Of a stretch of DNA of 64,000 nucleotides, positions 1 through 64,000 are shown one piece after another. This DNA is from a virus. Numbering within the stretch: the first letter of the stretch is position 1; every line of letters begins with the position of its first letter. The DNA lies in the IMG/VR virus record IMGVR_UViG_3300049165_000116, positions 2,196-66,195 of that record; one strand, given 5' to 3'. The notes under the pieces are model-generated. The model did no database searches, had not been told where the DNA came from, and saw only the letters and a list, made by a program, of their open reading frames with translations. The position numbers and the translations under genes were made by a program.

Positions 1-373
1 AGTTCCGGCCGGTCCCGAAATGCGACTTCGGCCGGGTCAGGGTGAACACCATCTCCGCCTCCAGGGCCACGGTGAGCGGCTGCCAGCCGCTCCCTCGCGC
101 ATCCAGGGAGGCGTCCACCACGGCCTGGCGCCAGGGCTTGACGCGCTTGGACGACTCCACCAACTGGATACGGCCGGTGTACTGGTTCCGCTTCGCGCTC
201 TTGCTGCCCTGCGGCGCCGGCGACCCGTAGACGGTGACCTGGAAGGCCGGGACCTCGAGGACCGGCTCCGCCGGCACCTCCTCCTCCGGCTCCACGTCGT
301 CCAGGACCGCGGCGGCCTCGTCCAGCACGGCGACGGCCGTCACCTCGTCTTCCCAGAGGGGAACCTCAGTCAC
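1..373 (-). CDS. RusA-like Holliday junction resolvase (3' end outside the window)
   Basis: Hand translation from GTG 373 gives ...FQVTVYGSPAPQGSK...ESSKRVKPWRQAV...FTLTRPKSH, typical of actinophage RusA; absent from the ORF track. Confidence 0.75.
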   Translation of the reverse strand, partial: MTEVPLWEDEVTAVAVLDEAAAVLDDVEPEEEVPAEPVLEVPAFQVTVYGSPAPQGSKSAKRNQYTGRIQLVESSKRVKPWRQAVVDASLDARGSGWQPLTVALEAEMVFTLTRPKSHFGTGRN

Positions 374-1121
374 GGCCGACCTCCTCCACGTCCGCGGCGT
401 CCAGCGCGGCCGGGGCCGGGGCGGGGGCGTCCGCCCGCCAGGTGTCCGGCAGCGGCGTGGGCCGGGCGCGGAGGCCGGTGAGGACGATGTCCTCCTGACG
501 CTCGGCGTCCACGTTGGCGGTGACGTCCAGCTCCAGGCCGGCGAGCTCGTAGGACTCCACACCGGTGACGTTCACGAGCTGGTCCAGGAGCACGGTCACG
601 GACTGGTCCGGCCGGCACACGTCGAGGCTGACCCGCGCGGTGTTCTCGTCCTCGTCCACGGAGAGCACGCGGGCGCGGACCGTGGTCCGCCGGCCGTCCC
701 GGGCGGCCAGGTAGGCCCGGCCCAGATCGGTGACGGTCAGGAGCTCTCCGCGGAGCTGGACGAACTCGCGCAGCCGGAGCGCGACCAGGAAGCCGTGGGG
801 GTCGGAGACCTCGGTCTCACCGGCGGCCAGCGCGCGGAGGATGGCCTCCAGGGGGTCCGAGAGGGGGAGCTCCACGGCCTGGACGGTGGCGGACACCATC
901 CCGGCCCGCCACGCGGCGGTGCCCGGGGTGGTGGAGGCCGAGCAGGGGCAGCCGGACACCGTGGCCCGGAGGTCGGCATGGGTGCAGCCGGCGCACTCCA
1001 GCACGGAGGCCCGGCCCCGGCGGCACAGGGCCGCCGAGCAGCACGGGCAGTACGGGCACGGCTCCTGTGCCGGCTTGAGGTATTCGGGCCCGAAGGGTTC
1101 GAGGATGGCGGGGGTTGTCAC
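366..1121 (-). CDS. Hypothetical phage protein with Cys-rich (probable Zn-binding) N-terminus
   Basis: CPYCPCC...C...CAGC...CPC cluster; overlaps neighbours in the operon. Confidence 0.7.
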   Translation of the reverse strand: MTTPAILEPFGPEYLKPAQEPCPYCPCCSAALCRRGRASVLECAGCTHADLRATVSGCPCSASTTPGTAAWRAGMVSATVQAVELPLSDPLEAILRALAAGETEVSDPHGFLVALRLREFVQLRGELLTVTDLGRAYLAARDGRRTTVRARVLSVDEDENTARVSLDVCRPDQSVTVLLDQLVNVTGVESYELAGLELDVTANVDAERQEDIVLTGLRARPTPLPDTWRADAPAPAPAALDAADVEEVGRD

Positions 1122-1504
1122 GTCTGTTCACCTGCCGTTGTGGTCTCGCAGAGGCAGCACGTACGGCTGCCGTCCCGGTGGAGGAAATGCGGGGTCCTCC
1201 GGCCCTCGGCCGGGCAGTGGTCGTAGTCGGCACGGTCAGCTGTCTTGAGCCAGACCGTGTCCGGGTCCGTACCGCCGGCCTCCGCCTGGCCCTCCTCGTC
1301 GGGGAGGGCGGAGGGCGCCGGCGGGACGTCCAGGACCACCGGGCCCGTACCGTCCGGCCCGTCGCCGGCCGCCAGGAGGGCGGGCGCCGGGGTGTGCCGT
1401 GGCTTGCGGTGGCGGCCGTGGCCGGTGAGCAGCCACCAGGCCCCGGCGGCCAGGACCGCCAGGGCGAGGAGGATGACGCCGGCGCCTATCGCGGCGCGGA
1501 TCAT
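1118..1504 (-). CDS. Small membrane-anchored protein with C-terminal Cys/His motif
   Basis: MIRAAIGAGVILLALAVLAAGAWWLL TM helix; HCPAE...PH...CCLC; ATGA overlap at 1501-1504. Confidence 0.65.
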   Translation of the reverse strand: MIRAAIGAGVILLALAVLAAGAWWLLTGHGRHRKPRHTPAPALLAAGDGPDGTGPVVLDVPPAPSALPDEEGQAEAGGTDPDTVWLKTADRADYDHCPAEGRRTPHFLHRDGSRTCCLCETTTAGEQT

Positions 1505-2244
1505 CGGGGCCCCACCGCCTCGCGGAAGGGCAGGAGCGGCCACTCCAGGCGGACGTCTCGCGCCCACGCCTCCTTACCGGGCGTACGGGCGAAGTAGTCG
1601 CGAAGAGACTCGTTCTGCTCGCGGGCCCAAGCCACTTGCTCGCGGTGGAGCTGGGCGACGGTGAGCCGGCCGAGGGCCCGGTAGCGGCGGCCCATCTTCA
1701 TGACCAGGGCGCACGCCGCGAGGGCGTCCGCCTCCGAGGAGTGCGCGGCCTCCAGCGGGACCACGTAGTGGCGGCACAGGTCCGTCAGGGTCCGCCCACC
1801 GCGCCGGTACTGCCGCACCCGCTTGTCCATCACGTACGGGTCCAGCACGGACGGAGAGACCCGGTCGAACAACGGCGTGACGCCGTACCGGCGGGCCTCC
1901 CGGTCCAACACGGTCAAGTCGTACGGGGCGTTCATGGCGACGAGCGGGCGGCCCTCCTCCACGGCGGCCGCGAGCGCCGCGGTGATCTCCTCGACCACCA
2001 CGGAGGCCGGGCGGCCCGCAGAGCGGGCCGCCTCGGTGGTGTATCCGTGAATCCGGGTGGCGTCGGCGGGGATCTCCTCCCCGCCGACGTCGGAGAGCCA
2101 GGACCGGCTGGTGACCGGCCGGCCGCCGCCGTACCCGACGACGGCGCCGGTGACGATCCGGGCCGTCTGCGGGTCAACGCTGGTGGTCTCCAGGTCGAAC
2201 CCGGTCAGGCGGTCGTACGTCCACCCGAGCTGAGACGGGCTCAT
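1501..2244 (-). CDS. DnaQ-like DEDDh 3'-5' exonuclease
   Basis: FDLETT (Exo I), MNAPYD (Exo II), AHSSEAD (Exo III). Confidence 0.9.
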   Translation of the reverse strand: MSPSQLGWTYDRLTGFDLETTSVDPQTARIVTGAVVGYGGGRPVTSRSWLSDVGGEEIPADATRIHGYTTEAARSAGRPASVVVEEITAALAAAVEEGRPLVAMNAPYDLTVLDREARRYGVTPLFDRVSPSVLDPYVMDKRVRQYRRGGRTLTDLCRHYVVPLEAAHSSEADALAACALVMKMGRRYRALGRLTVAQLHREQVAWAREQNESLRDYFARTPGKEAWARDVRLEWPLLPFREAVGPR

Positions 2245-3266
2245 GACCGCCTCCCGCCCCGGCTCTTACGGGCCGCGCGGGTGGTGCGCTTCGGCTGGGT
2301 GCGCTTGAGCCCGCGCCGCTGGCGCGGGAGAGTGGCCGGCGCCTCCTCCTGGGAGGCCTCCGCCGCGTCCCCGGCCGCGTCGGCCTCCGCCTCCAGGGCG
2401 ATCGCCTCCGGGTCGGGGGCGTGGAGGATCTGGACCCGGCCGTCCTCCCCGGCGCGGTCTGCCTCCACCAGGGCGCGGACCTCGGCGGAGACGGGGACCA
2501 CCTTCTCCAACTGGCGGGCGGCCGTCTTCCACCACATGTCATTGAAGTTGGTGTGCCAGAAGGAGTCCCGCGTCCCGGAGACCTCCGCCTCCAGGTACGC
2601 CCGGGAGTGCTCGTTTCGGATCTCCTCCGCCTGCTCCCGGTTGACGGTGACGACCTGGGAGCGGGCACCGTTCGTGAACCAGGCGAAGGCGTACGCGAAG
2701 AGGGGCGCGCCGCGGTCCGCCTCGGAGCGGGCGGGGTCGGTGCGGTGGGTGAAGTCCAGCGGGGACGGCGCGGACGGCTCCACGCTGTACTCGTCGTTCT
2801 CGTAGACCATGCCGACCCGCACGGAGGCGACCTGGCCGGAGCGGTGCATGAGCGCGATGTAGCCGCGGTATGTCGGAATGAACACGGCCCGGCCGTACTC
2901 GGCGGTGATGACCGCCTCGCGGCCGTCCGGCACCAGGCCGAACCGGGCCGCGGTCATGGTGGCCTGGAGCACGGAGGCGGGGTTGCAGGAGCGGAGCTCC
3001 GGGAGGACGGAGCGCACGGCGGCCAGGAACGGGCCGGGCTCCATGTGCTTGGGGAGGGCGTCGGTGACGTGGCCCTCGTACCGGCGGAGCCAGTCCATGA
3101 CGGCGTCCGCCGACTCCTGGACGGGGTCCGCCGCGGCGGCCTCCTCCAGGGTGGCCGGCCCCGCAGGGACGGCGGCCTCCTGTACGGAGGCCGGGGCCAG
3201 GCGCCCGCGCGTGGCGGGCGCCTGGATGTTCGCCAGGACACGGTCCCGGAGAGAGGTGAGGGCCAT
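2241..3266 (-). CDS. recT: RecT-family ssDNA annealing protein
   Basis: L..CNPASVL...AARFGLVPD, YRGYIALMHRSG, W.TNFNDMWWKTA; adjacent to YqaJ. Confidence 0.9.
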   Translation of the reverse strand: MALTSLRDRVLANIQAPATRGRLAPASVQEAAVPAGPATLEEAAAADPVQESADAVMDWLRRYEGHVTDALPKHMEPGPFLAAVRSVLPELRSCNPASVLQATMTAARFGLVPDGREAVITAEYGRAVFIPTYRGYIALMHRSGQVASVRVGMVYENDEYSVEPSAPSPLDFTHRTDPARSEADRGAPLFAYAFAWFTNGARSQVVTVNREQAEEIRNEHSRAYLEAEVSGTRDSFWHTNFNDMWWKTAARQLEKVVPVSAEVRALVEADRAGEDGRVQILHAPDPEAIALEAEADAAGDAAEASQEEAPATLPRQRRGLKRTQPKRTTRAARKSRGGRRS

Positions 3267-3269
3267 GGG

Positions 3270-4355
3270 TTACAGCTCCTTCTTCGGGACGTAGAGACGG
3301 CGGCCACGGCACGCGGCGTAAGCGGCCTCCTGCTCCGTCTTGATGCGGTCGAGGTCCAGGACCTCGACCGTCTTCGTGTACTGGGCGGCCAGGTCCGGGT
3401 ACTGCTCGCGGAAATCGGACTCGCTGAAGTTGCCGTTGGCCTTCCAGGTCCAGGCCGTGGCGGCCCCTACCCGGGCGATCTCCGCGGTGCCGGCCGTGTC
3501 CCGCATCTCGTTCTCCACGGCCGTCTTCCGCCGCGTGAGTTCCTTGATCTGCGCGTCCAGCTCGGCACGCTCCTTCCGGAGCTCCCGCGCCTTACGGAGG
3601 TCCACCTCCGCGATGGCCTCCGGCGCCACCTCGTAGAGCCGGCCGAGCAGGTCCTTGGTGGCCTCCAGGCCGTCCACCGGCGGCGGGAAACCCTCCACGA
3701 TGTGGCGCTCGTACCACTGGCCGCAGAACTCCAGGAGGTGGCCGATCATCTCCTCATCCCGGCGCACCATGTGCCACCGCAGCTTGTTGCCACCGACCAG
3801 GGCGGCCACATAGCCGACGTCGAACCCGCCCACGGCCATGCCCCAATGGCACTGGAGGGCGGGGGCGTCCGGCACGCCGTCCTCCCACTCCTCCAACTGG
3901 TATTCCGACCTGTTCTTGCACTCGACGGGCCCAGCGATGTTCCGCATGTCCGTGGCGGGGAGCTCGTCGTCCCACAGGGCGTACCGGTCGATGTTCACCA
4001 GCGCCCAGGGGTGGTCAACGTGGGCCAGGGTGCCGGGCGGTGTGGCGATGGGGGTGGCGGACCTCTTGGAGAACAGGCGGGCGATGAAGTCCTCGATCTC
4101 CCGGCCGATGTCCATGGCCTCGGTCTCCCGGGCGGCGTAGCGGCCGTGCTTCTCCTCGAACACGTGCCGCTGGCCGCGGTACTTGTCCAGGCCGACCAGG
4201 GCGGCGACGTCGGAACCGCCGATCCCGAGGCGGCGGACCGCCTCCCACTGCGCGCGGAACTCCGGGTCGTCCATGTCTCCGGCGGGGAGAACCAGGCGCG
4301 CGGTCGGGGCGACGAGTTCCCCCGGGGCCGGGGTGGTCAGGGTGGTGGTGCTCAT
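3270..4355 (-). CDS. YqaJ/lambda-exonuclease family recombination nuclease
   Basis: W..RRLGIGGSD, G...E, NIDR, VECK, LQCHW motifs. Confidence 0.9.
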   Translation of the reverse strand: MSTTTLTTPAPGELVAPTARLVLPAGDMDDPEFRAQWEAVRRLGIGGSDVAALVGLDKYRGQRHVFEEKHGRYAARETEAMDIGREIEDFIARLFSKRSATPIATPPGTLAHVDHPWALVNIDRYALWDDELPATDMRNIAGPVECKNRSEYQLEEWEDGVPDAPALQCHWGMAVGGFDVGYVAALVGGNKLRWHMVRRDEEMIGHLLEFCGQWYERHIVEGFPPPVDGLEATKDLLGRLYEVAPEAIAEVDLRKARELRKERAELDAQIKELTRRKTAVENEMRDTAGTAEIARVGAATAWTWKANGNFSESDFREQYPDLAAQYTKTVEVLDLDRIKTEQEAAYAACRGRRLYVPKKEL

Positions 4356-5176
4356 GCGGTCGCCTCCTGGCGGATGGTGCTCGCGGAGTAGCGGGAGGCG
4401 CCCTCCACGGTCAGGAAGTGCGCGGCCTGCCGCGCGGAGAGGTGGCCACGCTCGGCGGTGAGCTTCGCCTCCACGAGGCCGGCGGCCTCCTCGTGGCCGT
4501 TGAGCCGGAGGAGCGCGGCGGCCTGCTTCGCGTGCAGGCCGCGGGCCTCATCGGCGGCGTGGAGGACCAGCTCTACCGCGGCCCGGAAGACACCGGCACG
4601 GAGCGGGTCCGCCACGTGGTGGCCCCGGCCGCGGGCGGCGACCAGGGCGGCCGGGTCGATGAGGGGCGGCGTGCGGCGGGCCTCCTCCAGGACGTCCGCG
4701 TACACGTCGCCGTGTCCGCACGGGTTCACCCAGCGGTCCACCACCAGCGTGCGGGCCTGGAGCGGCATCTCCACCGGCTGGACGCGGTCCCAGCCACGCG
4801 GGCCACCGCACACCTGGCAGAACGGGAGGATGGAGACGGTGAGGACGCCGAGCTCCACCAGCTCCGTCGTCCCGATGCCAGCGGGGATACGGACCGTCAT
4901 CCGGTCCGGGATCTGGGAGTACGGGCCGCCAACCGTGGAGCGCACCCAGAGCACGGGGCCCTCCGGGGTCATGACGGCGTAGGCCTCGAACGCCCCGGCG
5001 GGCTCGTAGGACGGCATCCGCTCCGCGAGCGGGACCCGGCGGGCCGCGCTCTCCACGCTGGCAAGGGACGCGTAGACCGCGGCCCTGACCCACTGGCCCG
5101 GCTTGGAGCGCGCCTCCTCCGCCACGGCGGCGTGGGAGACACGGGTGCGGTGCGGCGATCCGACGACGGCCATCAC
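4352..5176 (-). CDS. Hypothetical phage protein
   Basis: Coupled ORF; CQVCGGPRG...W.NPCGH Zn-ribbon-like motif. Confidence 0.7.
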   Translation of the reverse strand: MMAVVGSPHRTRVSHAAVAEEARSKPGQWVRAAVYASLASVESAARRVPLAERMPSYEPAGAFEAYAVMTPEGPVLWVRSTVGGPYSQIPDRMTVRIPAGIGTTELVELGVLTVSILPFCQVCGGPRGWDRVQPVEMPLQARTLVVDRWVNPCGHGDVYADVLEEARRTPPLIDPAALVAARGRGHHVADPLRAGVFRAAVELVLHAADEARGLHAKQAAALLRLNGHEEAAGLVEAKLTAERGHLSARQAAHFLTVEGASRYSASTIRQEATA

Positions 5177-5376
5177 TCGCCTCCCCGGGTCTGGCGCGGG
5201 AAGGAGGAGAGCGCGCTACGGACGGAGCGGTTGGCCGGGTGACGGAGCTCGGCGCAGTGCCGGCAGTCCTCGCGGTGGTCCGGCTCCAGGACGGCGGTGG
5301 TTCGGCGGTACGCCACCACGGAGGCCACCAGGAGGAGGAAACAGACGGCCAGGGCGGCCAGGATCACGTCACTCAC
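5173..5376 (-). CDS. Small membrane protein
   Basis: GTG start, hydrophobic helix then CRHC...RHPA; GTGA overlap with next gene. Confidence 0.55.
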   Translation of the reverse strand: MSDVILAALAVCFLLLVASVVAYRRTTAVLEPDHREDCRHCAELRHPANRSVRSALSSFPRQTRGGE

Positions 5377-5506
5377 GGGCACCGCCGAGCGGGCCGCGGA
5401 GTGGATAAGGTGTGCGGTCAAGGTCCCTCGATTCACAGACGTTGAGGTGACTGGGTTGGCGGGGCCGGTCGGACCCGGCACGGTCCGGGCGGCCCCGTCC
5501 GCCGCT

Positions 5507-5857
5507 TCATGCGGCGCGGGAATCCCCGCCGGGGGAATCACAACTCGCCATATCCGGCGCGGTGTTGGGGCTCTCGCCCTCCGTCTCACCCTCATGGGCC
5601 GTCAGGGCCGGGGTGGTTACGCGCTTCGCCTGGAGGACGACGATCGGGCAGTTCAGCGCGGCGGCGATCAGGCGGAGTTTGGCCGGGGTCGCGTTACGGC
5701 GTCCGGACTCGATCTCGCCCATCAGTTGCTCGCTGAACCCGCACGCCTTCGCCAACTCCCTCTTTGTCAGGCCGGCGTTTTCACGGGCGTACGTCACGGC
5801 CTCCGGCTCGTGGTTCAGGGGGGCACCCTTACGGCGCCGCTTGCGCGGGTGGCTCAT
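5507..5857 (-). CDS. Cro-like XRE HTH regulator
   Basis: ARENAGLTKRELAKACGFSEQLMGEIESGRR; heads the early operon, divergent from 6017. Confidence 0.85.
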   Translation of the reverse strand: MSHPRKRRRKGAPLNHEPEAVTYARENAGLTKRELAKACGFSEQLMGEIESGRRNATPAKLRLIAAALNCPIVVLQAKRVTTPALTAHEGETEGESPNTAPDMASCDSPGGDSRAA

Positions 5858-5861
5858 GATC

Positions 5862-6012
5862 CGACGCTAGCGCGTAGCTTCGCGTAGTGCAAGAAACTAC
5901 GCACTACTGCGCGGCACTGCGCGCCCGGCGCGAAACTACGCGCTCGCGCGCCCCAAACGCGCCATGTATCCAGGGTCCGCTGGCGTAGTAGTGCGTAGTC
6001 ATGCGAAGCTGC
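5862..6012. promoter_or_regulatory. Divergent cro/cI control region with repeated GCGTAG/CTACGC operator-like half-sites
   Basis: About six GCGTAG or CTACGC copies in both orientations in 150 bp; GAAACTACGC twice. Confidence 0.6.
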
Positions 6013-6016
6013 CGCC

Positions 6017-6469
6017 ATGAATTCACGGACGCGACCTGAGCCCCCACCGGAGGCCGCGCTCATCGCCACAGCCCTCAAGAGATCCGGCCTCTCCGCCCGC
6101 AAGGCGGCACCGCTGGCGGGAATCGGTGAGGCCCGCTGGCGCCAGATCACCAGCGGCTACCAATCGGTCTCGGGCTCCCGAATCCCGGTGCGCGCACCGG
6201 ACGACACGCTTGCCCGTATGGCCGCCGTCGTCGGCGTCACCCCCGAGGAACTGCGCCAGAACGGCCGCCCGGAGGCCGCCGAGGAGCTGGAGCGGCTTAA
6301 AGCGACACCGCCCCCCCGGGCCACCGGACAGTTCTCGCCCCCGCTGGACGCCGTGACCGCCCTCCTGGCCGCCCTCACCCCCGAGGAGCAGGAGGAAGTC
6401 ATCCGCCGGCTACGCGAGCGCACCCCTACTCCGGGTGAGAGAGGGGACCAGCACCGTCAGGCCGGTTGA
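6017..6469 (+). CDS. CI-like immunity repressor (XRE HTH)
   Basis: GLSARKAAPLAGIGEARWRQITSG...TLARMAAVVGVTPEEL; divergent from cro-like gene. Confidence 0.8.
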   Translation: MNSRTRPEPPPEAALIATALKRSGLSARKAAPLAGIGEARWRQITSGYQSVSGSRIPVRAPDDTLARMAAVVGVTPEELRQNGRPEAAEELERLKATPPPRATGQFSPPLDAVTALLAALTPEEQEEVIRRLRERTPTPGERGDQHRQAG

Positions 6470-6569
6470 CTCATGTCACAGCTTGATTACAGATTCAAAT
6501 AGATCGCCAAAAGTTGCCACTTGGAAACGAACATGCACTCCACGTAACACCTGCACTTAGGGGGCCCAC

Positions 6570-7511
6570 GTGGGTGAAGTGGCAGAGTTGGTCGCAGATT
6601 TGGTCTTGGCCGGCGTGCTCGGCGCCGTCGTGCTCGCGCTGGTCTTGCTCTACCGAGCGAACCAGCGCAACCGTGCACGTATCTCCGAGCTCACCGCAGA
6701 ACTAGCAGCACAGAAGATCGCCGCCCTCACCATGGGCGGCGGCCTCACCTCCCTTCCACGGGACGACGATGAGGACCCCGACCTGGAGGCGGAGCCGGTC
6801 CGCCGGAAGCGACACCTTGCGCTCTACATGGGCGGTGGCGTCGTCGCCTTCGTCACCACGTTCGGGGACCGGGTTCGGGCAGCCGTCCGGGGGCGCCGCG
6901 TCACCGCCACCCTGACCGCCGCCACCCTTGCCGTCGCGGGCAGCGCTGCCCTGATGGTTACCTCCGGCAACGGAGCTAACGGCTCAGCCGAGGAGCGCCC
7001 CCAGGCCGCTCCTACCGCGCCCGCGAAGAAGCACGACGACCATGAGGACGAGGACGAGCCCGGCGGCCCGGTAGATGACGGCCTGGAGTCCGACGAAGAA
7101 GGGCCGGCCGAGCGCCTGAACGTGAACGGCGCCTCCCCGCTCCCCTTCCAGGCCGTGTCTCTGGAAGAGGGCGAGGCGCCGGCCGTCAGCCCGGCGTCTT
7201 CCTCCAGTTCCGCGCCCGGCAGCCCGGGAGCACCGTCCGGGCCTGGTAGCACTACCGGCCCCGACAGCACACCCGCGCCCGGCCGCACTACCGGCCCCGG
7301 CAGCCCGCCCGCGCCCGGCCGCATCCCAGGGCCGAGCACCGGCCCGACGCCGCCGGGCACCACGGCACCGGGGACGACCGCTCCGCCTACGACGGGGCCC
7401 GCTCCCAAGCCCAGCCCGACGCCTACGCCGTCGCCACCGAAGGAGGATGACGGGCTGGTCTGTGTGGACCTGCCGAAGGTCCTAGACCTCTGCCTCCTCG
7501 GCGCCGGATGA
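6570..7511 (+). CDS. Membrane protein with Pro/Thr/Gly-rich C-terminal stalk
   Basis: N-terminal TM, further hydrophobic segments, acidic then PGST-rich linker, terminal C..L...LCL. Confidence 0.75.
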   Translation: MGEVAELVADLVLAGVLGAVVLALVLLYRANQRNRARISELTAELAAQKIAALTMGGGLTSLPRDDDEDPDLEAEPVRRKRHLALYMGGGVVAFVTTFGDRVRAAVRGRRVTATLTAATLAVAGSAALMVTSGNGANGSAEERPQAAPTAPAKKHDDHEDEDEPGGPVDDGLESDEEGPAERLNVNGASPLPFQAVSLEEGEAPAVSPASSSSSAPGSPGAPSGPGSTTGPDSTPAPGRTTGPGSPPAPGRIPGPSTGPTPPGTTAPGTTAPPTTGPAPKPSPTPTPSPPKEDDGLVCVDLPKVLDLCLLGAG

Positions 7512-7589
7512 TCGGAGCGCAGGGACGTGGCGACCGCCGACAGACCCACCCCAGCGCATCCACTGACTGTCCGTGAGAGGACAGACCCA

Positions 7590-7620
7590 GGGGGCCCCGG
7601 ATCGACCGGGGCCCCCTTCT
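7590..7620 (+). terminator. Intrinsic terminator-like hairpin
   Basis: GGGGGCCCCGG-ATCGA-CCGGGGCCCCC then TTCT. Confidence 0.7.
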
Positions 7621-7766
7621 GTGTCTCCCCGTCCCCGTCAGGGCGCCTCTGTACGGGAAGTGTTCGACTCGCCCGGTTGACCAGCGCGGACGCCGCGCGT
7701 CACCCCCGGGGACCGGCCTTGACACTTCGGGCGAGCATTGGGCGAGCTAATGATCTTGAGGACATG

Positions 7767-7795
7767 GAAAAGGCCCCCTCCGGAGAGGGGGCCCT
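7767..7795 (-). terminator. Terminator downstream of the tRNA 3' half
   Basis: Minus strand AGGGCCCCCTCTCCGGAGGGGGCCTTTT. Confidence 0.7.
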
Positions 7796-7840
7796 AGCTG
7801 TTGCAGCAGGTCAAACGGGTGAACCTACGGCGTGTCCCTG

Positions 7841-7885
7841 TGGGGCGGGTGGGACTCGAACCCACGGCCGACGGATTATGAGTCC
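7841..7885 (-). tRNA. 3' half of a CAT-anticodon tRNA (Ile2 or Met); att core, not a complete gene
   Basis: GGACTCATAATCC anticodon arm, GTGGGTTCGAGTCCCAC T-arm, CCGCCCCA acceptor strand; no D-arm or 5' acceptor strand upstream. Confidence 0.85.
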
Positions 7886-8105
7886 CCTTCTAGGGACCTC
7901 AGCCTCCTGCCGCCTCGTGTCAGGCAATGTTAGCCACTGCCGGAACGTGCTGGTCACGGGCTGATTCCCGGGGAACCCGGCTCCGCGTCCGTGTCGGCTC
8001 ATGTTGCTCCGTGACACCTCATTATGGAGCGTTCGGGCGAGCATCGGGCGAGCAGAGACCCCCCGCGACCTGCGCGGATACCACCCTCCCGCGACACCCA
8101 CGACC

Positions 8106-9773
8106 CTACTCGTCCGAGCCCTCGGACGGGCCCTCCGGACCGTCCCCGGCCCCCTCCGCCGGCTCCTCCTCGGCCTCCCCAGCCGGGGCCGCGGGCGCCA
8201 TCTCCACGGGCGGGTCCAGCGGCCTCCGCGCCCGCGGCACGAGCCCGGCCGCGCGCTCCGCGATCTCCTGGTCCACCTCTTTCAGGAGCGACGTGTACGT
8301 GTCGCCAGCGAGCTGGATGGAGGAGTGCCGCAGCGTCTCCTTCACCGCGTGGAGGTCACCGCCGCCGCCGTGGATGAGGGTGGCCGCGCAGTGCCGGAGG
8401 TCCCGGAGGTTGATCGGCGGGAGGCCGGCGCGCTTGCAGATCCGGCGGAACTCGTCGGACACCTTCTCCGGGTGGAGCCAGGAGCCGTCCTCATCCACGA
8501 ACTCCTTCCCGGTCTCCTGCCAGTCCGGAGTGTCCTTCCCCTCCGCCCGCTCCTTCGCGGCCTTCGCGTTCCAGGCCTCCCGCTCAGCCGCCTTCCGCCA
8601 CCGGTGCTGACGGATCACAGCGACGTTGAGGGAGTCCAGGGCGATCGTCGCCGCGGACCCGTCCGTTTTCGGGGTGTCTTCGAAGACCTCCCAGTTGTCC
8701 ACCACGATCTCCTTCGAGATGGTGATGCACATGCCGTCCAGGTCCACGTTCCGCTCGTCCTGGCCGACGCCCTCACCCCGGCGAAGGCCGCGGAAGGCGA
8801 TGAGGTGGAAGAAGGCGTAGAGCCTGCTCTCCTCCGCGGCGTCGAGGAACTGGCCGATCTGCGTCGGGGTCCAGACCATGACGGCGCTCGGCTTCTCGCC
8901 CGTCTTCCGCCAGTGCTCCACGTGCCGGTCCGTCCACAGCACGGCCTTCGGACGCTTCCCGGACTCCAGCTCCACCCACTGGGCCGGATTGAACGTGATG
9001 TACTGCCGGCGGATCGCCGCGTTGAGCGCGGTCCGGAGCGTCGCCCGGATGCGCTGCTTCGTCGCCGGCCCCGTGATGAGCCGGTACGGCGGCATCGCCG
9101 CCAGCTTCTCCCGCTCCTTCGCCAGACGCGCCGACTCGGCGGCCGGCGGCCGGGAGTTCTTCCCCCACTTGCACCGGGCCTCCTGCTCCCGGCGCGCGGC
9201 GTTCTCCGCCTTGATGACCTCATTCTGGTCGTCGATCGCGTCGAAGAACGCCTGACACTGGGCCACGTTGAACCGGTCCAGCCGGTAGTGGCCCACGCCC
9301 GGTTTCAGGTGCACGCGGATGTGCGACCGGTAGCCGGAGGTGGTGGTCCGCTTCGTCTTCTTCGACTCCACCCACGTGTCCAGCCACTCCCCGACCGTCA
9401 TGGAGACGTCCATGGGCACGCCGCCGGCCAGACGCCGCTTCACGTCCTCCGTGCTCGGGATCGGCTCCCGGTCCCGCATCACGGCCATGAGGAGGTCCCC
9501 GACCCGGCGGCCGGCGTCCTCGTCTCCGTCCGCCAGGTCCAGGAGCGCGCGGATCTTGTCCATGTCGCCCTGGGCATCCTTCACCTGGGCGTACCCGGTG
9601 CGCCGGAACGTGCGCCGGGTCCCCTTCTCGTCCGGCGGGAGCTCCTGGCGGAGCTGATGGTTACCGTGCGCCCGCTTGCTCAACTGCGGGCACTTCGACC
9701 CAAGCCGTTTCCCGTCCTCGCCGCGGCACTCACACCGCTTCGTGATACTCCCGGCACGACGTGCTCCGGGCAT
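8106..9773 (-). CDS. int: Tyrosine integrase
   Basis: GLRRGE, LRDLRH, LRHSSI...DTY catalytic motifs; next to att core. Confidence 0.95.
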   Translation of the reverse strand: MPGARRAGSITKRCECRGEDGKRLGSKCPQLSKRAHGNHQLRQELPPDEKGTRRTFRRTGYAQVKDAQGDMDKIRALLDLADGDEDAGRRVGDLLMAVMRDREPIPSTEDVKRRLAGGVPMDVSMTVGEWLDTWVESKKTKRTTTSGYRSHIRVHLKPGVGHYRLDRFNVAQCQAFFDAIDDQNEVIKAENAARREQEARCKWGKNSRPPAAESARLAKEREKLAAMPPYRLITGPATKQRIRATLRTALNAAIRRQYITFNPAQWVELESGKRPKAVLWTDRHVEHWRKTGEKPSAVMVWTPTQIGQFLDAAEESRLYAFFHLIAFRGLRRGEGVGQDERNVDLDGMCITISKEIVVDNWEVFEDTPKTDGSAATIALDSLNVAVIRQHRWRKAAEREAWNAKAAKERAEGKDTPDWQETGKEFVDEDGSWLHPEKVSDEFRRICKRAGLPPINLRDLRHCAATLIHGGGGDLHAVKETLRHSSIQLAGDTYTSLLKEVDQEIAERAAGLVPRARRPLDPPVEMAPAAPAGEAEEEPAEGAGDGPEGPSEGSDE

Positions 9774-9844
9774 GGCTGTACCTCCGTAGGACCAGGGCGC
9801 ACCCCGCGCCCGTACGCATGGCGGGCAGTCCCCGCCGGGACGAA

Positions 9845-10426
9845 CTAGGCCGGGCGCTCCAACCCGTCCAGGGGAGGCAGGACCAGGCCGCGCCGCGTGA
9901 TCTCCTCGCGGAGCTCGTGGAGGTCCTGGGCCAACTCCTCCGCGACCTCCCGGGCCGCGTCGGCCTGGGGGCCGGACGCGTCACCTCCCCACCGGTGCTC
10001 ACCGATGGCCTGCTCCCAGATCTGTTTGTAGAGCCGGCGGATCTGAGACTCCAGCCGGCGGTGGCGGCGGATGAGGGTGAGGGCCCAGTCCTCATCCGCG
10101 CGCTCACCGTTCCACCAGTCGGCGGCCTCCAGCGGCGTCACGGTCTGCCCGGGCAGGTGCTCCACCTGCTCCTGGTAGCCGACCGGGAAGACGAGCGCAA
10201 TCGGCGGGACCTCCAGCGCCGCGGCGATGAGCACGACCTCCGCCACGGAGACGTTGCCGCGGCGCCCGTTCTCCAGGTTGGAGATCACCGTCCGGGGCAG
10301 GTCACCGCCGAGCCCGGTGACGGCGTCCGCGAGCTGCTGCGCGGACATGCCGCGGGCAGTGCGGTGCCGGCGCACCTCTTGCGCAATGGTCCTGCTGAAT
10401 CGGGCCGACCACTCCAGTTGCTCCAC
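9845..10426 (-). CDS. XRE HTH repressor upstream of integrase
   Basis: RTARGMSAQQLAD...RTVISNLENGRR...IAAALEVPP. Confidence 0.85.
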   Translation of the reverse strand: MEQLEWSARFSRTIAQEVRRHRTARGMSAQQLADAVTGLGGDLPRTVISNLENGRRGNVSVAEVVLIAAALEVPPIALVFPVGYQEQVEHLPGQTVTPLEAADWWNGERADEDWALTLIRRHRRLESQIRRLYKQIWEQAIGEHRWGGDASGPQADAAREVAEELAQDLHELREEITRRGLVLPPLDGLERPA

Positions 10427-10528
10427 GACGACCCAAAGTACAGACGCTGTTGTGCCGTATCAACCCATGCCGTAGAGTGCGCTGCCAGGACACAACGAAG
10501 CCGGATTCAGACCTGGAGTTGCGCCGCC

Positions 10529-10783
10529 ATGACCCAGACATCCGTGACGACCGTCCAGGGGATGACCACGCGGGACCTCCTGGACCTCCCCCCGACCACC
10601 GACCTGGAGACCGCCGGCCGCGCGTTCGGGATCGGGCGGACCACCGCCTACGCCCTCGCCCGCGCCGGTGAGTTCCCGTGCAAGGTCATCAGGACCGGCC
10701 GCCTGTTCCGCGTCGTCACGGCCGACATGCTTCGCGTTCTCCAGGTCCCCTCCCCGGGGAACGCCTCCGCGCCTGCCGCCTGA
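10529..10783 (+). CDS. xis: Excisionase-like HTH protein
   Basis: LPPTTDLETAGRAFGIGRTTAYALARAGEFPCKVIRTG; divergent from repressor/int. Confidence 0.8.
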   Translation: MTQTSVTTVQGMTTRDLLDLPPTTDLETAGRAFGIGRTTAYALARAGEFPCKVIRTGRLFRVVTADMLRVLQVPSPGNASAPAA

Positions 10784-10809
10784 CCTCCCCCACTAGGCAA
10801 CAGGCACGT

Positions 10810-10850
10810 CACGGCCCCGGCACCATTCCCCCCTGGTGCCGGGGCCGTGG
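10810..10850. terminator. Bidirectional terminator hairpin
   Basis: CACGGCCCCGGCACCA...TGGTGCCGGGGCCGTG between convergent genes. Confidence 0.75.
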
Positions 10851-10868
10851 CATGTCCGGGCGGCGGTC

Positions 10869-12158
10869 TCAGCTCGCCGGGGCCGACACCGCGGCGTGCA
10901 ACTCCCGCACTCCGGCGGCCCGCGGGTGCCGCTGCGCCAACTCCGTCACGATGCTGCGGATGGCGGGCCGGTCCCGCACCTCACCGGGGCTCGCGCGGTG
11001 AGCGTCGAGGAGGGCCCGGGCGGTCTGCTCCGGACGGCCCCACGCCCACCAGGCGCGCGCCATGTCGGTACCTAGGCGGGCCTTCCGCTCCGCCGTGGGG
11101 AAGTGCTCGGGCCGAAGGTTCCGCCCGGCCTCCAGGGCCGCGCCCGCGTCCCCGAGGGCCCAGTGGACGCCCACGGTGTAGAGATCCACGGCCGCCGGGC
11201 TGATCGGGAACAGGCGGCCGGACGGGGCGATGACGGGCAGCCGGCGGGCGGCGTGCCGGGCCTCCTCGGTCATGGCCAGGGCCTCCGCGCGCCGGCCTCC
11301 CCGGGCGGCGGTGTAGGCCAGGGTGCACAGCATCTGCGCGTACGCCGAGGACGCCGCGTCGGTCCGCAGCCCCGTGGCCTCCACCCGGGCCGCGGCCGAC
11401 TCCATGAGGGTCTGGGCCTCCTCACCCCGGTCCTGGTGGCGGAGCACGATCGCGAGCTCCCGGGAGGCGGCTGCAGCGGCGAGCGGCGACCCGGACACCT
11501 CGGCCCAGGTGCGCGCCCGGTCGGCGGTGAGCCGGGCCTGTTCGTACGAACCGAGCTTGAGCAGCAGGGCGGCACTCAAGCTGTAGACGGAGGACAGGCG
11601 GGCCTGGTCCAGCTCCCGGCGCGAGGAGGCCGCGGCGTGCCCATCGGCCAGGAGGCCCGGCAGCAGGCCGAGGAGCTGGGTGTGGGCGCCCTTGTCGTAC
11701 AGCTCCCGGGCGGAGGCCACGCGGGTGTCCAGGGCGCCCCTTCCCGTGGGTTGCGGGGTGTCGGCTAAGGCCCGGTCCATGCCCAGCAGCATGGCGGCCG
11801 GAACGGTCGCCGTGGCGGTGAGCAACGAGCGGCGGCGCATCGGGTCCTCCTCGGCGTGCGGACTGGCCGACACTCTAGTGCTGGCCGGTCCGGACGGCGC
11901 GGGGGGCGCCAGAGAACTCACCAACACGTGTCGGGGAACGCCCACGGTGGACGCGGCCCGGTGAATGAGCGTCAGGTCGGTGACCTGGGTCCGGCGTTCC
12001 ATCCGCGAGACGGTGGCCGCTGAACACCCCAGTTGTTCCCCGAGCTCCGCGAGCGTCCATCCTCGGTGCTCACGGCCCAACCGCACGAGCCCGCCCGGTT
12101 GACGCCGGGCGACTAACTCCCTGACCTTCGCGCTGTTCCAGAGCGGGTCACCGGGCAC
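10869..12158 (-). CDS. XRE-HTH regulator with TPR-like helical C-terminus
   Basis: REHRGWTLAELGEQLGCSAATVSRMER; MRRRSLL linker; Ala-rich helical repeats; start uncertain. Confidence 0.8.
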   Translation of the reverse strand: MPGDPLWNSAKVRELVARRQPGGLVRLGREHRGWTLAELGEQLGCSAATVSRMERRTQVTDLTLIHRAASTVGVPRHVLVSSLAPPAPSGPASTRVSASPHAEEDPMRRRSLLTATATVPAAMLLGMDRALADTPQPTGRGALDTRVASARELYDKGAHTQLLGLLPGLLADGHAAASSRRELDQARLSSVYSLSAALLLKLGSYEQARLTADRARTWAEVSGSPLAAAAASRELAIVLRHQDRGEEAQTLMESAAARVEATGLRTDAASSAYAQMLCTLAYTAARGGRRAEALAMTEEARHAARRLPVIAPSGRLFPISPAAVDLYTVGVHWALGDAGAALEAGRNLRPEHFPTAERKARLGTDMARAWWAWGRPEQTARALLDAHRASPGEVRDRPAIRSIVTELAQRHPRAAGVRELHAAVSAPAS

Positions 12159-12226
12159 TGGCCCCTCCCCTGCTACACGACCGGGGGCCACCACGGTACG
12201 GGCGCCGGGAGGACCACGTCGAGACC

Positions 12227-12261
12227 GCTTGCATGATGTGCAAACGCGTTGCACGGCAAGC
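12227..12261. promoter_or_regulatory. Nested inverted repeat, candidate operator
   Basis: GCTTGC..GTGCAA-ACGCG-TTGCAC..GCAAGC in a divergent intergenic region. Confidence 0.5.
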
Positions 12262-12346
12262 TAGTTGATCACCGCCGGGGCGCCCGGTGCGGTGTCCTCG
12301 GTACATCGCCCCTACACCTCGTGGGGCACCGTCCAAGGGAGGCACC

Positions 12347-12811
12347 ATGGCAACCGCAGCCGAAACCCCCGTCGTCACCGACCCCGTGACCGGCCCGGCC
12401 CGTTCCCCCCGCGACATCGTTCCGGCGGACCTCTGGGACAAGCAGGTCGGCCTGCTCATGCGGGACTACCCGTACGACTCGATCATGGCCACCCGCGTCC
12501 TCGGCCAGGGCTACGCCTACCTCCTCACCGCCATGGCCCTCCGGGGCCAGGGGCTCGGGCTCGCCCCGAGCAAGCTGGTGGACATCGGCGCCCACATGAT
12601 CATCCTGGACACCGTGGCCTACGCCGAGCTCTGCGACAAGTACAACGGCGGGCACTTCCTCCACCACGTGCCGAAGGTCGAGATGAAGAACGACGGGTCG
12701 GTCATCAAGACGGCCCACCTGGTGGCGCGCGCCGGCTGGGAGGTGGACCTCCCGCTCTGGGAGGACGCCGCCGACTGCGGCCCCTGCCACCCGGGCAACG
12801 ACTCGCACTGA
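12347..12811 (+). CDS. GRDP/DUF1399-like domain protein
   Basis: PSKLVDIGAH.IILDT..Y..LC....G.FLHHVP; RBS AAGGGAGG. Confidence 0.65.
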   Translation: MATAAETPVVTDPVTGPARSPRDIVPADLWDKQVGLLMRDYPYDSIMATRVLGQGYAYLLTAMALRGQGLGLAPSKLVDIGAHMIILDTVAYAELCDKYNGGHFLHHVPKVEMKNDGSVIKTAHLVARAGWEVDLPLWEDAADCGPCHPGNDSH

Positions 12812-12923
12812 CCCCGCGTGACCCTCGGCGGTCCGGGCCCACGGCCCGGGCCGCCGAGGCACGCCCGGGTGACTTTCGCCCGAACCGGCAACGGCCCGCG
12901 CGTGATGCCGCCAGGATGACCGG

Positions 12924-13616
12924 GTGACGACCACCACCACAGATCTATGGCACCACTACGGCCGGGCCCGCTCCGAGCAGGACCACGCGGTCCCCGACTC
13001 CTTCCGCTGGGCCTGGGACCAGCAGGGCGGGCCGGGCCCGGAAGTCCTCGGCGACATCACCGGCCAGACCGTGGCCGACCTCGGCGCCGGCGCCGCCCGC
13101 CAGGCCGCGCACCTGGCCGTACACCACGCCCCGGCCCGGATCGACGCCGTAGACGCCTCCCCGGCTCAGCACGGTATGGCCACCGGTCTCTACGCCTCCC
13201 TCGCCCCGCGCCTGCGCCTCGTCCAGGCGGACGTCATCACGCACCTCCGTGCGAACCCGGGCGCCTACGACGTGCTTTACAGCCACTTCGGGGCGGTGGA
13301 CTTCACCGACCCCTACGAGCTCCTTCCGGCCGCCGCCGGCGCGCTCCGGCCCGGCGGACGCCTGGTCTTCTCCACCCTCGCCCACTACCTCTCCGGCAAG
13401 CCGGCGCAGCCGGACGTCACGGCCGCCGAGGTCCCGGCGAAGACCCCGGAGGGCGAGAGCGCCACCATGCACCGGTGGGTACTCCAGGAGCACGTCTGGA
13501 CGAAGGTCCTGGACGAGGCCGGGTTCACCGCCATCCGCGTCGAGGAGCTGCCCGCCGGCCACGGCCCCCGGCCCGCCGCCACCCTCCTCGTCACGGCCGA
13601 GCGCCCCGCCACCTGA
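12924..13616 (+). CDS. Class I SAM-dependent methyltransferase
   Basis: VADLGAGAA, AVDAS, YDVLYS, LRPGGRLVF. Confidence 0.9.
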   Translation: MTTTTTDLWHHYGRARSEQDHAVPDSFRWAWDQQGGPGPEVLGDITGQTVADLGAGAARQAAHLAVHHAPARIDAVDASPAQHGMATGLYASLAPRLRLVQADVITHLRANPGAYDVLYSHFGAVDFTDPYELLPAAAGALRPGGRLVFSTLAHYLSGKPAQPDVTAAEVPAKTPEGESATMHRWVLQEHVWTKVLDEAGFTAIRVEELPAGHGPRPAATLLVTAERPAT

Positions 13617-13689
13617 GACCGGGCCGGGGAACGCCGCTGCCCCGGGCCTAGTCTCCTGGGCGCCGGGGCAGCGGTACGTACAGCCGGGG

Positions 13690-14004
13690 TCAACCGAGGT
13701 GCAGCCGCTCCAGGAGCCCGCGAACCCGCGCGTCGAGGACCTTCTCCGCCTCCGGGTTGATCGTGAGGAGGGCCACCATGGCGGTCACGGCGACGTCGCA
13801 CAGCTCCTTCTCCACGTCCTCCCACGAGTGGCTGTTGCCCTTGCGCGGGTTGGCGCCGAGGGCCCCGGTGATTGCCTCCGCGGCCTCTCCGAACTCCTCA
13901 CCGATCTTGAGCACGCGCAGCAGGCGCACGTCACCGGCCGCGGCCTGGTCCTCCTCGTCCAGCCAACCGCGCAGCTTCCGCACGCCGTCCCACGTCTGGT
14001 CCAT
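13690..14004 (-). CDS. MazG-like nucleotide pyrophosphohydrolase
   Basis: KIGEEFGEAAEA...GANPRKG...ELCDV. Confidence 0.85.
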   Translation of the reverse strand: MDQTWDGVRKLRGWLDEEDQAAAGDVRLLRVLKIGEEFGEAAEAITGALGANPRKGNSHSWEDVEKELCDVAVTAMVALLTINPEAEKVLDARVRGLLERLHLG

Positions 14005-14048
14005 GTGGCTCGTCTCCTCGTCCTCGTCGCTCGGAACAGTGTGGTCGG

Positions 14049-14264
14049 TCAGGCCACGTCACGGCGCGAGTTGTGGGCGGCGATCAGCTCCTCCAGGCGC
14101 CGCACGCACGGCTCGCAGGCGTAGAACGGGGCGTGCCCGTTGTCCTCGCTCTGGGCCGGCCCGAGCCACATCACCGGTAACTCCGTGCCGTCGCAGCGCC
14201 AGCACTGGCCCGTTACCCAGATTCGCCGGGGGTCGGCCACCGGCTGGTCAGGGAGCCTCACCAC
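14049..14264 (-). CDS. Small Zn-finger-like protein
   Basis: CWRC...ACEPC. Confidence 0.65.
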   Translation of the reverse strand: MVRLPDQPVADPRRIWVTGQCWRCDGTELPVMWLGPAQSEDNGHAPFYACEPCVRRLEELIAAHNSRRDVA

Positions 14265-14413
14265 AGGATTCCGTAGGCCAGGGCGGAGCCGATCGTGACC
14301 AGGGCGACCAGGTAGGCGATGACCTGGTGGCGCTGCGCGGCCATGGCCTCCTCGCCAGCCGGCTCGTCGGGCATCGCCCTCGGCCGGCTCTCCTGCTCCA
14401 CAGGCTCACTCAC
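14258..14413 (-). CDS. Small membrane peptide
   Basis: C-terminal TM helix VIAYLVALVTIGSALAYGILW; fills the operon gap. Confidence 0.45.
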   Translation of the reverse strand: MSEPVEQESRPRAMPDEPAGEEAMAAQRHQVIAYLVALVTIGSALAYGILW

Positions 14414-14415
14414 AG

Positions 14416-14958
14416 CTACACCTCCTCGAGCCCGTGGGCCTTGACGCACGGCTGGCAGGCGTACCAGCTCCAGCCGGGCCCGCTCTCCTGCTCCCCCCAT
14501 GCCACACGCACGACTTCCGCCGTCACGGCATCGCAGTAGCGGCATACCTCCACCTCCCCCTTCGCCGCGGCCTCGTCCAGCGGGCCGATCAGCATTTCGA
14601 TCGCGCGGCGCAGCGTGGCGGGATCGACGTACGGCCGGCCGTCCTCCGGGGGCCAGAGCCAGCACATCCCGGAGAGGGTTCTCTGCGGCCCCGGGATGAG
14701 GAGTTCGTCTCCGGGCCCATACCGGGTGATGCGGATCGGGGTGAGGTCCGGCCAGTCGGCGGCGGCATCCGCGGGCAGCGGCCACACCAGGTGCAGCAGG
14801 CCGGGGTCCTCGAAGACGGGGCCGCCCAGCTCACCCAACGTCGTCAGCACGCGGGCGCCCCAGCTCATGGGCAAGCTGAGCGCGCTCCACCGGGAGTCCA
14901 CCGTCAGCAGCTCGAACCCCTTGTCCTCGGGGGGGAGATACGGCAACCGTGCGGTCAT
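14416..14958 (-). CDS. Hypothetical protein with C-terminal Zn finger
   Basis: GPVFEDP, WLWPP, CRYC...ACQPC; ATGA coupling. Confidence 0.7.
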   Translation of the reverse strand: MTARLPYLPPEDKGFELLTVDSRWSALSLPMSWGARVLTTLGELGGPVFEDPGLLHLVWPLPADAAADWPDLTPIRITRYGPGDELLIPGPQRTLSGMCWLWPPEDGRPYVDPATLRRAIEMLIGPLDEAAAKGEVEVCRYCDAVTAEVVRVAWGEQESGPGWSWYACQPCVKAHGLEEV

Positions 14959-15629
14959 CGCGCGCCCTCGCAGAGCCCAGCCCTGACCGCCTCGGCCCGG
15001 AGGTCGATCGGCCGGACGCCGTTGAGCTCCATGACGGCCTGGCCCGCCAGGAGGAGAGCGAGGCGCGGATCGTCATAGGCGATCTGGGCTCGCGCGTCCA
15101 CCGGGACGACGGCGCCGCCGTACCAGGCGTGGAGGATGCCGTACAGCCCCCACGGGACGGGCCGGGCGACCCGGGCCGCCTCGTACCCGTCCAAGAGGTG
15201 CTGGCAGTGCCGTACGGACTCCCACCCGCACGCCAGGTGCACCGGAGGGTGCAGCGTCCGTTCACCCTCCTCGATCGGGCCGCGGAACCCAGTCTCCTCG
15301 CCGGCGCCGACGAGGAAGAGGGGGCCGCCCTCGGCCGCCGCCTCCTCCGCAGTCGAGAGCCCGCAGACCTGGCACAGGAGCCGGGCCATCATGCGCCGCT
15401 GCCGGGCCGGGTGGAGGTGCGCGAGGCGCGGTTCGCCCTTACCGGGCCCGAGCGTCCAGGCGCGCCACAGGGCGCCCTGGTACGTGCACGCGCGGGTCAG
15501 GATCGGGTCCGCGTAGGCGAGTCGGCCGGCGCGGATGTGGACGGCCGGGGTGATGTCGCGTTCCGCTGACCACCGCGTGACCCGGGGGACGCGGAGACCT
15601 CGGTAGACGGGAAGGGTGTCGAGACTCAT
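14955..15629 (-). CDS. Hypothetical phage protein
   Basis: HPARQRRMM..LLCQVCG...PPVH..C...S..HC.HL. Confidence 0.7.
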   Translation of the reverse strand: MSLDTLPVYRGLRVPRVTRWSAERDITPAVHIRAGRLAYADPILTRACTYQGALWRAWTLGPGKGEPRLAHLHPARQRRMMARLLCQVCGLSTAEEAAAEGGPLFLVGAGEETGFRGPIEEGERTLHPPVHLACGWESVRHCQHLLDGYEAARVARPVPWGLYGILHAWYGGAVVPVDARAQIAYDDPRLALLLAGQAVMELNGVRPIDLRAEAVRAGLCEGAR

Positions 15630-15875
15630 CGGATCGAATCCATGGGGTGAGGGCCCTCCGCCCGGGGCCACGACGTGCCACGGGGGGAGCTCGCCAGGTC
15701 TTCCCGGGCGGAGGGCGGATCGAGGGGGTTGGGGCCGGCCGCCGTCAGTCGTGGACGGGACTCGGCGGCCGGGGTGTGACCCGGTCGGCGTCGGTCGTCA
15801 CACCGCTCCCTGGTGGATGGGAGCCCCCAGTCCTGGCCGTGCCCTGCCGACGTCGCACGGGCACGGACAGGACGT

Positions 15876-16370
15876 CTAGGGGAGGCGGAGCCAGGACGAC
15901 GGGATCGAGCGGCGCCACGCGGTCACGCCGCTCCACAGCTCGCCGGTCCGCTGCTGCCGGTCCATGTACGCGCGCACTCCGTCCAGGCCGCCGCCGAGTT
16001 CATGCAGCGCCAGGCCGACGGCGACGTGGACCCGGCCTCGACGCTGGGCCAGGGAGTACCAGTTGCGCGGGTAGGGGACGTTCAGCATGGAGGTGGGGTG
16101 GCCGTAGTCCAGGGACGCGATCCCCTGGACCAGCACGAGGCCGAGCCCGATCCGATACGGCTCCTCCCCTCGCCCCAGGCCGAGGCCCTGAGCGATGCCG
16201 AGGAGACCAGGCCGGTAGTGCTCGACGCTCTCCGCCAGACGCGGCACGGCCGGGGTGAGCAGCACGTGGCACTCCGGTCCGAAGAACCCGCGCCCCACCC
16301 AGGCCGCGACCTGGACACGGGGCGCGAACTCCGGGCCGGGCGGGGCATACCGGTGGGCGAGTACGGTCAC
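15876..16370 (-). CDS. Hypothetical protein
   Basis: GTGA-coupled to the upstream gene; plausible composition. Confidence 0.55.
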   Translation of the reverse strand: MTVLAHRYAPPGPEFAPRVQVAAWVGRGFFGPECHVLLTPAVPRLAESVEHYRPGLLGIAQGLGLGRGEEPYRIGLGLVLVQGIASLDYGHPTSMLNVPYPRNWYSLAQRRGRVHVAVGLALHELGGGLDGVRAYMDRQQRTGELWSGVTAWRRSIPSSWLRLP

Positions 16371-16696
16371 CGGGCCACCTCCGTGAGGGCCGGGGCGCCG
16401 GCCGCGACCGGGGCGTCCATCAGCGACGCGCGGAGGGGCGCGGTCGTGATCTCCTCGAACTCGTCGTGCCCGGTGCGGGCAGCGTGGTCCATGGCCCACT
16501 TCCCGGTGACGACGAGGTTCGTGCTGGGCGCGGATCGTTCCGGGCACCCCTTGCACGCCATGGTCCGCGTCATGGGGTCGCCCGTGGGGTCCAGGCGCCA
16601 CTGGGCGAAAGCGAAACGACGACGGGTCATCAGCGGTTCATGCTCCTCGGGGGCGGGGGGACGTAAGGGCGCGACCTGCGCCACGGCGGCGCTCAC
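16367..16696 (-). CDS. Small Cys/His hypothetical protein
   Basis: CKGC...WA.DH...TGH..F. Confidence 0.65.
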   Translation of the reverse strand: MSAAVAQVAPLRPPAPEEHEPLMTRRRFAFAQWRLDPTGDPMTRTMACKGCPERSAPSTNLVVTGKWAMDHAARTGHDEFEEITTAPLRASLMDAPVAAGAPALTEVAR

Positions 16697-17091
16697 CGCT
16701 CACTCCGGGGCGCCGTGTACCGCATGAGCAGCCCGACGGCCTTCGCCAACAGGCGGAGGTTCGACTGAGCGTTTCCACCCCGGTCGGAGGCGACGCGCAG
16801 GGCGTGCTCGACGGTGCTCTCCGCGATCTCCCTGGCCCGCTCGTCCGTGAGGGAACCGGCGTACTTCCTGCCGGGCTCGGCCAGGTGGTCCTGGATGTAG
16901 CCACGGAGACGGGCCCGAAGCTGGTCCGCAGCCTGGCCGGTGGGGATGCCGTAGTCGGCGAAGGTCAGGGCCGTGGCACAGTCGCGGGCCATGTCGTCCA
17001 GGGTGGGGGGCGCCGGCCTCTCGGCCTCCCTCTCTCCTCCCGGTCCTTCCGTCCCCTTGGGGCGGCTGGTGGTGCTCACCGGCTGGCTCAT
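16693..17091 (-). CDS. Hypothetical helical protein
   Basis: ATG after GGAG; first gene of a leftward accessory operon. Confidence 0.6.
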   Translation of the reverse strand: MSQPVSTTSRPKGTEGPGGEREAERPAPPTLDDMARDCATALTFADYGIPTGQAADQLRARLRGYIQDHLAEPGRKYAGSLTDERAREIAESTVEHALRVASDRGGNAQSNLRLLAKAVGLLMRYTAPRSER

Positions 17092-17188
17092 GGGTGTCTC
17101 CGCACGTTGGTCAGGTCGGCCGCGGCCTGGTCCCTGACGTGCTGGGCAACAGGCCGGCCGGAGTGAAACCAATCTCTCTCCGCCGGAA

Positions 17189-17240
17189 GCGGCCAACGAG
17201 GTCACCGAGCGGCCATTCAGCGGCCATTGGACGGCCGCGA
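17189..17240. promoter_or_regulatory. Direct repeats GCGGCCA in divergent promoter region
   Basis: GCGGCCAAC, GCGGCCATT, GCGGCCATT, ACGGCCG. Confidence 0.45.
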
Positions 17241-17333
17241 TGAGGCGCGGAGGGAGTGATTCGCGCCACGGACAACCGTTGCCAGCCGTTACGCCCTACC
17301 GTGAGACCAAGAGCAGATTTCAGGGGGTCGCTG

Positions 17334-18632
17334 ATGAGAACTCCGGCCAACGAGGCGCTGTTCGCCGCACGCGTCGCCAAGGGCTGGTTCTCCCAGGAGA
17401 GCGCCGCAAAGGGCGTCAGTAGCGCAGGCCGGGAGGCCCTGCGGGACCCTCACTATGAGGTGTCCGTGCGGACGTTCCGGCGGTGGGAATCCGCAAATCC
17501 GGGGTGGCCGCGGCCGGACCAGGCGACCGCAATTCGGGCCGCTTTCGGCCGGGGCCCGGAGACGTTGGGGTTCCAACCGCTGGAGAGCGTGCCGGTTGAC
17601 ATCCCCGCCGAGCCTCCCGCCATCATCCCCCCTGTGAAACGCCGCACCGCCCTCGCCGGGGTCGCCGCTATCGGCCTGCCCTGGCTCAACAGCTCCGCGC
17701 CTGGCCGCACCGGCGCCTCCGACCTGCGCATCGGGGAGGAGGAGATCGCCGTGCTCCAGGCCACCGCCGCCGACCTGGACGCGATCGACCAGCGTTTCGG
17801 CGGTGACCGGCTGTGGCGCAGCGCGAAGATGCACCTGAGCTACATCCACTACGTGATAGATCACGGGGTCTACGCCGACGAGATCGGCCAGGAGCTCCAC
17901 GCCATCGCCGGCCAGCTCACCACCAGCCTCGGGTGGTTCTGCTACGACGCGGACCAGCAGACCGAGGCCAGGGTGTACTTCTCGGAAGCGCTCAACGCGG
18001 CCATGCTCACCGGGGACAACCCGTTGGCGACCCGGACCCTGTCCAACATGTCCCGCCAGTGCATCGACCTGGGCAAGCCACGGGAAGCCGTGCGGTTCGC
18101 ACGGACCGCCGAGCAGTACGCCGCAAAGTGGGGCGCCCCGCCACGGGTGAGCGCGCTCCTGTCCATCCGGGCCGCCCAGGGGTACGCGCGGGCCGGGGAC
18201 GAGGTGAACGCCTCCCTGAGCATCAAGAAGGCGTGGCGCTCCTTCGACCAGGGCGCCACCGACCGTGACCCGGAGTGGACCGGCTTCCTCAACGAGGCGG
18301 AGCTCGTGTGCCTGGAGGGGATGGCGCGCTCCGACCTCGGGCAGCACAAGCGGGCCGTCCGGCTCCTGGACCGCTCCGCCGCGCTCCAGGACATCGAGCA
18401 CTCCCGCAACCGGGGCATGTGCCTGGCCCGGCTCGCGGGCGCCGCCCTCTCCGATCGCGACTACGACCGCACGACGGACGCCGCCCTGGAGTCCCTGCGG
18501 CTCATCGAGGGCGGGCAGTCCTCCACCCGCACCCGCCGACAACTCGCCGTCGTCCGCGACAGCATCGGCGGGCACAAGGCCAGCCCGCCGCTACGAGAGA
18601 CTTTCGACCTGCTCACCCACCACATCGCCTGA
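17334..18632 (+). CDS. XRE-HTH plus TPR-like regulator (NsdA-like architecture)
   Basis: VSVRTFRRWES..PGWP; VKRRTAL linker; D.RFGG, LGWFCYD, TPR-like helices. Confidence 0.8.
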   Translation: MRTPANEALFAARVAKGWFSQESAAKGVSSAGREALRDPHYEVSVRTFRRWESANPGWPRPDQATAIRAAFGRGPETLGFQPLESVPVDIPAEPPAIIPPVKRRTALAGVAAIGLPWLNSSAPGRTGASDLRIGEEEIAVLQATAADLDAIDQRFGGDRLWRSAKMHLSYIHYVIDHGVYADEIGQELHAIAGQLTTSLGWFCYDADQQTEARVYFSEALNAAMLTGDNPLATRTLSNMSRQCIDLGKPREAVRFARTAEQYAAKWGAPPRVSALLSIRAAQGYARAGDEVNASLSIKKAWRSFDQGATDRDPEWTGFLNEAELVCLEGMARSDLGQHKRAVRLLDRSAALQDIEHSRNRGMCLARLAGAALSDRDYDRTTDAALESLRLIEGGQSSTRTRRQLAVVRDSIGGHKASPPLRETFDLLTHHIA

Positions 18633-18649
18633 CTGAGGAGTCCGCCCGT

Positions 18650-19231
18650 ATGCCCGCCCGCACCACGCCTCCGCTCGTGTTCACGCGCCTCACCGGACAG
18701 ACGGCGCCGGAGATCACCCCCGAACTCACTGCGGTGTACTCACGGGTGTACGACGTGCCGCCGTACATCGGTGACCCGTTCTTCTCGGTCGCCACCTTCG
18801 AGTCCCGGCTCACAGCCGCGTTCGAGATGGACGGCTTCGAGCTCGTCACGGCGCGCCTGGAGGACGGCACCCTGGCCGGCTACGTCCACGGCGTCACCCT
18901 CACGACGGACCGCCCGTGGTGGGCCTCCCTCCACGACGTCCTCCCCGACGAGGCGAGGAAGGCCGCCGAGGCCGGGGACGTCTTCTGGCTCCGGGAGCTG
19001 ATGGTGCTACCCGAGCACACCAACCAGGGCATCGGCCGGGCCCTCCACGACGAGATGGTCAAGGGCCGCGCCGAGTCCTGGACGACGCTCACGTGCATCA
19101 CCGACAACCAACCGGCCAGGGACGCCTACCCGCGCTGGGGGTATGAGGTCCTTCCCCAGACGATCAAGCACGCCGAGGAGTCCCCGGTCTATGACCCCAT
19201 GCTCCTCCGCCCCGAGGCCGCGCCCCGCTGA
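18650..19231 (+). CDS. GNAT N-acetyltransferase
   Basis: ELMVLPEHTNQGIGRAL, N.PARDAY.RWGY. Confidence 0.9.
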   Translation: MPARTTPPLVFTRLTGQTAPEITPELTAVYSRVYDVPPYIGDPFFSVATFESRLTAAFEMDGFELVTARLEDGTLAGYVHGVTLTTDRPWWASLHDVLPDEARKAAEAGDVFWLRELMVLPEHTNQGIGRALHDEMVKGRAESWTTLTCITDNQPARDAYPRWGYEVLPQTIKHAEESPVYDPMLLRPEAAPR

Positions 19232-19296
19232 CCCCGAGCCCCGCCGCCAGCGGCGAACGGAGGACGGCTGTCGGTGCGGGACCGTACGCTTTCTCC

Positions 19297-19470
19297 ATGC
19301 CCTCCCCCTCCAGGCCGTACGGTCGGCTGCGCCCTGCCGCTGCGCGGGTCAACGCCCGGATTCGCCGGCTCATGGAGGAGCCCAACCACCCCCGGCGCGC
19401 GGAGGAGTACCAGCGGCTCCTGATCGAGTGGGCGGAGGCGACGCGGGCCGACATGGTCAAGGCAGCGTGA
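19297..19470 (+). CDS. Small hypothetical protein (57 aa)
   Basis: Hand translation MPSPSRPYG...VNARIRRLM...EYQRLLIEWAEA; followed by a hairpin. Confidence 0.5.
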   Translation: MPSPSRPYGRLRPAAARVNARIRRLMEEPNHPRRAEEYQRLLIEWAEATRADMVKAA

Positions 19471-19474
19471 CGCA

Positions 19475-19640
19475 CGAGCGCCCCGCGGGAGATCCGGGGG
19501 GGCGCTCGCTTCTGGTCCTCCATGCCGAGCAGCATCAGCAATGGACGGGCCGACCATACGGCGCCGCGGTGATCAGTTTTCCCTCTCCCAGGTACAGCAG
19601 AGCGCCCGCTCCTCCCGGTCGTTGGAGGGGCGGGCGCTCG
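19475..19640. terminator. Two terminator-like hairpins between accessory and lysis modules
   Basis: CGAGCGCCCC...GGGGCGCTCG and GAGCGCCCGCTCCTCC...GGAGGGGCGGGCGCTC. Confidence 0.65.
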
Positions 19641-19656
19641 GCCGTGCGTGAGGGCC

Positions 19657-19828
19657 CGGGGACACCGGGGGACACGCGGGGGCGGTCACTGTCCCCCGGT
19701 GTCCCCACTGGTCAGGCCAAGGGGCGGCCCACCCCGGTCCCCGGCAGAGGACGGGGTGTCCCCCGCCGGGTCCCCGAGCGGGGACAGGCCGTCCCCGGTC
19801 CTGTCCGGCTCGGGGACGGGCGTCCCCG
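19657..19828. repeat. Cluster of GGGGAC/GTCCCC motifs
   Basis: About 11 copies in both orientations in 170 bp. Confidence 0.6.
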
Positions 19829-20186
19829 TAGGGCCGGAGCAGAGGTGGGCCAGCTGCTGGTTCGCAAGGTTCACCGCGTCCCGCAGACTCCCGCCACCGT
19901 TCGGGTACAGCTCGTGCTTGATGCGCTGGAGGTCGTCATCGAACCCGTTCATCCGGGTCTCCAGGCCCTCCATGCGCTCCATGACGCCGGGCCTGGCGGG
20001 AACGCCCGGGCGGGACGGTTCGCCCCGCCAGTCGTCAATGAACTCGTCCATGCGCCGGCCGATGCGGACGCCGGAGCGGATGCCGCGCCAGGCCAGGGCG
20101 CCGAGGGTGACGACGAGGGAGACCACGCCGCCCCAGACCAGGAGCGTGTCCACGGCCGGGACCCCCGTGGAGGGCGCCGCCATCAC
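19686..20186 (-). CDS. Lysis-cassette membrane protein
   Basis: One TM helix, coiled segment, EL.PNGGGSLRD motif common after actinophage holins. Confidence 0.75.
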   Translation of the reverse strand: MMAAPSTGVPAVDTLLVWGGVVSLVVTLGALAWRGIRSGVRIGRRMDEFIDDWRGEPSRPGVPARPGVMERMEGLETRMNGFDDDLQRIKHELYPNGGGSLRDAVNLANQQLAHLCSGPTGTPVPEPDRTGDGLSPLGDPAGDTPSSAGDRGGPPLGLTSGDTGGQ

Positions 20187-20488
20187 GCCGCCTTAACGAA
20201 AGCGTCCTGCGCCCGGCGGCTCACCCCGGTCGGCTTCCACAACCCAAAGTGCGCGGCCACGGCGATGACGAAGTTCACGGCGGTGAGGACCAGGGCGTCC
20301 CCGGCGTCCCACCCGGGGCCGGGCGCCGCGAGCTCCACCACGAAGGACTCCACCGCCGTGAGCGCGAGGAGGATGACGGCCTTCGTGCCCTCGCCCGTGA
20401 CGCGGGTGGTGACCAGGCCGACGAGGACCGGGAGGACGAAGGTGAGCAGCAGCCCGTACCAGTAGGCCGCATCCAGGGAGACGTTCAT
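20183..20488 (-). CDS. Putative holin
   Basis: 101 aa, three TM helices, GLWKPTG tail, follows the endolysin. Confidence 0.8.
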   Translation of the reverse strand: MNVSLDAAYWYGLLLTFVLPVLVGLVTTRVTGEGTKAVILLALTAVESFVVELAAPGPGWDAGDALVLTAVNFVIAVAAHFGLWKPTGVSRRAQDAFVKAA

Positions 20489-20502
20489 GAGGGGTGCCCT
20501 TT

Positions 20503-21426
20503 CTAGGCGACGACAACGAAGCCGTGCTTCGCGCCGAGTCGGGTGAGGGAGTCACGGCCGGGGATGCCGTCCGCCGGCTGGCCCGGGCGGCGACCGCGGT
20601 AGCCGCACCGCTCCTGCCACTCAGACATGGCCGTGACCGTGGTCGAGCCGTAATGGCCGTCCTGGAACCTCTTGGAGAGCAGGCCCTCATCCACGAGGGC
20701 GGCCTCCACGGTGATGACGCCGGCGTACGTGACCGGCGTGCCGACCATCTGCGGGTTGGACCGGGCCGCGGCGACGAGACGCGAGAGGTCCACAACCGGA
20801 CGGGAGGGCGTGGGCAGAGGCTTGGACGGGACGGCCTGGCCGAGGCGCGCGGCGATCCGGTCCCGCATGGACGGCATCGTGAACCCGCGAGGGTCCGGCT
20901 TCCCGGGCTGCCACTCCAGGTGTCCGAGGACGGAGAGGGCACCCCACCCGTGCGCCCGGCAGAGGGCGGCCGACGCCCGTTCGATCGCCAGGAGTTGGGC
21001 GTCCGGCCACGGGTCCTCTCCGTCGCCGGCGTTCACGCACTCGAACCCGTAGAAGTGCCGGTTCCCGTCCACCGTGGCCTGGTCGTCGGCGGGGAGCGGT
21101 CTCTCGGCTATCACGGCGCGGAGGACGTCCGGGTCCCCGAGACCGCCGTGGTTGGTGCGCCCCCACCCGATGAGGTGGACGGCGCCGCTCTTGGCGATCA
21201 TGCCGTGGCAGAGCGGCCCCGGCAGGCCGCTGTACCCGTCGCGCACGATGCGGACGGAGTTGGCCGTGCCGCGGGTCACGGTGTGGTGGATCATCACGCC
21301 GTGGACCGGGCCCCACGGACCGCGTGCGTTGCGGTTGTGCGTGCGCCACCCGGGCTCCTCCACGACGGTCACGCCCTCATCGCGGAGGGCGCGGAGCAGC
21401 CGGTCAGCGCTCAGCGGTTCACTCAT
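20503..21426 (-). CDS. Endolysin, N-acetylmuramoyl-L-alanine amidase with PG-binding C-terminus
   Basis: MIHHT, GFECVN, GHLEW...KPDP; DGHYGSTT and ADGIPG. Confidence 0.92.
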   Translation of the reverse strand: MSEPLSADRLLRALRDEGVTVVEEPGWRTHNRNARGPWGPVHGVMIHHTVTRGTANSVRIVRDGYSGLPGPLCHGMIAKSGAVHLIGWGRTNHGGLGDPDVLRAVIAERPLPADDQATVDGNRHFYGFECVNAGDGEDPWPDAQLLAIERASAALCRAHGWGALSVLGHLEWQPGKPDPRGFTMPSMRDRIAARLGQAVPSKPLPTPSRPVVDLSRLVAAARSNPQMVGTPVTYAGVITVEAALVDEGLLSKRFQDGHYGSTTVTAMSEWQERCGYRGRRPGQPADGIPGRDSLTRLGAKHGFVVVA

Positions 21427-21516
21427 GACGTCCCGTCCTTCCATGCGGTATCGGCCCGGGGAGGAGGGCCGGAAGCTGGTGCCAGGCCCGGGGCCCGGCG
21501 AAAGTGGCGGCGGGGG

Positions 21517-22497
21517 TCATCCGTAGAGCTCCACGAGCACGATCCCGCGCTCCCCCGCTCGGCCGGCCTGGGCGACGCCGTTCGCGGAGATCGAGCCGCC
21601 CCCGCCCGCGCCGTAGCCGCGCGGCACGTTGCCCACGCCAGCCGTGGCCCGGGAGGCGCCGCCGTGGCCCATCTGGGAGTCACCGCCGGCGCCGCCGATC
21701 CCGGCACTGGCGCTCAGCCGGATCGCGCCCTCACCGCCACCTCCGCCGATCGCCCACTGCCCGACGCCAGCAGCCGGGCCCGCGGTGCCGTTGGCGGTGG
21801 TCGCGGTGGTCCCGCTCGCCATCTGCGCCGCTCCGCCGGGGCCGCCGAGGGCCGTGGCGTGCGCGCCGAAGCTGGAGTTGCCGCCCGTGCCGCCAGCGCC
21901 GTTCGCGGCGGCTCCCGCGGCGCCGCCGGCGCCTACGGTCACGGTCTCGGAGGCCGCGAGCGCGGCGACGTCGATCAGGGCCTCCGCGTACCCTCCGCCC
22001 GCGCCGCCGGCCCGCCAGACCGACTGTCCTGCCGCGGCGGAGGCACCGGCCGACCCGCCACCGCCAGCCTGGACGCGCACCCGGACCCGGGCGAGCCAGG
22101 GATACGAGGCCTTCGTGAAGGCGAAGGTTCCGGCGGTGTTGTACGTGACGATCTGGCGCAGCCCCATGGTCCCGGGCTTGAGACAGATCTGGCCCTCCGC
22201 GTTGGTCTGGAAGTATTCGGGGCAGACCGCGATGGGCCCGCCGCTCCCGTTGCCACCGAAGGTGAAGATCCCGCCGTCCGTCCCGAAGGTCGTGGCGTTG
22301 GCCGGGTCCGTGGAGATCCGCGCGCTGATCGTGCCGGTGATCGGGTCGTACTCGATGCCCTCCCCGGCCTGGAGCAGCTGTGCCAGGTCCACAGACACGT
22401 TGAACGGGGCGCTCGCTGAGCCGTTGCCGGTGACCACGATCGCCCCGGAGCCCTGTAGCGCACAGGAGCAACCTCCTTGGCACCCACACCTGGCCAT
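21517..22497 (-). CDS. Gly-rich minor tail/fibre protein
   Basis: Cys-rich N-terminus; VRVQAGGGG...GGGY...VTVGAGG...G.VLVE Gly-rich domain. Confidence 0.7.
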   Translation of the reverse strand: MARCGCQGGCSCALQGSGAIVVTGNGSASAPFNVSVDLAQLLQAGEGIEYDPITGTISARISTDPANATTFGTDGGIFTFGGNGSGGPIAVCPEYFQTNAEGQICLKPGTMGLRQIVTYNTAGTFAFTKASYPWLARVRVRVQAGGGGSAGASAAAGQSVWRAGGAGGGYAEALIDVAALAASETVTVGAGGAAGAAANGAGGTGGNSSFGAHATALGGPGGAAQMASGTTATTANGTAGPAAGVGQWAIGGGGGEGAIRLSASAGIGGAGGDSQMGHGGASRATAGVGNVPRGYGAGGGGSISANGVAQAGRAGERGIVLVELYG

Positions 22498-22499
22498 GT

Positions 22500-22787
22500 C
22501 TATCCCTGCCTCTCGTGCATGTCGGTCTCCTCCTGGCCCTCGTCGGCCTCCGGGCAGTCGCCTCGGCAGCGGCCCGTGCACCCGCACGCGAGGGCCGCCA
22601 GGCGCGCCTGTTGCCCGGGCGGGGCGGACAGGTCCACCTGGAAGTGCTGGCCGTCCACCCACCCGAGCCCGAGAGCGGCCGTGAGCCCGCCGGCCGTGGA
22701 CTGGGCGGCGCGGCCCAGGGCTCTCTGGGTGGAGGTCATGGCGCGTACGGCGGGCTGTGCGGCGCGCTGGCCGGGGGCTGGGCTCAC
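22500..22787 (-). CDS. Small tail-region protein
   Basis: Coupled ORF, C-terminal CGCTGRCRGDC. Confidence 0.55.
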   Translation of the reverse strand: MSPAPGQRAAQPAVRAMTSTQRALGRAAQSTAGGLTAALGLGWVDGQHFQVDLSAPPGQQARLAALACGCTGRCRGDCPEADEGQEETDMHERQG

Positions 22788-23935
22788 GGGGGATCTCCTA
22801 CGAAGGGGTCACCAATCGGGATCAGGCCGACGCCGACGTTTTCACCGTTGTCGCCCCACTCCACGTCCACGTCCGAGAGGCGGTAGGGCTGCGTGAGGCC
22901 CATGCACATGCCGGTCGCGGCGACGTCGATCCGCACGCCTGGCACGAGCTGACGGATTGACACCGGGGCCGTGGCGGCGAGGCCGGCGCCGTCCGGGATG
23001 CGCAGCGACGTGGGCACCGGGTTCCGGCCGGCGTAGGAGGCGCGGGCGATCTGCCACAGGTCGTACGCGGTCAGGCCCTCAGCCGTCGTGCGGATGAGGT
23101 GGTCCAGACGCCCGTAGTACGCGCTCACCACACCGGACACCCCGAACTGCGAGCCCGTGATGTCCTGGTCCTCTTGGTTGGTGACCCACACCAGGGAGGC
23201 GGCATTGGTGCCGTCGCGGACGATCTCGACGTCTCCGGCGAAGGAGTCGAGGTTGAGCCGGGCCTGCGCCGGGTCAGCGGTGGTCTGTGGCCGGCCGAGG
23301 ATGAGGGAGCGGCCCACGGTGGTGTACTCCAGGCCGCGCGGCACCAGCTCCTCATCCATGATGCGGAGGATTGGCACGAGCCAGATCTCGTTGTCGGCCG
23401 TGCCGTCCTTCTCGAAACGGGCGCTCACGGTGTCGTCCTGGCGGACGATGTAGGGCAGCATCCGGGGCCAGTCCGGCGAGGAGGCGTAGAGCCCGCCGGA
23501 CAAGTTCTCCCGGATGATGGACTCCGCGATCTGCTGGATAGGGCCCTGCCGTTTCGGGTCAGCCGCGTTGGTGCTGACGTACCGCAGGAGGGTGGTGTTC
23601 ACGGTGCGGGCCAGCCACTCCGTCACGTCCCGGGCCTCGACCGTGAACCGGGTGCGGTTCTCCGTCACACGGAAGACGGGTCCCTGCCAGACCAGCTCAC
23701 TGTCCCGGTAGATCGAGAGCTCGTGTACGAAGGGCTCGATCTGCCCAAGCTCGCCGCAGCACGCGGCGCCGGCCATTCCCTTGGCGATCGTGATGGTGGC
23801 CTCGGCGGTGTCGTTCAGCGTGCGGTTCCACTTCACCGACGTGAGCGCGCTCACCGCCGGGGAGGTGTACGGGCGGGCGCCGCCCCGCCAGTGGATGACG
23901 GCCCGGTACTCCTGGGGACACCCGAGGACGCTCAT
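22784..23935 (-). CDS. Minor tail (hub/Tal-like) protein
   Basis: Second gene after tape measure; HEL.IYRD..LVWQGP. Confidence 0.75.
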   Translation of the reverse strand: MSVLGCPQEYRAVIHWRGGARPYTSPAVSALTSVKWNRTLNDTAEATITIAKGMAGAACCGELGQIEPFVHELSIYRDSELVWQGPVFRVTENRTRFTVEARDVTEWLARTVNTTLLRYVSTNAADPKRQGPIQQIAESIIRENLSGGLYASSPDWPRMLPYIVRQDDTVSARFEKDGTADNEIWLVPILRIMDEELVPRGLEYTTVGRSLILGRPQTTADPAQARLNLDSFAGDVEIVRDGTNAASLVWVTNQEDQDITGSQFGVSGVVSAYYGRLDHLIRTTAEGLTAYDLWQIARASYAGRNPVPTSLRIPDGAGLAATAPVSIRQLVPGVRIDVAATGMCMGLTQPYRLSDVDVEWGDNGENVGVGLIPIGDPFVGDPP

Positions 23936-25176
23936 CAACCCACGTCCGACCGGGGGACGAGGAGCACCCGCGCACGGGCGCCCGCGGCCGTCGTCGCGGC
24001 GGTGCTCAGGATCTCGATGCAGAGGCCGGTGGGACACGAGAAGATCGGCCACTCAAACGCCTGGCCCAACGGCCCGTAGAGCGTCGGCTCACTGCTGGAG
24101 GACCCCAGGACTCCCTGGGGGCACTCCACGGTGGCGGTCTGCGTCCGGCCGTCCACGGTGAGCGTGGAGCCCGCCGGGAGGTAGGGGATTTGGATGTCCG
24201 TGCACGCGGCGCACGGGTCAGCCACGTCCATGCAGTCCCCGCCGAGCGGGTTGGCCCAGAACCGCACGATCAGGCGTCGCATCGCACTGGCGCCGGTCTC
24301 CAGCTCGAGCACCGGCACGGCCTCCAGCCATTCCGGCTGATCCATCGGGGAGAGGGCCACCACCGACCGGCGGAACTCCGCCGGCCCGGTGGGGTAGCAG
24401 GCATCCACCGGCACCGGCGCCCGGATCGGGAGCGGCGGTGGCGGACAGAGCGGGTCCTCCAGGCACGGCGTGGCCTCCGCGCAGTCCCCATAGATCTCGT
24501 CCGGGTCCATCGTCAGGACCTCACCGCCGGCCAGGTCCACCCACTGGGTCAGGCTCTCCAGCGGTTCCCGGTAGATCCACGGGACGGCGGCGGCCAGGGT
24601 GAACGTCGCCTCCGCGATGATCCCTTCGGGCAGGTAGCGCACGGAGGTGATCTGTGGGCCGGTCATCAACCCGACGCCGTAGAGGTGGCGGAGCTCGCGC
24701 GTGCCGTCGCCGGTCGGGCAGCACGCGAACGCGCCGAGCTCATCACCCCCGCAGCTGCCTTCGCACGGCGCGCCGCGGAGGGCGGAGGCCAGCCACTCCA
24801 GGGCGTAGGCGAGGGCGCACTCCTCCAGGACGAGGAGGAGCACGGTGTAGGTGATCTCCCGGTGGGAGCGCCGGGCGACGCCGAGCGCGGCGCCGTCGCC
24901 CACGAGCTGGACCGCGGTCCGGGCCAGCGTGGACTGGGAGAAACCGGCGGCGGACAGACCCATGACGCCGAGGAAGGAGGCCGACTCCGGTACGGCCGGG
25001 TCGTACCAGGGTGCCGGGTCGGCCACCGGGTCCACATAGGGCTGGTCGTTGATGGCCTCCGCCAGTCCGGGGCACGGCTCGCAGCCCTCCAGGAGGCAGT
25101 GTTTCCCGGCGTACACGGCGGCCCGGGCGGAGTTGATGATCTCCGTACACCCGAGGTCCATGTAGTCGCTGATCAC
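23935..25176 (-). CDS. Minor tail (distal tail-like) protein, Cys-rich
   Basis: Immediately after tape measure; EIINSAR, APWYDP, FTL.A..PW.Y. Confidence 0.75.
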   Translation of the reverse strand: MISDYMDLGCTEIINSARAAVYAGKHCLLEGCEPCPGLAEAINDQPYVDPVADPAPWYDPAVPESASFLGVMGLSAAGFSQSTLARTAVQLVGDGAALGVARRSHREITYTVLLLVLEECALAYALEWLASALRGAPCEGSCGGDELGAFACCPTGDGTRELRHLYGVGLMTGPQITSVRYLPEGIIAEATFTLAAAVPWIYREPLESLTQWVDLAGGEVLTMDPDEIYGDCAEATPCLEDPLCPPPPLPIRAPVPVDACYPTGPAEFRRSVVALSPMDQPEWLEAVPVLELETGASAMRRLIVRFWANPLGGDCMDVADPCAACTDIQIPYLPAGSTLTVDGRTQTATVECPQGVLGSSSSEPTLYGPLGQAFEWPIFSCPTGLCIEILSTAATTAAGARARVLLVPRSDVG

Positions 25177-25177
25177 G

Positions 25178-28100
25178 TCATACCCCCGCCGCTCGGGCCA
25201 TCTGGCCGTAGAGGTGTTCGGCCAGGACGCGCGGGTCCTGAGCGTTCGTGGTGATGTTCCAGGTGTGCGTGATGTTGCGGACTCCGCCGGTCGGTGCCGC
25301 TGCCGGGCCCCCTCCGGGCGGGGCGATCACGCCACGCTTCGCCAGCAGCTCCAGGAGCCCCGAGCGCTGCGCGAGCTCCACCGCCCGGGCGGGCCGGGTC
25401 AGGGGCAGGATGACCTCGCGGCCGGCCTCACCCACCAGGCCGATGACGGGCCTGTCCACGATCCCGCCGTCCGCGAAGGGCAGCGCGCCCCGGACGGCAG
25501 CGGGCAGCCCGGCCTTGATCTTGCTGACGATCCTGCCGCCGATGTCTCCGAGGACTCCGATGATCCGGCCGGGCAGGCTGGAGAACGCGCGGACGACGCT
25601 GTTGATCAGGCTGTTGACGGAGCGCAGCGCGGAGGACGTCGCCCGCGAGAACGCCCCGCCGATCCGGGAGCCCAGGGAAGAGAGGGCCGACCCGATGCGC
25701 CCGGGCAGGGAGGAGAAGTACGAGGCCGCCGATGAGCCGAACGCCCGGGCGCGGGCCAGGGCCGTGCTCCCGGCCGTGGTGAACGCGGTGGCCACCCTCG
25801 ACCCCAGCGAGGAGAGCCCGGAGGAGATACGCCCCGGGAGCTGGGAGAAGAACGTGGAGACGGATGTCCCAAAGGACCGCGCCCGCGCGAGGGCCGTGTT
25901 ACCGGCCGTGGTGAACGCGGTGGCCACCCTCGACCCCAGCGAGGAGAGTCCGGTGGCGATCCTCCCGGGAAGCTGCTGGAAGAACGTCGCCACGGACGTC
26001 CCGAAGGCCTGCGCCCGCGCCATGGCCGCCGTGCCGGCCGAGGTGAACGCGTTGGAGATTGCGGACCCGAGCGAGGAGAGGCCGGCGGCGATCCTCCCGG
26101 GGAGCTGCTGGAAGAACGTGACGATGTTGACGCTGACCGCGATGAGCGTCAGGACGGCGTTCGCAACGGCTGTCGTGAACAGTTCGATGAGGAGGCCGGG
26201 CAGCGCGGCCAGGCCCGCGGCGATCCTCCCGGGGAGCAACTGGAAGAACGTGACGACCGAATCGACGCCGTTACTGACCGCCGTGGTGATGGAGGTCCAG
26301 AGGTCGGAGAAGAACTGGACGACCTGCGCGGCGCCGGTGCTGACGGCCGTGGTGGCGGAGGTCCACAGGTCGGAGAAGAACTGGACGACCTGGGCAACGC
26401 CGTTGGACGTGGCCGTAGTGGCGGAGGTCCACAGGTCGGAGAAGAACTGGCCGACCCGGGCGACCGCACCGGAGATCATGCCGGGGAGCGCCACCCAGAA
26501 CCGATGCACCGCCGCCGACGCGTTGAGGAGCCCGGCCAGGGCCCCGACCACGCCCCGGATGATGGGGACGACGATGTTCAGCGTCGCCCAGCTCGCGAAC
26601 GCGGCCGCGAGCTGGAGGACGGGAGCCAGGAGCTCCACGACCATGATGACGAGCGGCGAGACGGCGCTCACCAGGTTGGAGATCGCCGGGAAGATCGGCA
26701 GGAGGGCCTGGACGATCCCGGAGAAAGCGTCAATCAGCGGGGGCAGGACCGGGAGGAGCGCGGCGGTGAGCGCCGAGATCACCGGCACCAGGGCCGCCGA
26801 GACCTGGACGAGGGTGTCCGCGACGGCGGCCAGGAGCGGGGAGAGTGTGGCGACCAGCGCGCCGAGCTGCTGGCCGAGCCCGGTCGCCAGGGGAACGATC
26901 GCCCGTGTCAGGGCGGTGAAAGCCGCCGTGATGGGCGGCAGGACCGGCATGAGCGCGCCGACCAGGGCTTGGATGATCGGCGCGAACAGCGCGGCGAGAC
27001 TCTGCAGAACCGGCGCGAGGACGGACGCGACCAGGTTCGCGAGCTGCCCGACCAGGGGCAGGATCGGGGCCAGGCCCCGGATGATGGACGCGAGCGCGGC
27101 GCCGACCGGCCCGAGGGCGGGGCCGAGGGCGGTGAAAGCCTGGGCGAGGGCAGAGCCGACCGTGGCGAGCGCCGGCGCGATGGCGGCCAGGGCCGGGCCG
27201 AGCGAGTTGATCAGGCCGACGATGGCCGGGCCGAGCGCCGTGAAGATGGGCCCGATCGCCGGCGCGATGGCGCCGACTTGGGTGATCAGCGCGGAAAGGA
27301 TCGGGCCGAGCTGGGCCGCGACCGTGGCCACCGTCCGAAAGATGTTGGTGATGGCCTCCTGGCCCTTGGCCGAGTTGACGAACTCGGCCATGGACCGGGT
27401 GATCTCCTGGAGGTTCCCCAGGAAACCACCGCCGGCCGTCTCCCCGGCTCGGAAGACGCCGGCGATGATCGAGCCGATGTTGCCCAGGAGGTCCCCGAGG
27501 CGGGCGAACGCGGTGAGCGCGCCGTCCACCCAGGCGACGGCCTGACCGCTCTCGGAGATCCGGGTGAGGAACCCGCCGAAGCGTTCCATGAGCCCGGAGA
27601 TCCCGGACCCGAGCTCCGCGCCGAAGGCCTTCGCGACGGCGGCGCCAACGTCGGTGAACCCCTGGATGAGGGGCCGGATGCCGGTGACCAGGCCGCCCAC
27701 GGCGTCCTGGGTGCCCTGGAGGATCGTCCGGGCGTTGTTCAGGAACCGCTGGCTCCGGACGAACTTGAGCCCTTCGTCCGCCGCCGCTCCGAACTCCGCA
27801 GCGATGTTCTGGAGGTTCGCCTTGAGGGGCAGGAGGTTGCGTACCGCCCCGCTGACCTGGCCGGCGAACTGCTCGAAAAACGCCTGCTGGACGCTTTGCT
27901 GGACCTTCTTGAGTTCAGGCGCCAGTTCCCGGACCGCGGTGACGGCCTCGCGGGCGGCCGGAGCCAGTTTCTCCAGGGCCTCCTGGTACTTCTGGGCGCT
28001 GTCCCCGAACGCGGCCGAGAGGGCATCGGAGACGCCGACCAGCGCGAGGCGGAGGGTGCCGGCCGCGGCCTGGAACCCCATGATGAGCGCGGGGTACGCC

Positions 28101-29062
28101 GCGATGATCCCGGCCGCTGGCGCGAGGGCCGCGGCCAGGCCGCCGACCGCTGACGCCGCTCCGGCCGCGGCGATGCCGATGGCACCGATCCGCAGTAGGC
28201 CGCCGAGGGAGCGGCCGACCCGCCCGGCGATCCCGCCGAGGGCGCCCAGGGCGCGGCTGAAACGGTTGGTGTCAACGTCGGCGTTGACGTTGATGTCTGG
28301 GGCGTTGTGCGCCCGGATGCGCTCGTCCAGGCCGTCCAGGTCCGGGACGACCGTGACCTCGAACTCCTGCCCCGCCAGGGCGGAGCGCAGCCGCTCCGCG
28401 AAGGCCTCCAAGTCGGGGAGGATCGGGACGTTGATCCCGTTCAGGTCGGACAGGCCCTGGACCAACGCCCGGTCGAATCGACGCAGGTCCGGGAGGATCG
28501 GAACGTTGATGCCGTCCAGGTCCCGGAGGCCCTGGACGAGGAGCCGGTCAAAGCGCCGGAGGTCCGGGGCGACGCGTACGGAGACCGCGTCCAGGCCGCG
28601 GAGCCCGGCGGCCAGGAGCGTCCGGAACCGGGTGACGTCGGGAGCAACCCGTACGGAGACCGCGTCCAGGCCGCGGAGCCCGGCGGACAGAAGCGTCCGG
28701 AACCGGGTGAGGTCCGGGGCGACAGGAACGGCGGCGGCGTCCAGGCCGCGGAGCCCGGCGGACAGAAGCGGCTGGAAACGGCGGAGGTCCGGAGCAACCT
28801 GGACGCTGGCCGTCAGGCCTCGTAGGCCGGTGTTGACCAGTCGGCTGAAACGCCGTACGTCCGGCTCTACCTGGACACTGACGGCGCCGGCGGCGGCCAG
28901 GCCGCGCTGGATGTTCCGCCGGATGGTCGCGCCGACAGTGCGCGTGCTGCGGTCCAGCGCCCTCTGGATACGCGCGCCGAGGTCGCGCGAGTCAGCAACC
29001 GCACCCGCATCGTCCAGTTCGATGCGGATGCGTGCTGAGCCGTAGTCCTCTTCCTCGGCCAA
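25178..29062 (-). CDS. Tape measure protein
   Basis: 1294 aa Ala/Leu/Gly-rich helical repeats; C-terminal FADGGIV...GEAGRE. Confidence 0.95.
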   Translation of the reverse strand: MAEEEDYGSARIRIELDDAGAVADSRDLGARIQRALDRSTRTVGATIRRNIQRGLAAAGAVSVQVEPDVRRFSRLVNTGLRGLTASVQVAPDLRRFQPLLSAGLRGLDAAAVPVAPDLTRFRTLLSAGLRGLDAVSVRVAPDVTRFRTLLAAGLRGLDAVSVRVAPDLRRFDRLLVQGLRDLDGINVPILPDLRRFDRALVQGLSDLNGINVPILPDLEAFAERLRSALAGQEFEVTVVPDLDGLDERIRAHNAPDINVNADVDTNRFSRALGALGGIAGRVGRSLGGLLRIGAIGIAAAGAASAVGGLAAALAPAAGIIAAYPALIMGFQAAAGTLRLALVGVSDALSAAFGDSAQKYQEALEKLAPAAREAVTAVRELAPELKKVQQSVQQAFFEQFAGQVSGAVRNLLPLKANLQNIAAEFGAAADEGLKFVRSQRFLNNARTILQGTQDAVGGLVTGIRPLIQGFTDVGAAVAKAFGAELGSGISGLMERFGGFLTRISESGQAVAWVDGALTAFARLGDLLGNIGSIIAGVFRAGETAGGGFLGNLQEITRSMAEFVNSAKGQEAITNIFRTVATVAAQLGPILSALITQVGAIAPAIGPIFTALGPAIVGLINSLGPALAAIAPALATVGSALAQAFTALGPALGPVGAALASIIRGLAPILPLVGQLANLVASVLAPVLQSLAALFAPIIQALVGALMPVLPPITAAFTALTRAIVPLATGLGQQLGALVATLSPLLAAVADTLVQVSAALVPVISALTAALLPVLPPLIDAFSGIVQALLPIFPAISNLVSAVSPLVIMVVELLAPVLQLAAAFASWATLNIVVPIIRGVVGALAGLLNASAAVHRFWVALPGMISGAVARVGQFFSDLWTSATTATSNGVAQVVQFFSDLWTSATTAVSTGAAQVVQFFSDLWTSITTAVSNGVDSVVTFFQLLPGRIAAGLAALPGLLIELFTTAVANAVLTLIAVSVNIVTFFQQLPGRIAAGLSSLGSAISNAFTSAGTAAMARAQAFGTSVATFFQQLPGRIATGLSSLGSRVATAFTTAGNTALARARSFGTSVSTFFSQLPGRISSGLSSLGSRVATAFTTAGSTALARARAFGSSAASYFSSLPGRIGSALSSLGSRIGGAFSRATSSALRSVNSLINSVVRAFSSLPGRIIGVLGDIGGRIVSKIKAGLPAAVRGALPFADGGIVDRPVIGLVGEAGREVILPLTRPARAVELAQRSGLLELLAKRGVIAPPGGGPAAAPTGGVRNITHTWNITTNAQDPRVLAEHLYGQMARAAGV

Positions 29063-29128
29063 GGCAACCCCACGCGTGCGGTGGATTGCCCGGCCCAGAA
29101 CCAGCGGCGAAAATCGGTCTCCAGACTA
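29063..29128 (-). promoter_or_regulatory. Late-gene leader element copy 1 (tape measure)
   Basis: TAGTCT -10; CGCCGCTGGTTCTGGGCCGGGC at 29109-29088; hairpin GGCAATCCAC/GTGGGGTTGCC up to the TTG start. Confidence 0.8.
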
Positions 29129-29460
29129 GCCGGTACTCCGGCCGGTCAGGCGTGCGTCTTCTGCGGCGAGCTGCGCCATGAGGGCCTGGGCGCCGGCCTG
29201 GTCCAGCCTCGTCCCGGGCGGACGGCTCATGCGGCGGCCCTCAGCGCCGGGGACCCGGGGCGGGGCGTAGAGCTGTGCCCGGTTGCGCTCCCGCTCCACC
29301 TCGTCCTCGGCCGCGTCCTCAATGGCGGCCTCGGCCGCCGCGAGCATGACCCTTAGCGGCCACGCGTGGATGTCGATGCCCTGGAGGGCGAGACGCCCCT
29401 CCCACGCGGTCCAGGAGGCGGCGATGCTGGTGCAGAGCCGTTGGACGACGTAGGAGGGCG
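29126..29460 (-). CDS. Tail assembly chaperone, frameshifted (GT-like) extension
   Basis: -1 frame ORF overlapping the TAC 3' end, directly before tape measure. Confidence 0.65.
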
Positions 29461-29904
29461 CTGGCCGCCGGCACCTCCGTACAGCTCCACGACCCACTCC
29501 ATGAGCTCCACCAGGACGCGGTCCGGGAGCCGGAGTCCGGCATCCACGACCTTCGCCCCCTTACGGCCGGCCGCGGCCTCCTCGGCCGACGCCGGGTCAG
29601 CGTAGGAGCCCACTTTCTTCCCGCTGGCGTGGACCTCCCAGCGGGCGAACGACTCGGCCGACTCCGGGAGCATGAGGGAGGCCAGGAACACCCGGAGCGC
29701 GGTGTTCGCGGCGCGGACGTGGGACAGGTCCACGTTCGAGGCGTCGGAGAGGTCCACGTTCAGCCGCTTGGTGGTCTCCTGGAGCCGGCCGTAGGAGTCC
29801 AGGAACTCGTCCCCCATGACCTCGGGGAGGAAGTACAGCGTGACGTCGTCGCCGATCTCGGCGGCGTGAGGTTGGGTGTTGAGCGCGAATTTCTTGTTGG
29901 CCAC
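29353..29904 (-). CDS. Tail assembly chaperone (G-like)
   Basis: Position; LMEWVVELYG...RPPT then low-complexity tail. Confidence 0.75.
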   Translation of the reverse strand: MANKKFALNTQPHAAEIGDDVTLYFLPEVMGDEFLDSYGRLQETTKRLNVDLSDASNVDLSHVRAANTALRVFLASLMLPESAESFARWEVHASGKKVGSYADPASAEEAAAGRKGAKVVDAGLRLPDRVLVELMEWVVELYGGAGGQRPPTSSNGSAPASPPPGPRGRGVSPSRASTSTRGR

Positions 29905-29968
29905 GGGTATGCCCTTCCACTCCCGCGCGGTCGCCCGGCCCAAAACCAGCGGCGTACCCCGAAGGGTA
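29905..29968 (-). promoter_or_regulatory. Late-gene leader element copy 2 (TAC)
   Basis: TACCCT -10; CGCCGCTGGTTTTGGGCCGGGC at 29954-29933; weaker downstream stem. Confidence 0.8.
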
Positions 29969-30000
29969 GCCGCGGCCGGGCCGAGCTCACGGCGGGAAGG

Positions 30001-30378
30001 TCATCGGCCTTCGCGTAGGGCCTCCGCCATGAAGTTGTTGGGCTTCGTCCCGGGGTGGTTGACCCGCTTCGCGAACACTGTCCGGCCGCCCATGTCGAAC
30101 CGGAGGGCTTTCGCCCTCCTGGGCCGGATCACGTGCGGCCTGGTGCCGTCCAGGACGAACCGCACGGCCGGGTGGTTACAGCTGACCACGCCCTGGAGTC
30201 CGCGCGGCCCGGTCTCGATCTTCCAGGACACGTAGTCCCCCATTGAGCCGGGCGCTTTCCGCTCCGCCAGGCCGGCCACCCGCTCCGTGCGTCGGCGGAG
30301 TCCGCGCTCCGCCGGGCCTCCGCGGAGCCGCAGGAGCCGGGCGATACGGCCGGGGTCGATGCGCACCTCTACGCTCAC
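30001..30378 (-). CDS. HK97 gp10-like tail completion protein
   Basis: FV.DGTRPHVIRP...L.F...VF...VNHPGT.PN.F. Confidence 0.75.
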   Translation of the reverse strand: MSVEVRIDPGRIARLLRLRGGPAERGLRRRTERVAGLAERKAPGSMGDYVSWKIETGPRGLQGVVSCNHPAVRFVLDGTRPHVIRPRRAKALRFDMGGRTVFAKRVNHPGTKPNNFMAEALREGR

Positions 30379-30953
30379 GGGCTCTCCTCCTCCGGGCAGC
30401 CGCACGACGGTACGGCGATCGTCACCCGCTGCTCCACCCCCATGCAACCGCCTTCGGGCTCGAGGACGCGTTGCGTACCAGGGGAGAACTGCGGGCCGCG
30501 GCGCCGGGCGCCGGTGGTGGGGAGGCAGCACACCAGCGCGTTGTAGATGGTGGCCGCGTCCACGTGGACCGTTCGGGCCGCCGCCGCCAGGTCGTCGCAC
30601 GACGGCGGACACCCGCGCTCATCCATCGTCGGGGCGCAGCGCAGGAGGGTGATGACCAGCTCCACGGCGATGGCGGCGGGCGCCGGGCAGTTGCGGGCGC
30701 CGAGGACCACGCGCTCCTCCGTGGGGAACGCCGCGGTGGGGTAGATGCGGGCGACGTGGACGGTGAGTTGGCCGCCGGCGCCGTCCGTGCCGCACGGCTC
30801 GTCACAGCCGTCCCAGGCCGGCGGCCCGGGCGTGACGCACGCGCGGCACGGACAACCGGGCTGGTCCTCCACCTTGGCAGCGGTGGCGTCCAGGGCGGCG
30901 CACACGCAGCCGAGGACGGTCTCCGCGAGCTCGTGGACGGCGAGCGGGCTCAT
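30375..30953 (-). CDS. Tail terminator-like neck protein
   Basis: Position after adaptor; Cys-rich; PEGGC.G motif. Confidence 0.6.
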   Translation of the reverse strand: MSPLAVHELAETVLGCVCAALDATAAKVEDQPGCPCRACVTPGPPAWDGCDEPCGTDGAGGQLTVHVARIYPTAAFPTEERVVLGARNCPAPAAIAVELVITLLRCAPTMDERGCPPSCDDLAAAARTVHVDAATIYNALVCCLPTTGARRRGPQFSPGTQRVLEPEGGCMGVEQRVTIAVPSCGCPEEESP

Positions 30954-31765
30954 GGCCATGTCGTCACCCGCGGGGCCTTCCGGTCGGGGCTGTAGACCCT
31001 GCTCGGGCTCGCCAGCCGGTGAGGGTTGACGGTGCTCAACCACAGGTCAGTGAGCGGGAGGCCGGTGCGGCCCTCCGCGAAGATGACCGTGGGGTCCGCC
31101 ATTTCGATCTCCACACCCCGGCGCACCACGCGCGTGACGTTGCCGGGGAGCCGGCACTCGCCGCACCCCTTCGTCCCGGCGGGGAGGCACGCCAGGACCA
31201 GTTGGCACGTGAGCTCCGAGACGGCGGCGATGGCGGCCTCATCCAGCGGGAGCCCCCACCGGTAGGTCACGGTGAACGTGCCGGGCGCGCCCTCGGGGGC
31301 GGCGAGGTCCTGGCACGTCGGCCAACACTCCCCGTCAGTGCGGACCAGGAGGCCGGGGGCGTCCACGCGGTACGCCTCGGGGACCAGGTCCTCCCCGTCC
31401 ACGGACACGTTGACCACGTCGTACACGGGCCCGCGGAGCTGGACCTCGCAGAGCTCTCCGCATGAGCACGAGGACCGGCACCCGCAGACGTTCGCGTTGC
31501 GCCAGGCGCCGTCCGCGCCGATGTACGGCACCCAGGGCCCCGTCCCGGCGCCGGCCTGGAAGCTGACCGGGGCGGCCTCCGCGCAGGAGCGGCGGCACGG
31601 CCGGACGGTCACCGGGCACGGCCCCCACCGCATCCCGGAGAGCCGCCATAGGGTCTGGGAGGCCACCCGCTGCCAGCGCTCGATGACGGCCGGGTCCAGG
31701 TCCTCGGGGAGCTGGCAGCAGAGGTCTACCGGCCACGGGTCACACGGCCCGATCTGGAGCGGCAT
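30950..31765 (-). CDS. Head-to-tail adaptor
   Basis: A...LW.LSG..WG.C..TVRPC; LVRTDG..WP.CQD; C.LP..VT...R.GV. Confidence 0.7.
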   Translation of the reverse strand: MPLQIGPCDPWPVDLCCQLPEDLDPAVIERWQRVASQTLWRLSGMRWGPCPVTVRPCRRSCAEAAPVSFQAGAGTGPWVPYIGADGAWRNANVCGCRSSCSCGELCEVQLRGPVYDVVNVSVDGEDLVPEAYRVDAPGLLVRTDGECWPTCQDLAAPEGAPGTFTVTYRWGLPLDEAAIAAVSELTCQLVLACLPAGTKGCGECRLPGNVTRVVRRGVEIEMADPTVIFAEGRTGLPLTDLWLSTVNPHRLASPSRVYSPDRKAPRVTTWP

Positions 31766-32482
31766 TCAGCGCCTCCCGGGCTGCTCGTACGGTGACGGGT
31801 GCGGGAACGCCCGGCGGATGAAGTGGCCGACCGCGCCGGCCGCGAAGGAGTCCGGCATGGTGGAGAGGTACGGGGAGGCCGGGCCGAAGTCGCGCGGCGC
31901 CCGGTGGAGGATCTTCACGTCCGGAATCTGCTTCCCGCCGACCTGGGCGAGGTTGCCGTACAACGTCCGCTTGTGGACCACGGTGAGGTGGCGGGCGGCG
32001 TCCAGGGCCGCGAGCATCCCCGTCTTGTCCACGGCCATGGGGACATGGAGCTCATAGGACAACGGGTCCGGGTGGCCGAGCTCCGCCAGGAGCGCGGCCG
32101 TCTCCCTCATGCCGCGCAGGTACGCACCGGAGGCGCGGGCCGCGTAGTAGGCCTCCACGTCCCGCACGGGGCCGCGGTGGAGCACGGGCATCCCACCGTC
32201 CTGGTAGTGCATGACGAACATGTCGTCGTTGGCCAGGAGGAACGTGTCACTGACCTCGGGGTGTTCGCACGCCGCCCGGACGGCGCGCGTCGTGTTCTCG
32301 TACTTCGTCCGCCCGGCCTGGCGGGTAGGGATGTGCTCCACGCCGATCGCCCACCTCGGGCGGTACCCGACGAGCCACACCCGTCCGTGCGGAAGGTGGG
32401 CCGCCCACGAGCGAAGCGCGTAGCGCAACGGCTCGTTGACGGCCCCTTCGCGCACCGGGACCACGATGTCCGGCGCGCCCAC
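31766..32482 (-). CDS. Stealth-like glycosyl/phosphoglycosyl transferase
   Basis: DIVVP, NEPLRYALRS, FLLANDDMF and YELHVP resemble Stealth conserved regions. Confidence 0.65.
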   Translation of the reverse strand: MGAPDIVVPVREGAVNEPLRYALRSWAAHLPHGRVWLVGYRPRWAIGVEHIPTRQAGRTKYENTTRAVRAACEHPEVSDTFLLANDDMFVMHYQDGGMPVLHRGPVRDVEAYYAARASGAYLRGMRETAALLAELGHPDPLSYELHVPMAVDKTGMLAALDAARHLTVVHKRTLYGNLAQVGGKQIPDVKILHRAPRDFGPASPYLSTMPDSFAAGAVGHFIRRAFPHPSPYEQPGRR

Positions 32483-32484
32483 GG

Positions 32485-33186
32485 TCAGGACGCCAGGCAG
32501 AGGTCCCCGGCCACCGGGGAGTAGGTGCACGTGGGCTCCGGCGGCGCCACGTTCGTGACGAAGGTCCGCCGGTGACAGTTCGAGCCGAGCGGGGTGAGGA
32601 GCGGCCCCGCCGTGCCCGCGGCGTCGATCGGCATGACGTCATACGGGCCGACACCCCACGCGCCGCCGGCGCGGGTGGCACCGGACAGGGTGAGGCTGGC
32701 CGCCTCGGCCCCGACCTCGATGTTGCCGAGCTGCCCGTTCGTCACCCACGGGAGGAGGAAGTAGATCCAGGCGCCCTCCCCGCCGCCGGTGGCGCAGACA
32801 TCCTCACCCAGGACCTCGGCCCAGAGTTCGATGGCAAATCCGCTGTTGCACTGGACGGAACAGTCGTCGTAGCCGATGGGCTCGCCGTTGTAGCCGTACA
32901 CCACGGGGTTGCCCGTGGTGATCTCGATCAGCTCCGGGGAGACGGCGAAGAAGTTGAGTTCGAGGTCGAACCCCCTGAACGAGGGGCAGCCGCGCTTGAA
33001 TCCACAGATCCGGCCGTTGGCCGCTCGGTACTCGACGTCTTCGCCTTCCTGCACGTTTGGGTTCATGCCGAGGGTGGCGAAGCAGTCGAAGGTGAACGCG
33101 TTGTCGTCGCCACAGACGGGCCGGCCGCAGCCGTCCACGCGCGTGACCCGGATGACGTCGGCGTTGGCGATGAGGGGACAGGGCAC
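32485..33186 (-). CDS. Major tail (tube) protein
   Basis: RVTRVD.CG, A.G..C, FAIELW, YF.LPW; own leader element with RBS GGAGG. Confidence 0.75.
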   Translation of the reverse strand: MPCPLIANADVIRVTRVDGCGRPVCGDDNAFTFDCFATLGMNPNVQEGEDVEYRAANGRICGFKRGCPSFRGFDLELNFFAVSPELIEITTGNPVVYGYNGEPIGYDDCSVQCNSGFAIELWAEVLGEDVCATGGGEGAWIYFLLPWVTNGQLGNIEVGAEAASLTLSGATRAGGAWGVGPYDVMPIDAAGTAGPLLTPLGSNCHRRTFVTNVAPPEPTCTYSPVAGDLCLAS

Positions 33187-33249
33187 GGGGGCCTCCAACA
33201 GACGGTGTTGGTGGCCCGGCCCACAACCAGCGGCGACAGCAACAGCATA
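33187..33249 (-). promoter_or_regulatory. Late-gene leader element copy 3 (major tail)
   Basis: TATGCT -10; CGCCGCTGGTTGTGGGCCGGGC at 33235-33214; hairpin GGGCCACCAACA/TGTTGGAGGCCC covers GGAGG. Confidence 0.85.
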
Positions 33250-33342
33250 GCTGCGCCGGTCCTGTCCAATCGGGGTCAACGAAGCGCGGTACCGCCGGGG
33301 AAGGGCCCAGCGGTACCGCGCGGCTCCAGGACGGGAGGGTGC

Positions 33343-33534
33343 CTACTCCGCCGGCTCCTCCGGCTGGATGTCGGCCAGGTTCCGGACGGGCATCTGCGCG
33401 AAGTTCTGGCCGTGCTCGGTGAGCCGCTGGTGATAGTCCTCCTCCGTGATTTCCGTCCAGTCTTCCGGGGGCGGGAAGACGCCGCCGGACTGCATCACGG
33501 ACGTGCCGGCCGGTGAGGCGTAGTAGCGGGCCAT
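33343..33534 (-). CDS. Small acidic protein (fibre chaperone-like)
   Basis: AAGGAG RBS; W.EITEEDY. Confidence 0.55.
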   Translation of the reverse strand: MARYYASPAGTSVMQSGGVFPPPEDWTEITEEDYHQRLTEHGQNFAQMPVRNLADIQPEEPAE

Positions 33535-33545
33535 AGGGACGCTCC

Positions 33546-35081
33546 TTACGGGGTGTTGGTCTGCGTGTCGATCGTGGCGTCGGACACCCAGGAGTGGATG
33601 GCGGTCACCTGTCCGGCGACCACGCGGATGGCGGGGAGCATGATGCAGGAGGCGCCGGAGCCCGCAGGGATGTTCCACAGCGTCTCGTTCGCGGTGCCGT
33701 TGCCGCGCTCCCGGTGCGCCTGTCCGACGGCGGTGAGGTGCCCCCACATCGGGCGGACCTGGAAGGCGCCCCCGTCCTGCTGAACGACCATGCCGAGCTC
33801 GAACACCGCGTCAGCGGAGTGCGTGATGTCCCAGGTCACCGAGTTGGTGACCTCGTATCCCCAGGGCCGGCAGTTGTTCCCAAGGAAGTTGGCCGGGATG
33901 TTGAAGGCCTGGTTGGCGCCGGGGTCGATGATCGCCCATCCGCCAGTCGGGCCGATCGGGGTCAGCCACCCGCCGAGGAAGTGCTCCACATAGATGTGGT
34001 CCTGGGCGCTGTAGTGCTCGGGCGGGGTCCAGAGCTCGCCGGTGGCCGGGTCGCACTTGAGCGTGGACTCCACGGCGACGTCGCACGCCCAGGGCCAGGC
34101 CTCCGACCCGGCCGCGGGAACGACGACGAGGGGCGCGGCGGCGGTGCCGTCACCCGCGAGGCCGCACCCCGTCTCCAGCGGCGGGTCCGGCGGCACCATG
34201 AGGCGGCCGTCCGTGCCCATGGTGAGCTGGTTCCCGGCGTCGGCGGAGGGGGCCACCAGGAGGCCGTTCGCGGTCGCCTCCAGGCCGTTGGGCTCCGGGG
34301 CAACGATGACGTCCGCCGCCAGGACGTACGGGTCCGTTGGGGTCCCGGTCCCGGTGAGGGTGGTGTTCACCGTGTTCGTGTCGGTGGCCTGGAGCGCCGT
34401 TCCGGTCGCTGTGATCTCCCCGGTGGCGGGGTCGTACGTGATGCCGTCCCCGGCGATGAGGCAGCCGCGGACCTGCTCACACTCCAGGTACAGGCCGTCC
34501 GGACCGGCCTGGAGGAGCTGCGTCCCGCCGCCGGGCGGCGCCGGGTCCAGGATCACGTCTGCGGTGACCTCGTACGGGTCGCCGGCGGTGCCGGTGCCGG
34601 TGATCTCCACGTCCACCGTGGCGGAGTCCATGGCGGCCAGGGCGGTGGAGGCGGCCGGGGTGTAGATCCCGCCGTCCCCGCCGATAGTCGTGGTGTTCCC
34701 GGCGTCGCCGGACACCTGGACGGAGATGACGCCGGTGGTCGGGTCGTAGTCCGTGCCGTCCCCGGCGGAGATGCAGCCGCGGACCTGCTCGCACTCCAGG
34801 TACAGGCCGTCCGGGCCGACCTGGAGGAGCTGCGTCCCGCCGCCGGGCGGCGCCGGGTCCAGGACGACGGCGGCGCTCACCACGTACGGGTCCGCGGCGG
34901 TGCCGGTGCCGGTGACCGTGGTGTCCACGGTCGCGGTGTCGGTCGCCTGGAGCGCGGTGGGCGTGGCCGCGCCCGTGCTGATGATGTAGGGGGTGGTCGG
35001 GCTGCCGTTGCCGTCCACGGTGACGCCGGGTCCGGCAACCACTGTGCACTTGCAGCCAGGAGAGCCGCAGCACTTCGCCAT
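33546..35081 (-). CDS. Repeat-containing fibre-like structural protein
   Basis: MAKCCGSPGCKC; three TGTGT..DPY repeats; duplicated LDPAPPGGGTQLLQ.GPDGLYLECEQVRGC. Confidence 0.75.
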   Translation of the reverse strand: MAKCCGSPGCKCTVVAGPGVTVDGNGSPTTPYIISTGAATPTALQATDTATVDTTVTGTGTAADPYVVSAAVVLDPAPPGGGTQLLQVGPDGLYLECEQVRGCISAGDGTDYDPTTGVISVQVSGDAGNTTTIGGDGGIYTPAASTALAAMDSATVDVEITGTGTAGDPYEVTADVILDPAPPGGGTQLLQAGPDGLYLECEQVRGCLIAGDGITYDPATGEITATGTALQATDTNTVNTTLTGTGTPTDPYVLAADVIVAPEPNGLEATANGLLVAPSADAGNQLTMGTDGRLMVPPDPPLETGCGLAGDGTAAAPLVVVPAAGSEAWPWACDVAVESTLKCDPATGELWTPPEHYSAQDHIYVEHFLGGWLTPIGPTGGWAIIDPGANQAFNIPANFLGNNCRPWGYEVTNSVTWDITHSADAVFELGMVVQQDGGAFQVRPMWGHLTAVGQAHRERGNGTANETLWNIPAGSGASCIMLPAIRVVAGQVTAIHSWVSDATIDTQTNTP

Positions 35082-35150
35082 GAGGGGGCTCCTCGCGGTG
35101 TCGCATGGGAGTCGCCCGGCCCACAACCAGCGGCGGCACTGTCGAGTCTA
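35082..35150 (-). promoter_or_regulatory. Late-gene leader element copy 4
   Basis: TAGACT -10; CGCCGCTGGTTGTGGGCCGGGC at 35135-35114; GGG..CTCC/GGAGCCC stem covers the RBS. Confidence 0.85.
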
Positions 35151-36137
35151 GGTGGCCCGCGCGGGTAGTCGGCGGGGCGCGAGGTAGGTCCGTACGGGGG
35201 GCGCCGGGCGGCGGCGTAGACGGCGGCACGCCTCCTCGAACACGCTGATGTTGCCCGGGTAGTCCAGGGCAGCGGCGTGGGCGCGAGCGGTCCGGGAGGC
35301 CACCGCGTACGCCCTCGGGGCCGCGAGGCGGCCGATGGCGTCCACCCAGCCGGCCACGTTGTCCCGCTCCACGTAGGCCGCGGCGGTGCCGAGGGCTTCG
35401 CGGATGCCCGGTAGCGGGGCGGCGATCACCGGGATACCGGAGAGCATCGCCTCAACCCCGGCGCGCCCGTAGGACTCCGTGGTGGACGGCATCAGCAGGA
35501 CGCGGGTTCGGGCGTAGACCTCACGCGGCACCGTCCGGTCCACCACCTCTACGTTCGGCGGCAGGGAGCCGGGGGCGTGGCTGGCAGCGCGCACCAGGAG
35601 GAACCGCTCGCCCGGCAGCCGCTCGGCGACGGCGGCCAGGACGTCCGCACCCTTTTCCCGGGTGGAGCCGGACAACGTGATCATGCTGCCCGGCCGGGTG
35701 CGGTACGGCGCCGGGTCAATCGGCGGCGGCAGCACCAGCCTCTCGCCGTCGTAGTCCGGGTAGTGCTCGCGGCAGGCCTGCGACGGGAACCAGACCAGGG
35801 ACGGGGCGCGGAGGTCCCGGTCCTCCGCCATGCCATGGACCATCAGTAGGTGCGGGATGCTACTCGCCAGGGCGGTGATCCGGGCGGCCTTCCGGTCGCC
35901 GTGGTGGGAGATCAGCAGTTCGGGCCGCGCCGCTTGGAGAGCGCGCCGCCAGTGCGTCAGCGGCCACACCCGCACCCGGCCCACGAGACGGGGCGCGCCA
36001 GGCTCGCGGATCGTGGTGATCACGTCCACCTGGTGCCCGGCCGCAACGAGACCGCGCACATACTCCCGGGACGTGACGAACGCCCCGGTGGGCAAGAGCC
36101 CGTCCCCGTAGACCGGGAGGACGAACACAATCCGCAT
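35148..36137 (-). CDS. GT-B fold family 4 glycosyltransferase
   Basis: L...GHQVDVI, EKG, LMPS..ESYGRAGVEAM.SGIPVI. Confidence 0.92.
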   Translation of the reverse strand: MRIVFVLPVYGDGLLPTGAFVTSREYVRGLVAAGHQVDVITTIREPGAPRLVGRVRVWPLTHWRRALQAARPELLISHHGDRKAARITALASSIPHLLMVHGMAEDRDLRAPSLVWFPSQACREHYPDYDGERLVLPPPIDPAPYRTRPGSMITLSGSTREKGADVLAAVAERLPGERFLLVRAASHAPGSLPPNVEVVDRTVPREVYARTRVLLMPSTTESYGRAGVEAMLSGIPVIAAPLPGIREALGTAAAYVERDNVAGWVDAIGRLAAPRAYAVASRTARAHAAALDYPGNISVFEEACRRLRRRPAPPVRTYLAPRRLPARAT

Positions 36138-36151
36138 GTTGCTCCTTTCGG

Positions 36152-36457
36152 TCAGGCGGCGGTGGCGTGCGCGTGCACGGTGACGCCCGAGGCAGGGGTA
36201 CCGGTCGCCAGGACGCCGATGCCGAGGAGGGTGACGCCTGCGGCCTGGAGGACGTTCACGGTGGTCTGCGCAGCTGTGTTGGCGACGATACGGACGGAGC
36301 GAAACCCCGCGTCGGCCTGGACGGCGAGGGTGACGATGGGGGGCGCCGCGAACGCCCCGGCCGGCCAGGTGAGGACGGCGGTGCCGTTGCCGTCGGTGAT
36401 GGCGCTCGCCCTCGCCTCCCGGGGCGCGGGTGGCGTGTAGCTGCCTGCGGTGCTCAC
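36152..36457 (-). CDS. Small beta-rich structural protein
   Basis: TDGNG.A..TWP.GAF.APPIV. Confidence 0.6.
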   Translation of the reverse strand: MSTAGSYTPPAPREARASAITDGNGTAVLTWPAGAFAAPPIVTLAVQADAGFRSVRIVANTAAQTTVNVLQAAGVTLLGIGVLATGTPASGVTVHAHATAA

Positions 36458-36464
36458 CGGCCTG

Positions 36465-36944
36465 TTATGCCTGCGTGGTCCACAGCACCAGCCAGGAGGC
36501 CCCTGGGGTGGTGCCGTCAATCGTGAGGGTGCCGGTGAGCTCCGAGTCCACGGCGTCCCCGTCCACGCTCCAGGTGAGCGTGGTTCCGGCCGGGGCCTGG
36601 ATCGTGCCCTCGGCGGTCGTAACGGGCACGGTGCCCGCGAGGACCATGAGGGTCGCGGACTGGGTGCCGGGGTTGGCGGTGAGGGACCAGTCGGTGTTTT
36701 GGGTGCCGTGGACGGTGACGGGCCGCGGCTCGGGCTGGGTGTCAGCGCAGCGGCCCACGGTTCCCGTGACCGCGTACAGGGTGGTGCCGTCCAGCTCCGT
36801 GTCCACGGGCACGACCGTGCCGGTGCCGTCAACGGTGTACCGGCGCAGGAACGCCGTGCTCGTACCGGCCCCGTCGTCGTCACACAGGATCTCGAACTCG
36901 CGGTCAGGGGCACCCGTCGAGACGCTGCCGCTCGTTCCGGCCAT
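36465..36944 (-). CDS. Short paralogue of the giant Cys-rich proteins
   Basis: One LCD...FLR...LDG..Y...G.VG.C unit plus shared C-terminal TWSV domain; AAGGAG RBS. Confidence 0.75.
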   Translation of the reverse strand: MAGTSGSVSTGAPDREFEILCDDDGAGTSTAFLRRYTVDGTGTVVPVDTELDGTTLYAVTGTVGRCADTQPEPRPVTVHGTQNTDWSLTANPGTQSATLMVLAGTVPVTTAEGTIQAPAGTTLTWSVDGDAVDSELTGTLTIDGTTPGASWLVLWTTQA

Positions 36945-36964
36945 GGGGTTCTCCTTCGTGACGG

Positions 36965-37435
36965 TCAGGCGATTCGGTCGAAACGCAGGGTGGACCGGCC
37001 GTGGCCGTCACTGACGACGATGGCCGTCCCGGTTGCGCCTTGAGAGTTGAAGCGGGCGGCCTCGACGCGGATCACGCGCGGGCCGGGGACGGCGTACTCA
37101 ACCTGAATCGGCGCGCTGTTGTTCGTGCCCTGGGAGAGCGTCGCCCCGGACGGCGAGCCGATGTTGATCTGATGGACCATCGCCTCACTGCCCGGAACGA
37201 CGGCGCCGGCGGTCACGTCGTACAGCCGGGCGACGATGAACACGTTCGCGGGCGAGACGGCCGCCAGCGCTGAGCGGACCGTCGCGTCGAGCTGGTACGT
37301 CCCGGCGGCCGGGAGGGCCACGATGAGGCCGGTGGCCACCCACGTGCCGGACGCGGACGGCTGGAGGTCCACGGCCGCCGGCAGGACGGCAGAGCCGTGC
37401 CCGATGAGCCGCAGGGCCGCGCCGGTGCCCGTCAC
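36965..37435 (-). CDS. Beta-sandwich structural protein
   Basis: GTWVATGL..ALPAAGTY; paralogous to the C-terminus of 37620-38303. Confidence 0.6.
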   Translation of the reverse strand: MTGTGAALRLIGHGSAVLPAAVDLQPSASGTWVATGLIVALPAAGTYQLDATVRSALAAVSPANVFIVARLYDVTAGAVVPGSEAMVHQINIGSPSGATLSQGTNNSAPIQVEYAVPGPRVIRVEAARFNSQGATGTAIVVSDGHGRSTLRFDRIA

Positions 37436-37611
37436 GCCTCCCCGCCTTCGACCGCCGCGCGGTAGGCGGCCTCGTCGGTCTCCTCGAACCCGGCCGCCAG
37501 GAGCGGCCCGGCGTCCGCCAGGCCGTGGACGACCTGGACGCATCCGCCGTCCGTGAAGTACCGCGCCGCCGCGCCCTGGTCGTGCTCGCGGGTTTCCTCG
37601 GCCACGTCCAT
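37432..37611 (-). CDS. Small acidic protein (fibre chaperone-like)
   Basis: AGGAGG RBS; RYF...GFEETDEAAY resembles 33343-33534. Confidence 0.5.
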   Translation of the reverse strand: MDVAEETREHDQGAAARYFTDGGCVQVVHGLADAGPLLAAGFEETDEAAYRAAVEGGEA

Positions 37612-37619
37612 CCCTCCTA

Positions 37620-38303
37620 TCAGTCGGTGATCTTGATCCATGTGACGTAGTTCCGGCTGGCCGGCATGGTCGCGCTCTGGAACACCGTGTTCGGGCAGGC
37701 CGTGGAGTCCTGGAAAAGACCTCGTAGGCGCAGCGTGCGCGAGCCCTGGGCCGCCGTGACCACGCTGATATGCGTGATGGGGGACGTGGCCGACTGACAT
37801 GTCTGGAGGACCGTCCCGTCATTCGCCTTGGAGAACTGGTGCTGCATGATCGTGCGCGGCCCGGCCTCCACGGCCCCGCTGGCGTTGTCGAAGATGGCGC
37901 CCTCAATCCACGCGTTCGTGCAGTAGTTGACCTGGGCGCAGACCTGCGCCCGCGCGTCCCAGGACAGGTAGTAGCGGCCGGGCTCCGGGAGGGTCACGGC
38001 CAGGGCCGTGTTCACCCACTGGCCGGGCGTCGGCAGCAGGTTGGCGGCTGTGGCGAGGACAGCCTCCCCCGAGACCGGTGACAGGCGGGCGCCGATCTGC
38101 CAGGCGTCCGGGCAGCCGCCGGGGTGGACGATATCGACGTCCACGGACCGGGTCGCGCCGACCGGGGCGGGCGCGCTGGACGGCAGTGCCGCCAGGCTCG
38201 TCCTGGGGACGAGGAGCCCGGCCGGCGTGGTGGTCAGGGCGTTGCACGCCTGCGGGTCCACCGCAGGCGTGCCGCCCCTCAGTCCGGCGTCGGTTCCCGT
38301 CAT
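37620..38303 (-). CDS. Fibre-tip-like structural protein
   Basis: ACNAL....GLLVP; GQWVNT.L.VTLPEPGRY. Confidence 0.65.
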   Translation of the reverse strand: MTGTDAGLRGGTPAVDPQACNALTTTPAGLLVPRTSLAALPSSAPAPVGATRSVDVDIVHPGGCPDAWQIGARLSPVSGEAVLATAANLLPTPGQWVNTALAVTLPEPGRYYLSWDARAQVCAQVNYCTNAWIEGAIFDNASGAVEAGPRTIMQHQFSKANDGTVLQTCQSATSPITHISVVTAAQGSRTLRLRGLFQDSTACPNTVFQSATMPASRNYVTWIKITD

Positions 38304-41300
38304 CCGTCCGCGCTCCCCTTGGCCGTCCAGTTCAGGACGTAGTCCGTCGCGGCCGTCGCCCCGGCGAAGGAGGCCGCCGCGAGCGATGAGTCGTCGGTGT
38401 CGGCCACGCTCCACGTCAGCGTCATGCCGGCCGGGACCGCCTGGGCGGCCCCTGTGGACATGGTGACGTTGAGGACGCCGGCCAGGACGGTGACGCTCAC
38501 GGACTGGAGGCCCGGAGCCTCCGTCTTGAGGTTCTGCGGTGCGGTGCCGGTGACGCGCCGGATACCGGTGGACACGGGGGCGTCGGCCGGGCCCGTCATG
38601 GAGGAGGAGCAGGAACGGACCGTGCCGACCGGCGTGTACGCCTCTCCGGTGAGGTCGGTGTCCGTGGTGACGATCTGGTCACCCGCGTAGGAGAAGTGCC
38701 GCAGGAAGCTACCCGCGTCGTCGCACAGGAGGACCGGTTCCGATCCGGTGCCGCACGGCGCGACGGACCAGAACTCCGGCAGCTCCTCACGCCGGGCGCC
38801 GGTGTCGTCGAGGTAGTACACGGTGCCGTCACAGCACACCATGCGCGTCCAAGAACGCTGCCCGTCAGGGAGCTGGTACGACGCGATGAGGTGCACCATC
38901 AGGGCCGCCCCGCCGCCGCCGGCGACGGTCTCCTGAATATGGAGGATCATCTCGTTCGCCCCAGGCTTGACGCCTGGCACGGCGGTCGGCCCGAAGGTGG
39001 TCGGCGGCTCCGTGTGGTCCGCGCCCACCGGCTGCCAGGCCCCGGTGTTCAGCCTCCACGCCACCAGGTTCTGGTCAGCGTTGAGGACGGTCGCCGCGAT
39101 CCGGATGGACGCCGGGTCAGCGGCGGGCGGAAGGTTGAACGTGGCTCGGGCGTACCAGGACTGCACACCGATCGTCGGGCCCTCCCCCGGGCGGGGCGGG
39201 TTGCTCTGGACCGGGCTGCCGTTGGGGTGCGCGGATACCCAGTGCGCGGTACCGGCCGGGGTGCCGCCGTCCTGAGTGGTCCACCCGGCCACGGGCGGCG
39301 TGCGGTACATGTCGTACCAGGGGCCGGTCAGGGCCGGGCTCCACCGCCAGGTCGGGTCCACGCTGTTGTCGGTGGCGTTGGCCGCATTGGAGATAAACTC
39401 CCGCGACTCCGTGCGCGTCGCGTCCACGCACACCTGGACGGGCTGGCAGCAGTCGTCATCGCACTGGACGGTGGCCGTCGCCGGCAGCGGCTGCCGGGTG
39501 GCCGTGTCCACGGTGCTGATGACGCCCTCGCAGTCCGCGACCTTCACCGCCTCCCACGGCACCGTGGACGCGACGACGCCGCACAGCCGCTCATTGTGCG
39601 GGGTCGGCGGGTCCGCGAACGCGCTCGTGGTGACGGTGAGGCGGACGGGCTCGGAGAACTCGATCCGGACCCGGTCTCCGCCGTCCAGGAGCATCTTCGT
39701 GGTGTTGGCGGCGAGGGAGAGGCCGTTACCGGCCAGGGCCCGGAGCGTGACGGTGACGCCGGCGATCGTCGCCGTGCCGACGTAGCCCACCGGCGACTCG
39801 GCCGGGTCCGCGGGGATCGCCGGGGCGAAGGCAGCGAAGTTCAGGTCCCCGCCGAGGTCCGGGCTGTTGAACCCGAGCCCGGAGACGGTGCCCGTGCCCG
39901 ACAGATACGTGCCCTCCCACGAGGTGACCCGGTCCCCGTAGGCGTAGGTGGGGTTCAAAGCGGTGCCGAGCCAGCAGCCGGGGAAGGCGGCGGCAGCGAG
40001 GTCGAATCCGGTCGCGGTGTCGGGCAGGCTGTAGACGCACTCACCCAGGACCGTCTTGTCGCACGGCGGGGTCGGCGTGCACTGGCTGACCATGCCGAGC
40101 GGGGTGAACGGGCTCACGCCGTCCAGATGGGTGTCCGTGGTGGAGGTGACCTCGCCGTCACAGTCCCGGCAGATCGTCCGGAGGAACTGGCTTGCCGGGG
40201 TGACCTCCAGCGCGCCGACCCACGAGGACTGGAACTGCCCGCACCGGGCGTACCGGGCGCCGAGGTAGAACGTGCTCAGGGACGACACCGGCCCGCTGGT
40301 ACGGAACGTCGCCGATGCGGCGCGTGTCGGGTTGGTGAGGTTCACGCACGGGTCGCCGGTCTGCGCGGCGGTCACGCACACCTGGCCCGTGACCGGGTCG
40401 TAGATGAACCCCTCGGGGAGTGAGACCACCTCCGAGCCGGCCGGGATCTGCATGCAGTTGTCGTCTGGCTGCGCCGGGTTCGCGACGTACGCCATGTAGA
40501 CCGAGAACTCGACCACCGACGGCCGGTTGAACGTGAACGTGTACGTCGGGACGGTGGTGAGCGGGAACGACTCGGGCTTGCCCCACCACGCGCCGTCAGC
40601 GTTGCTGAGCCTGCTGTTGACGGCACCACTACCGGCAGCGGCGCCGGCGCGTGCGGTCCAGGAGACACCATTCGGGAGCGTCCCGGCCGACACGCCCGCA
40701 CCTGTGATGGTGGCGGGGTCGGCGCCGCCGTCGCACAGGAGCAGCGTCTCGCAGTTGAGGCACGGCGATGAGCAGACGCCGACGGTGCCTGTCGGGACGT
40801 AGACCGTGCCGTCGAGGTGGTAGTCGCTACGGCCGACGATCGCGCCGTTCTCGTCGCGCCGGAAGTCCCGCAGGAACTCTGTCACCGTGCCATCGGCCGC
40901 CGTGTCGCACAGGATCACGGCGTCCTGCTCGGGCTGCTCGACCCCGGCCGGGCAGGTCGTGACGGTGCCAGTCGGGGTGTAGGTGCCGCCGGTGACCGCA
41001 TCCACCAGGCGCACGGAGGAGATCGCGCCGGTGTCGTCGTAGGTGTACTCCACGAGGACCAGGCCGACGACCTCGCCGTCCGCGTCCACGTCACAGAACG
41101 TGCCGGAGACCTGGATCGACCTGCTGTCACCGCAGGCGACCGTGCCGGCCGGGACCGCGCCGGCCGTCCACGCGCCCGTGGTGAGGTTGATCCACCCCTC
41201 GCTGGTGACCACGCCTTCGCAGTCCCGTACGACGGTGACCGCGATCGGCGTGCCGTCCGCGAGGCATAGGCCCACGCTGGTGACCGGCGTCGTGCGTGAG

Positions 41301-41548
41301 GCGCAGTCGTCACCGTCGCACGGTTGGAGGGTGCCCTGCACCGTGTACGGCGCGCCCGTGGCCGGGTCCACGGTGCGGGTGCCGACCCTGGCGCCGCTGG
41401 TGGTGTCGTACACGGGCTCCACGAGCACGGTGGCGGCGACGGTGCCGTCTGCCTGGACGTCGCAGAGGAGGACGGTCTCCACGTCCACGCGGGGCGTGGC
41501 CGCGGCCCCGGAGACGATTACGGGCCCCTGCCCGCAGCATCCACTCAC
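38300..41548 (-). CDS. Giant Cys/Thr-rich modular virion-associated protein A
   Basis: 1082 aa; recurrent LCD/FLR/LDG.Y..G.V..C units; lies between capsid and tail genes. Confidence 0.8.
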   Translation of the reverse strand: MSGCCGQGPVIVSGAAATPRVDVETVLLCDVQADGTVAATVLVEPVYDTTSGARVGTRTVDPATGAPYTVQGTLQPCDGDDCASRTTPVTSVGLCLADGTPIAVTVVRDCEGVVTSEGWINLTTGAWTAGAVPAGTVACGDSRSIQVSGTFCDVDADGEVVGLVLVEYTYDDTGAISSVRLVDAVTGGTYTPTGTVTTCPAGVEQPEQDAVILCDTAADGTVTEFLRDFRRDENGAIVGRSDYHLDGTVYVPTGTVGVCSSPCLNCETLLLCDGGADPATITGAGVSAGTLPNGVSWTARAGAAAGSGAVNSRLSNADGAWWGKPESFPLTTVPTYTFTFNRPSVVEFSVYMAYVANPAQPDDNCMQIPAGSEVVSLPEGFIYDPVTGQVCVTAAQTGDPCVNLTNPTRAASATFRTSGPVSSLSTFYLGARYARCGQFQSSWVGALEVTPASQFLRTICRDCDGEVTSTTDTHLDGVSPFTPLGMVSQCTPTPPCDKTVLGECVYSLPDTATGFDLAAAAFPGCWLGTALNPTYAYGDRVTSWEGTYLSGTGTVSGLGFNSPDLGGDLNFAAFAPAIPADPAESPVGYVGTATIAGVTVTLRALAGNGLSLAANTTKMLLDGGDRVRIEFSEPVRLTVTTSAFADPPTPHNERLCGVVASTVPWEAVKVADCEGVISTVDTATRQPLPATATVQCDDDCCQPVQVCVDATRTESREFISNAANATDNSVDPTWRWSPALTGPWYDMYRTPPVAGWTTQDGGTPAGTAHWVSAHPNGSPVQSNPPRPGEGPTIGVQSWYARATFNLPPAADPASIRIAATVLNADQNLVAWRLNTGAWQPVGADHTEPPTTFGPTAVPGVKPGANEMILHIQETVAGGGGAALMVHLIASYQLPDGQRSWTRMVCCDGTVYYLDDTGARREELPEFWSVAPCGTGSEPVLLCDDAGSFLRHFSYAGDQIVTTDTDLTGEAYTPVGTVRSCSSSMTGPADAPVSTGIRRVTGTAPQNLKTEAPGLQSVSVTVLAGVLNVTMSTGAAQAVPAGMTLTWSVADTDDSSLAAASFAGATAATDYVLNWTAKGSADG

Positions 41549-44500
41549 AGCGTTACTCCTTGGGTCCAGGTGATCGTGACGGTGCCGGTGTCCGCCGTGA
41601 TGGTGAGCGGGCCGGTGAGGAGTGCGTCGGCGTCACGGGCGACGCTCCAGGTGGCGGCCTCGCCCGTGTGCAGGGTGCTGGCGCCGTCCGCGGTGGTGAT
41701 CGTGCCGGTGCCGCCGTGGGCGATCGCGGTCACGGACTGGAGGGTGGGGTAGGCCGCGGCGGTCCAGGAGGCGCCGGCCGGGGCGAGTTCGAGCCGGCGG
41801 GCCTGGACGGCCGTCGCGCGCTCGGCGCCCTCGTCGGTCTCCGCGCAGTCGATCGGGGCGACCGGCGTATACGGGGCGGTGAGGTCCGGCGTGTAGGTGC
41901 CGAGGGACGTGAGGACGCCCTCGCAATCGACCCCCAGGAGCTCCAGGTAGTCCGTATCCGCGATGCCGTCGCCGTCCGCGTCGTCGCACCGGCACGCCTC
42001 GATCACGCTTTGCACGTCGCACGGTGTGACGGCTCCGGCGGCCCCACCATCCGCGGTGCACACCCCGGCCTCACCCTGCACGACGTACGGGGTGGTGCCG
42101 TCCAGGCTGAGGTCCTGGGTCGAGGTGAGGACGCCGTCACAGTCGTAGGTGAAGCGCCGGAGGAACGGTGTGCGGGTGAGTGTCAGGACCGCCGTCCGCA
42201 GCTCGATCGGCATGAGGAAGAGGTCCCGGTCGTTGACCGGGCCGCCGGTCGTCTGGTCGGTGAACCGGATGGTGACCGCGCCCGTGGCGGGGGCGATGAA
42301 CGCCAGGGGCGGCATGTCCTCAGTGAGCACGCCGCCGGGGAACACGTTCGACCCGTTGGAGACGTTGCGGGTCCTGCTGGCGAGGACCGTGGCGCCGTCC
42401 AGGATCTCCAGCCGGTAGATGGCGGCGTTGCCGACCGGGTTGGAGCCTCCCGCACCGATCCACGCGGACGCGAACCGGAACTCGTAGAGCGTGGCGGGGA
42501 GTAGACCACCGACCGTGAGTTCCGCTACGCCGTTGGCCTCCTGGTTCGCCTGGGCGAACCACAGGGTGGTGCCGTTGTTGGCAGCCACCACGTTCCCGGT
42601 CAGGGTGAAGTCGCGGGCCGGGGTCGGGATGGGGGCCTGCGGGTCGTACGTCAGGTCACAGAGCTGGACGATCTCGGTGTCCCCGCACGGCTGTTCCGGG
42701 CAGCAGGAGCCGCCGCCGGCCTGGCACTGGCCGACCTCACCGACGACCGTGTACGGCTGGCCGTCCAGCGTGGTGTCCTCCACGCTCATGACCGTGCCCG
42801 TCTCACAGTCCACGGTGACGGTGCGGAGGATCTGTGTCTCACACCCGGCCTGGTCGTACGTGACGGCGGTGGTGAACGCGGAGAGCGTCCAGCCGGTACG
42901 GCGCGGGCTCGGGACACACGAAGCCGTGTCGTCGTAGGCATCGAGGGCGAGCGCGAAGGCGACGTTGCCGGCGGCCAGGTCGGCGGCCGAGACGTCGGCC
43001 TCCACGGTGAGCGTGCCGAAGTAGCCGACCGGGGTGCCGGCCGGGAGGACGGTGAGCGCGGCCTGGGTGGTGCCGGTGAAGAGGCGGAGATGCCCGGTCG
43101 GCCCACAGCCGTTGTCCGGGCCGTTCTGCTGGACGTTGAGCGTGACGGTGACGTGCGCGGTGCCGGTGTCGCAGGCGGGGCGCGGGGCCTGGAGGGTGGC
43201 GGCGAGGGTGTTGACCCTTCCGGTGGTGCCGGGCTGCGGGCCCGTCCCGGGCGGGAGGGTGAGCGTGCCGCCGTCCCACAGGGCCTGTCCGCCGGCGGCC
43301 GGGGCGCCGGTGGGGAACGGGTAGTACGGCGTCGGGTCGGTGTTGGTCGCCGTGGCCGTGGGGGTGCCGCCGGTGGGCAGGTCGCACAGCAGGAGGCTGC
43401 TGGTGTTGCGGCACGGCTGCTCTGGGCAGCAGGCTCCGCTGCCTGCGGTGCACTGGCCGACCTCGCCGGCCGGGGTGTACGGGGCGCCGTCGAGGGTGGT
43501 GTCCGTGACGGCTGTGACCTCGCCCGTCTCGCAGTCCACGGTGACGTTCCGGAGGAACTGGGTGGCGCATCCGGTCTGGTCGTAGACGACGCTGGTGGCG
43601 GCCTGGTCCACGATCCAGCCGCCGACGTGGGCGGCGGTCTGCCAGGTCTCCAGCATGGCGGCGAGGTGGACGTTCCCGGCGGCGAGGTCGGCGGCCGGGA
43701 CCTGCCCGGACACGGTGAGGGTGCCGGTGTAGCCGACCGGCGCGTTGTTGGGGGTGGTCACGATGGCGACGCGGGTACTGCCCGCCCACAGAGCCCACAG
43801 GCCGTTACCGCCGAGCGCTGAGGAAGGGCCGGTGCGCTGGACGCGGATGCTGGCCGTGACGGTGGCGGTGCCGGTATCGCAGCCGGGCCGCGGTGCCTGG
43901 ACGTTCGCCGCGATCGAGCGCAAATGCTGGTTGATGTGGCCGGGGCCGGCCCCGCTGTCCGCAGGGATGGTGATGGCGCCGCCCGCCCACAGGTTCGCGG
44001 CGCCGCCCGGGAGCGGCTCCGCTCCGAGGCCGGTCCCCTGGTACGGGGTGGGGTCGGTGTCGCTGACCGTGGGCGTGGGCTCACCGCCGCTCGGCAGGTC
44101 GCACACCAGGACCGTGCTGGAGCTACGGCACGGCTCCGGTGCCGGGGCGCACATGCCCACGGTGCCGGTGACGGTGTGAGGCTGACCGTCCAGGGTGTAG
44201 TCCGTGTGCCCGGTGATCTGCCCGGTAGCAGGGTCGCGCCGATAGTCCCGCACGAAGCTGGTGACCGTGCCGTCCGCCGCGGTGTCGCAGAGAACCGTAA
44301 GGTCCTGCTCCGGCTGCTCCTCACCGGCGGTTCCAGGGCAGCGCCGTAGCTGCCCCTGGAGGGTGTACGTGGCCCCCGTGGCGGGGTCTACCAGGCGCAC
44401 GGTGGCCAGGGAGCCGTCCGGGTTGTAGGCGTACTCGACCAGGACCAGGCCGTGGACGTCTCCGGTGGCCGGGTCGGTGTCGCAGAGGAGCCCGGCGAGC

Positions 44501-45303
44501 TCGTACGCGCGGGAGTCCCCGCACGCCGAGGCGCCGGCCGGGGGCGGCCCGCTGGTGAACGTGCCGGTGGTGAGGTTGAGCCACCCGTCTTGTGTGATGG
44601 CGCCGGTGTCGCAGTCCCGCGTGATGATGACGGCGAGTGGCGTCCCGTCAGGGAGGCAGAGGCCGAGGGTGGCCGCCGGCGTGGTCTGCGCCTCGCACGG
44701 CGCGCCGGTGCCGCTGCACGTGCCGACCGTGCCGGTGACGACGTGCGGGGTGATCCCGTCCAGCGCGAAGTCCAGGTAGGTGGCGGTGCCGTTGAGCCAC
44801 GTGTAGCGGCGCAGGAAGGGGCCGCTGTCGTCACAGAGGTGGACCGTCTCGGCCTCCGGGCAGCCGTACGTGCAGTCCATCGGGGCGGTGGGCGCGTACG
44901 GGACGGAGGGGTCGTCCTGGTAGGTCAGGAGGAGCGTGGCGGTGCCGTCCGCGGCGATGCACCAGAGCTCCGTGTACGTGGTGTCCGGCTGGCCGTCGCC
45001 GGTGGTGTCGTCGCACCGCTGGCGGCACAGCGTCTCCACGCACGCGGTAGGCGTGTCGCACGGACCGGCGTCCGCCGGCGGCGCCCCGGGGGTGAAGACG
45101 CCCGTGGTGGGGTCGATCCATCCGACCTGGACCGGATCGGCCGGCGCGGTGCCGCACGTCCCGCACGCGGAGCGGACGATGACGAGCACTGGCGTACCGT
45201 CCGCCCGGCACAGCGGTGTGGAGGTGATGGACGGCGCGCACGCGCACGCGCCGGGCTCGCCGGTGCCTCCGTCCGGGCCGCAGGGAAGTGGCTCAACGGG
45301 CAT
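41545..45303 (-). CDS. Giant Cys/Thr-rich modular virion-associated protein B
   Basis: 1252 aa; same repeat unit with inserted beta domains. Confidence 0.8.
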   Translation of the reverse strand: MPVEPLPCGPDGGTGEPGACACAPSITSTPLCRADGTPVLVIVRSACGTCGTAPADPVQVGWIDPTTGVFTPGAPPADAGPCDTPTACVETLCRQRCDDTTGDGQPDTTYTELWCIAADGTATLLLTYQDDPSVPYAPTAPMDCTYGCPEAETVHLCDDSGPFLRRYTWLNGTATYLDFALDGITPHVVTGTVGTCSGTGAPCEAQTTPAATLGLCLPDGTPLAVIITRDCDTGAITQDGWLNLTTGTFTSGPPPAGASACGDSRAYELAGLLCDTDPATGDVHGLVLVEYAYNPDGSLATVRLVDPATGATYTLQGQLRRCPGTAGEEQPEQDLTVLCDTAADGTVTSFVRDYRRDPATGQITGHTDYTLDGQPHTVTGTVGMCAPAPEPCRSSSTVLVCDLPSGGEPTPTVSDTDPTPYQGTGLGAEPLPGGAANLWAGGAITIPADSGAGPGHINQHLRSIAANVQAPRPGCDTGTATVTASIRVQRTGPSSALGGNGLWALWAGSTRVAIVTTPNNAPVGYTGTLTVSGQVPAADLAAGNVHLAAMLETWQTAAHVGGWIVDQAATSVVYDQTGCATQFLRNVTVDCETGEVTAVTDTTLDGAPYTPAGEVGQCTAGSGACCPEQPCRNTSSLLLCDLPTGGTPTATATNTDPTPYYPFPTGAPAAGGQALWDGGTLTLPPGTGPQPGTTGRVNTLAATLQAPRPACDTGTAHVTVTLNVQQNGPDNGCGPTGHLRLFTGTTQAALTVLPAGTPVGYFGTLTVEADVSAADLAAGNVAFALALDAYDDTASCVPSPRRTGWTLSAFTTAVTYDQAGCETQILRTVTVDCETGTVMSVEDTTLDGQPYTVVGEVGQCQAGGGSCCPEQPCGDTEIVQLCDLTYDPQAPIPTPARDFTLTGNVVAANNGTTLWFAQANQEANGVAELTVGGLLPATLYEFRFASAWIGAGGSNPVGNAAIYRLEILDGATVLASRTRNVSNGSNVFPGGVLTEDMPPLAFIAPATGAVTIRFTDQTTGGPVNDRDLFLMPIELRTAVLTLTRTPFLRRFTYDCDGVLTSTQDLSLDGTTPYVVQGEAGVCTADGGAAGAVTPCDVQSVIEACRCDDADGDGIADTDYLELLGVDCEGVLTSLGTYTPDLTAPYTPVAPIDCAETDEGAERATAVQARRLELAPAGASWTAAAYPTLQSVTAIAHGGTGTITTADGASTLHTGEAATWSVARDADALLTGPLTITADTGTVTITWTQGVTL

Positions 45304-45306
45304 CGG

Positions 45307-45990
45307 TCAGTCCTTCCCGTGGACCTGGCGGCGGTGGGAGTCCCGGCCGCGGTCGCTCTTGAAGGTGCGCGGGCAGTCCCCGCACGGGTACCGGCCAACC
45401 GGTGAACCGTCTTCCGAAGTTGAGTCACTTCGGTCACTGTTCCCGGCGTTGTCCCCGCTGTTGTCCCTCGTGTCCCCGGCGGTGTCCTCGCTGGTCACGG
45501 CCGGGGTGGTCCCCTCCGTGTCCTCCCCTCGTGCGAGACCGTCCCCGGCCGTGTCCCCGAGGGGGACAACCGTCTCCGGGCCCATGTCCCCGACGAGGAC
45601 GAACTCCTCTTCCCCGGCGGGCGCTTCCTCCAGGGGCGCGTACTCCACGGGGAGGGGGACGGAGTCCGGGCCGTACGCGGTGGCGGGGACCTCCGGGAGC
45701 GGCTGGCCCGGCGCCGCTTCCCGGAGGCCGTCCTCGGTGGCGACGCCCAGGAGCTCCGGGGCGCCGACCGGGGCCGCCTCCGTCTCCTCGTGGTCGAGCG
45801 GGGAGACGTAGGGGTGGCCGTTGACCAGGGAGCCGCGGAGTAGTTCCTCCGGCATGTCGGTGAAGACGTGCGCGGGGACGGCGAAGGCCTCCGGGGAGAT
45901 GGTGCGGAGCTTCGGCTCCTGGGCGACCGCCCACCGGGCGAACGGCACGCGGAGGTGGCGGGCCGGCTGGATACGGATGAGCTCGCTCAC
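45307..45990 (-). CDS. Acidic protein with C-terminal C2H2 zinc finger
   Basis: FARWAV...IS..AFAVP; YPCGDCPRTFKS..G...H...VH. Confidence 0.7.
   Translation of the reverse strand: MSELIRIQPARHLRVPFARWAVAQEPKLRTISPEAFAVPAHVFTDMPEELLRGSLVNGHPYVSPLDHEETEAAPVGAPELLGVATEDGLREAAPGQPLPEVPATAYGPDSVPLPVEYAPLEEAPAGEEEFVLVGDMGPETVVPLGDTAGDGLARGEDTEGTTPAVTSEDTAGDTRDNSGDNAGNSDRSDSTSEDGSPVGRYPCGDCPRTFKSDRGRDSHRRQVHGKD
45438..45592. repeat. Second cluster of TGTCCCC-like motifs
   Basis: About 10 GTCCCC/GTCCTC/GGGGAC copies in 150 bp. Confidence 0.55.
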
Positions 45991-46829
45991 GGACAGACCT
46001 CCACCTGAATCGCGCACACCGTGCACGTCGTGCCGACCACGTACGTCCGCTCCAGCAGCACGCGCCGATCGTTGGTGCGGATGTTCACGGACGCGGACCG
46101 GTCCGGGATGACGTCGAGCGGGCCGCGCCGGATGTGGACGGGCCCGGTGATGTAGAGCCAGGTTGTCCCCGGCTCGGCGGGGAGGCCGCCGGGGCCGTAG
46201 TTCAGGGCGCTGTACCCCGCCCCGATCACGGCGCAGTTCCCGGCCAGGGTGCCGAGGCTCCCGGTCTCCTGATCCTTGCTGAGGATGTTGCAGCAGCCGA
46301 GGAGCGCGGCGGCGCCGGCGGGGACGTGGAGGGTGCCCACGCCTCCGTAGGACTCCGCGAGGCACCCCTCCAGCGCGGCGACGCCCTGCGCGATGGACAC
46401 CGGGCCCGCCGCGGGGGTCAGGTCCACCGCGGCCATGGAGAGGTGGGCCTCCATGAACGCCGCCTCCAGGCCCTGCTGTTCCCCGAGGTCCATCGTGGCC
46501 CGGGCGTGCTCCACGGCCTCCTCGTAGGACCAGCCCATGGTGGAGCACTCCACGCCGGTGTAGAGGGTGATCGGGTCGGCGGCCTCGATCTGCGGCCGGT
46601 CGAACTCCTTCCGGGCGGGCTCGCCCGGGGACTCCCCGGGCGACTCCTCCACGGCGCACGGGTCGATCCAGCGGCGGACCGGGGCGCAGCCGAGGGCCAG
46701 CCACTCCACGCCCATGAGCTCGTGGACGTCATTGACGTCCACGACGGTGGTGCACGCGTTGAGGATGCCGTGCGGGAGCGGCGTACCGGGGATGGGCTGA
46801 ACGGCTCTACGCCAACCTGCCGGCATCAC
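45987..46829 (-). CDS. Second capsid protein (pentamer-like)
   Basis: Follows capsid; P...Y....CS..G, YGG.G.LH, GAGY, W.Y.TG, N....L.ER.Y as in cluster-B-like actinophages (from memory). Confidence 0.6.
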   Translation of the reverse strand: MMPAGWRRAVQPIPGTPLPHGILNACTTVVDVNDVHELMGVEWLALGCAPVRRWIDPCAVEESPGESPGEPARKEFDRPQIEAADPITLYTGVECSTMGWSYEEAVEHARATMDLGEQQGLEAAFMEAHLSMAAVDLTPAAGPVSIAQGVAALEGCLAESYGGVGTLHVPAGAAALLGCCNILSKDQETGSLGTLAGNCAVIGAGYSALNYGPGGLPAEPGTTWLYITGPVHIRRGPLDVIPDRSASVNIRTNDRRVLLERTYVVGTTCTVCAIQVEVCP

Positions 46830-46907
46830 GCACCTCCTGTCTCTGCTCAGGGAGTGCCGGGCCCGCGTTTCAGGTCCGCGGGCCCGGCACGTTCCGGGGA
46901 GGTGCCG

Positions 46908-48629
46908 TCAGGCGATCGGGCAGGCCAGCGCGGTCTGTCCGCCGGTGGCGCCGGTCGGGCAGATCGGCACCGTGACCAGGCGCGTGTCCACGGAGCGGTC
47001 CACCAGCGCGACGCACTCCTCGGCGAACAACGCGGTGTAATCGTTGGTGGAGAACTTGGTGCTGTCGTGGATGACGCCCAGGTTGACTTCCTCGCCGCGG
47101 CCGATCTGCAGCGAGCCCGCCGGGTACATGAGGAAGCTGAGCGCGGCCGGCCAGTCGGTGGCCGCGGTCGCGCCGCCGATCTCGGAGGGGACACCGGTTG
47201 TCGGGGTCGGGGCCAGGCCGCGCGCCCACTGCACGCGCACGCCGAGCGTGGAGAACGCGTTCTGGATGCAGTTCGGGTCGATCTCGCAGATGTCCTTACC
47301 GTTCTGACGGGCGACGTCCGCCAGGAATGCGTTCTTCGACCACCACGGGAACACGACCTCCAGCGCCGTGCCGTCACAGAGGGCGTGGCGCTCGATCATG
47401 TCCGCGGCCTGGAGCGCCACCGCGGCGTAGATGGCGGAGAGGGCGGCCATGGACGCCGGGAGCGTGACGGCCTGGGCGGTCGCCACGGCCTGGGCGAAGA
47501 GGACCTGACGGAGCCTGATCTCGTGCGCCACCATGGAGTTGCGGAGGTACCAGGCGACCAGCTCCGGGAAATGGCGCTGGGTCAGGATGCCGGCCTCCAG
47601 GCAGACGCCGACGGCATCACACCGGACCTCCACGGGGTCCGGGCACGGCACCCGGTAACAGGGCTTCGTGGCGCCGGAGATGTCGTCCGCCTCGGTGTGG
47701 ACCCAGGTCATGGCGGAGACGTCCAGGCTCGGCGTCTTGTAGTACCTCAACCCTCCCCTCGCGAGCTGGATCTCCGGGGCGTCCCAGAGCATGTCCGGGC
47801 ACGCCACGTCCGTGAGCTCGTACACGGTCTCCGAGGGCGCGCACCAGCCGCCGGAGGCGACCAGGTCACCCTGGGGCAGGCGCCGCTGGTTCGAGGCCGT
47901 GAGCGCCACGGTGGTCCCCTCCGGGGCGGAGGAGGAGTCCGTGACGATGAGCTCCTGCGGGTACGGGTGCCGGTAGGAAATGACCTGGCCCACGCCCCCA
48001 CCTGCGGTTTTGAGGGCGTTGGCGCGGCTGATGATGCCGGCGGTGATGTCGTTGAAGTCCAGGGGCGCGCCCGGGGTGTAGCCCGGGACGTCCACGGCCG
48101 CGGTGATCCGGGTACCCGGCGCCGGGGGCTCGGGCAGGACGCGCGGCTGGACCCGGCGCACGGCGCCGAGGTTGAGGGCGGGGCGGGCGAGCGCGGAGGC
48201 GGTGGCCTGGCCGGCGGGCGCGGCCGGGACGACGGGGGCCGGCTCCGCGGGCGCGGCCGGCGCGGCCGGGGCGGCCGGGGTGGTCTCGGCGGCGGCGGTG
48301 GCCTCCTGTCCCTCGCCGCCCTCCGGGGCGGTCTCGGCGGAGGCGTCCTCCCCGCGGACCTGCGCGGCCAGGGCCTCGATCTCGTTGACGGCGGCCTCGG
48401 CGGCCTCCCGGCGGGTGCGCTGCTCGGACCGGATCGCTTCGGAACCGGCGGCCAGGGCGCGCATGTTGGCCAGGGAGCCGTCCGTGATCTCGTCCTGGGC
48501 GGAGAGCGCGGCGAAGGTCTGGGCGGTGACGTTGAGGGCTTCCGCCAGGTCCTCGTCCGTCAGGGAGGAGAGGAAGGCGGTGTCAGAGAGCTGGGTGAGG
48601 TCCTGCGGGAGCTCGAAGGCGTCGGCCAT
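46908..48629 (-). CDS. Major capsid protein with scaffold-like N-terminus
   Basis: Helical acidic N-terminus, Ala/Pro linker, LVASGGWCAPSET.Y, RGG..Y, HDS....NDY...F.EE. Confidence 0.85.
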   Translation of the reverse strand: MADAFELPQDLTQLSDTAFLSSLTDEDLAEALNVTAQTFAALSAQDEITDGSLANMRALAAGSEAIRSEQRTRREAAEAAVNEIEALAAQVRGEDASAETAPEGGEGQEATAAAETTPAAPAAPAAPAEPAPVVPAAPAGQATASALARPALNLGAVRRVQPRVLPEPPAPGTRITAAVDVPGYTPGAPLDFNDITAGIISRANALKTAGGGVGQVISYRHPYPQELIVTDSSSAPEGTTVALTASNQRRLPQGDLVASGGWCAPSETVYELTDVACPDMLWDAPEIQLARGGLRYYKTPSLDVSAMTWVHTEADDISGATKPCYRVPCPDPVEVRCDAVGVCLEAGILTQRHFPELVAWYLRNSMVAHEIRLRQVLFAQAVATAQAVTLPASMAALSAIYAAVALQAADMIERHALCDGTALEVVFPWWSKNAFLADVARQNGKDICEIDPNCIQNAFSTLGVRVQWARGLAPTPTTGVPSEIGGATAATDWPAALSFLMYPAGSLQIGRGEEVNLGVIHDSTKFSTNDYTALFAEECVALVDRSVDTRLVTVPICPTGATGGQTALACPIA

Positions 48630-48698
48630 GGGTCGGGTCTCCAGGGGGTGAATCCCAGTGACCCGGCCCAAAACCAGCGGTGCTTGGGGTGAATGGTA
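48630..48698 (-). promoter_or_regulatory. Late-gene leader element copy 5 (major capsid)
   Basis: TACCAT -10; CACCGCTGGTTTTGGGCCGGGT at 48682-48661; GGGCCGGGTC/GACCCGACCC stem closes over GGAG up to ATG. Confidence 0.85.
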
Positions 48699-48726
48699 GC
48701 CGCCTACCAGGGGTGACGGCAGGGAG

Positions 48727-49131
48727 CTACGGGCGTGCGGGTGCCGCAGGCGCGGCGGCGGCCGTGAGGGGGGCGCCGGCCGCGGTGAGGGCGGCGGGGA
48801 GCGGGTAGACCACGGCGCCGCCATTCACGGCGCGGACCACGGCCTCCTGCTCCGCGTTGGCGTCGGCGTTGGCCTTGAGGTGGGCGCGGTCCGTGCCGGT
48901 GAACACCACCGGTCCGGCGCCGGCCTGGAGGACGACCTCATAGGTGCCCTTCGGCCAGGCGAAGTAGACGGCCTCCCCGGTCTGCTTGTTGCGGACGACG
49001 CTGGTCGGGTAGCGGTCGGCCACGGCCTCCGCGGTGCCCTGGCTCGCGCTGGTAAAGGCGGCCCGGACGGCCGTCCCGGCGTTCGGGACGACCTCGAAGG
49101 CCTGGCGCTTGTTCTGGCAGGCGCACGGCAT
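48727..49131 (-). CDS. Small protein with MPCAC N-terminus
   Basis: GAGGAG RBS; internal duplication FEVV/YEVV; between protease and capsid. Confidence 0.7.
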   Translation of the reverse strand: MPCACQNKRQAFEVVPNAGTAVRAAFTSASQGTAEAVADRYPTSVVRNKQTGEAVYFAWPKGTYEVVLQAGAGPVVFTGTDRAHLKANADANAEQEAVVRAVNGGAVVYPLPAALTAAGAPLTAAAAPAAPARP

Positions 49132-49158
49132 GGTGGGTGCTCCTCTCGGGGGTTGGGG

Positions 49159-52100
49159 TCAGGAGGCGGCGGGGGCGGCGAAGGAGGCGGCCAGCCGCTC
49201 CACTTCGGCCCGGCGGTCGGCGTCCCGCTGCGCCTGGCGGTCGGCCAGGGCGTCCAGGAGGTTGTCCAGGAGCTCCGGGCGGGCCAGAGCGGCGGTGATC
49301 GCGTCCGCGGGCGCCGGGGCGGGTGTGGCGGGGGCCGGGTCCTCGAGGACGCCGGCGCTCGGCGCGGTCAGGAGGACCTGGTCCATGTCCAGCGTCGGCG
49401 CGGCGGCGGCGGAGGCGGCCAGGGCAAGGTTCGAGCGCTCTACCGCGGCCGCGAGGAGCGGGGAGGAGTGCCCGGGGACGGGGACGGAGAGGACGGCGCG
49501 GAGCTGCCAGCGGCCGTCCGCGGCCTGGCGCATGTGGTAGCTCGGCTGGCAGGCGGTGAAGACGGTCCGGTCCCACTGGCTCAACCACGGGGCGGCGGCC
49601 CCGCTGAACCACAACCCGCGCTCGTTCATGCCGCACGTGACCACCGCGGCGACGGTGCGGGTGTCATCGAACTGGCAACTGGCGGTGTCGCACTCGGCGC
49701 CGTCCCTGCTGTGCGGGACGTTCATGGTGAACGCTCCGGCCCGCACGTACGAGCCGTCATCGAGCTTGAAGCGGGCGCGGAGGAAGTGCGACATGTCGAT
49801 GTCGCCCAGGGACTCCACGGTCAGGTTTCGGCCGGGGTAGCCGGCGTGCGGCTCGCCGGCCTGGGCCACCCACCCGTAGACCCGGCCGCCCGCGTAGTGG
49901 ACGCCGCCGCTCCCGGGCGGCAGTTCCTCCGGGGTCGGCTCACGGAACCAGGCCGCCGGCATGGGGTCCGCGTCCTGCATCGCCGTCCACGCGGAGGCCA
50001 CCAGCTCGCCCATGACCTCATCCGGGATCGCGTGGACGTGCGGGGCGCCCGGCCGCTCCAGGGACTCGCCGGGCTCGGTGGAGAGGGAGGCGGCCACCTC
50101 CTGGCCCTCGGGCATGGAGGAGGCACCGGCGTACAGGCCGGGCGCCATGCGTACCAGGTGCCCCGACTTGACGGCCCGGTTGAGGTGGTCGCGGGCCGTC
50201 TTCACGGAGACGCCGACCGCGCGGGCCACCTCGGCGGCTCCCACGGGGGCCGGGCAGCCGCGGACGTACGTGATGACCCGCTGCTGGGTGTTCCCGCCGG
50301 CCGCGGTGACCGGGGCCGGGGCGGCGGAGGCGGCGGCCTCCTCCTCGTCCAGGGGGTCCAGGACGATGCGGGCCCGGTCGTACGCCGGCATGGCGACGAG
50401 GGTGGCGCCGCGGAGGCGGGCGCGGGTGATGCGGAGGAGGAGGTCCCCGGAGGACTCGGCGTGGACGACCACGCCCGTCTCCGGGTCGTCCGGGTCACCG
50501 GCCGCGGCGGTCAGGACGCCGGCGCCCTCGAACGCGGCGCGCACGCTGGAGGCGGTGACGGCGCCGCCGGGGCCGGTGATGAGCTGCGCAGTGTGCCGGA
50601 GGCGGGCCGGGTGGCCGCCGGCCGCGGTCCAGGACGGCGCGGTGGACGCGGTGATCATGTAACCGCCGTCATCCAGGCGGAGAACGGACGCGGAGGCGAG
50701 CGAGGCGGCCAGGATGAGGACGCCGTCCTCTCCCTCGCTCATGGTGCGGTCCACGAACTCGATATCGACGTCGTCCAGGTCCACGCTCACGCCGAGGGGC
50801 GCGCCCTCTTCCAGGAGCATGGTGGCTTCTGCGCCCGCGCGCTGTGAGAGGTAGAGGACGCCCTCTCCGGTGATGCGGTCGCCGTCCCGGCCGAGGCTGG
50901 TGATGGACGCGGCGAGCTCGGCGCCCTGGTGGCCGGAGAGCATTTCGTCGGCGTACTGGAGGGGCCAGGGGCCGGAGCCGTCCCAGTAGAGGGAGCCGGG
51001 GGCGAACACCCTCCCGTCGCCGGTCTCCTGGTTCTCGAACGCCAGGGCGGCGTCCCCTGGTGTGCTCCAGGCGCGGGTGGGCATCCCCGCCGCGGTCTCT
51101 TCCGTCATGGGTTCCTCCTCGGTCAGGGGGATGTCGATGTGGTCGCCGCCGAAGGCCAGGCGGATGCGGTCGAAGGTGATCGGGCCGAGGCGCGCCTCCA
51201 GCTCCTCCAGGAGCTCCGGGGCGTCGCTGTAGGCCGCGCAGACGTGCGGGACCCATGGGGAGTGCTGGCGGGGGATCTCCGGGCGCTCGTGGGTGTCTTC
51301 CAGGGCGTCCGTGACCAGGTCGTGGGCCTGGACGAGGGTGGGGGCGTCGTCGTCGGCGTCCCGGTCGTCACCCACCGCCCACACCCAGGACGGGGAGCTG
51401 GTGCCGGCGTTCCAGTGGTTCGCGCCGAACGCCCGGGCGGTGACGGGGCCGCCGAGCTCGCTCACGCGGGAGCGGACGCCGGCCGCGAGCTCGCGCCGCT
51501 GGTCCTCCGTCCAGTCGGCGCCGTTGTCCCCGAGGAACCACAGGGTGAGGTGGAGCTCGGCGGCGTCCTCCCCGCCCTCAATGGCGAGGCGCGCGGCGTC
51601 CTCCTCGGTAGGGATGAGCGCGATCATGCCGCCCTGGAGGTGGCTCCCGTCCGCGGCGGCCGTCACCGGCGCCTGGTTCGTGGGCCCACCCGCGGGTGGT
51701 TCCTGGCTTTCGTAGGCGTCGCCGCGGGCCGGGGCCTTCGGTTCCCCGGCCGCGGTACGGTCCGCGCGGGCCAGGGCCAGGACGCACCGGCAGTTGATGA
51801 CGAGCTCCGGCGGCGCGGTCGGGTCCCCGGGGGCCTGCATGGCCACCCCGGCCACGCTGAAAGCCTCATCCACGAGGCGGAGTTGCCCGTCCACGGCATC
51901 ATGGGCGTCCCGGACGTCGGTGTCCCTCCTGGTGAGCCACTGCTTCACCAGCGGCCGGTCCGGGCCCTCCAGGGCGCGCCCGGCCTCCAGCGTGGCCGTG
52001 TTCCAGGCACGGGTGGCCTCCGTACGGGCGGTGCGTTCCTCCCGGACGCGGCCGAGCTGCGCGGAGTCCGGGGCGAAGCGGGCGCGGAGGCGGTCGCGGA

Positions 52101-52533
52101 GCTGGTCCACGCTCTCCCCGGCGTCCAGGCCCGCGGCGAGTTCCTGGCGGGCGGCCTCCGCGAGGCGGTCCCCTACGGCGCGGAGCAGGTGCTCGGTGAC
52201 GGTGGCGTACTGGCCGAGCTCGCCCGGGAGTTCCCGGCCTTCCTCATACCGCTCGGGGAGGTCCGTCCAGGTGTCGTCCAGCTCCCCGCCCACCGCGTCC
52301 GCCGCGGCGTGCGCGCTGGTCTCCACGACGCCGAAGAGACGGCGGACGATGCGCGGGACGCGGGCGCTCCACATGCGGGCGATGCGGCCCACGGAGAACC
52401 GGGCGGCCACCAGCTCGTCCGCGTCGGCCACGGCGGCCGCGAACTCGTCCGCGACCTCGCGTAGGACCTCCCGGACGGTGCGGGCCACCTCCCGCTCCGC
52501 CTCCTGGACGGCCTGGACCAGGTCCTCATCCAC
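49159..52533 (-). CDS. MuF-like head protein / 2H phosphoesterase / maturation protease fusion
   Basis: KQWLTRRD..VR.AH...PGDP...INCRC (MuF); HLTL and HVC (2H); ETGDGR, GVSVDLD, ATLV..PAY (protease-like). Confidence 0.85.
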   Translation of the reverse strand: MDEDLVQAVQEAEREVARTVREVLREVADEFAAAVADADELVAARFSVGRIARMWSARVPRIVRRLFGVVETSAHAAADAVGGELDDTWTDLPERYEEGRELPGELGQYATVTEHLLRAVGDRLAEAARQELAAGLDAGESVDQLRDRLRARFAPDSAQLGRVREERTARTEATRAWNTATLEAGRALEGPDRPLVKQWLTRRDTDVRDAHDAVDGQLRLVDEAFSVAGVAMQAPGDPTAPPELVINCRCVLALARADRTAAGEPKAPARGDAYESQEPPAGGPTNQAPVTAAADGSHLQGGMIALIPTEEDAARLAIEGGEDAAELHLTLWFLGDNGADWTEDQRRELAAGVRSRVSELGGPVTARAFGANHWNAGTSSPSWVWAVGDDRDADDDAPTLVQAHDLVTDALEDTHERPEIPRQHSPWVPHVCAAYSDAPELLEELEARLGPITFDRIRLAFGGDHIDIPLTEEEPMTEETAAGMPTRAWSTPGDAALAFENQETGDGRVFAPGSLYWDGSGPWPLQYADEMLSGHQGAELAASITSLGRDGDRITGEGVLYLSQRAGAEATMLLEEGAPLGVSVDLDDVDIEFVDRTMSEGEDGVLILAASLASASVLRLDDGGYMITASTAPSWTAAGGHPARLRHTAQLITGPGGAVTASSVRAAFEGAGVLTAAAGDPDDPETGVVVHAESSGDLLLRITRARLRGATLVAMPAYDRARIVLDPLDEEEAAASAAPAPVTAAGGNTQQRVITYVRGCPAPVGAAEVARAVGVSVKTARDHLNRAVKSGHLVRMAPGLYAGASSMPEGQEVAASLSTEPGESLERPGAPHVHAIPDEVMGELVASAWTAMQDADPMPAAWFREPTPEELPPGSGGVHYAGGRVYGWVAQAGEPHAGYPGRNLTVESLGDIDMSHFLRARFKLDDGSYVRAGAFTMNVPHSRDGAECDTASCQFDDTRTVAAVVTCGMNERGLWFSGAAAPWLSQWDRTVFTACQPSYHMRQAADGRWQLRAVLSVPVPGHSSPLLAAAVERSNLALAASAAAAPTLDMDQVLLTAPSAGVLEDPAPATPAPAPADAITAALARPELLDNLLDALADRQAQRDADRRAEVERLAASFAAPAAS

Positions 52534-52747
52534 GGGGTGCTCCTTCCTCGGGCTCGTCGCAGATCTCGCACCCGGCGTACGCGCCGACCAGGGACACCCC
52601 GGCCGGGGTGAGGAGGAGGACGTCCCCCGTGAACCGCGTGTACGCCTTGCAGACCTGGCACCAGTCGGGGCGCGGCTCACCGGCCATGACGTAGACGGTG
52701 AGCACGGGCAGGGGCGGCGGCACGGGCGGCCGGCGGCGGGGCGTCAC
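52526..52747 (-). CDS. Small Zn-ribbon protein
   Basis: WCQVC...CEIC; overlaps portal stop and MuF start. Confidence 0.55.
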   Translation of the reverse strand: MTPRRRPPVPPPLPVLTVYVMAGEPRPDWCQVCKAYTRFTGDVLLLTPAGVSLVGAYAGCEICDEPEEGAPRG

Positions 52748-54468
52748 GCGGCCACCACCAGGCACGAGGTGCGCAGCGCGCCGGGGGTCAGGTCCCAGTC
52801 ATGGGCGATGCCGGCGGCGATGAGCTCCCGGCAGTAGGTGTCCAGGGCGGAGGCCAGGCACTCGGCGTCCAGGCCGTAGCGGGCGGCCACCTCTGGGAGG
52901 CGCGGCCAGGCGCCGTCCAGCAGCCGCCACTGCTCCACCTGGCTCGGCTCCACGCGGAGCACGGTGTGGAGGCGGGCCGGCTCGATCTCCCGGGCGCGGG
53001 ACCGTTCGGAGCGCGGGCAGGCCGGCGTCTTGCGGAGCTTTTCCCCGGCCGCCGCGAGCGCGGCCCAGATCAGGCCGTCCGCCGCCTCCAGGACCGCGGC
53101 GGGCAGGCCGCCGGCGGTGGAGGCCTGGCGGGTGGCCGGCTCGCTCTGGGTCTCGTCCACCGGGAGGTCCGCCCCCGTCCCGCCGGGCTGCTCGTCCTCG
53201 GCACGGCGGCGGGCGGCGGTCTCCTCCGCGGTGGGGGCGTCGCTCTCGTCGAACCCGGTCTCCCGGCGGAGGGCCTGGGCGGAGATCGCGCCGGCGTTGA
53301 AGACCTCCAGCGCGGTCTGGGACCGGTTGCCGCGTACGCGGAGGCCGGCGGTGTCCGTGGCGACCACGAAGCGGTCCGCGTCCTCCACGTTGTCCGCCTG
53401 GAGGAGCGGGCGGAGCCACTGGGTGGTGAGGGCGTGGGAGACGGTGTCCAGGCGCGGCTGGACGCCGAGGGTGATCGCCTCCTCCTTCAACGCCCAGGCC
53501 GACCAGTGGTTGGAGTCCCCGAGGCCGAGGACGATCTCCGCGGGTGTGTCCAACCCCGTGGCGAAGCGGCGGATTGCCTCCTCGCGGAGGCGGAGCGCGA
53601 GCTCGTCAAAGTCGGATTCGAACGTGATGCGCTTGATGGCGGCGATGTGCTCCGCGGGCACTTCCAGGATGATCGGGACCGTGGCCGCCGCGGAGTCGGG
53701 GTCTCGGTAGGCGGTCTCTGCCACCTCCATGAACACCTCAATGAGGTCGTCCTCGGCGTCGCCCTGCACGGGGGTGGACGGGAACCTAGTGCCCTTCGGC
53801 ACGAGGAGGACGCCGCGGCCGGTGAGGCGGGAGCGGGCGATGGCGCCTACCGCGGCGTTGAGGAGGCGTAGCTCCTCCAGGAGGCCCATGGAGGCGCGGA
53901 CCGGGGAGTCCGCCTCCAGGTAGCGGCGGGGGTGCGGCTGCCAGACGCGGATGGCCAGGGGGTCCATGTCGTCGGCGGTGCCGTCCGGGTCGGCTGGCGG
54001 GATCTCCACGGGCTCCCCGTCGATCTCCGCCACGAGTTTCTGGCCCTGGGAGTGGATCTCCTGGACGGAGAGGACGTGCCAGTCCTGGCCGCCGTCCTCC
54101 CGGGGGCGAATGACGATCCACCCCTCACCGGGGACCACCAGGTGAGGGCCGAACCGGCCGAGCAACTGGGCCTGTCCTTCCGGGCCTCCGGCGATGGCGG
54201 CGACGATGTCCGTGGCCGGGTGGCCCTCGGGGACGGGCTCGATCGTCTTGCCGTCGTCGGCCAGGCGGCCGGCGTAGAGGGTGGCGGCGCTCATGGCGCC
54301 GGAGATCCACTGTGCGGCGAACCGGACCTCGGGGGTGGTGTCGTAGAAGTCCCACGCCCTCCCCTGCCAGCCCGACTCCGGGGCCTTCCCCTGGCCCTTG
54401 AGCTTGCGGGTGGTGTAGCGGGAGGCCGCCGCGGTGATGACCCGGCGGGGAGGGACGGCGGCGCTCAC
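52744..54468 (-). CDS. Portal protein
   Basis: WQ..AW.FYD..PEVRF...W; DSPV; RSRL.G.GVL; LG.GD.NHWSAW. Confidence 0.85.
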   Translation of the reverse strand: MSAAVPPRRVITAAASRYTTRKLKGQGKAPESGWQGRAWDFYDTTPEVRFAAQWISGAMSAATLYAGRLADDGKTIEPVPEGHPATDIVAAIAGGPEGQAQLLGRFGPHLVVPGEGWIVIRPREDGGQDWHVLSVQEIHSQGQKLVAEIDGEPVEIPPADPDGTADDMDPLAIRVWQPHPRRYLEADSPVRASMGLLEELRLLNAAVGAIARSRLTGRGVLLVPKGTRFPSTPVQGDAEDDLIEVFMEVAETAYRDPDSAAATVPIILEVPAEHIAAIKRITFESDFDELALRLREEAIRRFATGLDTPAEIVLGLGDSNHWSAWALKEEAITLGVQPRLDTVSHALTTQWLRPLLQADNVEDADRFVVATDTAGLRVRGNRSQTALEVFNAGAISAQALRRETGFDESDAPTAEETAARRRAEDEQPGGTGADLPVDETQSEPATRQASTAGGLPAAVLEAADGLIWAALAAAGEKLRKTPACPRSERSRAREIEPARLHTVLRVEPSQVEQWRLLDGAWPRLPEVAARYGLDAECLASALDTYCRELIAAGIAHDWDLTPGALRTSCLVVAA

Positions 54469-54791
54469 GCGTCAGCCTTACGGGAGTCGTCCCACCGGTT
54501 GAGGAGGACGGCGGCGCCGGCCAGGGCGAACCACATGACGCCGACCTGGACCAGGCGGTTGTCCGGCCAGAGCAGCCAGGCCGCGAGGACGGCGCCGTTG
54601 AGCCACCAGCCGAGGCAGTAGACGCAGGAGATGAGGTTGACGATGAACGCCCGGACGCTGGACTCCGGGCGGCGGGTCTGCCAGTCGAAAACCTTGTCTC
54701 GGGCCGGGTCCAGGATGGAGTCATGGACGCCGAGCTGGGTCAGCCGATATCCGGCGAGCGCCAGGAATACGAGCTCCGGAATTCCGATCAT
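54465..54791 (-). CDS. DUF1360-like membrane protein
   Basis: LA.YRLT.L...D.I..P.R; L.SC.YCLG.W. Confidence 0.75.
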   Translation of the reverse strand: MIGIPELVFLALAGYRLTQLGVHDSILDPARDKVFDWQTRRPESSVRAFIVNLISCVYCLGWWLNGAVLAAWLLWPDNRLVQVGVMWFALAGAAVLLNRWDDSRKADA

Positions 54792-54885
54792 TACCGCCCC
54801 TTGAATGGTCCGCCACGGTCGGCGGAGCATCATAGGCCAATGAACGGACCTCCGAGACGGGTAAAGCCGCTGGTCAGCGCCCTAG

Positions 54886-54931
54886 TTCTGATCAATTCAG
54901 AGGTTTAGCGCGTAGCTATTCTGATCAATTC
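54886..54931. repeat. 13-bp direct repeat TTCTGATCAATTC x2 in AT-rich intergenic DNA
   Basis: Exact copies at 54886-54898 and 54919-54931. Confidence 0.7.
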
Positions 54932-55221
54932 CGTGCGGCGTTCCCGGCGGATATCGGCAGGGTGGGCGCACGGGGTGCCGGTGGTTATGCCGATGCAGCG
55001 TCCGGACGGCGTGGGAGTACGCGCCCCACTGGCCGCCGCCGCCCCGCGGAAGGGCCCCCGGGCTGGAGCGCGCGCAGCTCCGCCCCGGGGGCCCACGTGT
55101 TCTCCTGCGCGGCCGGACAACTACGCGCTAAGGTGCCCGTGCCGCCCGCGCTGGAACGCCGGGCCGGCTCTTACGCTGCTGGCTATGGGCCGGGCGAGGA
55201 TCGACTCCACGGAGCCCTCCC

Positions 55222-56301
55222 ATGCCCCTGCCCCTTCCCGACCAGCACACCCACCGCGCCTACGCCCGGACCGTGGCCCATGCCCTGGCCGCCGCCGGCA
55301 TCCCCGTGTCCCGGCTGTCCTTCCCTCATGACGACGAGGATGCGGACCTCGTCCTCATGCGGCGCGCCGTCCTGGACCTCGACATGCGAGCCACCCACCA
55401 CGTGTACGGAGACCAGGAGGTCTCTCTCCTGTGGAGTGATGAGGCCGGTTGGTCCCTCGGATGGGGCCCGGCCGGGGACGTCTGCGGTGCCGTGTTCACG
55501 GTGTGCCGGTCCCTGGTGCCGGAGCCGGCGGACGTGGTGGCCGCCGCCCGGGCCGCGCTCACCGTTCCGCCCGTCCAGGACGTACCGTGCCCGTTCCGCT
55601 CGTGCCAGGACTATGACGAGGAGCTGGAGAACGTGCTCGACGCCTACACCGTCCGCGAGGACATCGGCATGGACCGCGTGCTGGACCGGCTGGAGGAGCA
55701 CCGGGAGCGGGTGCGCTTCACCTCCCCCGGCGCGCCGTTCCCCGGCCGCGTGGGACGGGACGACGTGAACGCCGGCCTCCTCCTGGCCCTGGCGCGGCTC
55801 CTGGAGGACGGGGACGAGGCGGAGGCCGTGGAACGTGTGGCGTGGCACCTGGCCGTCACGGGCCTATGGTGCCCGCGGCCGGCCGAGCATCACGCCCACC
55901 CGCAGGGTCCGGCGCTCCCGGCCGAGGACGTAGACCTCCTCCTGGCCCTGGAGATCCACGCGGGCAACCGCAGCGTGCGCGGCCTCACCGCCCGGTACGC
56001 CCACCTCGCCGTGGACCGCAACCGGGTACGGGCCGTCCTCTGGCGGGTGGCCCGTGAGTACATGGCGAGTGACGCGCAGCGGCACGGGCCCTACCGCCTC
56101 ACCGCACGGGACCATGAGGGCAACCGGGCCCGGCGCCGGATGAACCTCCGGTACGTCTCCCCGGAGGAGGCGGAGGTCCAGGACCCGCGGCTCTACCGGC
56201 TGCGCCTCATCACTGACCGGGTGTCCCAGTTCGCGGGCGGGTGGGTGCCGCCAGGCTGGCCCCCGGCGCTCACCTCCCAGAACTGCCCCGTGGAGTCGTG
56301 A
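55222..56301 (+). CDS. Hypothetical protein
   Basis: 359 aa, GGAG RBS, opposite strand to late genes. Confidence 0.7.
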   Translation: MPLPLPDQHTHRAYARTVAHALAAAGIPVSRLSFPHDDEDADLVLMRRAVLDLDMRATHHVYGDQEVSLLWSDEAGWSLGWGPAGDVCGAVFTVCRSLVPEPADVVAAARAALTVPPVQDVPCPFRSCQDYDEELENVLDAYTVREDIGMDRVLDRLEEHRERVRFTSPGAPFPGRVGRDDVNAGLLLALARLLEDGDEAEAVERVAWHLAVTGLWCPRPAEHHAHPQGPALPAEDVDLLLALEIHAGNRSVRGLTARYAHLAVDRNRVRAVLWRVAREYMASDAQRHGPYRLTARDHEGNRARRRMNLRYVSPEEAEVQDPRLYRLRLITDRVSQFAGGWVPPGWPPALTSQNCPVES

Positions 56302-56425
56302 GCCGCGAGTAGGCGGGCGACATCGGGGCCGTAGCCGAGCGGGACGAACACCACGGCGGCGGAGAGCTCGGCCATGGTCGGCGCGGCCGGCACCAGGCCG
56401 CCGGGGGCGAACTCCTGGCCGGCGC

Positions 56426-56860
56426 TCACGCGCTGGTCCCGTTGAGCCGGGCGCGGACCCACTCGGCGTCCGTCTCCGCGACGTGGGCGCCGGCGCTCCG
56501 GGCCACGTGGATGGTCGTCGGCTGGCCGTCACCGTCCTGCTCGGGGCCCACCCACGCGTGCCAGGGCTGGGAGCCGCGGTCCGGCGGGGTGTGGCCGTCC
56601 GGGCAGTGCGGGCAGCCGGCAGAGACCTCCACGGCCGCGGCCTCCTCGGCCGGGATGTCGAGAGCCGCGCGGACGGCGCAGTCCTTCGCCTCCAACAACT
56701 TGCGGAGTCCGGCGGTGCGCTCCGGGATCTGCGGGAGGCGGGCCACCAGCTCGTGGGCCAGGGTGCGGAAGGGGACGGAGACGGCGGCCAGGTGGGCGGG
56801 GAGGTGGTCGGTGTCGAAGTAGCGCAGGAGGGCGGCGGTGGCGGGGTCGTGGACGGTCAT
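56426..56860 (-). CDS. Small helical-hairpin protein, possibly Acb2/Tad1-like
   Basis: YF..DHLP.HL..VS.PF..LA...ERTAGLRKLLEAKDCAVRA; AAGGAG RBS. Confidence 0.65.
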   Translation of the reverse strand: MTVHDPATAALLRYFDTDHLPAHLAAVSVPFRTLAHELVARLPQIPERTAGLRKLLEAKDCAVRAALDIPAEEAAAVEVSAGCPHCPDGHTPPDRGSQPWHAWVGPEQDGDGQPTTIHVARSAGAHVAETDAEWVRARLNGTSA

Positions 56861-56982
56861 GACCAGGCTCCTTCACGGTCGTTGTGCGGCCGGGAAGGGT
56901 ACGGGAAGCGGGCTCCGCGTGGTGACGGACGGGCGCCGGCCCCCGCACTGGGCGAGGGCCGGGCCGTGGCGTCGGGAACGGT

Positions 56983-57150
56983 TCAGCCGCCCCACTCCCG
57001 GGCGGCCAGGTCGTCCGGCTCGGCGCGGTACGCCTCCTCCTGCTCGTTCAGGTAATCGCAGATGCAGCGAGGTACCCCGCCGAAACCCGCCGGCTGCGCC
57101 TCCAGGCACTCCGGCATACAGGACGCCTCGTCCGGCTGCTCGTACGGCAT
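56983..57150 (-). CDS. Small Cys-containing hypothetical protein
   Basis: GAAGGAG RBS; MPYEQ...C..EC...CICD. Confidence 0.45.
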   Translation of the reverse strand: MPYEQPDEASCMPECLEAQPAGFGGVPRCICDYLNEQEEAYRAEPDDLAAREWGG

Positions 57151-57303
57151 CGGATTCACTCCTTCGTTCTCGCGGCCCGGGCCGGGCCGTCTCACCCCTA
57201 CCGCCGGCGGGGATAGAAGGTGGCGGAATTTACCAATCTTGTGGCTCCTGGGGCTCATGTGGCGCCGTCGTCCGGGCTCCTCTTCTCGTGGGAGCCTGAC
57301 CTC

Positions 57304-57588
57304 ATGCTGAGTGACGTTGCCCTGGACGAGTACCTGGCCGCCAACCCGGAGGCCGACCGCGCCGCCCTCCACGATCCGCAGTTCGCCGCCGAGGTGGCCC
57401 GTATGCGGACCGTCCTGGACCGGCTGGACACCGGCCTGGAGGCCGAGGGCCTGGACGTGGAGGCGCGCCGCCGGATCGGCGTCCGCCTCCTCGCGGACTG
57501 CCTCCTGACCGACGAGGCCCGGGAGCGGGTCCAGGAGCGTCACCGGCTCGCGCGGGAGCTCGCCGGGGGCGCGCTCCCGGCGCTCTAG
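57304..57588 (+). CDS. Hypothetical helical protein
   Basis: GGGAG RBS; plausible composition. Confidence 0.55.
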   Translation: MLSDVALDEYLAANPEADRAALHDPQFAAEVARMRTVLDRLDTGLEAEGLDVEARRRIGVRLLADCLLTDEARERVQERHRLARELAGGALPAL

Positions 57589-57653
57589 AACTGGCAACGG
57601 GCAACACCCGGTTCGGGCTGTCCGCGGGGCTCGGGCCCGGCCAGACTCGGGGC

Positions 57654-58109
57654 ATGACCGAGAACGAGAACAGGCCGGTCGTCCACGTGATCAGCTTCGG
57701 GTACGGGCACACCGGTGCCCTGGACGATGACGGCCTCACGGTGCTGGAGCCGCCGACCGCGGACGTCACGCTGGACCTCCGCCGCACACTCCACAACCCC
57801 CACCATGACCCGGCCATGCGGCACCGCACCGGCCTGGACGAGGTGGTCCACGCCCACGTGCTGGACACCCCGGGGACCCAACTCCTCGTGCTCAACGCGG
57901 CCATGGCGGCCCACGTGCTCATGCAGCAGGCGCGGCCCGCCTCCCTCACGGTGGCCGCGGGTTGCACGGGGGGCCGGCATCGCGCGGTGTCGGTGGCCCG
58001 CGCGGTCCACGCCGCGCTCACCGAGTTCTCCCGGGCTGGTGGGTACCGGACGGAGCTGGTGCACCGGGACGTCCACCGCCCGGTCCTCTCCTCCAGTAAG
58101 CACGCCTGA
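57654..58109 (+). CDS. Stand-alone RapZ C-terminal-like domain protein
   Basis: ISFGY.H, AD...DLR..L.NP, TGLD, GCTGGRHRAV, HRD. Confidence 0.85.
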   Translation: MTENENRPVVHVISFGYGHTGALDDDGLTVLEPPTADVTLDLRRTLHNPHHDPAMRHRTGLDEVVHAHVLDTPGTQLLVLNAAMAAHVLMQQARPASLTVAAGCTGGRHRAVSVARAVHAALTEFSRAGGYRTELVHRDVHRPVLSSSKHA

Positions 58110-58120
58110 CCCTGCCAGGG

Positions 58121-58375
58121 TCAGCTGTGCCCGGGCTCCGGGGCGTCGCCGGGTGCCGGCGTCTCCGTGGTGGTCTCGGGCGCTCGCTCTGCGGCAGCAG
58201 CGGCGGCGGCGCGGCGCTTGCTCCACTTGCCGTAGGCCACGGACCCGGCGATGGCGGAGGCGCCGGTGACGGCGCTACCGATGAGGGCGCCCCGCCCGGT
58301 GTAGAACGCGCGCAGGGCGGCGGGGCCACCCCGCTTGGCTGCTTCCTTGGCCAGTTCCGCGTACGCCCACGCCAT
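58121..58375 (-). CDS. Small membrane-associated protein
   Basis: AGGAGGAG RBS; YAEL.K.A...GGP then hydrophobic segment. Confidence 0.55.
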   Translation of the reverse strand: MAWAYAELAKEAAKRGGPAALRAFYTGRGALIGSAVTGASAIAGSVAYGKWSKRRAAAAAAAERAPETTTETPAPGDAPEPGHS

Positions 58376-58453
58376 GGCGCTCCTCCTGCTGCTCGCTCGG
58401 GCCTTGATGATCGCAGCCCGGCGCGCCGGCGGTGGAGCGTTCGGGAAGGTTGG

Positions 58454-60097
58454 TCACCGGGTGCGGGTGCCTCCGCCGCCGATGGTGCGCCCGTACCGGG
58501 AGGCGCCGCGGGCGCCCTGGCCGCCGGTGGCCTGGCCGCGGCGTGCCGGGGAGTGAACGGCCGACGTCTTCAACGACTCCGCGGCGAAGGCCATGACCAC
58601 AGCGTCTCCCTTGTCCGGGCTGCGCCCCATGCGCTTGACCAACTTCTCCTTCGGCTCCACGCGGATCTTCGGCGGGACGCCGGTGACGGTGTCCCACGTC
58701 GGGGCGGTGAGGTCGGATAGGAGCTCGTCGTCCGGGGGGAGCATGATCTCCGGCTCGTACGTAGGGTCCAGGAGCTCGCGCATCCGCCAGTACGCCGCGG
58801 ACCGGAGGTTGGTGAACCCCCACTCCCCGTCCCTAGTGCGCGCGTTGCTCTTGGCAGAGCCGGTGTACGCCAGGACGGGGACGCCGAGCTCCCGGAGGCG
58901 GTCCACGACGCCTCCGCCGACGCCGATGGAGTCCACGACGGGGACCACCTCTCCGTCCTCTCCGGTGGCCGCCTGGACCCTGGCGGTGGTGCGCATGGTG
59001 TTCTCCCGGTCGTGGGTCTCCAGCTCCACGACGGCCGGGCCCCAGCGGTGGGCGAGGATGGTGGAGTCCCCGCCGGCGCGGGCGACGTCCACGCCGGTGT
59101 AGCGGCGGCCCTCGAGGTCTGGGCGGCCGGCCTGGTCCCACTCGTGCCACCGCTCCACGGCGGCCTCCACCCACGCGAGCGGGATGACGGAGTCCTCGTC
59201 CGACGCGTGGAACTCGCCGGCGACGCGGTTGGCGTACATGGCGGAGTCCCGGCCCCACTGGCGGGCGCGCTGCTCCGCCCAGGCCCGGGAGATCCGGCCG
59301 GCGGCGATGGCCTCCTCCAGGGTGACGTGGCGGACCCACCAGTCCTCCAGGCCGGGCGCCCTCCGGTGAATGTCGTAGAACCGGCCTGCCGGCGGCCCGG
59401 GCGTGCTGATCGCGAAGGCGAAGGCCTCCGGGAGCTCGCCCAGCGGGGCGTCCGTACGGCCGCCGGAGAAAGCACCCTCGACGGCGTCCCAGGTGGCGTC
59501 CGGGACGATCTTCGCCTCATCGATGAGGTACAGGAGGGAGTCGGCGTGGGCGCCCTCGATGAGCTCCGGCTTATGGGAGGCGACCGGGGTCGCGGCGCCG
59601 TTGTCCAACTTGAGGTTGAGCGCCAGGAGCTCGGTGCGCTCGGAGAACGGCGGCCGGCCTACCCGGTCCCACCGGATGCGCTTCGCCCACTTGCGGAGCT
59701 CGGGCACCAGGTACACGGCGAGGTGCCGCCAGGCGGAGGCCGTCATGATGACCTTCCAGTCGATCCCGGCGGCCTCCCTCGTGGTGGCGAACCACAGGAC
59801 GGTGATCGCGGCCTGGGCCGTCTTCCCGAGGCCGTGAGGGCCCCGTACGGCCACGCGGCGGTGTACGGGGATCGCACCCAGGACGTCCTGTTGGTAGGGG
59901 GTCAGGCCCTCCCCGGCCTCCCAGGCGATGCAGTCCCGCGCCCACCCCACCGGGTCATACATGTACCGCAGGACCCGGCGGGAGTTCTTCCGTACCCGGG
60001 CACGGCGGACGGTGTCCCGGACCTCGCGGAGGGCGGTGATGTCCCCGGTGCGGACGAGCTCCTGGACCTCGCGCTCCAGGTCCTCCCGGGTCCTCAC
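58454..60097 (-). CDS. terL: Terminase large subunit
   Basis: GPHGLGKT Walker A, LIDEA Walker B, GVDVAR and SPDKGDA nuclease motifs. Confidence 0.93.
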   Translation of the reverse strand: MRTREDLEREVQELVRTGDITALREVRDTVRRARVRKNSRRVLRYMYDPVGWARDCIAWEAGEGLTPYQQDVLGAIPVHRRVAVRGPHGLGKTAQAAITVLWFATTREAAGIDWKVIMTASAWRHLAVYLVPELRKWAKRIRWDRVGRPPFSERTELLALNLKLDNGAATPVASHKPELIEGAHADSLLYLIDEAKIVPDATWDAVEGAFSGGRTDAPLGELPEAFAFAISTPGPPAGRFYDIHRRAPGLEDWWVRHVTLEEAIAAGRISRAWAEQRARQWGRDSAMYANRVAGEFHASDEDSVIPLAWVEAAVERWHEWDQAGRPDLEGRRYTGVDVARAGGDSTILAHRWGPAVVELETHDRENTMRTTARVQAATGEDGEVVPVVDSIGVGGGVVDRLRELGVPVLAYTGSAKSNARTRDGEWGFTNLRSAAYWRMRELLDPTYEPEIMLPPDDELLSDLTAPTWDTVTGVPPKIRVEPKEKLVKRMGRSPDKGDAVVMAFAAESLKTSAVHSPARRGQATGGQGARGASRYGRTIGGGGTRTR

Positions 60098-60519
60098 GTC
60101 AGGTCACCGGCGCCGCCGTCGTCGCCCTCCAGGAGCGCCAGGATCTCGTCCCCGAGGCGCTGCGCCTCCACGTTGAGCCGGGTCGGAGCCTTCGTGCCCT
60201 CCACGTCCGCGCGGCCGGCGAGGCACTTGAGCACGATGTCCGCGGCTTTCTTGTCCTTCTCCTGGATGGCCAGGGGCCAGAACGCGGCCTGTAGGCGGTC
60301 GTACCGGGCGACGGTGAGGGCGCGCAGCTCCTCCACGTTGGCGTTCTGCTCCCGGAGGTTGGCTTTCAAGGCCTCCCCCACGGCGGTGCAGGCGGCGCCG
60401 GCGGAGGCGTAGCCGACGCGTTCAGCGATCGTCGCCCAGTCCACCCCGGCGACCCGGAGCGCGGTCGCCTGCGCCCTCTTCTTCGCCGCGGCGGCGCGCT
60501 GTGCTTTCGATGCGCCCAT
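60094..60519 (-). CDS. terS: Terminase small subunit (HTH)
   Basis: LRVAGVDWATIAERVGYAS; GTGA overlap with terL. Confidence 0.75.
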   Translation of the reverse strand: MGASKAQRAAAAKKRAQATALRVAGVDWATIAERVGYASAGAACTAVGEALKANLREQNANVEELRALTVARYDRLQAAFWPLAIQEKDKKAADIVLKCLAGRADVEGTKAPTRLNVEAQRLGDEILALLEGDDGGAGDLT

Positions 60520-60608
60520 GAGGCCCCCTCACTTTCCAGAGTCTTATGGGTTCCAGAGACGCCCGGGCCGGGTGGGCCTCCCGGCCGGGGTGGTACGGGG
60601 TGCCGGCG

Positions 60609-61385
60609 CTACGTGCCGGTGGGGGTGGCGAACGCGCCGACGACGCACCAGGAGTGCCAGCGGAACAGGACCTCGGGGCACGTCCAGCCGGCGGCGTTGA
60701 TCGCGGAGAGGAGGGTGGCCTCGGGGTACGGCTGGAGGACGCCGCGGAGCGCCCGGGCCTTCGCGCGGATCGCGGCGTCCGTGATGCCGTGCGCGGCCTT
60801 CCAGTCGTGGGAGGCCTCGGCGGCGATCTCCGCCCAGCGGGAGTCCGGGGGCCGCACCTTCTCCGCGACGATGAGCGCGCCGGTGGAGGCGGAGGCCTGG
60901 CGGGCGCCCGTGAGGACGGCGATCCGGTCCGGGACGGAGAGGAACTGGAGGGTGAAGAGGGCCACGGTGAGGTCCGCGTCCTCATGCGGGAGCCGTTCGT
61001 GGCGGAAGTCGCCGGGGACGTAGGCCACGTGGAGGTTGGAGAGGCCGCTCAGGTCCTCGGCTGCCCGGTCGAGCATCGCGGGCTCCCGGTCGTAGAGGAA
61101 GGCGCGGAGCTTGCGGCCGGGGTGGCGGGCGGCGATGCGGTGGGCGGTGGTGCCGGTGGAGGCGCCGAGGTCCGCGAGCGTGCCCTCATCCGGGAGGAGC
61201 CAGTCCGCGGCCTCGGCCACGAGGTCCTGGATCGCGTCGTAGAACGGCACGGAGGCGCGGACGTGCTCGGGGAAGACACTGGCCACCTCGGGCGTGAACT
61301 CCCAGGCGCCGGTGGTGAAGCGCTCCGCGATGTCCCCGGCCGGGACGGCGGTGGGGTCAGCCGTAGATGCGGGTGTGTTCTGCAC
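60609..61385 (-). CDS. CmoA-like carboxy-SAM synthase / methyltransferase
   Basis: W.F..EVA.VFP.H...SVP.Y, DLGASTG, FTLQFL, GALIVAEK, K...L.GVL parallel E. coli CmoA. Confidence 0.8.
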   Translation of the reverse strand: MQNTPASTADPTAVPAGDIAERFTTGAWEFTPEVASVFPEHVRASVPFYDAIQDLVAEAADWLLPDEGTLADLGASTGTTAHRIAARHPGRKLRAFLYDREPAMLDRAAEDLSGLSNLHVAYVPGDFRHERLPHEDADLTVALFTLQFLSVPDRIAVLTGARQASASTGALIVAEKVRPPDSRWAEIAAEASHDWKAAHGITDAAIRAKARALRGVLQPYPEATLLSAINAAGWTCPEVLFRWHSWCVVGAFATPTGT

Positions 61386-62769
61386 GGTAGTACCTCACGG
61401 GGTTGGGGAGGGCGCGGGTGATGAGGGGCTTCAAGCCCAGGCCGTCCTGGAACGCGACCTTTCCGCGGCGGGTGACGGAGGCGGGGAGGGCGTCGCGGTA
61501 GGCGGCGGAGAGCACGGCTTTGCGGCCGGTGGGGGTGTCGGCGTCCCGTACGACGTCCATGGGCATGGAGAGCGCCAGGGTGACCAGGTCGGGGTCCAGG
61601 AAGGGGAGGCGGCCCTCCACGCCGGCGCTCATGAACGCTTTGTTCACGCGGGGGAAGTTGCGGACGGCCTGGGCGTGGATGAGGTCGCGGCGGGCGCGGT
61701 ACCAGCCGTGAGCCTGGATGCTCCGGTAGGCGAAGCCGTAGGAGGCCCAGAGTTCGTCCGAGCCCTCGCCGGAGTAGGTGACCCGGTACCCGTCCGCGCT
61801 CATCGCCTCCGCGAGGGCGAGGCACGGCCAGGCGATCTCCACCTGTGCTTTGTACGGCTGCTCAATGACCGCCAGGGCGTGGGAGAGGTCGTCCGCGGTG
61901 GGCGGCTCCACCGGGACCTCCACGAGCGTCACGCCGAGCGCTTCGGCGGTCTCCCGCGCGCACCGGAGGTCCGCGGAGCGGGGGTCCAGGACGGCGGTGT
62001 ACGTGGTGAGGCCGGGGTGGTGGCGGACCAGCTCGGCGACGATGGCGGCGGAGTCGATGCCGCCGGAGAGGAGCGCGCACACCGGCACGTCGGAGATGAC
62101 GCGGCGGTCTACCGCGCGGGCCAGGGCGTGGCGGAGCGCCGGCGCGGCGGTCTCGCGGGTGAGCCCGGGGTCCGGGGTGGCGGTGAGCTGGTGGTAGACG
62201 TGGCGGGTGATGGCGCCGGCGGGGTAGAGCTCCCACCACTCCCCGGGCTCCACGTCCACCACGGCTTTCCCGCAGCGCCGGCCGAGCGCGCGGAAGGCCT
62301 TGAGCTCGGAGGCCACCAGGAGCGGGAGGGCGCGGTGGACGTGGAGCGGGACCTCGCCGTGGCGGTCACGCGCGGCGTGGAGGACGCCGGGCCGGCGGGT
62401 GTCGTGCCAGGCGAGGCCGTACATGCCGTCCAGCTCCGGGAGCGCGGTGGCGGGGCCGAGGACGGCCAGGGCCGCGGCCACCACCTCCGTGTCCCCCGAG
62501 GTGCGCCAGGTGCGCCGCGGGTCGGCGGCCTCCACCAGGGTCCGCACGCGCGGGGCGTTGAACAGCTCGCCGTTGTAGACCAGGGTGACCGGGCCGTCCC
62601 GGTACGGCTGGTCCGAGCGGGCGCCGGGGTCCTGGATCGCCAGGCGGGTGTGGCCGAGGGCCACGCCGGGCTCCTGCACGGTGGCGGAGGAGTCGGGGCC
62701 GCGGTGCGCCAGGGCCTCCACCGCGGGGGTCAGGTCCACGTGGCCGGTGGCGCCGATGATGCCGCACAC
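61357..62769 (-). CDS. AsnB-like glutamine-dependent amidotransferase
   Basis: MCGI, HRGPD, HTRLAI, YNGE, DTEV, LSGGIDS, SGEGSDE, E.R.PFLD. Confidence 0.93.
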   Translation of the reverse strand: MCGIIGATGHVDLTPAVEALAHRGPDSSATVQEPGVALGHTRLAIQDPGARSDQPYRDGPVTLVYNGELFNAPRVRTLVEAADPRRTWRTSGDTEVVAAALAVLGPATALPELDGMYGLAWHDTRRPGVLHAARDRHGEVPLHVHRALPLLVASELKAFRALGRRCGKAVVDVEPGEWWELYPAGAITRHVYHQLTATPDPGLTRETAAPALRHALARAVDRRVISDVPVCALLSGGIDSAAIVAELVRHHPGLTTYTAVLDPRSADLRCARETAEALGVTLVEVPVEPPTADDLSHALAVIEQPYKAQVEIAWPCLALAEAMSADGYRVTYSGEGSDELWASYGFAYRSIQAHGWYRARRDLIHAQAVRNFPRVNKAFMSAGVEGRLPFLDPDLVTLALSMPMDVVRDADTPTGRKAVLSAAYRDALPASVTRRGKVAFQDGLGLKPLITRALPNPVRYYRAEHTRIYG

Positions 62770-62771
62770 GG

Positions 62772-63983
62772 TCAGATCACCCCCCGTTCGCGGAGGGGGA
62801 TGAGGACCTGGTCCCGTACGGCTGCGGCGATGTGGCTCATCATCACCGGGGGGACGGCGCGGCCGATGCGCTCCCAGCGCTGCTCATAGGTGCCGGTGAG
62901 GACGAAGTCCGGGGGGAACCCGCCGATGGCGCGGAGCTCCTGGAGGGTGAGTTTCCGGGCCTCCGCGAAGTGGGTGACGGAGGCCTTCGTGACGTTCCCG
63001 CCCTCGGCGGTGATCGTCTGGGACGGCTTGTCCGGGTCGATGCGCTTGAGCGAAAAGAACCGCTCCGAGGAGCCGCCGCGCGGGGTGTCGCGCCAGGCCT
63101 CCCCGATGGCGTACCGGCCGATGTGAATGCTCTTGCCGGTCTCTGGGTCGTGGGTGACCTCTTGGCCCTCGGCGGGGTCCAGGACGCGGAAGTGGTACGA
63201 GTTCATGGCGTCGGTGCCGACGGTGATTGCCGGGCTCGGCTTGTCGGTGACGTCGCCCTGGCCGCGGGCGCCGGAGGTGTCGTGGACGAGTCGGGGAACG
63301 GTCGGGAGGGCGTCGCGGACGGTGTACTGGTAGGGCAGCGGCCGGGGGAACGCCGGCGGGAGCTCTAGGTCCTCTCGGACGCCGACGAAGATGAGCCGCT
63401 GGCGGGACTGCGGGACGCCGAGGCGGGAGGCGTCCAGGAGCCGGGCCTCCACGCGGTAGCCGCAGGCCTTGAGCGTGGCCAGGATCTCCAGGAAATAGCC
63501 CTTCGCCGTGCCCTTGATCAGGCCGGACACGTTCTCCGCGACGAACGTGCGGGGCTGGAGGTCCCGGAGGATGCGGGCGAACTCGAAGAAGAGGTCATCG
63601 GTGCGCTGCGCGGTGTCGCTGTAGGCCTTGACCTTCCCCCACCCGGCCTCCCGCTTGCCCATGGTGGAGAACGAGGCGCACGGCGGGGAGCCGTCCCAGA
63701 GGTCCAGCTCGCCCACGGCGAGGCCGGTGGCGGCGCAGATGTCGGCGGCGGTCACCTCGCGGATGTCCCGGGTGTCCAGGACGGTGTACGGGGCGGCGTT
63801 GGCGCGGTAGGTCTCCTGGGCGGCCGGGATGAACTCCGAGGCCCAGAGCACGCGGAACCCGCCCATGCGGTAGCCGAGGGAGGAACCGCCGCAGCCGGAG
63901 AACGAGGAGGCGGCGTTGAACCCGTTCCACGGGATGGCGGCGATCTCAGCCATGGCCGGCACGCGATACGGAGGCTTCGCCAT
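62772..63983 (-). CDS. DNA cytosine-C5 methyltransferase homologue with Arg in motif X
   Basis: FSGCGG (I), GSPPC (IV), ENV (VI), QSRQR (VIII), IGRAVPP (X). Confidence 0.95.
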   Translation of the reverse strand: MAKPPYRVPAMAEIAAIPWNGFNAASSFSGCGGSSLGYRMGGFRVLWASEFIPAAQETYRANAAPYTVLDTRDIREVTAADICAATGLAVGELDLWDGSPPCASFSTMGKREAGWGKVKAYSDTAQRTDDLFFEFARILRDLQPRTFVAENVSGLIKGTAKGYFLEILATLKACGYRVEARLLDASRLGVPQSRQRLIFVGVREDLELPPAFPRPLPYQYTVRDALPTVPRLVHDTSGARGQGDVTDKPSPAITVGTDAMNSYHFRVLDPAEGQEVTHDPETGKSIHIGRYAIGEAWRDTPRGGSSERFFSLKRIDPDKPSQTITAEGGNVTKASVTHFAEARKLTLQELRAIGGFPPDFVLTGTYEQRWERIGRAVPPVMMSHIAAAVRDQVLIPLRERGVI

Positions 63984-64000
63984 GGCGTCCAGGGCCGGGC

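Follow-up and report, generated by a model that had tools for sequence, protein, structure and literature searches.

Six genes of the phage described here, five of them within the virion gene block, are headed by a unit containing a small hairpin that is under selection as RNA and that seems to mark late messages with a control tag not described before. No Rfam family matches the hairpin and no description of the element was found in the literature, in keeping with the initial annotation of this DNA, which had assigned it to no known family.

Copies of the hairpin in the phage genome

The window, which is the whole stretch of 64,000 nucleotides that was analysed, was scanned on both strands for the 22-nt pattern CRCCGCTGGTTNTGGGCCGGGY with mismatches allowed. 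The pattern is found exactly at all five of the minus-strand sites that had been proposed, and an additional copy is located on the plus strand (Table 1). In shuffled sequences 0.05 matches are expected, and none of 100 shuffles reached six. A covariance model built from other phages only scores the six sites at 30-37.5 bits, with the next-best match at 16 bits, and no further copies are present in the whole 66-kb virus record. Copies 1 to 5 stand 25, 28, 27, 32 and 31 nt before the start codon, within the 25-35 nt originally given, and copy 6 stands 26 nt before it.

The genes behind copies 1, 2, 3 and 5 are, as first called, those for the tape measure, a TAC-like protein, the major tail protein and the major capsid protein. 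The protein TurkishDelight gp26, to which the TAC-like product is related, is annotated as a tail assembly chaperone. The remaining minus-strand gene, described as fibre-like, is a possible fibre gene at most; its 511-aa repeat product has no Pfam or PHROG match and reaches the TurkishDelight tailspike only at a BLASTP E of 0.34, with a resemblance confined to an N-terminal MAKC..C. The phage itself is temperate and of Streptomyces type, and harbors integrase, Cro-like and repressor-like genes.

Table 1. Features of the hairpin-headed units in the window (SD, Shine-Dalgarno sequence; CM, covariance model; box distances are to motif position 1)
Feature	Position	Strand	Details
Tape measure gene	25178..29062	-	phrog_305, E 9e-107
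Linker with SD, tape measure leader	29063..29087	-	GGGCAAUCC predicted to pair with GGGGUUGCC beside TTG start
Hairpin copy 1, tape measure leader	29088..29109	-	exact motif; CM 35.3 bits
-10-like box, tape measure unit	29123..29128	-	TAGTCT; 13 nt before motif
TAC-like gene	29353..29904	-	phrog_12617; 40% identity to TurkishDelight gp26
Hairpin copy 2, TAC-like gene leader	29933..29954	-	exact motif; CM 36.8 bits
-10-like box, TAC unit	29963..29968	-	TACCCT; 8 nt before motif
Major tail protein gene	32485..33186	-	phrog_792, E 2e-91
Linker with SD, major tail leader	33187..33213	-	predicted fold
Hairpin copy 3, major tail leader	33214..33235	-	exact motif; CM 37.5 bits
-10-like box, major tail unit	33244..33249	-	TATGCT; 8 nt before motif
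511-aa repeat protein gene, possibly fibre	33546..35081	-	family-less
Hairpin copy 4, 511-aa repeat protein leader	35114..35135	-	exact motif; CM 36.1 bits
-10-like box, 511-aa gene unit	35145..35150	-	TAGACT; 9 nt before motif; TAG shared with the stop codon of the glycosyltransferase gene upstream
12-bp GC hairpin	46856..46888	-	directly after capsid stop
Major capsid gene	46908..48629	-	phrog_777, E 3e-165; 78% identity to TurkishDelight capsid
Linker with SD, capsid leader	48630..48660	-	CGGGUC predicted to pair with GACCCG; helix reaches start codon; z -2.05
Hairpin copy 5, major capsid leader	48661..48682	-	exact motif; CM 32.9 bits
-10-like box, capsid unit	48693..48698	-	TACCAT; 10 nt before motif
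Hairpin copy 6, DUF6292 gene leader	55174..55195	+	2 mismatches to pattern; CM 30 bits, E about 1e-5
DUF6292 gene	55222..56301	+	Pfam DUF6292

Structure and covariation

The hairpin is 21-22 nt in length and contains seven stem pairs (2-22, 3-21, 4-20, 6-19, 8-18, 9-17 and 10-16), broken by two single-base bulges, G5 and U7, and capped by a pentaloop that ends R-G. The previously suggested pairing of the 5' RCC with the 3' GGY is the outer helix of this structure. In copy 1 the pairs are G2-C22, C3-G21, C4-G20, C6-G19, G8-C18, G9-C17 and U10.G16, whilst copy 6 carries U4.G20 and C10-G16, and pair 2-22 is A-U in copy 5, the G-C to A-U change already noticed in the capsid leader.

Covariation was assessed in 72 distinct copies upstream of major tail homologues, which were retrieved by protein and not by motif. 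Paired cells make up 98.0% of this set against 91.7 +/- 0.5 in shuffles, and 32 cells are changed on both sides against 5.5 +/- 2.0, a value reached in none of 500 shuffles. Compensatory changes are found in four pairs: pair 3-21, for instance, is CG in 56 copies and UA in 12, pair 4-20 is CG in 49, UA in 11 and UG in eight, and pair 6-19 is CG in 64, AU in four, GC in two and UA in one. Control registers shifted by one to three columns give a pairing of 53% or less, and RNAalifold recovers the identical structure de novo. There are 68 G.U pairs in the sense orientation (12 without pair 10-16) and no A.C pairs. The covariance analysis that the initial annotation had advised thus finds covariation in homologues, and its view of the element as a coding-strand RNA is upheld both by this and by the sense-only G.U pairs.

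The same evidence bears on a further suggestion, that the motif works as DNA, whether as an operator or stoperator of a prophage repressor or, downstream of the -10 box, as the site of a late activator. The stoperators of mycobacteriophage L5 and Cluster A are repressor DNA sites spread over the genome and, like the present motif, are asymmetric, orientation-specific short repeats near gene boundaries of temperate actinophages; here the motif also lies beside promoters, in one orientation relative to transcription, and the phage, being temperate, has Cro-like and repressor-like genes. However, the compensatory changes preserve an intramolecular helix, and wobble that occurs only as sense G.U is not predicted by DNA recognition. 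In addition, the spacing from the -10 box is not constant (6 to 14 nt), the motif also occurs in lytic cluster BG phages, and there are only six sites, which head late genes, with none in the early region. A DNA site is highly improbable.

While stem positions covary among leaders, the bulges, upper stem and loop G stay constant. Of the 73 leaders, 70 fit the fixed-length pattern, and in these G5, U7, G8, G9, G15, G16, C17 and C18 are constant, although the pattern itself fixed all of these except U7, so that only U7 was free to vary. RNA-phage operators (MS2, PP7), which include the start codon of the gene that they repress, and the eukaryotic-viral BIV TAR, in which two single-base bulges flank one pair, offer a likeness: these small hairpins owe their specificity for a protein or arginine-rich peptide to bulged and loop bases and not to the sequence of the stem. 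They have no sequence relationship to the present hairpin.

Occurrence in relatives

The hairpin is specific to phages and prophages of one capsid and tail lineage. It is carried by all 73 unique major-tail leaders (71 found by regular expression, one insertion variant and one cut by a contig end), and each of the 43 capsid loci of at least 46% identity is preceded, at a distance of 25-65 nt, by a plus-strand match, which reaches E <= 0.007 in 40 cases. Model matches number eight in TurkishDelight, two in YDN12, three in Gordonia phage Bakery and none in phiC31. In five host genomes the strong matches cluster in prophage-like blocks of 6, 8 and 9 copies, and none above about 30 bits is found outside such blocks. 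Genomes contain between 2 and 10 sites, heading virion-gene units, and many leaders harbor tandem copies. In lytic relatives only the capsid and major tail genes are led by the hairpin, together with the TMP gene in Bakery. The capsid and major tail proteins are among the most abundant of the virion.

Copies found at gene junctions, sometimes as tandem duplicates, could also represent a repeat without a regulatory role, selfish or neutral, for example a recombination scar or a small mobile element. This is barely credible for an element whose position is fixed relative to both the -10 box and the start codon, whose orientation is always sense, and which is retained at the orthologous leaders of the 73 and 43 relatives with compensatory evolution.

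Probable promoter box and transcript start

The TANNNT box that had been described 8-13 nt before the motif is present at the five minus-strand copies, and none is found at the usual distance from copy 6. Counted over 229 contexts, the gap between the last T of such a box and position 2 downstream of it is 6-11 nt in 143 and 4-20 nt in 165, and is never 0-5 nt. The box has the logo G-C-T-A-n-a-C-T (consensus GCTAnnCT) with no -35 element. Judged from this spacing of 6-11 nt, the box is a probable promoter element, and the transcript probably starts just before the hairpin, which would then stand close to its 5' end. In Mischief19, TAGACT boxes precede late genes that are without the hairpin, and the box is therefore a separable element.

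With one hairpin accompanying each promoter as the first RNA to emerge after the box, a nut- or put-like antitermination tag can be envisaged, in which the hairpin, as it emerges, would modify RNA polymerase to read through GC hairpins between late units, either by itself or together with an arginine-rich protein of the N type. Terminator-like GC hairpins do follow the capsid gene and precede the major tail promoter, and the leader hairpin, while not the thermodynamic fold, is shown by covariation to form, which fits a co-transcriptional role. Lambda nut consists of boxA plus boxB, read with N protein, whereas HK022 put has two hairpins and measures about 70 nt; both share with the present element a short promoter-proximal phage RNA hairpin, sequence-specific recognition (presumed here) and possible co-transcriptional action. 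Here, in contrast, there is no conserved boxA-like element between box and hairpin, the stem is broken by two bulges and its loop does not resemble GNRA, and the many copies each keep a tight distance to the start codon that such a role would not need. Moreover, the late region has no U-tract terminators, and the putative late promoters of Mischief19 work without the hairpin. An N-family protein was not detected, the sole Pfam N_peptide match being Bakery gp01 at E 0.14, but N-like proteins are too small and variable for the homology searches used. Antitermination is considered quite unlikely.

Repeats before many actinophage genes are also described in PMC3203893, which mentions stoperators as well. 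The start-associated sequence (SAS) of Cluster K mycobacteriophages is there a 13-bp GGGATAGGAGCCC that includes the SD, is situated 3-7 bp from the start and is restricted to non-structural genes, while the extended SAS (ESAS) consist of 17-bp inverted repeats separated by a variable spacer (PMC3203893). The SAS and the present element are alike in being short, asymmetric, in a single orientation and missing from the host, and for both a role in translation initiation is suspected. The present element differs in that it stands 25-32 nt upstream of the start and excludes the SD, and in that it heads virion genes behind a -10 box and has a covariation-supported RNA structure.

Predicted masking of the Shine-Dalgarno sequence

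The start codon follows the hairpin by 19-36 nt in 136 of 153 leaders. In this stretch behind the hairpin the SD and start region tend to be engaged in pairing, partly with the 3' strand of the hairpin. In predicted folds the mean probability that the SD is unpaired is 0.296 in native leaders against 0.394 in linker-shuffled ones, with the native value lower in 117 of 167 (p 8e-8). Shuffling of the motif only barely alters accessibility (0.296 to 0.306, p 0.017), and so the SD would be masked mainly by the linker. The predicted interaction of the motif with downstream sequence is -9.3 kcal/mol versus -7.1 with shuffled motifs (111 of 153, p 5e-10). The anti-SD arms of the tape measure leader are conserved in eight related TMP leaders, and distant capsid relatives have a different leader hairpin followed by an anti-SD helix that starts in its 3' strand. 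The earlier proposal that the leaders bury the SD stands as a tendency of the predicted folds, which extends to the start codon.

The accompanying proposal of two states fares less well. Enforcing the hairpin opens the start codon (accessibility 0.42 to 0.60) but has little effect on the SD (0.30 to 0.34), as had the motif shuffle. In the six window leaders the energy advantage of the competing fold over the one with the hairpin is 14.3, 0, 11.2, 6.4, 18.6 and 9.1 kcal/mol, copy 2 being the sole copy in which the hairpin is kept in the predicted MFE, with no competition. In a swap of triplet 19-21, the canonical GGG would pair better by 2-6 kcal/mol in five of 11 GAG-class leaders. The z-scores of the window leaders range from -2.05 to +0.81, and because GC-rich leaders pair promiscuously, little weight can be given to their predicted folds. 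A true two-state switch thus has modest to weak support.

A leader that can in principle adopt two folds might also be a ligand riboswitch or the toehold of a trans small RNA, both of them early suggestions. Either is very unlikely, since a 22-nt pentaloop hairpin is in our judgement too small for known ligand pockets, no Rfam family is matched, and no reverse-complementary copy of the motif at up to three mismatches exists in the window or the whole record.

The weakness of the switch evidence favors a simpler role as a 5'-terminal stabiliser, in which the hairpin and the capsid 3' hairpin would guard abundant late mRNAs from 5'-end-dependent RNases (RNase J, RNase E), requiring neither a dedicated reader nor an effect on translation. 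The hairpin probably lies within a few bases of the 5' end, the 12-bp GC hairpin would close the capsid unit at its 3' end, and the core carriers in lytic relatives encode the most abundant proteins, a distribution no less compatible with a stabiliser or a simple booster of expression than with a switch. However, a stabiliser needs structure and not sequence, yet the bulges, upper stem and loop G are fixed among phages whose capsids are only about 50% identical. Second tandem copies, which are not 5'-terminal, are conserved equally, and the hairpin is weak (-5.4 kcal/mol), being the predicted fold in just three of 153 leaders. Stabilisation is considered unlikely.

A proposed factor-read tag on late messages

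The explanation that we favor, tentatively and at somewhat below an even chance, is that the hairpin is a factor-read tag controlling the translation or expression of late genes. The proposed logic is that of phage Mu Com acting on mom mRNA, a case of late-gene post-transcriptional activation at one site and one gene, in which a small hairpin lies just upstream of an RBS-masking helix and Com binding is thought to open the masked site. The late genes considered here share the hairpin upstream of a predicted helix of this kind, whereas they differ in having 2-10 sites per genome, placed directly after promoters, in the weakly supported competition, and in that no Com-like zinc-finger protein was found. 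The five hairpin-bearing phages that were compared have in common only virion proteins and a small-terminase-like HTH protein, and an Arg-rich scan for a reader gave only off-frame ORFs and one Cro-like protein.

The module would comprise a host-type, -10-only promoter box (GCTAnnCT), the RNA hairpin some 6-11 nt past it at or near the 5' end of the transcript, and a further 25-32 nt with the SD and start codon. The bulges, upper stem and loop G may form the recognition surface for one trans-acting macromolecule, most likely a protein, encoded by phage or host. Its binding would stabilise the weak hairpin against a more stable competing fold, in which the hairpin 3' strand and linker are paired with the SD and start region, and would thereby license the translation, and in turn the stability, of the virion-gene messages in a coordinated manner.

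Occurrence of the leader element

The 22-nt element found ahead of late genes in the window is a real RNA hairpin in gene leaders, supported by covariation and shared by a large lineage of actinophages, and it appears to be new to the literature. All five exact minus-strand copies claimed in the initial annotation, which precede the genes for the tape measure, a TAC-like protein, the major tail protein, a 511-aa repeat protein and the major capsid protein, were recovered, where shuffles are expected to give 0.05 matches. Our recheck also agrees with the spacings to box and start codon and with the genes assigned to them, except that the 511-aa protein, labeled "fibre-like", has no family match. 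A sixth, slightly divergent copy was found ahead of a gene for a DUF6292 protein, and no -10-like box, that is, a TANNNT hexamer upstream of the hairpin, was found at the usual distance from it. Five of the six copies lie inside the virion gene block, and in the window the start codon is located 25-32 nt from the element. A covariance model built from other phages only returns the six window sites exactly, at 30-37.5 bits, with all else at or below 16 bits.

In order to avoid circularity, relatives were fetched by protein. The 80 major tail homologue loci, at 51-85% identity, collapse to 73 unique upstream regions, and the element is present in all 73 (71 by a loose regular expression, one with a one-base insertion and one cut by a contig end). 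Similarly, all 43 capsid-anchored loci of at least 46% identity have a plus-strand match to the covariance model 25-65 nt upstream, 40 of them at E <= 0.007 and three weaker; at 30-36% capsid identity such a match is found in only 5 of 37 loci. Scanning with the model detected no element in phiC31 or in Microbacterium phage RobinRose. The capsid leader of Rosebush, a Cluster B2 mycobacteriophage, harbors a look-alike, CCGUCUGGCUGCGGGCCGGGG, about 55-75 nt before the start at 12528, which is one base longer, with the extra base in the bulge region, and is missed by the model. In five Streptomyces or Kitasatospora genomes, strong model matches are confined to single blocks of 6, 8 or 9 same-strand copies, with nothing comparable outside them, and single-copy pattern matches outside the actinomycetes, in scans of viral and genome collections, are at chance level. 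The element is thus conserved and is not a local repeat.

Among cultured phages, TurkishDelight carries copies ahead of the genes for the capsid, the major tail protein (two in tandem), TAC, the tape measure (two), a minor tail protein, gp32 and the tailspike. YDN12 has a loop variant ahead of the capsid and major tail genes, and Gordonia phage Bakery another ahead of the capsid, major tail and tape measure genes. The annotated start of the TurkishDelight tailspike gene, gp33 (GTG at 30557), falls within the leader hairpin, and an in-frame ATG at 30590 with a Shine-Dalgarno (SD) sequence before it is the more likely start.

The phage and its gene content

The virus record, of which the window covers 64 kb, is 66,195 bp long with a GC content of 72.6%. 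Between capsid proteins, identity is 78% with Streptomyces phage TurkishDelight and about 51% with YDN12, and tblastn finds TurkishDelight homologues for most window genes, including the tyrosine integrase. Because this integrase is accompanied by a Cro-like and repressor-like pair of HTH proteins, the phage is, as judged by its gene content, temperate, and it is likewise classed as TurkishDelight-like with a Streptomyces-type host. A sequencing-run search showed that its sequence occurs in six soil-metagenome runs, all of them DNA.

Several further features were observed (see table). The two exact GAATTGATCAGAA copies, 20 nt apart in the divergent stretch that precedes the DUF1360 gene and the portal block, are a candidate operator pair for the head-gene promoter. 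In the MuF-fusion protein, a segment at residues about 355-520 resembles 2H phosphoesterases, has HLTL and HVCA motifs and matches phrog_2659 ("RNA ligase"). The protein also has a weak AbiEi-type HTH match, and it might be ejected to serve as an anti-defence or RNA-end enzyme. Finally, the capsid genes are separated from the tail genes by two adjacent giant paralogues, each with four stretches that match phrog_18824, a family of unknown function.

Coordinates of the features discussed, in the window unless another genome is named
Feature	Position	Strand	Description
Cro-like XRE protein	5507-5857	minus	basic N-terminal tail
Repressor-like HTH protein	6017-6469	plus	divergent to the Cro-like gene
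Rfam match at E <= 1	7841-7879		unrelated plastid family
Tyrosine integrase	8106-9773	minus	
Giant paralogue	38300-41548	minus	1082 aa
Giant paralogue	41545-45303	minus	1252 aa
GC hairpin	46856-46888	minus	12 bp, no U-tract, directly 3' of capsid stop
MuF-fusion protein	49159-52680	minus	1173 aa
GAATTGATCAGAA, first copy	54886-54898	minus	
GAATTGATCAGAA, second copy	54919-54931	minus	
Leader element, sixth copy	55174-55195	plus	ahead of DUF6292 gene
phrog_645 protein	60094-60519		adjoins terminase
TurkishDelight gp33 start region	30545-30592 (TurkishDelight)		annotated start within leader hairpin

Structure of the hairpin

The motif is numbered C1 R2 C3 C4 G5 C6 U7 G8 G9 Y10 K11 N12 W13 R14 G15 G16 C17 C18 G19 G20 G21 Y22. 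In a structure with pairs 2-22, 3-21, 4-20, 6-19, 8-18, 9-17 and 10-16, 98.0% of cells are paired in 72 distinct copies, a set in which every row was retained, including one probable false positive. Changes on both sides of a pair occur in 32 cells, as against 5.5 +/- 2.0 in shuffles, none of 500 of which reaches 32. Since loci fetched by pattern cannot covary at fixed positions, the covariation test was limited to protein-anchored loci, and the homologues do covary: the paired variants include U3 with A21, U4 with A20, and A6, G6 or U6 with U19, C19 or A19. RNAalifold arrives at the same structure unguided, and slid registers give pairing of 53% or less. The registers 4-21/6-20/7-19 and 3-20/4-19/5-18/6-16 score below the final one.

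The same data dispose of the suggestion that the element is a DNA site for an activator. Compensatory changes are found at 4 pairs, and there are 68 coding-strand G.U wobbles versus no A.C, the latter being what pairing of the other strand would require; G.U on the sense strand alone rules out a site in double-stranded DNA and settles which strand forms the structure. L5-type stoperators, as double-stranded DNA bound by repressor, have no intramolecular pairing constraint, whereas the element shows both compensatory changes and sense G.U.

Positions G5 and U7 form single-base bulges on either side of the lone 6-19 pair. Along with G8, G9, G15, G16, C17 and C18 they are constant among pattern-fitting copies, in which U7 is the only one of these positions left free by the pattern. 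Loop positions 10-14 vary, even among two copies of one leader, and the loop has the form K-N-W-R-G, for example UUNUG, CGUUA or CCGAG. We infer that a stem that covaries, while the bulges, the upper stem and the loop G stay constant, has the look of a hairpin recognized by a protein or peptide.

This architecture also bears on a role as an antitermination tag, in which the hairpin would resemble a nut site. Lambda boxB has an unbulged 5-bp stem capped by a GNRA-like pentaloop; the element, unlike it, has two invariant bulges and its K-N-W-R-G loop. A boxA counterpart is absent, with the information between box and hairpin at or below 0.26 bits per position. The put RNA of HK022 is a protein-independent two-stem-loop structure of about 70 nt, whereas the element is a single hairpin of 21-22 nt whose tandems are repeats of the same hairpin. 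We regard antitermination as unlikely.

Putative promoter box and position in the leader

Of 229 distinct contexts consistent with the hairpin, 143 have a TANNNT hexamer whose last base lies 6-11 nt ahead of position 2; the gap is 4-20 nt in 165 and 0-5 nt in none. The contexts lacking a box at such a distance are mostly second tandem copies or chance matches. The box-aligned logo reads G-C-T-A-n-a-C-T, and no -35 element is seen in these contexts. Promoters of the sigma-70/HrdB type have a -10 hexamer, TAnnnT, and only in some cases a -35 element; the box, enriched at a fixed distance, is a candidate for this type. A generic promoter and terminator scan of this 72% GC DNA returned no full promoter and nothing useful. 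Actinobacterial promoters often consist of a -10 element only, with transcription starting about 6-8 nt past the hexamer. Taken with the box spacing, this start distance would place the hairpin only a few bases into the transcript. A hairpin there might act as a 5' stabilizer of late mRNAs, a role that we consider unlikely.

The box appears to be separable from the hairpin. In Mischief19, the starts of many late genes (examples are genes 10, 16, 29, 33 and the endolysin gene) are preceded at about 30-35 nt by a GTAGACTGGTC (TAGACT) box and by no hairpin, and the capsid and major tail leaders retain divergent hairpins of the GAG and CGG classes. These hairpin-less boxes point to a promoter element in its own right, to which the hairpin is added at some genes only. 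Downstream, the start codon lies 19-36 nt past the hairpin in 136 of 153 leaders, with the SD sequence outside the element. The capsid gene would form a monocistronic unit, bracketed by its leader hairpin and the 3' GC hairpin.

Masking of the ribosome-binding site

The initial annotation had envisaged a two-state translational switch, in which the hairpin competes with a helix that buries the ribosome-binding site. In isolation the hairpin is worth about -5.4 kcal/mol, and a competing fold, between the hairpin 3' strand plus the linker to the start codon and the SD/start region, is better by 6-19 kcal/mol in all window leaders but one. In the TAC leader the hairpin is kept, and the SD and start are masked by a separate helix. 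Across 153 leaders the hairpin is found in the minimum free energy structure of only three, and the interaction of the motif with downstream sequence is -9.3 kcal/mol versus -7.1 for shuffled motifs (111/153 leaders; p = 5e-10). The hairpin 3' strand is often part of the masking helix, and the leaders of the tape measure and capsid genes, along with orthologous leaders, show this best. In a swap test of positions 19-21 against the SD region, the canonical GGG would give the better pairing, by 2-6 kcal/mol, in 5 of 11 GAG-class leaders.

Predicted SD accessibility is 0.296 in native leaders versus 0.394 after shuffling of the linker (p = 8e-8), and hardly lower than the 0.306 obtained with shuffled motifs (p = 0.017). 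Forcing the hairpin to form has a median cost of 9.7 kcal/mol, and raises access from 0.30 to 0.34 at the SD and from 0.42 to 0.60 at the start codon. Since accessibility falls below the linker-shuffled control and competing folds are favored, masking of the ribosome-binding site is, by these folding models, a real tendency of the leaders. The switch proposal therefore stands in part: the leaders mask the SD beyond shuffled controls, but the motif's own contribution is small, and a strict two-state competition is no more than a possibility.

Six of the 37 distant capsid relatives (loci L417, L419, L423, L426, L427 and L430) carry a different leader hairpin, AUGGCAGNAGGGCCU, with the motif (A)UGGCAGNAGGGCCU, which lies about 110-130 nt upstream of where the tblastn match to the capsid begins. 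It too has a TAnnnT box upstream, and is followed by an anti-SD helix that begins in the tag's 3' strand and includes the linker. The two tags may be sister families, and the shared box and anti-SD arrangement was counted as support for the switch idea.

Relation to known elements

The absence of the element from known RNA families was borne out by Rfam 15, which gives no match at gathering score and a single, unrelated one at E <= 1 (see table). No description of the element was found in searches of openly accessible article texts, and 14-nt motif strings matched unrelated texts only. PMC13722658 concerns promoter SD13 of phiSASD1 and early promoters, in a phage unrelated to the one described here. 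The SAS of Cluster K mycobacteriophages is, according to PMC3203893, a 13-bp GGGATAGGAGCCC that contains the SD, lies 3-7 bp from the start and, like ESAS, occurs only in the half of the genome devoted to non-structural genes. As there described, SAS/ESAS differ from the element in sequence, start distance, gene class and structure, and SAS includes the SD, whereas in the element leaders the SD falls outside the hairpin.

In the Com/mom system, a regulator hairpin adjoins and competes with a helix that masks the ribosome-binding site, and a dedicated small RNA-binding protein is the activator. Here masking exceeds shuffled controls, five of six window copies favor a competing fold, and the motif contributes little. 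Along with nut, put and coat-protein operators, Com/mom is best taken as a functional analogy.

The search for a possible reader

The most likely role of the element, if one short of probable, is that of a factor-read tag that controls how late virion genes are translated or expressed. A post-transcriptional late regulon is possible but somewhat doubtful. In such a regulon, all major virion-gene messages would carry one common bulged hairpin as a 5' tag, and a single dedicated reader, an RNA-binding factor from phage or host that might be an arginine-rich peptide, would have to bind it before the message is translated or polymerase runs on.

When 49 window proteins were compared by tblastn with four hairpin-bearing phages, virion proteins and one non-virion family only were common to all five. 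This family, phrog_645, is labeled "RNase E"; its window member has no PDB or Pfam match and, from an N-terminal HTH alignment, is probably the small terminase. As a reader it was rejected, the family being present also in Rosebush and RobinRose and matching in 7 of 14 control bacteria. Among the 39 of 49 predicted proteins taken in by Pfam and PHROG scans, no candidate for a dedicated small RNA-binding activator was found, and a scan for Arg-rich sequences gave only off-frame ORFs and the Cro-like protein, with no convincing RNA-binding candidate. A lambda-type nut system would call for a phage-encoded arginine-rich antiterminator of the N family, whose members evade homology searches; a search of part of the small ORFs had as its sole Pfam N_peptide match Bakery gp01 (E 0.14). 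As the five host genomes have no comparable copies outside prophage-like blocks, there is no host mimic that points to a host partner.

Significance

To our knowledge, almost nothing is known about late-gene control in actinobacteriophages, which include the large SEA-PHAGES collections and many Streptomyces prophages. The element provides a well-defined handle on this control, being 22 nt in length, backed by covariation and present in every close relative examined, as well as in the cultured phages TurkishDelight, YDN12 and its cluster, and Bakery. It also assists annotation, as with the gp33 start of TurkishDelight, and, if it proves to be a strong and portable expression module, would be a useful part for Streptomyces engineering. 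If the regulon reading is true, one molecule would time and balance capsid and tail output across many separate promoters, and the second, unrelated tag, AUGGCAGNAGGGCCU, would mean that the principle evolved or diversified more than once.

Follow-up and report, generated by a model that had tools for sequence, protein, structure and literature searches.

The window analysed here is a 64,000-nt stretch of DNA (bases 2196-66195) from a virus record of 66,195 bp, IMGVR_UViG_3300049165_000116. Three minus-strand ORFs, encoding a DNA cytosine methyltransferase (MTase), an AsnB-like protein and a CmoA-like protein, form a cassette close to its end (ORF listing; Table 1). Between the end of the MTase stop codon (62772) and the start of the AsnB-like gene (62769) lies a 2-nt gap, whereas the CmoA-like gene, with its start at 61385, overlaps by 29 nt the AsnB-like gene, whose stop codon begins at 61357. 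The AsnB-like ORF has a GTG start followed by a Cys codon (MCGI...), and no fourth enzyme lies between the three translationally coupled genes. The spacer that leads to the packaging genes contains a GAGGGGG ribosome-binding site before the ATG of the next gene (start 60519) and is homologous to the final 88 nt of the record of Streptomyces phage TurkishDelight (MW291017); no minus-strand terminator-like site was found in these 89 nt (60520..60608). The gap, overlap and spacer confirm the initial annotation, which had described three tightly coupled genes directly upstream of terminase. All three genes display a GC3 of 0.95-0.97, in line with genuine coding sequence in a genome of 72-74% GC.

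Table 1. Features of the cassette and its surroundings (window positions).
Feature	Coordinates	Strand	Details
MTase, CmoX-type DNA cytosine C5-carboxymethyltransferase (predicted)	62772..63983	-	403 aa, ATG start
AsnB-like, glutamine-dependent AsnB-family amide ligase (predicted), "Gln-type CmoY"	61357..62769	-	470 aa
Phage-type CmoA, predicted carboxy-SAM synthase	60609..61385	-	258 aa, GTG start
Spacer, cassette to packaging genes	60520..60608	-	89 nt
Terminase-small-subunit-like / HTH protein	60094..60519	-	141 aa; phrog_645, E 1.4e-27
Large terminase subunit	58454..60097	-	547 aa; phrog_2, E 4.6e-42
Repressor-like regulator	10869-12254		phrog_5823, phrog_2328
Integrase	8106..9773	-	555 aa; phrog_1, E 3.6e-41

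The window phage and TurkishDelight are related genome-wide, with 78-85% DNA identity. TurkishDelight gp123-gp125 are orthologues of the cassette proteins (90%, 76% and 76% protein identity) and share their gene order, 2-nt gap, 29-nt overlap and position before the HTH and terminase genes. The window HTH protein is 76% identical to gp1, a "helix-turn-helix DNA binding domain protein", and the large terminase is 89% identical to gp2. The virus record stops 17 nt upstream of the MTase ATG; thus the sequence preceding the cassette is absent, as is part of the phage genome. In TurkishDelight the cassette is preceded by two genes with ParB-like nuclease domains, which for this reason are not found in the window record. 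Prophage copies of the cassette were identified in Streptomyces, Nonomuraea and Streptosporangium. Together with the integrase and the repressor-like regulators, these copies support a TurkishDelight-like temperate actinophage as the carrier, in agreement with the initial annotation.

The MTase matches PF00145 (E 7e-51), and its best PDB match is 8YF3, the SpCmoX enzyme of cyanophage S-B43 (E 3.3e-61; compared with 7.6e-23 for M.HaeIII). SpCmoX belongs to the CmoA/CmoX/CmoY system described by Yang et al. (Nat Commun 2025, December 2025; PMC12783734), who used an SPPC motif plus an Arg in motif X as the criterion that retrieved 5,615 CmoX sequences. In the window MTase, Cys102 lies inside the SPPC catalytic motif, and Arg375 aligns with SpCmoX R350 at the motif-X Asn position. 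The cofactor-site residues F28, E50, F51 and D73 correspond to F25, E47, F48 and D69 of SpCmoX, and the cytosine-contacting Glu (ENV) and Arg (QxRxR) are kept. SPPC, ENV, QxRxR and the equivalents of SpCmoX F25, E47, F48, D69 and R350 are conserved in 66/66 unique neighbour MTases. The HMMER alignment with SpCmoX breaks at residues 206-309, which constitute the recognition domain. Wild-type SpCmoX is reported to use Cx-SAM as sole cofactor, while its R350N variant used neither cofactor (PMC12783734). Judged by its motifs and residues, the window MTase is a CmoX, and its operon also contains the CmoA gene, two genes further downstream. The proposal that the enzyme would write a carboxymethyl group is supported by the same Arg, which defines the Cx-SAM-using CmoX enzymes.

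The CmoA-like protein matches phrog_4752 (E 1.7e-51) and the CmoA structure 4GEK (E 5.6e-21). Its score against the CmoA model TIGR00740 (99.8 bits, E 1.8e-28) is below the 193.3-bit equivalog cut-off, as is that of the biochemically verified SpCmoA (115.6 bits; E. coli CmoA scores 455), so the cut-off shuts out true phage enzymes. The six top Foldseek matches of its AlphaFold model (pLDDT 90.4) are all CmoA/YecO structures (4GEK, 4IWN, 1IM8; TM 0.78-0.91). The SAM-site residues Y49, D72, G74, S76, D99, F148 and E175 are kept, their E. coli CmoA counterparts being Y39, D62, G64, S66, D89, F137 and E164. In E. coli CmoA, Arg199 is bonded through a salt bridge to the carboxylate of the cofactor (Byrne et al. 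2013, PMC3663124). The initial annotation had cautioned that this Arg was shifted, and indeed the column is occupied by Ala210 in the window protein, with an Arg as the very next residue, and by Glu in SpCmoA. Window Arg214, however, falls in column 203, where SpCmoA also has an Arg. Among 70 unique CmoA sequences, the Arg occupies column 203 in 59, column 199 in 8, neither in 3 and both in none, and the window protein therefore shows the majority pattern. In the model, residues 203-213 form a helix, and displacement of the Arg by one turn along it explains why Arg199 is missing from phage CmoA. By sequence and fold, with its Arg placed as in verified SpCmoA, the protein is a phage-type CmoA and a predicted Cx-SAM synthase, as initially proposed.

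The AsnB-like protein comprises PF00733 (Asn_synthase) and GATase_6/7 domains and matches E. coli AsnB (1CT9, E 3.4e-36). Its glutaminase site (Cys2, R23, R42, N66, G67, E68, D93) and PP-loop (S235-GGIDS) are intact, as the initial annotation had stated. Among 70 unique members of the ligase family, C1, R30, R49, N74, G75, D98 and the PP-loop are invariant (70/70), and the glutamine-site Glu76 is replaced by Thr or Ala in 42; the window ligase keeps the Glu. All 70, the window ligase included, carry A-Q-V-E in place of the E. coli T-T-I-R motif (Thr322/Thr323/Arg325), which we take to be the beta-aspartyl-AMP site of AsnB, and the acceptor site thus appears altered. Identification as asparagine synthetase B (EC 6.3.5.4) was rejected on this replacement and on a TIGR01536 score of 226.7 bits, under the 267.1-bit cut-off. 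A SpCmoY-type glycine ligase was also rejected, since domain content differs and identity is 27% over 110 aa, in the PP-loop region only (pairwise E 2e-4). With so weak a resemblance, the amidation step proposed below is drawn from gene linkage and not from homology to a tested enzyme. The window ligase shares 76% identity with TurkishDelight gp124 over 469 of 470 residues, and exact look-up revealed that gp124 is UniRef100_A0A7T0Q3R0 (UniProt A0A7T0Q3R0). In Yang et al., A0A7T0Q3R0 stands for a cluster of glutamine-hydrolysing ligases that are linked to CmoA and CmoX (PMC12783734), and by sequence the window ligase is a member of that cluster.

Linkage of the ligase to CmoA and CmoX is strong. 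Both partners adjoin it in 84 of 91 close-homologue loci, six of the others being cut by contig ends and one a true exception. In viral loci both are present in 74/80, the contig of each of the other six ending on the side on which the absent partner would lie; in cellular genomes both are present in 10/11. The neighbourhood check suggested by the initial annotation therefore found the three genes together, in three orders: AYX (49 loci), XYA (29) and YXA (6), where A, Y and X denote CmoA, ligase and CmoX. In AYX loci the Gln-type enzyme occupies the slot that SpCmoY fills in S-B43, and the flanking proteins are close to those of S-B43 (CmoA mostly 84-95% identical; CmoX 70-95%, mostly 85-95%). 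A homologue of 45% identity, whose active-site signature is unchanged, lies among cellular genes in a Chloroflexi MAG, and neither CmoA nor CmoX was found anywhere in its 4.1 Mb, suggesting that the acceptor of this ligase subfamily is not always 5cxmC.

These observations suggest that the locus is probably a three-enzyme CmoA/CmoX/ligase cassette for DNA hypermodification, in which cytosine is carboxymethylated and then amidated, carried by a TurkishDelight-like temperate actinophage. In step 1, CmoA would convert SAM and prephenate to carboxy-SAM, in a host presumably lacking its own enzyme for making it. In step 2, the motif-X Arg of CmoX would hold the cofactor carboxylate while the carboxymethyl group is moved onto cytosine C5 in double-stranded DNA, yielding 5-carboxymethylcytosine. 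In step 3, the AsnB-family enzyme would adenylate the side-chain carboxylate at its PP-loop site and amidate it with ammonia freed from glutamine by the N-terminal Cys glutaminase domain; this would yield 5-carbamoylmethylcytosine, a neutral amide. Steps 1 and 2 most likely proceed in this way, given their close agreement with the verified S-B43 enzymes, while step 3 is a prediction based on domain content, the altered acceptor site and gene linkage. Transfer presumably precedes amidation, as CmoX keeps its carboxylate-binding Arg without exception next to Gln-type ligases. The pathway put forward in the initial annotation is thus supported, each proposed step fitting the sequence and linkage evidence. 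With somewhat less confidence, we lean towards 5-carbamoylmethylcytosine, made with glutamine-derived ammonia, as the base written by the cassette. The carrier is temperate and no CmoA besides the prophage copy was found in four host genomes; expression of the operon in lysogens might therefore place the base in the bacterial chromosome as well. The modification probably shields phage DNA from host nucleases; the S-B43 paper shows such protection for 5cxmC against HhaI only (PMC12783734).

A variant that keeps steps 1 and 2 is that the ligase attaches another nucleophile (an amino acid, a polyamine or another amine), or that the base is processed further. SpCmoY, the sole ligase of such cassettes with an assay in Yang et al., adds glycine, and other amines are predicted there for additional ligase clusters (PMC12783734). 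The absent part of the phage genome could also hold more tailoring genes. The window ligase, however, has a complete Ntn glutaminase site, wholly absent from SpCmoY, and to our knowledge such domains deliver ammonia in every known AsnB-family enzyme; moreover, the three genes are translationally coupled, with no further enzyme in between. This variant is therefore considered unlikely. More doubtful still is that the AsnB-like enzyme amidates a small molecule, such as carboxy-SAM or a metabolite, leaving 5-carboxymethylcytosine in the DNA. The Chloroflexi homologue and the weak similarity to the DNA-acting SpCmoY would fit this, but on cyanophage-like contigs the place of SpCmoY, flanked by near-identical CmoA and CmoX, is taken by the Gln-type enzyme, and prior amidation of the cofactor would leave the invariant carboxylate-binding Arg of CmoX without a purpose.

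The existing annotations point elsewhere: the TurkishDelight genes are labelled "methyltransferase", "glutamine amidotransferase domain" and "methyltransferase", and PHROGs calls the CmoA family "tRNA methyltransferase". An ordinary 5mC methyltransferase lying by chance near unrelated SAM methyltransferase and asparagine synthetase genes would account for such labels. This explanation is already disfavoured and very improbable, as motif X has Arg and not Asn, the linkage is kept across three gene orders and the aspartate-site motif of asparagine synthetase is replaced. RNA modification is opposed by CmoB, which was found in no cassette locus and, above the family cut-off, in none of the same four host genomes.

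Carboxymethylation followed by amidation is thus the preferred reading, but the novelty implied by the initial annotation does not hold, since the gene set and the amide idea are already published, with an orthologue of the window ligase as cluster head (PMC12783734). Yang et al. suggest glutamine-derived ammonia as substrate of this cluster, the second largest ligase cluster in their survey; the recombinant enzyme of this glutamine-dependent branch was insoluble (PMC12783734). The putative end product, 5-carbamoylmethylcytosine, is likewise already suggested in print, and our searches found no paper reporting the base in any DNA; a full-text literature search found none mentioning "TurkishDelight". 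The window cassette is therefore a new example of a published gene set. With CmoA and CmoX, a natural route for placing a carboxyl handle on DNA is known for the first time, and the glycine-amide branch is the only one shown chemically. To this the cassette adds little conceptually and has three practical uses. The window ligase is a further natural sequence for expression, 24% diverged from the protein that failed, with additional candidates among prophage orthologues (59-61% identity) in Nonomuraea and Streptosporangium species that have sequenced isolate genomes. TurkishDelight is an isolated phage (host Streptomyces scabiei RL-34), in which the base could be measured directly. The shifted Arg is useful for annotation of phage CmoA, because curated CmoA models reject even a verified phage enzyme.

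The closest characterised system is that of the Synechococcus phage S-B43, which follows the same logic: Cx-SAM from a phage CmoA is used by a C5-MTase homologue, with Arg in motif X, to write 5cxmC. The window shares all SpCmoX site residues and the CmoA Arg placement, and in both systems an AsnB-superfamily PP-loop ligase is coupled to CmoA and CmoX. SpCmoY, however, has 271 aa, lacks a glutaminase domain and adds glycine, while the 470-aa window ligase has an intact one. The gene order is X-Y-A in the window and A-Y-X in S-B43. Unlike S-B43, the window phage is temperate, its host is a high-GC actinobacterium and its CmoX recognition domain is unalignable with that of SpCmoX. The window ligase resembles E. 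coli AsnB (1CT9) in its two-domain architecture, N-terminal Cys glutaminase residues, PP-loop (SGGxDS) and equivalents of E348, D351, R387 and K449, but it is 84 residues shorter, displays Leu for K376 and Asn for D384, and is linked to DNA-modification genes, in contrast with the role of AsnB in amino-acid metabolism. The CmoA fold and SAM-site residues are common to the E. coli CmoA/CmoB pathway of cmo5U34 in tRNA, from which window-type loci differ in having no CmoB partner and, in place of Arg199, an Ala with the Arg four residues later. Finally, the engineered carboxymethyltransferase M.MpeI N374K can use Cx-SAM because the Asn of motif X is replaced by a basic residue (PMC12783734), as it is in the window CmoX; in M.MpeI this residue is a Lys introduced by engineering, and the enzyme acts at CG sites, whereas the window CmoX is a natural Arg enzyme.

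The cassette at the high-coordinate end of the window comprises three coupled genes encoding, as the initial annotation had recognised, a C5-methyltransferase homologue, an AsnB-family protein and a CmoA-like protein, and both the arrangement and the families were upheld by ORF calling and by Pfam, NCBIfam and PHROGs. A 2-nt gap separates the first two genes, the second overlaps the third by 29 nt, and GC3 is 0.95-0.97 in all three. The spacer after the cassette (89 nt) contains a ribosome-binding site, and beyond it lie a 141-aa HTH/small-terminase-like gene and then the large terminase (PHROGs). A promoter/terminator scan of positions 59900-64000 revealed no promoter-like site and no minus-strand terminator-like site between the cassette and the terminase genes; the single terminator-like site in that interval is a plus-strand one and is no more than expected by chance.

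Coordinates of the cassette, of other window features and of the compared loci
Feature	Sequence	Position	Strand	Length	Basis
C5-methyltransferase homologue	window	62772-63983	minus	403 aa	ORF call
AsnB-family protein, N-terminus M-C-G-I	window	61357-62769	minus	470 aa	ORF call
CmoA-like protein	window	60609-61385	minus	258 aa	ORF call
Integrase	window	8106-9773			PHROG
MuF/portal-like head protein	window	49159-52680	minus	1173 aa	
Giant paralogue	window	38300-41548	minus	1082 aa	
Giant paralogue	window	41545-45303	minus	1252 aa	
Three-gene island	window	55222-58109	plus	359, 122, 151 aa	
ParB-like nuclease-domain genes	TurkishDelight (L001)	3127-4730			
Two-enzyme variant	Evaa (L004), OP434461	1-8946			
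Ligase homologue	Chloroflexi MAG (L097), contig JAADYZ010000449.1	4673-6076		467 aa	
CmoA-model and CmoX matches	Gemmataceae MAG (G006), C685	2569-5775			
CmoA-model and CmoX matches	Gemmataceae MAG (G006), C70	13294-14339			

PHROG scans of 20 further window ORFs assigned a portal, a MuF/protease fusion, a major head protein, a tape measure, a minor tail protein and an endolysin, together with the integrase, repressor-like regulators, RecE/RecT-like proteins and a DnaQ-like exonuclease. On this gene content the window phage is classed as a temperate, siphovirus-type actinophage. Streptomyces phage TurkishDelight (MW291017; 93.6 kb) is its kin along the whole genome, with DNA identities of 83.4% in the cassette, 85% in the terminase region, 80.6% from portal to capsid and 78.4% in the early region. 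The cassette could have been a mobile module common to otherwise unrelated phages, a reading ruled out by the 78-85% identity of the terminase, head and early regions. The TurkishDelight record begins at the gene following the cassette, which therefore stands at the record's right end. The source record of the window, an IMG/VR entry of 66,195 bp from which bases 2196-66195 were taken, extends only 17 nt upstream of CmoX (window positions 63984-64000). By comparison with TurkishDelight, a stretch corresponding to roughly 56-90 kb of that phage (about 34 kb) appears absent from it, including two ParB-like nuclease-domain genes, and a completeness estimate of 93% is therefore probably too high. 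One or two genes of this type lie directly upstream of CmoX in TurkishDelight and in three further loci (L007, L008 and L087). No ParB-like partner was found in the whole 66,195-bp record by tblastn with TurkishDelight gp121/gp122 and Gordonia phage Evaa gp1/gp2, and none is seen upstream of the window CmoX because the record ends before that position.

Three other features of the window genome were recorded. Residues 339-521 of the MuF/portal-like head protein match phrog_2659 ("RNA ligase", E 7.8e-25) and phrog_18402 (head maturation protease), and to judge from these matches the stretch is an enzymatic domain inserted into the head protein. The adjacent giant paralogues each match phrog_18824 (unknown function) in four stretches. 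The plus-strand island separates the large terminase gene from the portal gene in a genome that is otherwise minus-strand, and a PHROG scan of its 359-aa gene gave no match.

The closest solved relative of the window methyltransferase is CmoX of Synechococcus phage S-B43 (SpCmoX, PDB code 8YF3; E 3.3e-61), followed by M.HaeIII (E 7.6e-23). SpCmoX was described as moving the carboxymethyl group from carboxy-SAM (Cx-SAM) onto cytosine C5; its Arg350, which stands for the motif-X Asn, contacts the cofactor carboxylate, and the wild-type enzyme accepts only Cx-SAM as cofactor while the R350N variant accepts neither cofactor (Yang et al., PMC12783734). In an alignment of 66 unique CmoX sequences, drawn from 79 matches with at least 90% query coverage, F25, E47, F48, D69, S-P-P-C, E-N-V, Q-x-R-x-R and R350 (SpCmoX numbering) are present in 66/66, the window equivalents of the site residues being F28, E50, F51, D73, C102, E150, R194/R196 and R375. 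At the level of sequence, the window methyltransferase is a CmoX. Its recognition domain (residues 207-308) gave no alignment with SpCmoX, and the GC specificity of SpCmoX is therefore not transferable to the window enzyme.

The CmoA-like protein matches E. coli CmoA (4GEK) with E 5.6e-21, and the six best Foldseek matches of its AlphaFold model (26 sequences; pLDDT 90.4) are all CmoA/YecO structures. The SAM-site residues listed for CmoA by Byrne et al. (PMC3663124), which comprise Y39, D62, G64, S66, D89, F137 and E164 (E. coli numbering, also used for the alignment columns), are retained. Its score against TIGR00740, 99.8 bits, is below the cut-off of 193.3 bits; the verified enzyme of S-B43, SpCmoA, falls below it too (115.6 bits), and also under the cut-off of the second curated CmoA model, NF011995. 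The carboxylate partner of E. coli CmoA, Arg199, is Ala in the window protein and Glu in SpCmoA. Among 70 unique CmoA sequences (E. coli, SpCmoA, window, TurkishDelight and Evaa, plus those loci whose coverage reached 85%, L007-L096 included), Arg occupies column 203 in 59, column 199 in 8 and neither in 3; as no sequence has both, the two positions are mutually exclusive. SpCmoA and the window protein (Arg214) belong to the column-203 group. Column 203 lies four residues beyond column 199; columns 199-202 (window 210-213) belong to a predicted helix (window residues 203-213), with Arg214 directly at its C-terminal end. These observations suggest that the carboxylate-binding Arg is shifted by one helical turn in the phage CmoA lineage. 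The initial annotation had raised the displaced Arg199 as a caveat; the displacement is real, but on this reading the objection falls away, since the verified SpCmoA shares the Arg at column 203. Column 200, which is Lys or Arg in 52/69 phage-set sequences, was considered as the relocated partner and rejected, as seven of the 70 sequences carry Ile, Gln or Ser there and yet keep Arg at column 203; the column that alternates with 199 is 203. The window protein is thus predicted to be a phage-type carboxy-SAM synthase.

Linkage of the CmoA (A), ligase (Y) and CmoX (X) genes was surveyed in the best 80 of 106 ligase relatives from a profile-guided IMG/VR scan and in 25 relatives from a second scan, in which each prokaryotic species was represented by a single genome; the queries at each locus were the proteins of the window, S-B43 and E. 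coli. The neighbourhood co-occurrence that the initial annotation had proposed as a check is evident, both partners lying beside the ligase in 74 of these best 80 viral loci and in 10 of the 11 close genome loci (at least 35% identity over more than half of the query). At the other six viral loci (L010, L019, L023, L054, L066 and L080) the ligase gene is at the contig end, on the side expected for the missing gene. These 10 genome loci come from Streptomyces, Nonomuraea and Streptosporangium plus a Gemmataceae MAG; L088 and L009 are one and the same contig. At 20-30% identity, the remaining 14 genome relatives show neither CmoA nor CmoX at the locus. CmoB was found at none of the searched loci. 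Gene orders are A-Y-X (49 loci), X-Y-A (29) and Y-X-A (6).

The one true exception among close loci is in a Chloroflexi MAG (L097), where the ligase homologue, at 45% identity to that of the window, shares its A-Q-V-E acceptor-site signature. A DUF6796 gene is start/stop-coupled to this homologue and an FkbM-type methyltransferase gene is nearby, the remaining neighbours (PBP, MFS transporter, histidine phosphatase) being likewise cellular, and neither CmoA nor CmoX was found in this 4.1-Mb, possibly incomplete MAG. In the Gemmataceae MAG, seven CmoA-model matches and two to CmoX are spread over different contigs, a pattern suggestive of several phage or prophage fragments with cassettes in one bin. 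Evaa carries a two-enzyme variant without ligase that adjoins the terminase and encodes a ParB-like nuclease, a methyltransferase fused to a ParB N-terminal domain, and a CmoA-like protein 54% identical to that of the window.

In four actinobacterial genomes bearing cassette prophages, nothing but the prophage gene gave a substantial CmoA match, and the phage must therefore supply its own Cx-SAM. No CmoB match reached the cut-off in these four genomes, leaving Cx-SAM without evident tRNA use there.

The alignment of the window ligase to E. coli AsnB covers residues 19-447 (E 3.4e-36), and the ligase scores 226.7 bits against TIGR01536, below the cut-off of 267.1 bits. Across 70 unique family members (matches spanning residue 3 or earlier to 460 or later, shorter ones dropped), the glutaminase residues C1, R30, R49, N74, G75 and D98 and the PP-loop S-G-G-x-D-S are invariant, while the position of Glu76 varies, with Glu in 28 (the window included), Thr in 37 and Ala in the remaining 5. 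The AsnB motif T-T-I-R, which we take to be the beta-aspartyl-AMP site (Thr322/Thr323/Arg325), is A-Q-V-E in 70/70, and AsnB K376 and D384 are replaced by Leu and Asn. The enzyme is predicted to be a working glutamine amidotransferase with an acceptor site unlike that of asparagine synthetase. Its closest orthologue, TurkishDelight gp124 (76% identity), is by exact look-up UniRef100_A0A7T0Q3R0, the example named as representative of the second largest ligase cluster by Yang et al. (PMC12783734). The TurkishDelight protein proved insoluble; further orthologues, in prophages of Nonomuraea and Streptosporangium, have 59-61% identity.

In the proposed pathway, CmoA would convert SAM and prephenate to Cx-SAM, and CmoX would attack C6 through Cys102 and transfer the carboxymethyl group to C5; both steps are proposed from residue-level agreement with verified enzymes. 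The ligase may then adenylate the side-chain carboxylate and amidate it with glutamine-derived ammonia, giving 5-carbamoylmethylcytosine. Amidation might instead take place on the cofactor, but the invariant carboxylate-binding CmoX Arg beside Gln-type ligases argues for amidation after transfer. Protection from nucleases is a plausible role; Yang et al. (PMC12783734) demonstrate it for 5-carboxymethylcytosine alone, against HhaI. That paper already describes the cassette, its wide occurrence and its association with ParB and makes the glutamine-ammonia suggestion, and its survey may include this very record, because IMG/VR v4 is among its sequence sources. A full-text literature search gave, among the matches listed, no report of the amide base in DNA, the carbamoylmethyl matches examined being tRNA ncm5U and carbamoylmethyl-adenine, and no paper naming TurkishDelight. 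TurkishDelight itself is available as an isolate (host S. scabiei RL-34).

Comparison with S-B43 bears on the ligase substrate. In the A-Y-X group, CmoA is mostly 84-95% and CmoX 70-95%, mostly 85-95%, identical to the S-B43 proteins, and the Gln-type ligase occupies the exact place of SpCmoY, the S-B43 ligase. This non-orthologous swap gives the strongest support for a substrate common to the two ligase types. SpCmoY, an assayed glycine ligase, has 271 aa and no glutaminase domain, whereas the window ligase has such a domain within its 470 aa, and the similarity between the two is weak (27% over 110 aa, E 2e-4).

Follow-up and report, generated by a model that had tools for sequence, protein, structure and literature searches.

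Does a cytosine C5-methyltransferase homologue at the very edge of a viral contig transfer a methyl group, or does an arginine in place of its motif X asparagine commit it to a carboxymethyl group? The gene lies at the end of the window (the whole 64,000-nucleotide stretch of DNA analysed here), which is also the end of the 66,195-base virus record, and its reading frame is open up to the contig end at position 64000. Because the frame is still open there, translation could begin as many as some 20 residues upstream of the ATG used here, as a comparison with relatives of 423–424 aa suggests. The protein matches the Pfam profile PF00145 (174 bits) and the NCBIfam profile TIGR00675 (162.8 bits), and its best PDB match by sequence is 8YF3 (HMMER, E 3.3e-61), the structure of the Synechococcus phage enzyme SpCmoX. 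An AlphaFold2 model with a pLDDT of 92.3 likewise has 8YF3 as its best Foldseek match in the PDB (E 1.6e-29, TM 0.81 on target). The two proteins are 37% identical over 386 aligned positions (E 1e-72), but the target-recognition region (approximately residues 207–308) gives no convincing alignment, so the GC specificity of SpCmoX is not transferable and any target sequence assigned to the window protein would be presumptive. Relatives of the window protein are annotated as plain methyltransferases. A promoter and terminator scan of positions 59900–64000 yielded nothing above the shuffled background.

Pattern searches locate motif I (FSGCGGSSLG, from residue 28), motif IV (GSPPCASFS, from residue 98), motif VI (ENVSG, from residue 150), motif VIII (QSRQR, from residue 192), and an IX-like motif (RKLTLQE, from residue 343), such that the SPPC, ENV and QxRxR elements are all present. 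The initial annotation had described motifs I, IV, VI and VIII as intact. This holds for I, VI and VIII, and the Pro-Cys of motif IV is kept, but the glutamine that canonically follows it is replaced by Ala103.

Table 1. Positions of the genes and key codons in the window.
Feature	Position	Strand	Basis
CmoX-type C5 cytosine methyltransferase homologue, 403 aa	62772..63983	minus	start ATG at 63983
Arg375 codon CGC, motif X G-R-A-V-P-P, canonical Asn position	62859..62861	minus	read directly
Cys102 (catalytic nucleophile) and Ala103 (canonical Gln place, HhaI Gln82) codons	63675..63680	minus	motif IV pattern
AsnB-like glutamine-hydrolysing amide ligase, 470 aa, glutaminase-bearing CmoY analogue	61357..62769	minus	PF13522/PF13537 and PF00733
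CmoA-like putative carboxy-SAM synthase, 258 aa	60609..61385	minus	TIGR00740 best NCBIfam family

The arginine itself is unambiguous. The minus-strand codons at 62867–62847 are ATC GGC CGC GCC GTC CCC CCG, encoding I-G-R-A-V-P-P (residues 373–379), and this reading of the reverse complement confirms the Asn-to-Arg substitution first noticed in motif X. In HMMER alignments Arg375 falls opposite the motif X asparagine both in M.HaeIII (IGNAVP) and in a DNMT1 chain (IGNAVPP), and both HMMER and BLASTP place it opposite Arg350 of SpCmoX. Among the matches listed, the 120 nearest relatives in the database (54–91% identity) all carry the pattern G-R-[AS]-V-P-P, 120 of 120, which argues that Arg375 is not a chance substitution. 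Lysine-type motifs were absent among the 297 natural relatives classified. M.MpeI (4DKJ) was found neither among the 48 PDB sequence matches of the full methyltransferase, nor among the 33 PDB matches of its C-terminal 72 residues (E up to 10), nor among the best 50 Foldseek matches of the model; the equivalence of Arg375 with M.MpeI N374 therefore runs through the HaeIII and DNMT1 asparagines, HhaI Asn304, and the comparison made in PMC12783734.

The meaning of an arginine at this position is established for SpCmoX. In its crystal structure with carboxy-SAM (Cx-SAM; PDB 8YF3; Yang et al., Nat Commun 2025, December 2025; PMC12783734), Arg350 stands where HhaI has Asn304 and is in direct contact with the carboxymethyl group; the wild-type enzyme uses Cx-SAM only and refuses SAM, and an R350N mutant uses neither cofactor (PMC12783734). 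The same study defined SPPC (S95–C98 in SpCmoX) together with R350 as a family signature with 5,615 candidates, and its Discussion points out that the CmoX arginine mirrors M.MpeI N374K (PMC12783734). The proposal that the natural arginine pairs with the cofactor carboxylate is thus supported by a structure in which the residue aligned with Arg375 makes this contact. The engineered precedent invoked alongside it also stands: M.MpeI N374K and M.MedI N377K carry a cationic motif X residue, are proposed to form a salt bridge to the Cx-SAM carboxylate, and still methylate with SAM (PMC13288465, PMC12015181). The window protein has the C5 fold, an SPPC that aligns with that of SpCmoX, an arginine at the Arg350 position, and a CmoA-like gene in its operon. 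By sequence, Arg375 very probably lets the window enzyme use Cx-SAM. The arginine signature for Cx-SAM use is already published with a crystal structure, and the window is a further example of a known system.

Motif IV differs along with motif X. Ala103 is opposite the glutamine of the HaeIII PCQ in the HMMER alignment, and SpCmoX carries a serine after Pro-Cys. Among relatives, the residue following Pro-Cys is alanine or serine in 190 of 203 Arg-type enzymes, with glutamine in one, and is glutamine in 62 of 78 Asn-type enzymes. In HhaI both Gln82 and Asn304 flank the transferable group, and the Q82A substitution lowers methylation about 16-fold (PMC3526304).

The operon runs from the CmoX-like gene through a glutamine-hydrolysing AsnB-like ligase to the CmoA-like gene, and the same three-gene order was found again in relatives. 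The ligase gene begins 2 nt past the methyltransferase stop codon, and is overlapped by the CmoA-like gene by 29 nt. The ligase has a class II glutaminase domain followed by an Asn_synthase PP-loop domain, with an N-terminal MCGIIG that puts the nucleophilic cysteine right after Met1, and an intact SGGIDS PP-loop. In the PDB it matches E. coli AsnB best (1CT9, E 3.4e-36), aligning over both domains, and it scores below the TIGR01536 cut-off (226.7 versus 267.1 bits, NCBIfam). Over its full length it is 76% identical to TurkishDelight gp124 (UniRef100_A0A7T0Q3R0), well above the approximately 30% identity threshold of the network in PMC12783734; A0A7T0Q3R0 is there the representative of the second-largest CmoY-like cluster, which is of the glutaminase type and is named a predicted "ammonia" ligase, and no soluble protein was obtained from this cluster (PMC12783734). 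Similarity to SpCmoY, which attaches glycine (PMC12783734), is confined to the PP-loop region (27% over 110 residues, E 2e-4). The CmoA-like protein matches TIGR00740 with E 1.8e-28 and 99.8 bits, below the equivalog cut-off of 193.3 bits, has E. coli CmoA as its best PDB match (4GEK, E 5.6e-21), is 25% identical to SpCmoA (E 3e-18), and is assigned to PHROG 4752.

The linkage between the arginine and CmoA was examined across 163 loci with unique methyltransferase sequences, the window counted, of which 135 are Arg-type and 28 are not (24 Asn, 2 Asp, 1 Gln and 1 Met). Duplicate methyltransferase sequences had been collapsed (34 viral rows and several genome rows), and six loci in which motif X is cut off (viral L059 and L081; genome L182, L183, L215 and L216) and three without a methyltransferase ORF (L136–L138) were excluded, as were 16 of 150 cluster representatives with an unreadable motif X. 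The Asn-type controls were drawn mainly from genome contigs, with one search pattern favouring Gln or Thr after Pro-Cys, and another viral scan, this one started from Asn-type sequences, mostly returned the same Arg-type contigs. A CmoA-like neighbour is present at 133 of the 135 Arg-type loci and at none of the 28 non-Arg relatives (Fisher p = 1.8e-29, uncorrected for relatedness), and the two Arg-type loci without one (L053 and L214) are both at contig edges. Where fetched Arg-type loci have a CmoA-like ORF it lies within 2 kb in 130 of 132 cases, and all 76 of 76 CmoA-like ORFs match TIGR00740. A 510-aa ORF that follows the Asp-type enzyme in one locus (L133) gave no lead in Pfam, NCBIfam, the PDB or the Atlas. 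A search seeded with CmoA yielded 77 new loci, with an Arg-type C5-methyltransferase in 22 and an Asn-type enzyme in none; 54 of the 77 are without any C5-methyltransferase, so a phage CmoA alone does not imply a CmoX.

The expected enrichment of Arg-type enzymes beside cmoA-like genes is evident in the raw counts, but it does not reach significance once shared ancestry is corrected for. On a FastTree phylogeny of 297 sequences, from an alignment in which the columns of motifs X and IV were retained, only two independent Arg/non-Arg pairs with known context lie on supported branches, and five on all branches; all are in the expected direction, with a sign test p of 0.5. With so few independent contrasts, the context counts could largely reflect inheritance of the operon as a whole.

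We consider it likely, with considerable confidence, that the product of this gene is a DNA cytosine C5-carboxymethyltransferase of the CmoX type, from a Streptomyces-type phage, and that it acts in a pathway with the CmoA-like and AsnB-like proteins. The CmoA-like enzyme would convert SAM and prephenate to Cx-SAM, and the methyltransferase homologue would then follow the ordinary C5 mechanism, with Cys102 attacking C6 of a flipped-out cytosine that is held by the ENV glutamate, Glu150, and by the arginines of motif VIII. Arg375 would bind the cofactor carboxylate in place of the motif X asparagine, Ala103 probably accommodates the bulkier substituent and makes simple methylation less favourable, and the group transferred would be carboxymethyl rather than methyl, giving 5-carboxymethylcytosine. 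The Arg-carboxylate contact, the exclusive use of Cx-SAM, the activity of CmoA and the resistance to HhaI are carried over by analogy from the 37% identical homologue, where SpCmoA is active experimentally and the modified DNA resists HhaI (PMC12783734). The AsnB-like enzyme may adenylate the carboxylate and amidate it with glutamine-derived ammonia, and the resulting 5-carbamoylmethylcytosine would shield the phage DNA from host nucleases. Sequence features, homologies, fold and gene linkage are what the analysis demonstrates for the window itself; we infer this amide end product, as we do the activity of the window protein. No report of 5-carbamoylmethylcytosine in DNA was found in the literature searched, nor was an amide base in DNA found in the literature on TurkishDelight or Streptomyces phage hypermodification.

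The simplest alternative is an ordinary SAM-dependent 5-methylcytosine methyltransferase, in which the arginine is a tolerated quirk of the lineage, and the CmoA-like and AsnB-like proteins serve elsewhere, for example in tRNA or host metabolism. The fold and all of the catalytic motifs are indeed those of C5 methyltransferases, the relatives bear plain methyltransferase labels, and the engineered lysine enzymes M.MpeI N374K and M.MedI N377K keep SAM methylation. However, wild-type SpCmoX refuses SAM (PMC12783734), the arginine is fixed throughout the 120 of 120 close relatives among the matches listed, CmoA-like neighbours divide 133/135 from 0/28 between Arg-type and non-Arg loci, and the motif IV glutamine, which is important for methyl transfer by HhaI (PMC3526304), is lost as well; we regard an ordinary methyltransferase as very improbable. 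A different end product is less easily set aside, although we still consider it unlikely: Cx-SAM would be used, but the AsnB-like enzyme would ligate another amine, or act on another substrate, and 5-carbamoylmethylcytosine would not be formed. SpCmoY, the characterised ligase, attaches glycine (PMC12783734), its similarity to the window ligase is limited to the PP-loop region, the amide product of a glutaminase-type ligase is itself a prediction in PMC12783734, and the window ligase falls under the asparagine synthase equivalog cut-off. Against this, the cysteine after Met1 and the alignment with E. coli AsnB over both domains indicate an ammonia-delivering architecture, the ligase gene is flanked by CmoX, 2 nt away, and by CmoA, which overlaps it by 29 nt, and this gene order recurs among relatives.

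A further question is whether Arg375 is sufficient. It is probably one of a pair of linked changes and not the entire switch. On this reading a minimum of two coupled substitutions would be required for Cx-SAM specificity: arginine for the motif X asparagine, to accommodate the carboxylate, and alanine or serine for the motif IV glutamine, to provide space and suppress methyl transfer. The split between Ala/Ser in 190/203 Arg-type and Gln in 62/78 Asn-type relatives, the serine in SpCmoX itself, the failure of SpCmoX R350N to regain SAM use (PMC12783734), and the position of HhaI Gln82 and Asn304 beside the transferable group with the approximately 16-fold loss in Q82A (PMC3526304) are all consistent with this. 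Yet the case is built on covariation within a set of related sequences, the residue after Pro-Cys goes unmentioned in the main text of PMC12783734, and a single Asn-to-Lys change is enough to make M.MpeI and M.MedI usefully active with Cx-SAM (PMC13288465, PMC12015181); we are evenly divided on whether two changes are needed. More tentatively, and somewhat short of an even prospect, the two-residue switch may mark the divide between Cx-SAM transferases and the nearest relatives that use SAM (45–55% identical), having perhaps been gained or lost repeatedly, with the glutaminase-type pathway of this Streptomyces-phage clade ending in 5-carbamoylmethylcytosine.

The motif X signature separates cytosine carboxymethyltransferases from ordinary methyltransferases by sequence alone, a use that is already in print. 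It corrects the plain "methyltransferase" labels on the relatives of the window protein, and it flags phage DNA that may be resistant to restriction and behave oddly in sequencing. The motif IV change could explain why SpCmoX R350N is inactive with both cofactors instead of reverting to SAM, and could aid the design of cleaner Cx-SAM-specific enzymes for methylation mapping.

Compared with known systems, the CmoX-type protein shares the fold, catalytic cysteine, ENV and QxRxR of M.HhaI and M.HaeIII, but the canonical pairing of a motif X asparagine with glutamine after Pro-Cys is replaced by Arg375 and Ala103. It resembles M.MpeI N374K and M.MedI N377K in having a positively charged residue where motif X normally has asparagine, whereas those are laboratory mutants with lysine, are CpG-specific, and retain SAM activity. 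SpCmoX of Synechococcus phage S-B43 is closer, with the same C5-methyltransferase fold, SPPC, the motif X arginine, a small residue for the motif IV glutamine, and a gene beside CmoA and a ligase of the asparagine-synthetase family, as in the window. The differences are the 37% identity with a middle target-recognition region that is not comparable, the gene order (CmoA-CmoY-CmoX in S-B43 and CmoX-ligase-CmoA in the window), the ligases (271 aa, synthetase-only and glycine-adding in S-B43, versus 470 aa with a glutaminase domain), and the phages themselves, S-B43 being a cyanophage and the window coming from a high-GC actinobacterial phage. In the Streptomyces phage TurkishDelight (NC_073473), two ParB-like genes lie just upstream of the methyltransferase at the point where the window's record ends, and no ParB_N match was found in the rest of that record. 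TurkishDelight gp123–gp125 correspond to the window's three genes in identity and arrangement, with 84% nucleotide identity over 3.4 kb, and methyltransferases and ligases that are about 90% and 76% identical, respectively.

The window MTase is a 403-aa C5 cytosine methyltransferase homologue (C-terminal end ...YEQRWERIGRAVPPVMMSHIAAAVRDQVLIPLRERGVI; PF00145, 174 bits; TIGR00675, 162.8 bits). The window comprises bases 2196–66195 of a linear 66,195-base virus record, and the gene abuts the contig end with its reading frame open upstream. Plus-strand positions 62847–62867, when reverse-complemented, encode I-G-R-A-V-P-P; the codon for Arg375 is CGC at 62861–62859, in exact agreement with the initial annotation of an Arg in motif X. 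The same annotation described motifs I, IV, VI and VIII as intact; all four are present (FSGCGGSSLG, GSPPCASFS, ENVSG and QSRQR), but although Pro-Cys is kept in motif IV, the usual next residue, Gln, is replaced by Ala103, which lies opposite the motif IV Gln in an alignment with HaeIII. G-R-[AS]-V-P-P and GSPPC occur together in every one of the 120 closest relatives listed.

The best PDB match to the window MTase by sequence is 8YF3 (E 3.3e-61), the structure with carboxy-SAM (Cx-SAM) of SpCmoX, the CmoX of Synechococcus phage S-B43. The second aligned stretch places window ...WERIGRAVPPVMM opposite ...TERVGRMVPPLMM, and the 8YF3 Arg opposite Arg375 is residue 350 by counting, in contrast to M.HaeIII (IGNAVP) and a DNMT1 chain (IGNAVPP), in which Asn occupies this position. 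An AlphaFold2 model (pLDDT 92.3, from 75 aligned sequences) also has 8YF3 as its best PDB match by Foldseek (E 1.6e-29), with HaeIII, HhaI and DNMT1 ranking lower.

The S-B43 system was described by Yang et al. (Nat Commun, December 2025; PMC12783734), who reported that its CmoA produces Cx-SAM and that CmoX generates 5-carboxymethylcytosine at GC sites, and also described CmoY. In the 1.9 Å SpCmoX structure, HhaI Asn304 is replaced by Arg350, in direct contact with the carboxymethyl group; the wild-type enzyme uses Cx-SAM only, and R350N uses neither cofactor (PMC12783734). The authors note that the CmoX Arg mirrors the engineered M.MpeI N374K, the precedent invoked in the initial annotation and confirmed in PMC13288465 and PMC12015181. 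The proposal that a natural Arg pairs with the Cx-SAM carboxylate is borne out in this homologue, and because the Arg350 contact, the exclusive use of Cx-SAM and the N374K parallel are all reported there, the proposal was correct and had already been published. The Arg/Cx-SAM interpretation of the window MTase is therefore supported, and already known. Using SPPC and R350 as a signature, the same authors gathered 5,615 candidates from several sources, IMG/VR v4 among them; the contigs concerned also carry 4,257 CmoA genes and 2,251 ligases (PMC12783734).

A second position is linked to motif X. Directly following Pro-Pro-Cys, 190 of 203 Arg-type sequences have Ala (140) or Ser (50) and a single one has Gln; Asn-type sequences have Gln there in 62 of 78 cases, and Asp-type sequences have Glu in 9 of 10. 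According to PMC3526304, Gln82 (motif IV) and Asn304 (motif X) of M.HhaI together flank the transferable group, and Q82A reduces methylation about 16-fold and aids transfer of larger groups. The residue patterns suggest that natural Cx-SAM enzymes have changed both positions, which would fit the failure of SpCmoX R350N to return to using SAM. This motif IV position goes unmentioned in the main text of PMC12783734.

The window MTase is the first of three operon genes (see table). The second product has GATase_6/7 and Asn_synthase domains, an N-terminal MCGIIG and an SGGIDS PP-loop, and aligns with E. coli AsnB (1CT9) across both domains (E 3.4e-36). The third has CmoA (TIGR00740, E 1.8e-28) as its best NCBIfam family, although at 99.8 bits it is below the 193.3-bit equivalog cut-off, and E. 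coli CmoA (4GEK, E 5.6e-21) as its best PDB match. The most likely account is a three-step pathway, the first two steps of which are based on experiments with homologues: the CmoA-like enzyme would convert SAM and prephenate to Cx-SAM, and the MTase would move the carboxymethyl group onto cytosine C5, with the carboxylate held by Arg375. The AsnB-like enzyme is then predicted to adenylate the carboxylate and amidate it with glutamine-derived ammonia, giving 5-carbamoylmethylcytosine, of which we found no report in DNA in the limited literature collection searched. The 141-aa protein that follows occupies the place expected for a small terminase subunit; it has no Pfam match, and its best PHROG is 645 (E 1.4e-27), labelled 'Rnase E'.

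Coordinates of the window operon and of genes at loci from other viral contigs
Feature	Position	Strand	Context
MTase, CmoX-like	62772-63983	minus	first of three operon genes
AsnB-like protein, 470 aa	61357-62769	minus	2 nt after MTase
CmoA-like protein, 258 aa	60609-61385	minus	29-nt overlap with AsnB-like gene
141-aa protein, then large terminase (PHROG 2)	60094-60519 (141-aa gene)	minus	after CmoA-like gene
PHROG 5475 protein	L265:3841-5517; also L235:7502-9070		L265 CmoA-like gene at 5953-6705; 33 further loci
Asp-type MTase	L133:1019-2893		between ParB_N-like gene and terminase
510-aa ORF	L133:2896-4425		after Asp-type MTase
CmoA-like/Methyltransf_9 pair	L239:5162-5971 and L239:5911-6690

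Motif X is mixed among the 150 closest 50%-identity cluster representatives (Arg 68, Asn 54, Asp 8, one each of Leu, Met, Cys and Gln, and 16 unreadable), and thus Arg- and Asn-type enzymes are close relatives, 45–60% identical to the window MTase. Loci were collected from viral and genome contigs, each MTase was classified by motif X, and the flanks were searched for CmoA-like ORFs. Among 91 unique viral loci, such an ORF accompanies 75 of 76 Arg-type enzymes and none of the others (Asn 10, Asp 2, Gln 1, unread 2); among 80 genome loci the figures are 60 of 61 and none (Asn 14, Met 1, unread 4). All 76 of 76 CmoA-like ORFs, including that of the window, match TIGR00740, both Arg-type exceptions are at contig edges, and no Lys-type motif X was seen among the relatives classified. 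The enrichment beside cmoA-like genes for which the initial annotation proposed a test was recovered for Arg-type enzymes in the 163 pooled loci (unique sequences, window included), with a CmoA-like ORF at 133 of 135 Arg-type and 0 of 28 non-Arg loci (Fisher p = 1.8e-29; the downstream flank reaches 2 kb or more in 18 of the 28, and both flanks do in 7), but only 2 contrasts with known context are independent when supported branches alone are counted, and 5 when every branch is; each goes in the expected direction (p = 0.5). Arg and non-Arg states interchange at least 12 times on a FastTree of 297 sequences, and the raw counts mostly reflect operons inherited whole. A search seeded on CmoA instead added 77 new viral loci, of which 22 have an Arg-type C5-MTase, one an unreadable one, none an Asn-type one and 54 no C5-MTase.

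Queried with the window ligase, 134 Arg-type loci (window excluded) gave 19 strong and 9 weak AsnB-like matches and 106 with none (L008 and L009 among them), such that many cassettes either consist of CmoX and CmoA only or have ligases invisible to this query. In the 818-aa cluster representative P0227, the N-terminus aligns with the MTase and the C-terminus resembles the end of the window ligase; P0227 could be a natural fusion of MTase and ligase, or two genes read through as one. The Verrucomicrobiota MAG JAKQDD01 has six CmoX-CmoA loci on different contigs (L143, L145, L147, L149, L154 and L155), and several further Verrucomicrobia MAGs have multiple copies; such repetition suggests a mobile element or a family of prophages present more than once per genome.

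CmoA also has other neighbours. Of the 54 CmoA-seeded loci with no C5-MTase, 35 have it next to a 500–560 aa PHROG 5475 protein, annotated as of unknown function, with an N-terminal ParB_N-like domain and a predicted fold (pLDDT 81.9) matching ParB/Noc and class I SAM methyltransferases. Its C-terminal domain is in none of the 23 CmoX-bearing loci, and this protein therefore seems to be a different partner for Cx-SAM in phages. At L239, and also L241, a CmoA-like gene directly follows a gene of Methyltransf_9 (PF08003, the CmoB family) and a large fusion gene of glycosyltransferase type, with no DNA methyltransferase in the vicinity. Asp-type enzymes, with G-D-[AS]-V-P-P in motif X and P-C-E-P in motif IV, form a third class of close relatives (P0188, P0206, P0209, P0213, P0234, P0250, P0252 and P0267), with no CmoA-like neighbour at either viral locus. 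At one of these, L133, the adjoining 510-aa ORF gave no lead in Pfam, NCBIfam, PDB or Atlas.

By these comparisons the window MTase is a member of the published CmoX family, with a putative carboxymethyltransferase function. It is 37% identical to SpCmoX, and since the recognition regions do not match, the GC specificity of SpCmoX is not carried over to it. The window CmoA-like protein is 25% identical to S-B43 CmoA, similarity of the window ligase to SpCmoY (271 aa) is confined to the PP-loop region, and the gene order differs from that of the S-B43 cassette. Among phages in GenBank, Streptomyces phage TurkishDelight is the closest (84% nucleotide identity across 3.4 kb); its gp123 and gp125 are each annotated as methyltransferase, and gp124 as glutamine amidotransferase domain. 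The window ligase shares 76% identity with gp124, which by exact look-up is UniRef100_A0A7T0Q3R0, the representative of the second-largest ligase cluster, with a glutaminase domain and predicted use of glutamine-derived ammonia, for which no soluble protein was obtained (PMC12783734). The window cassette thus belongs to the glutaminase-ligase subtype named in that study.
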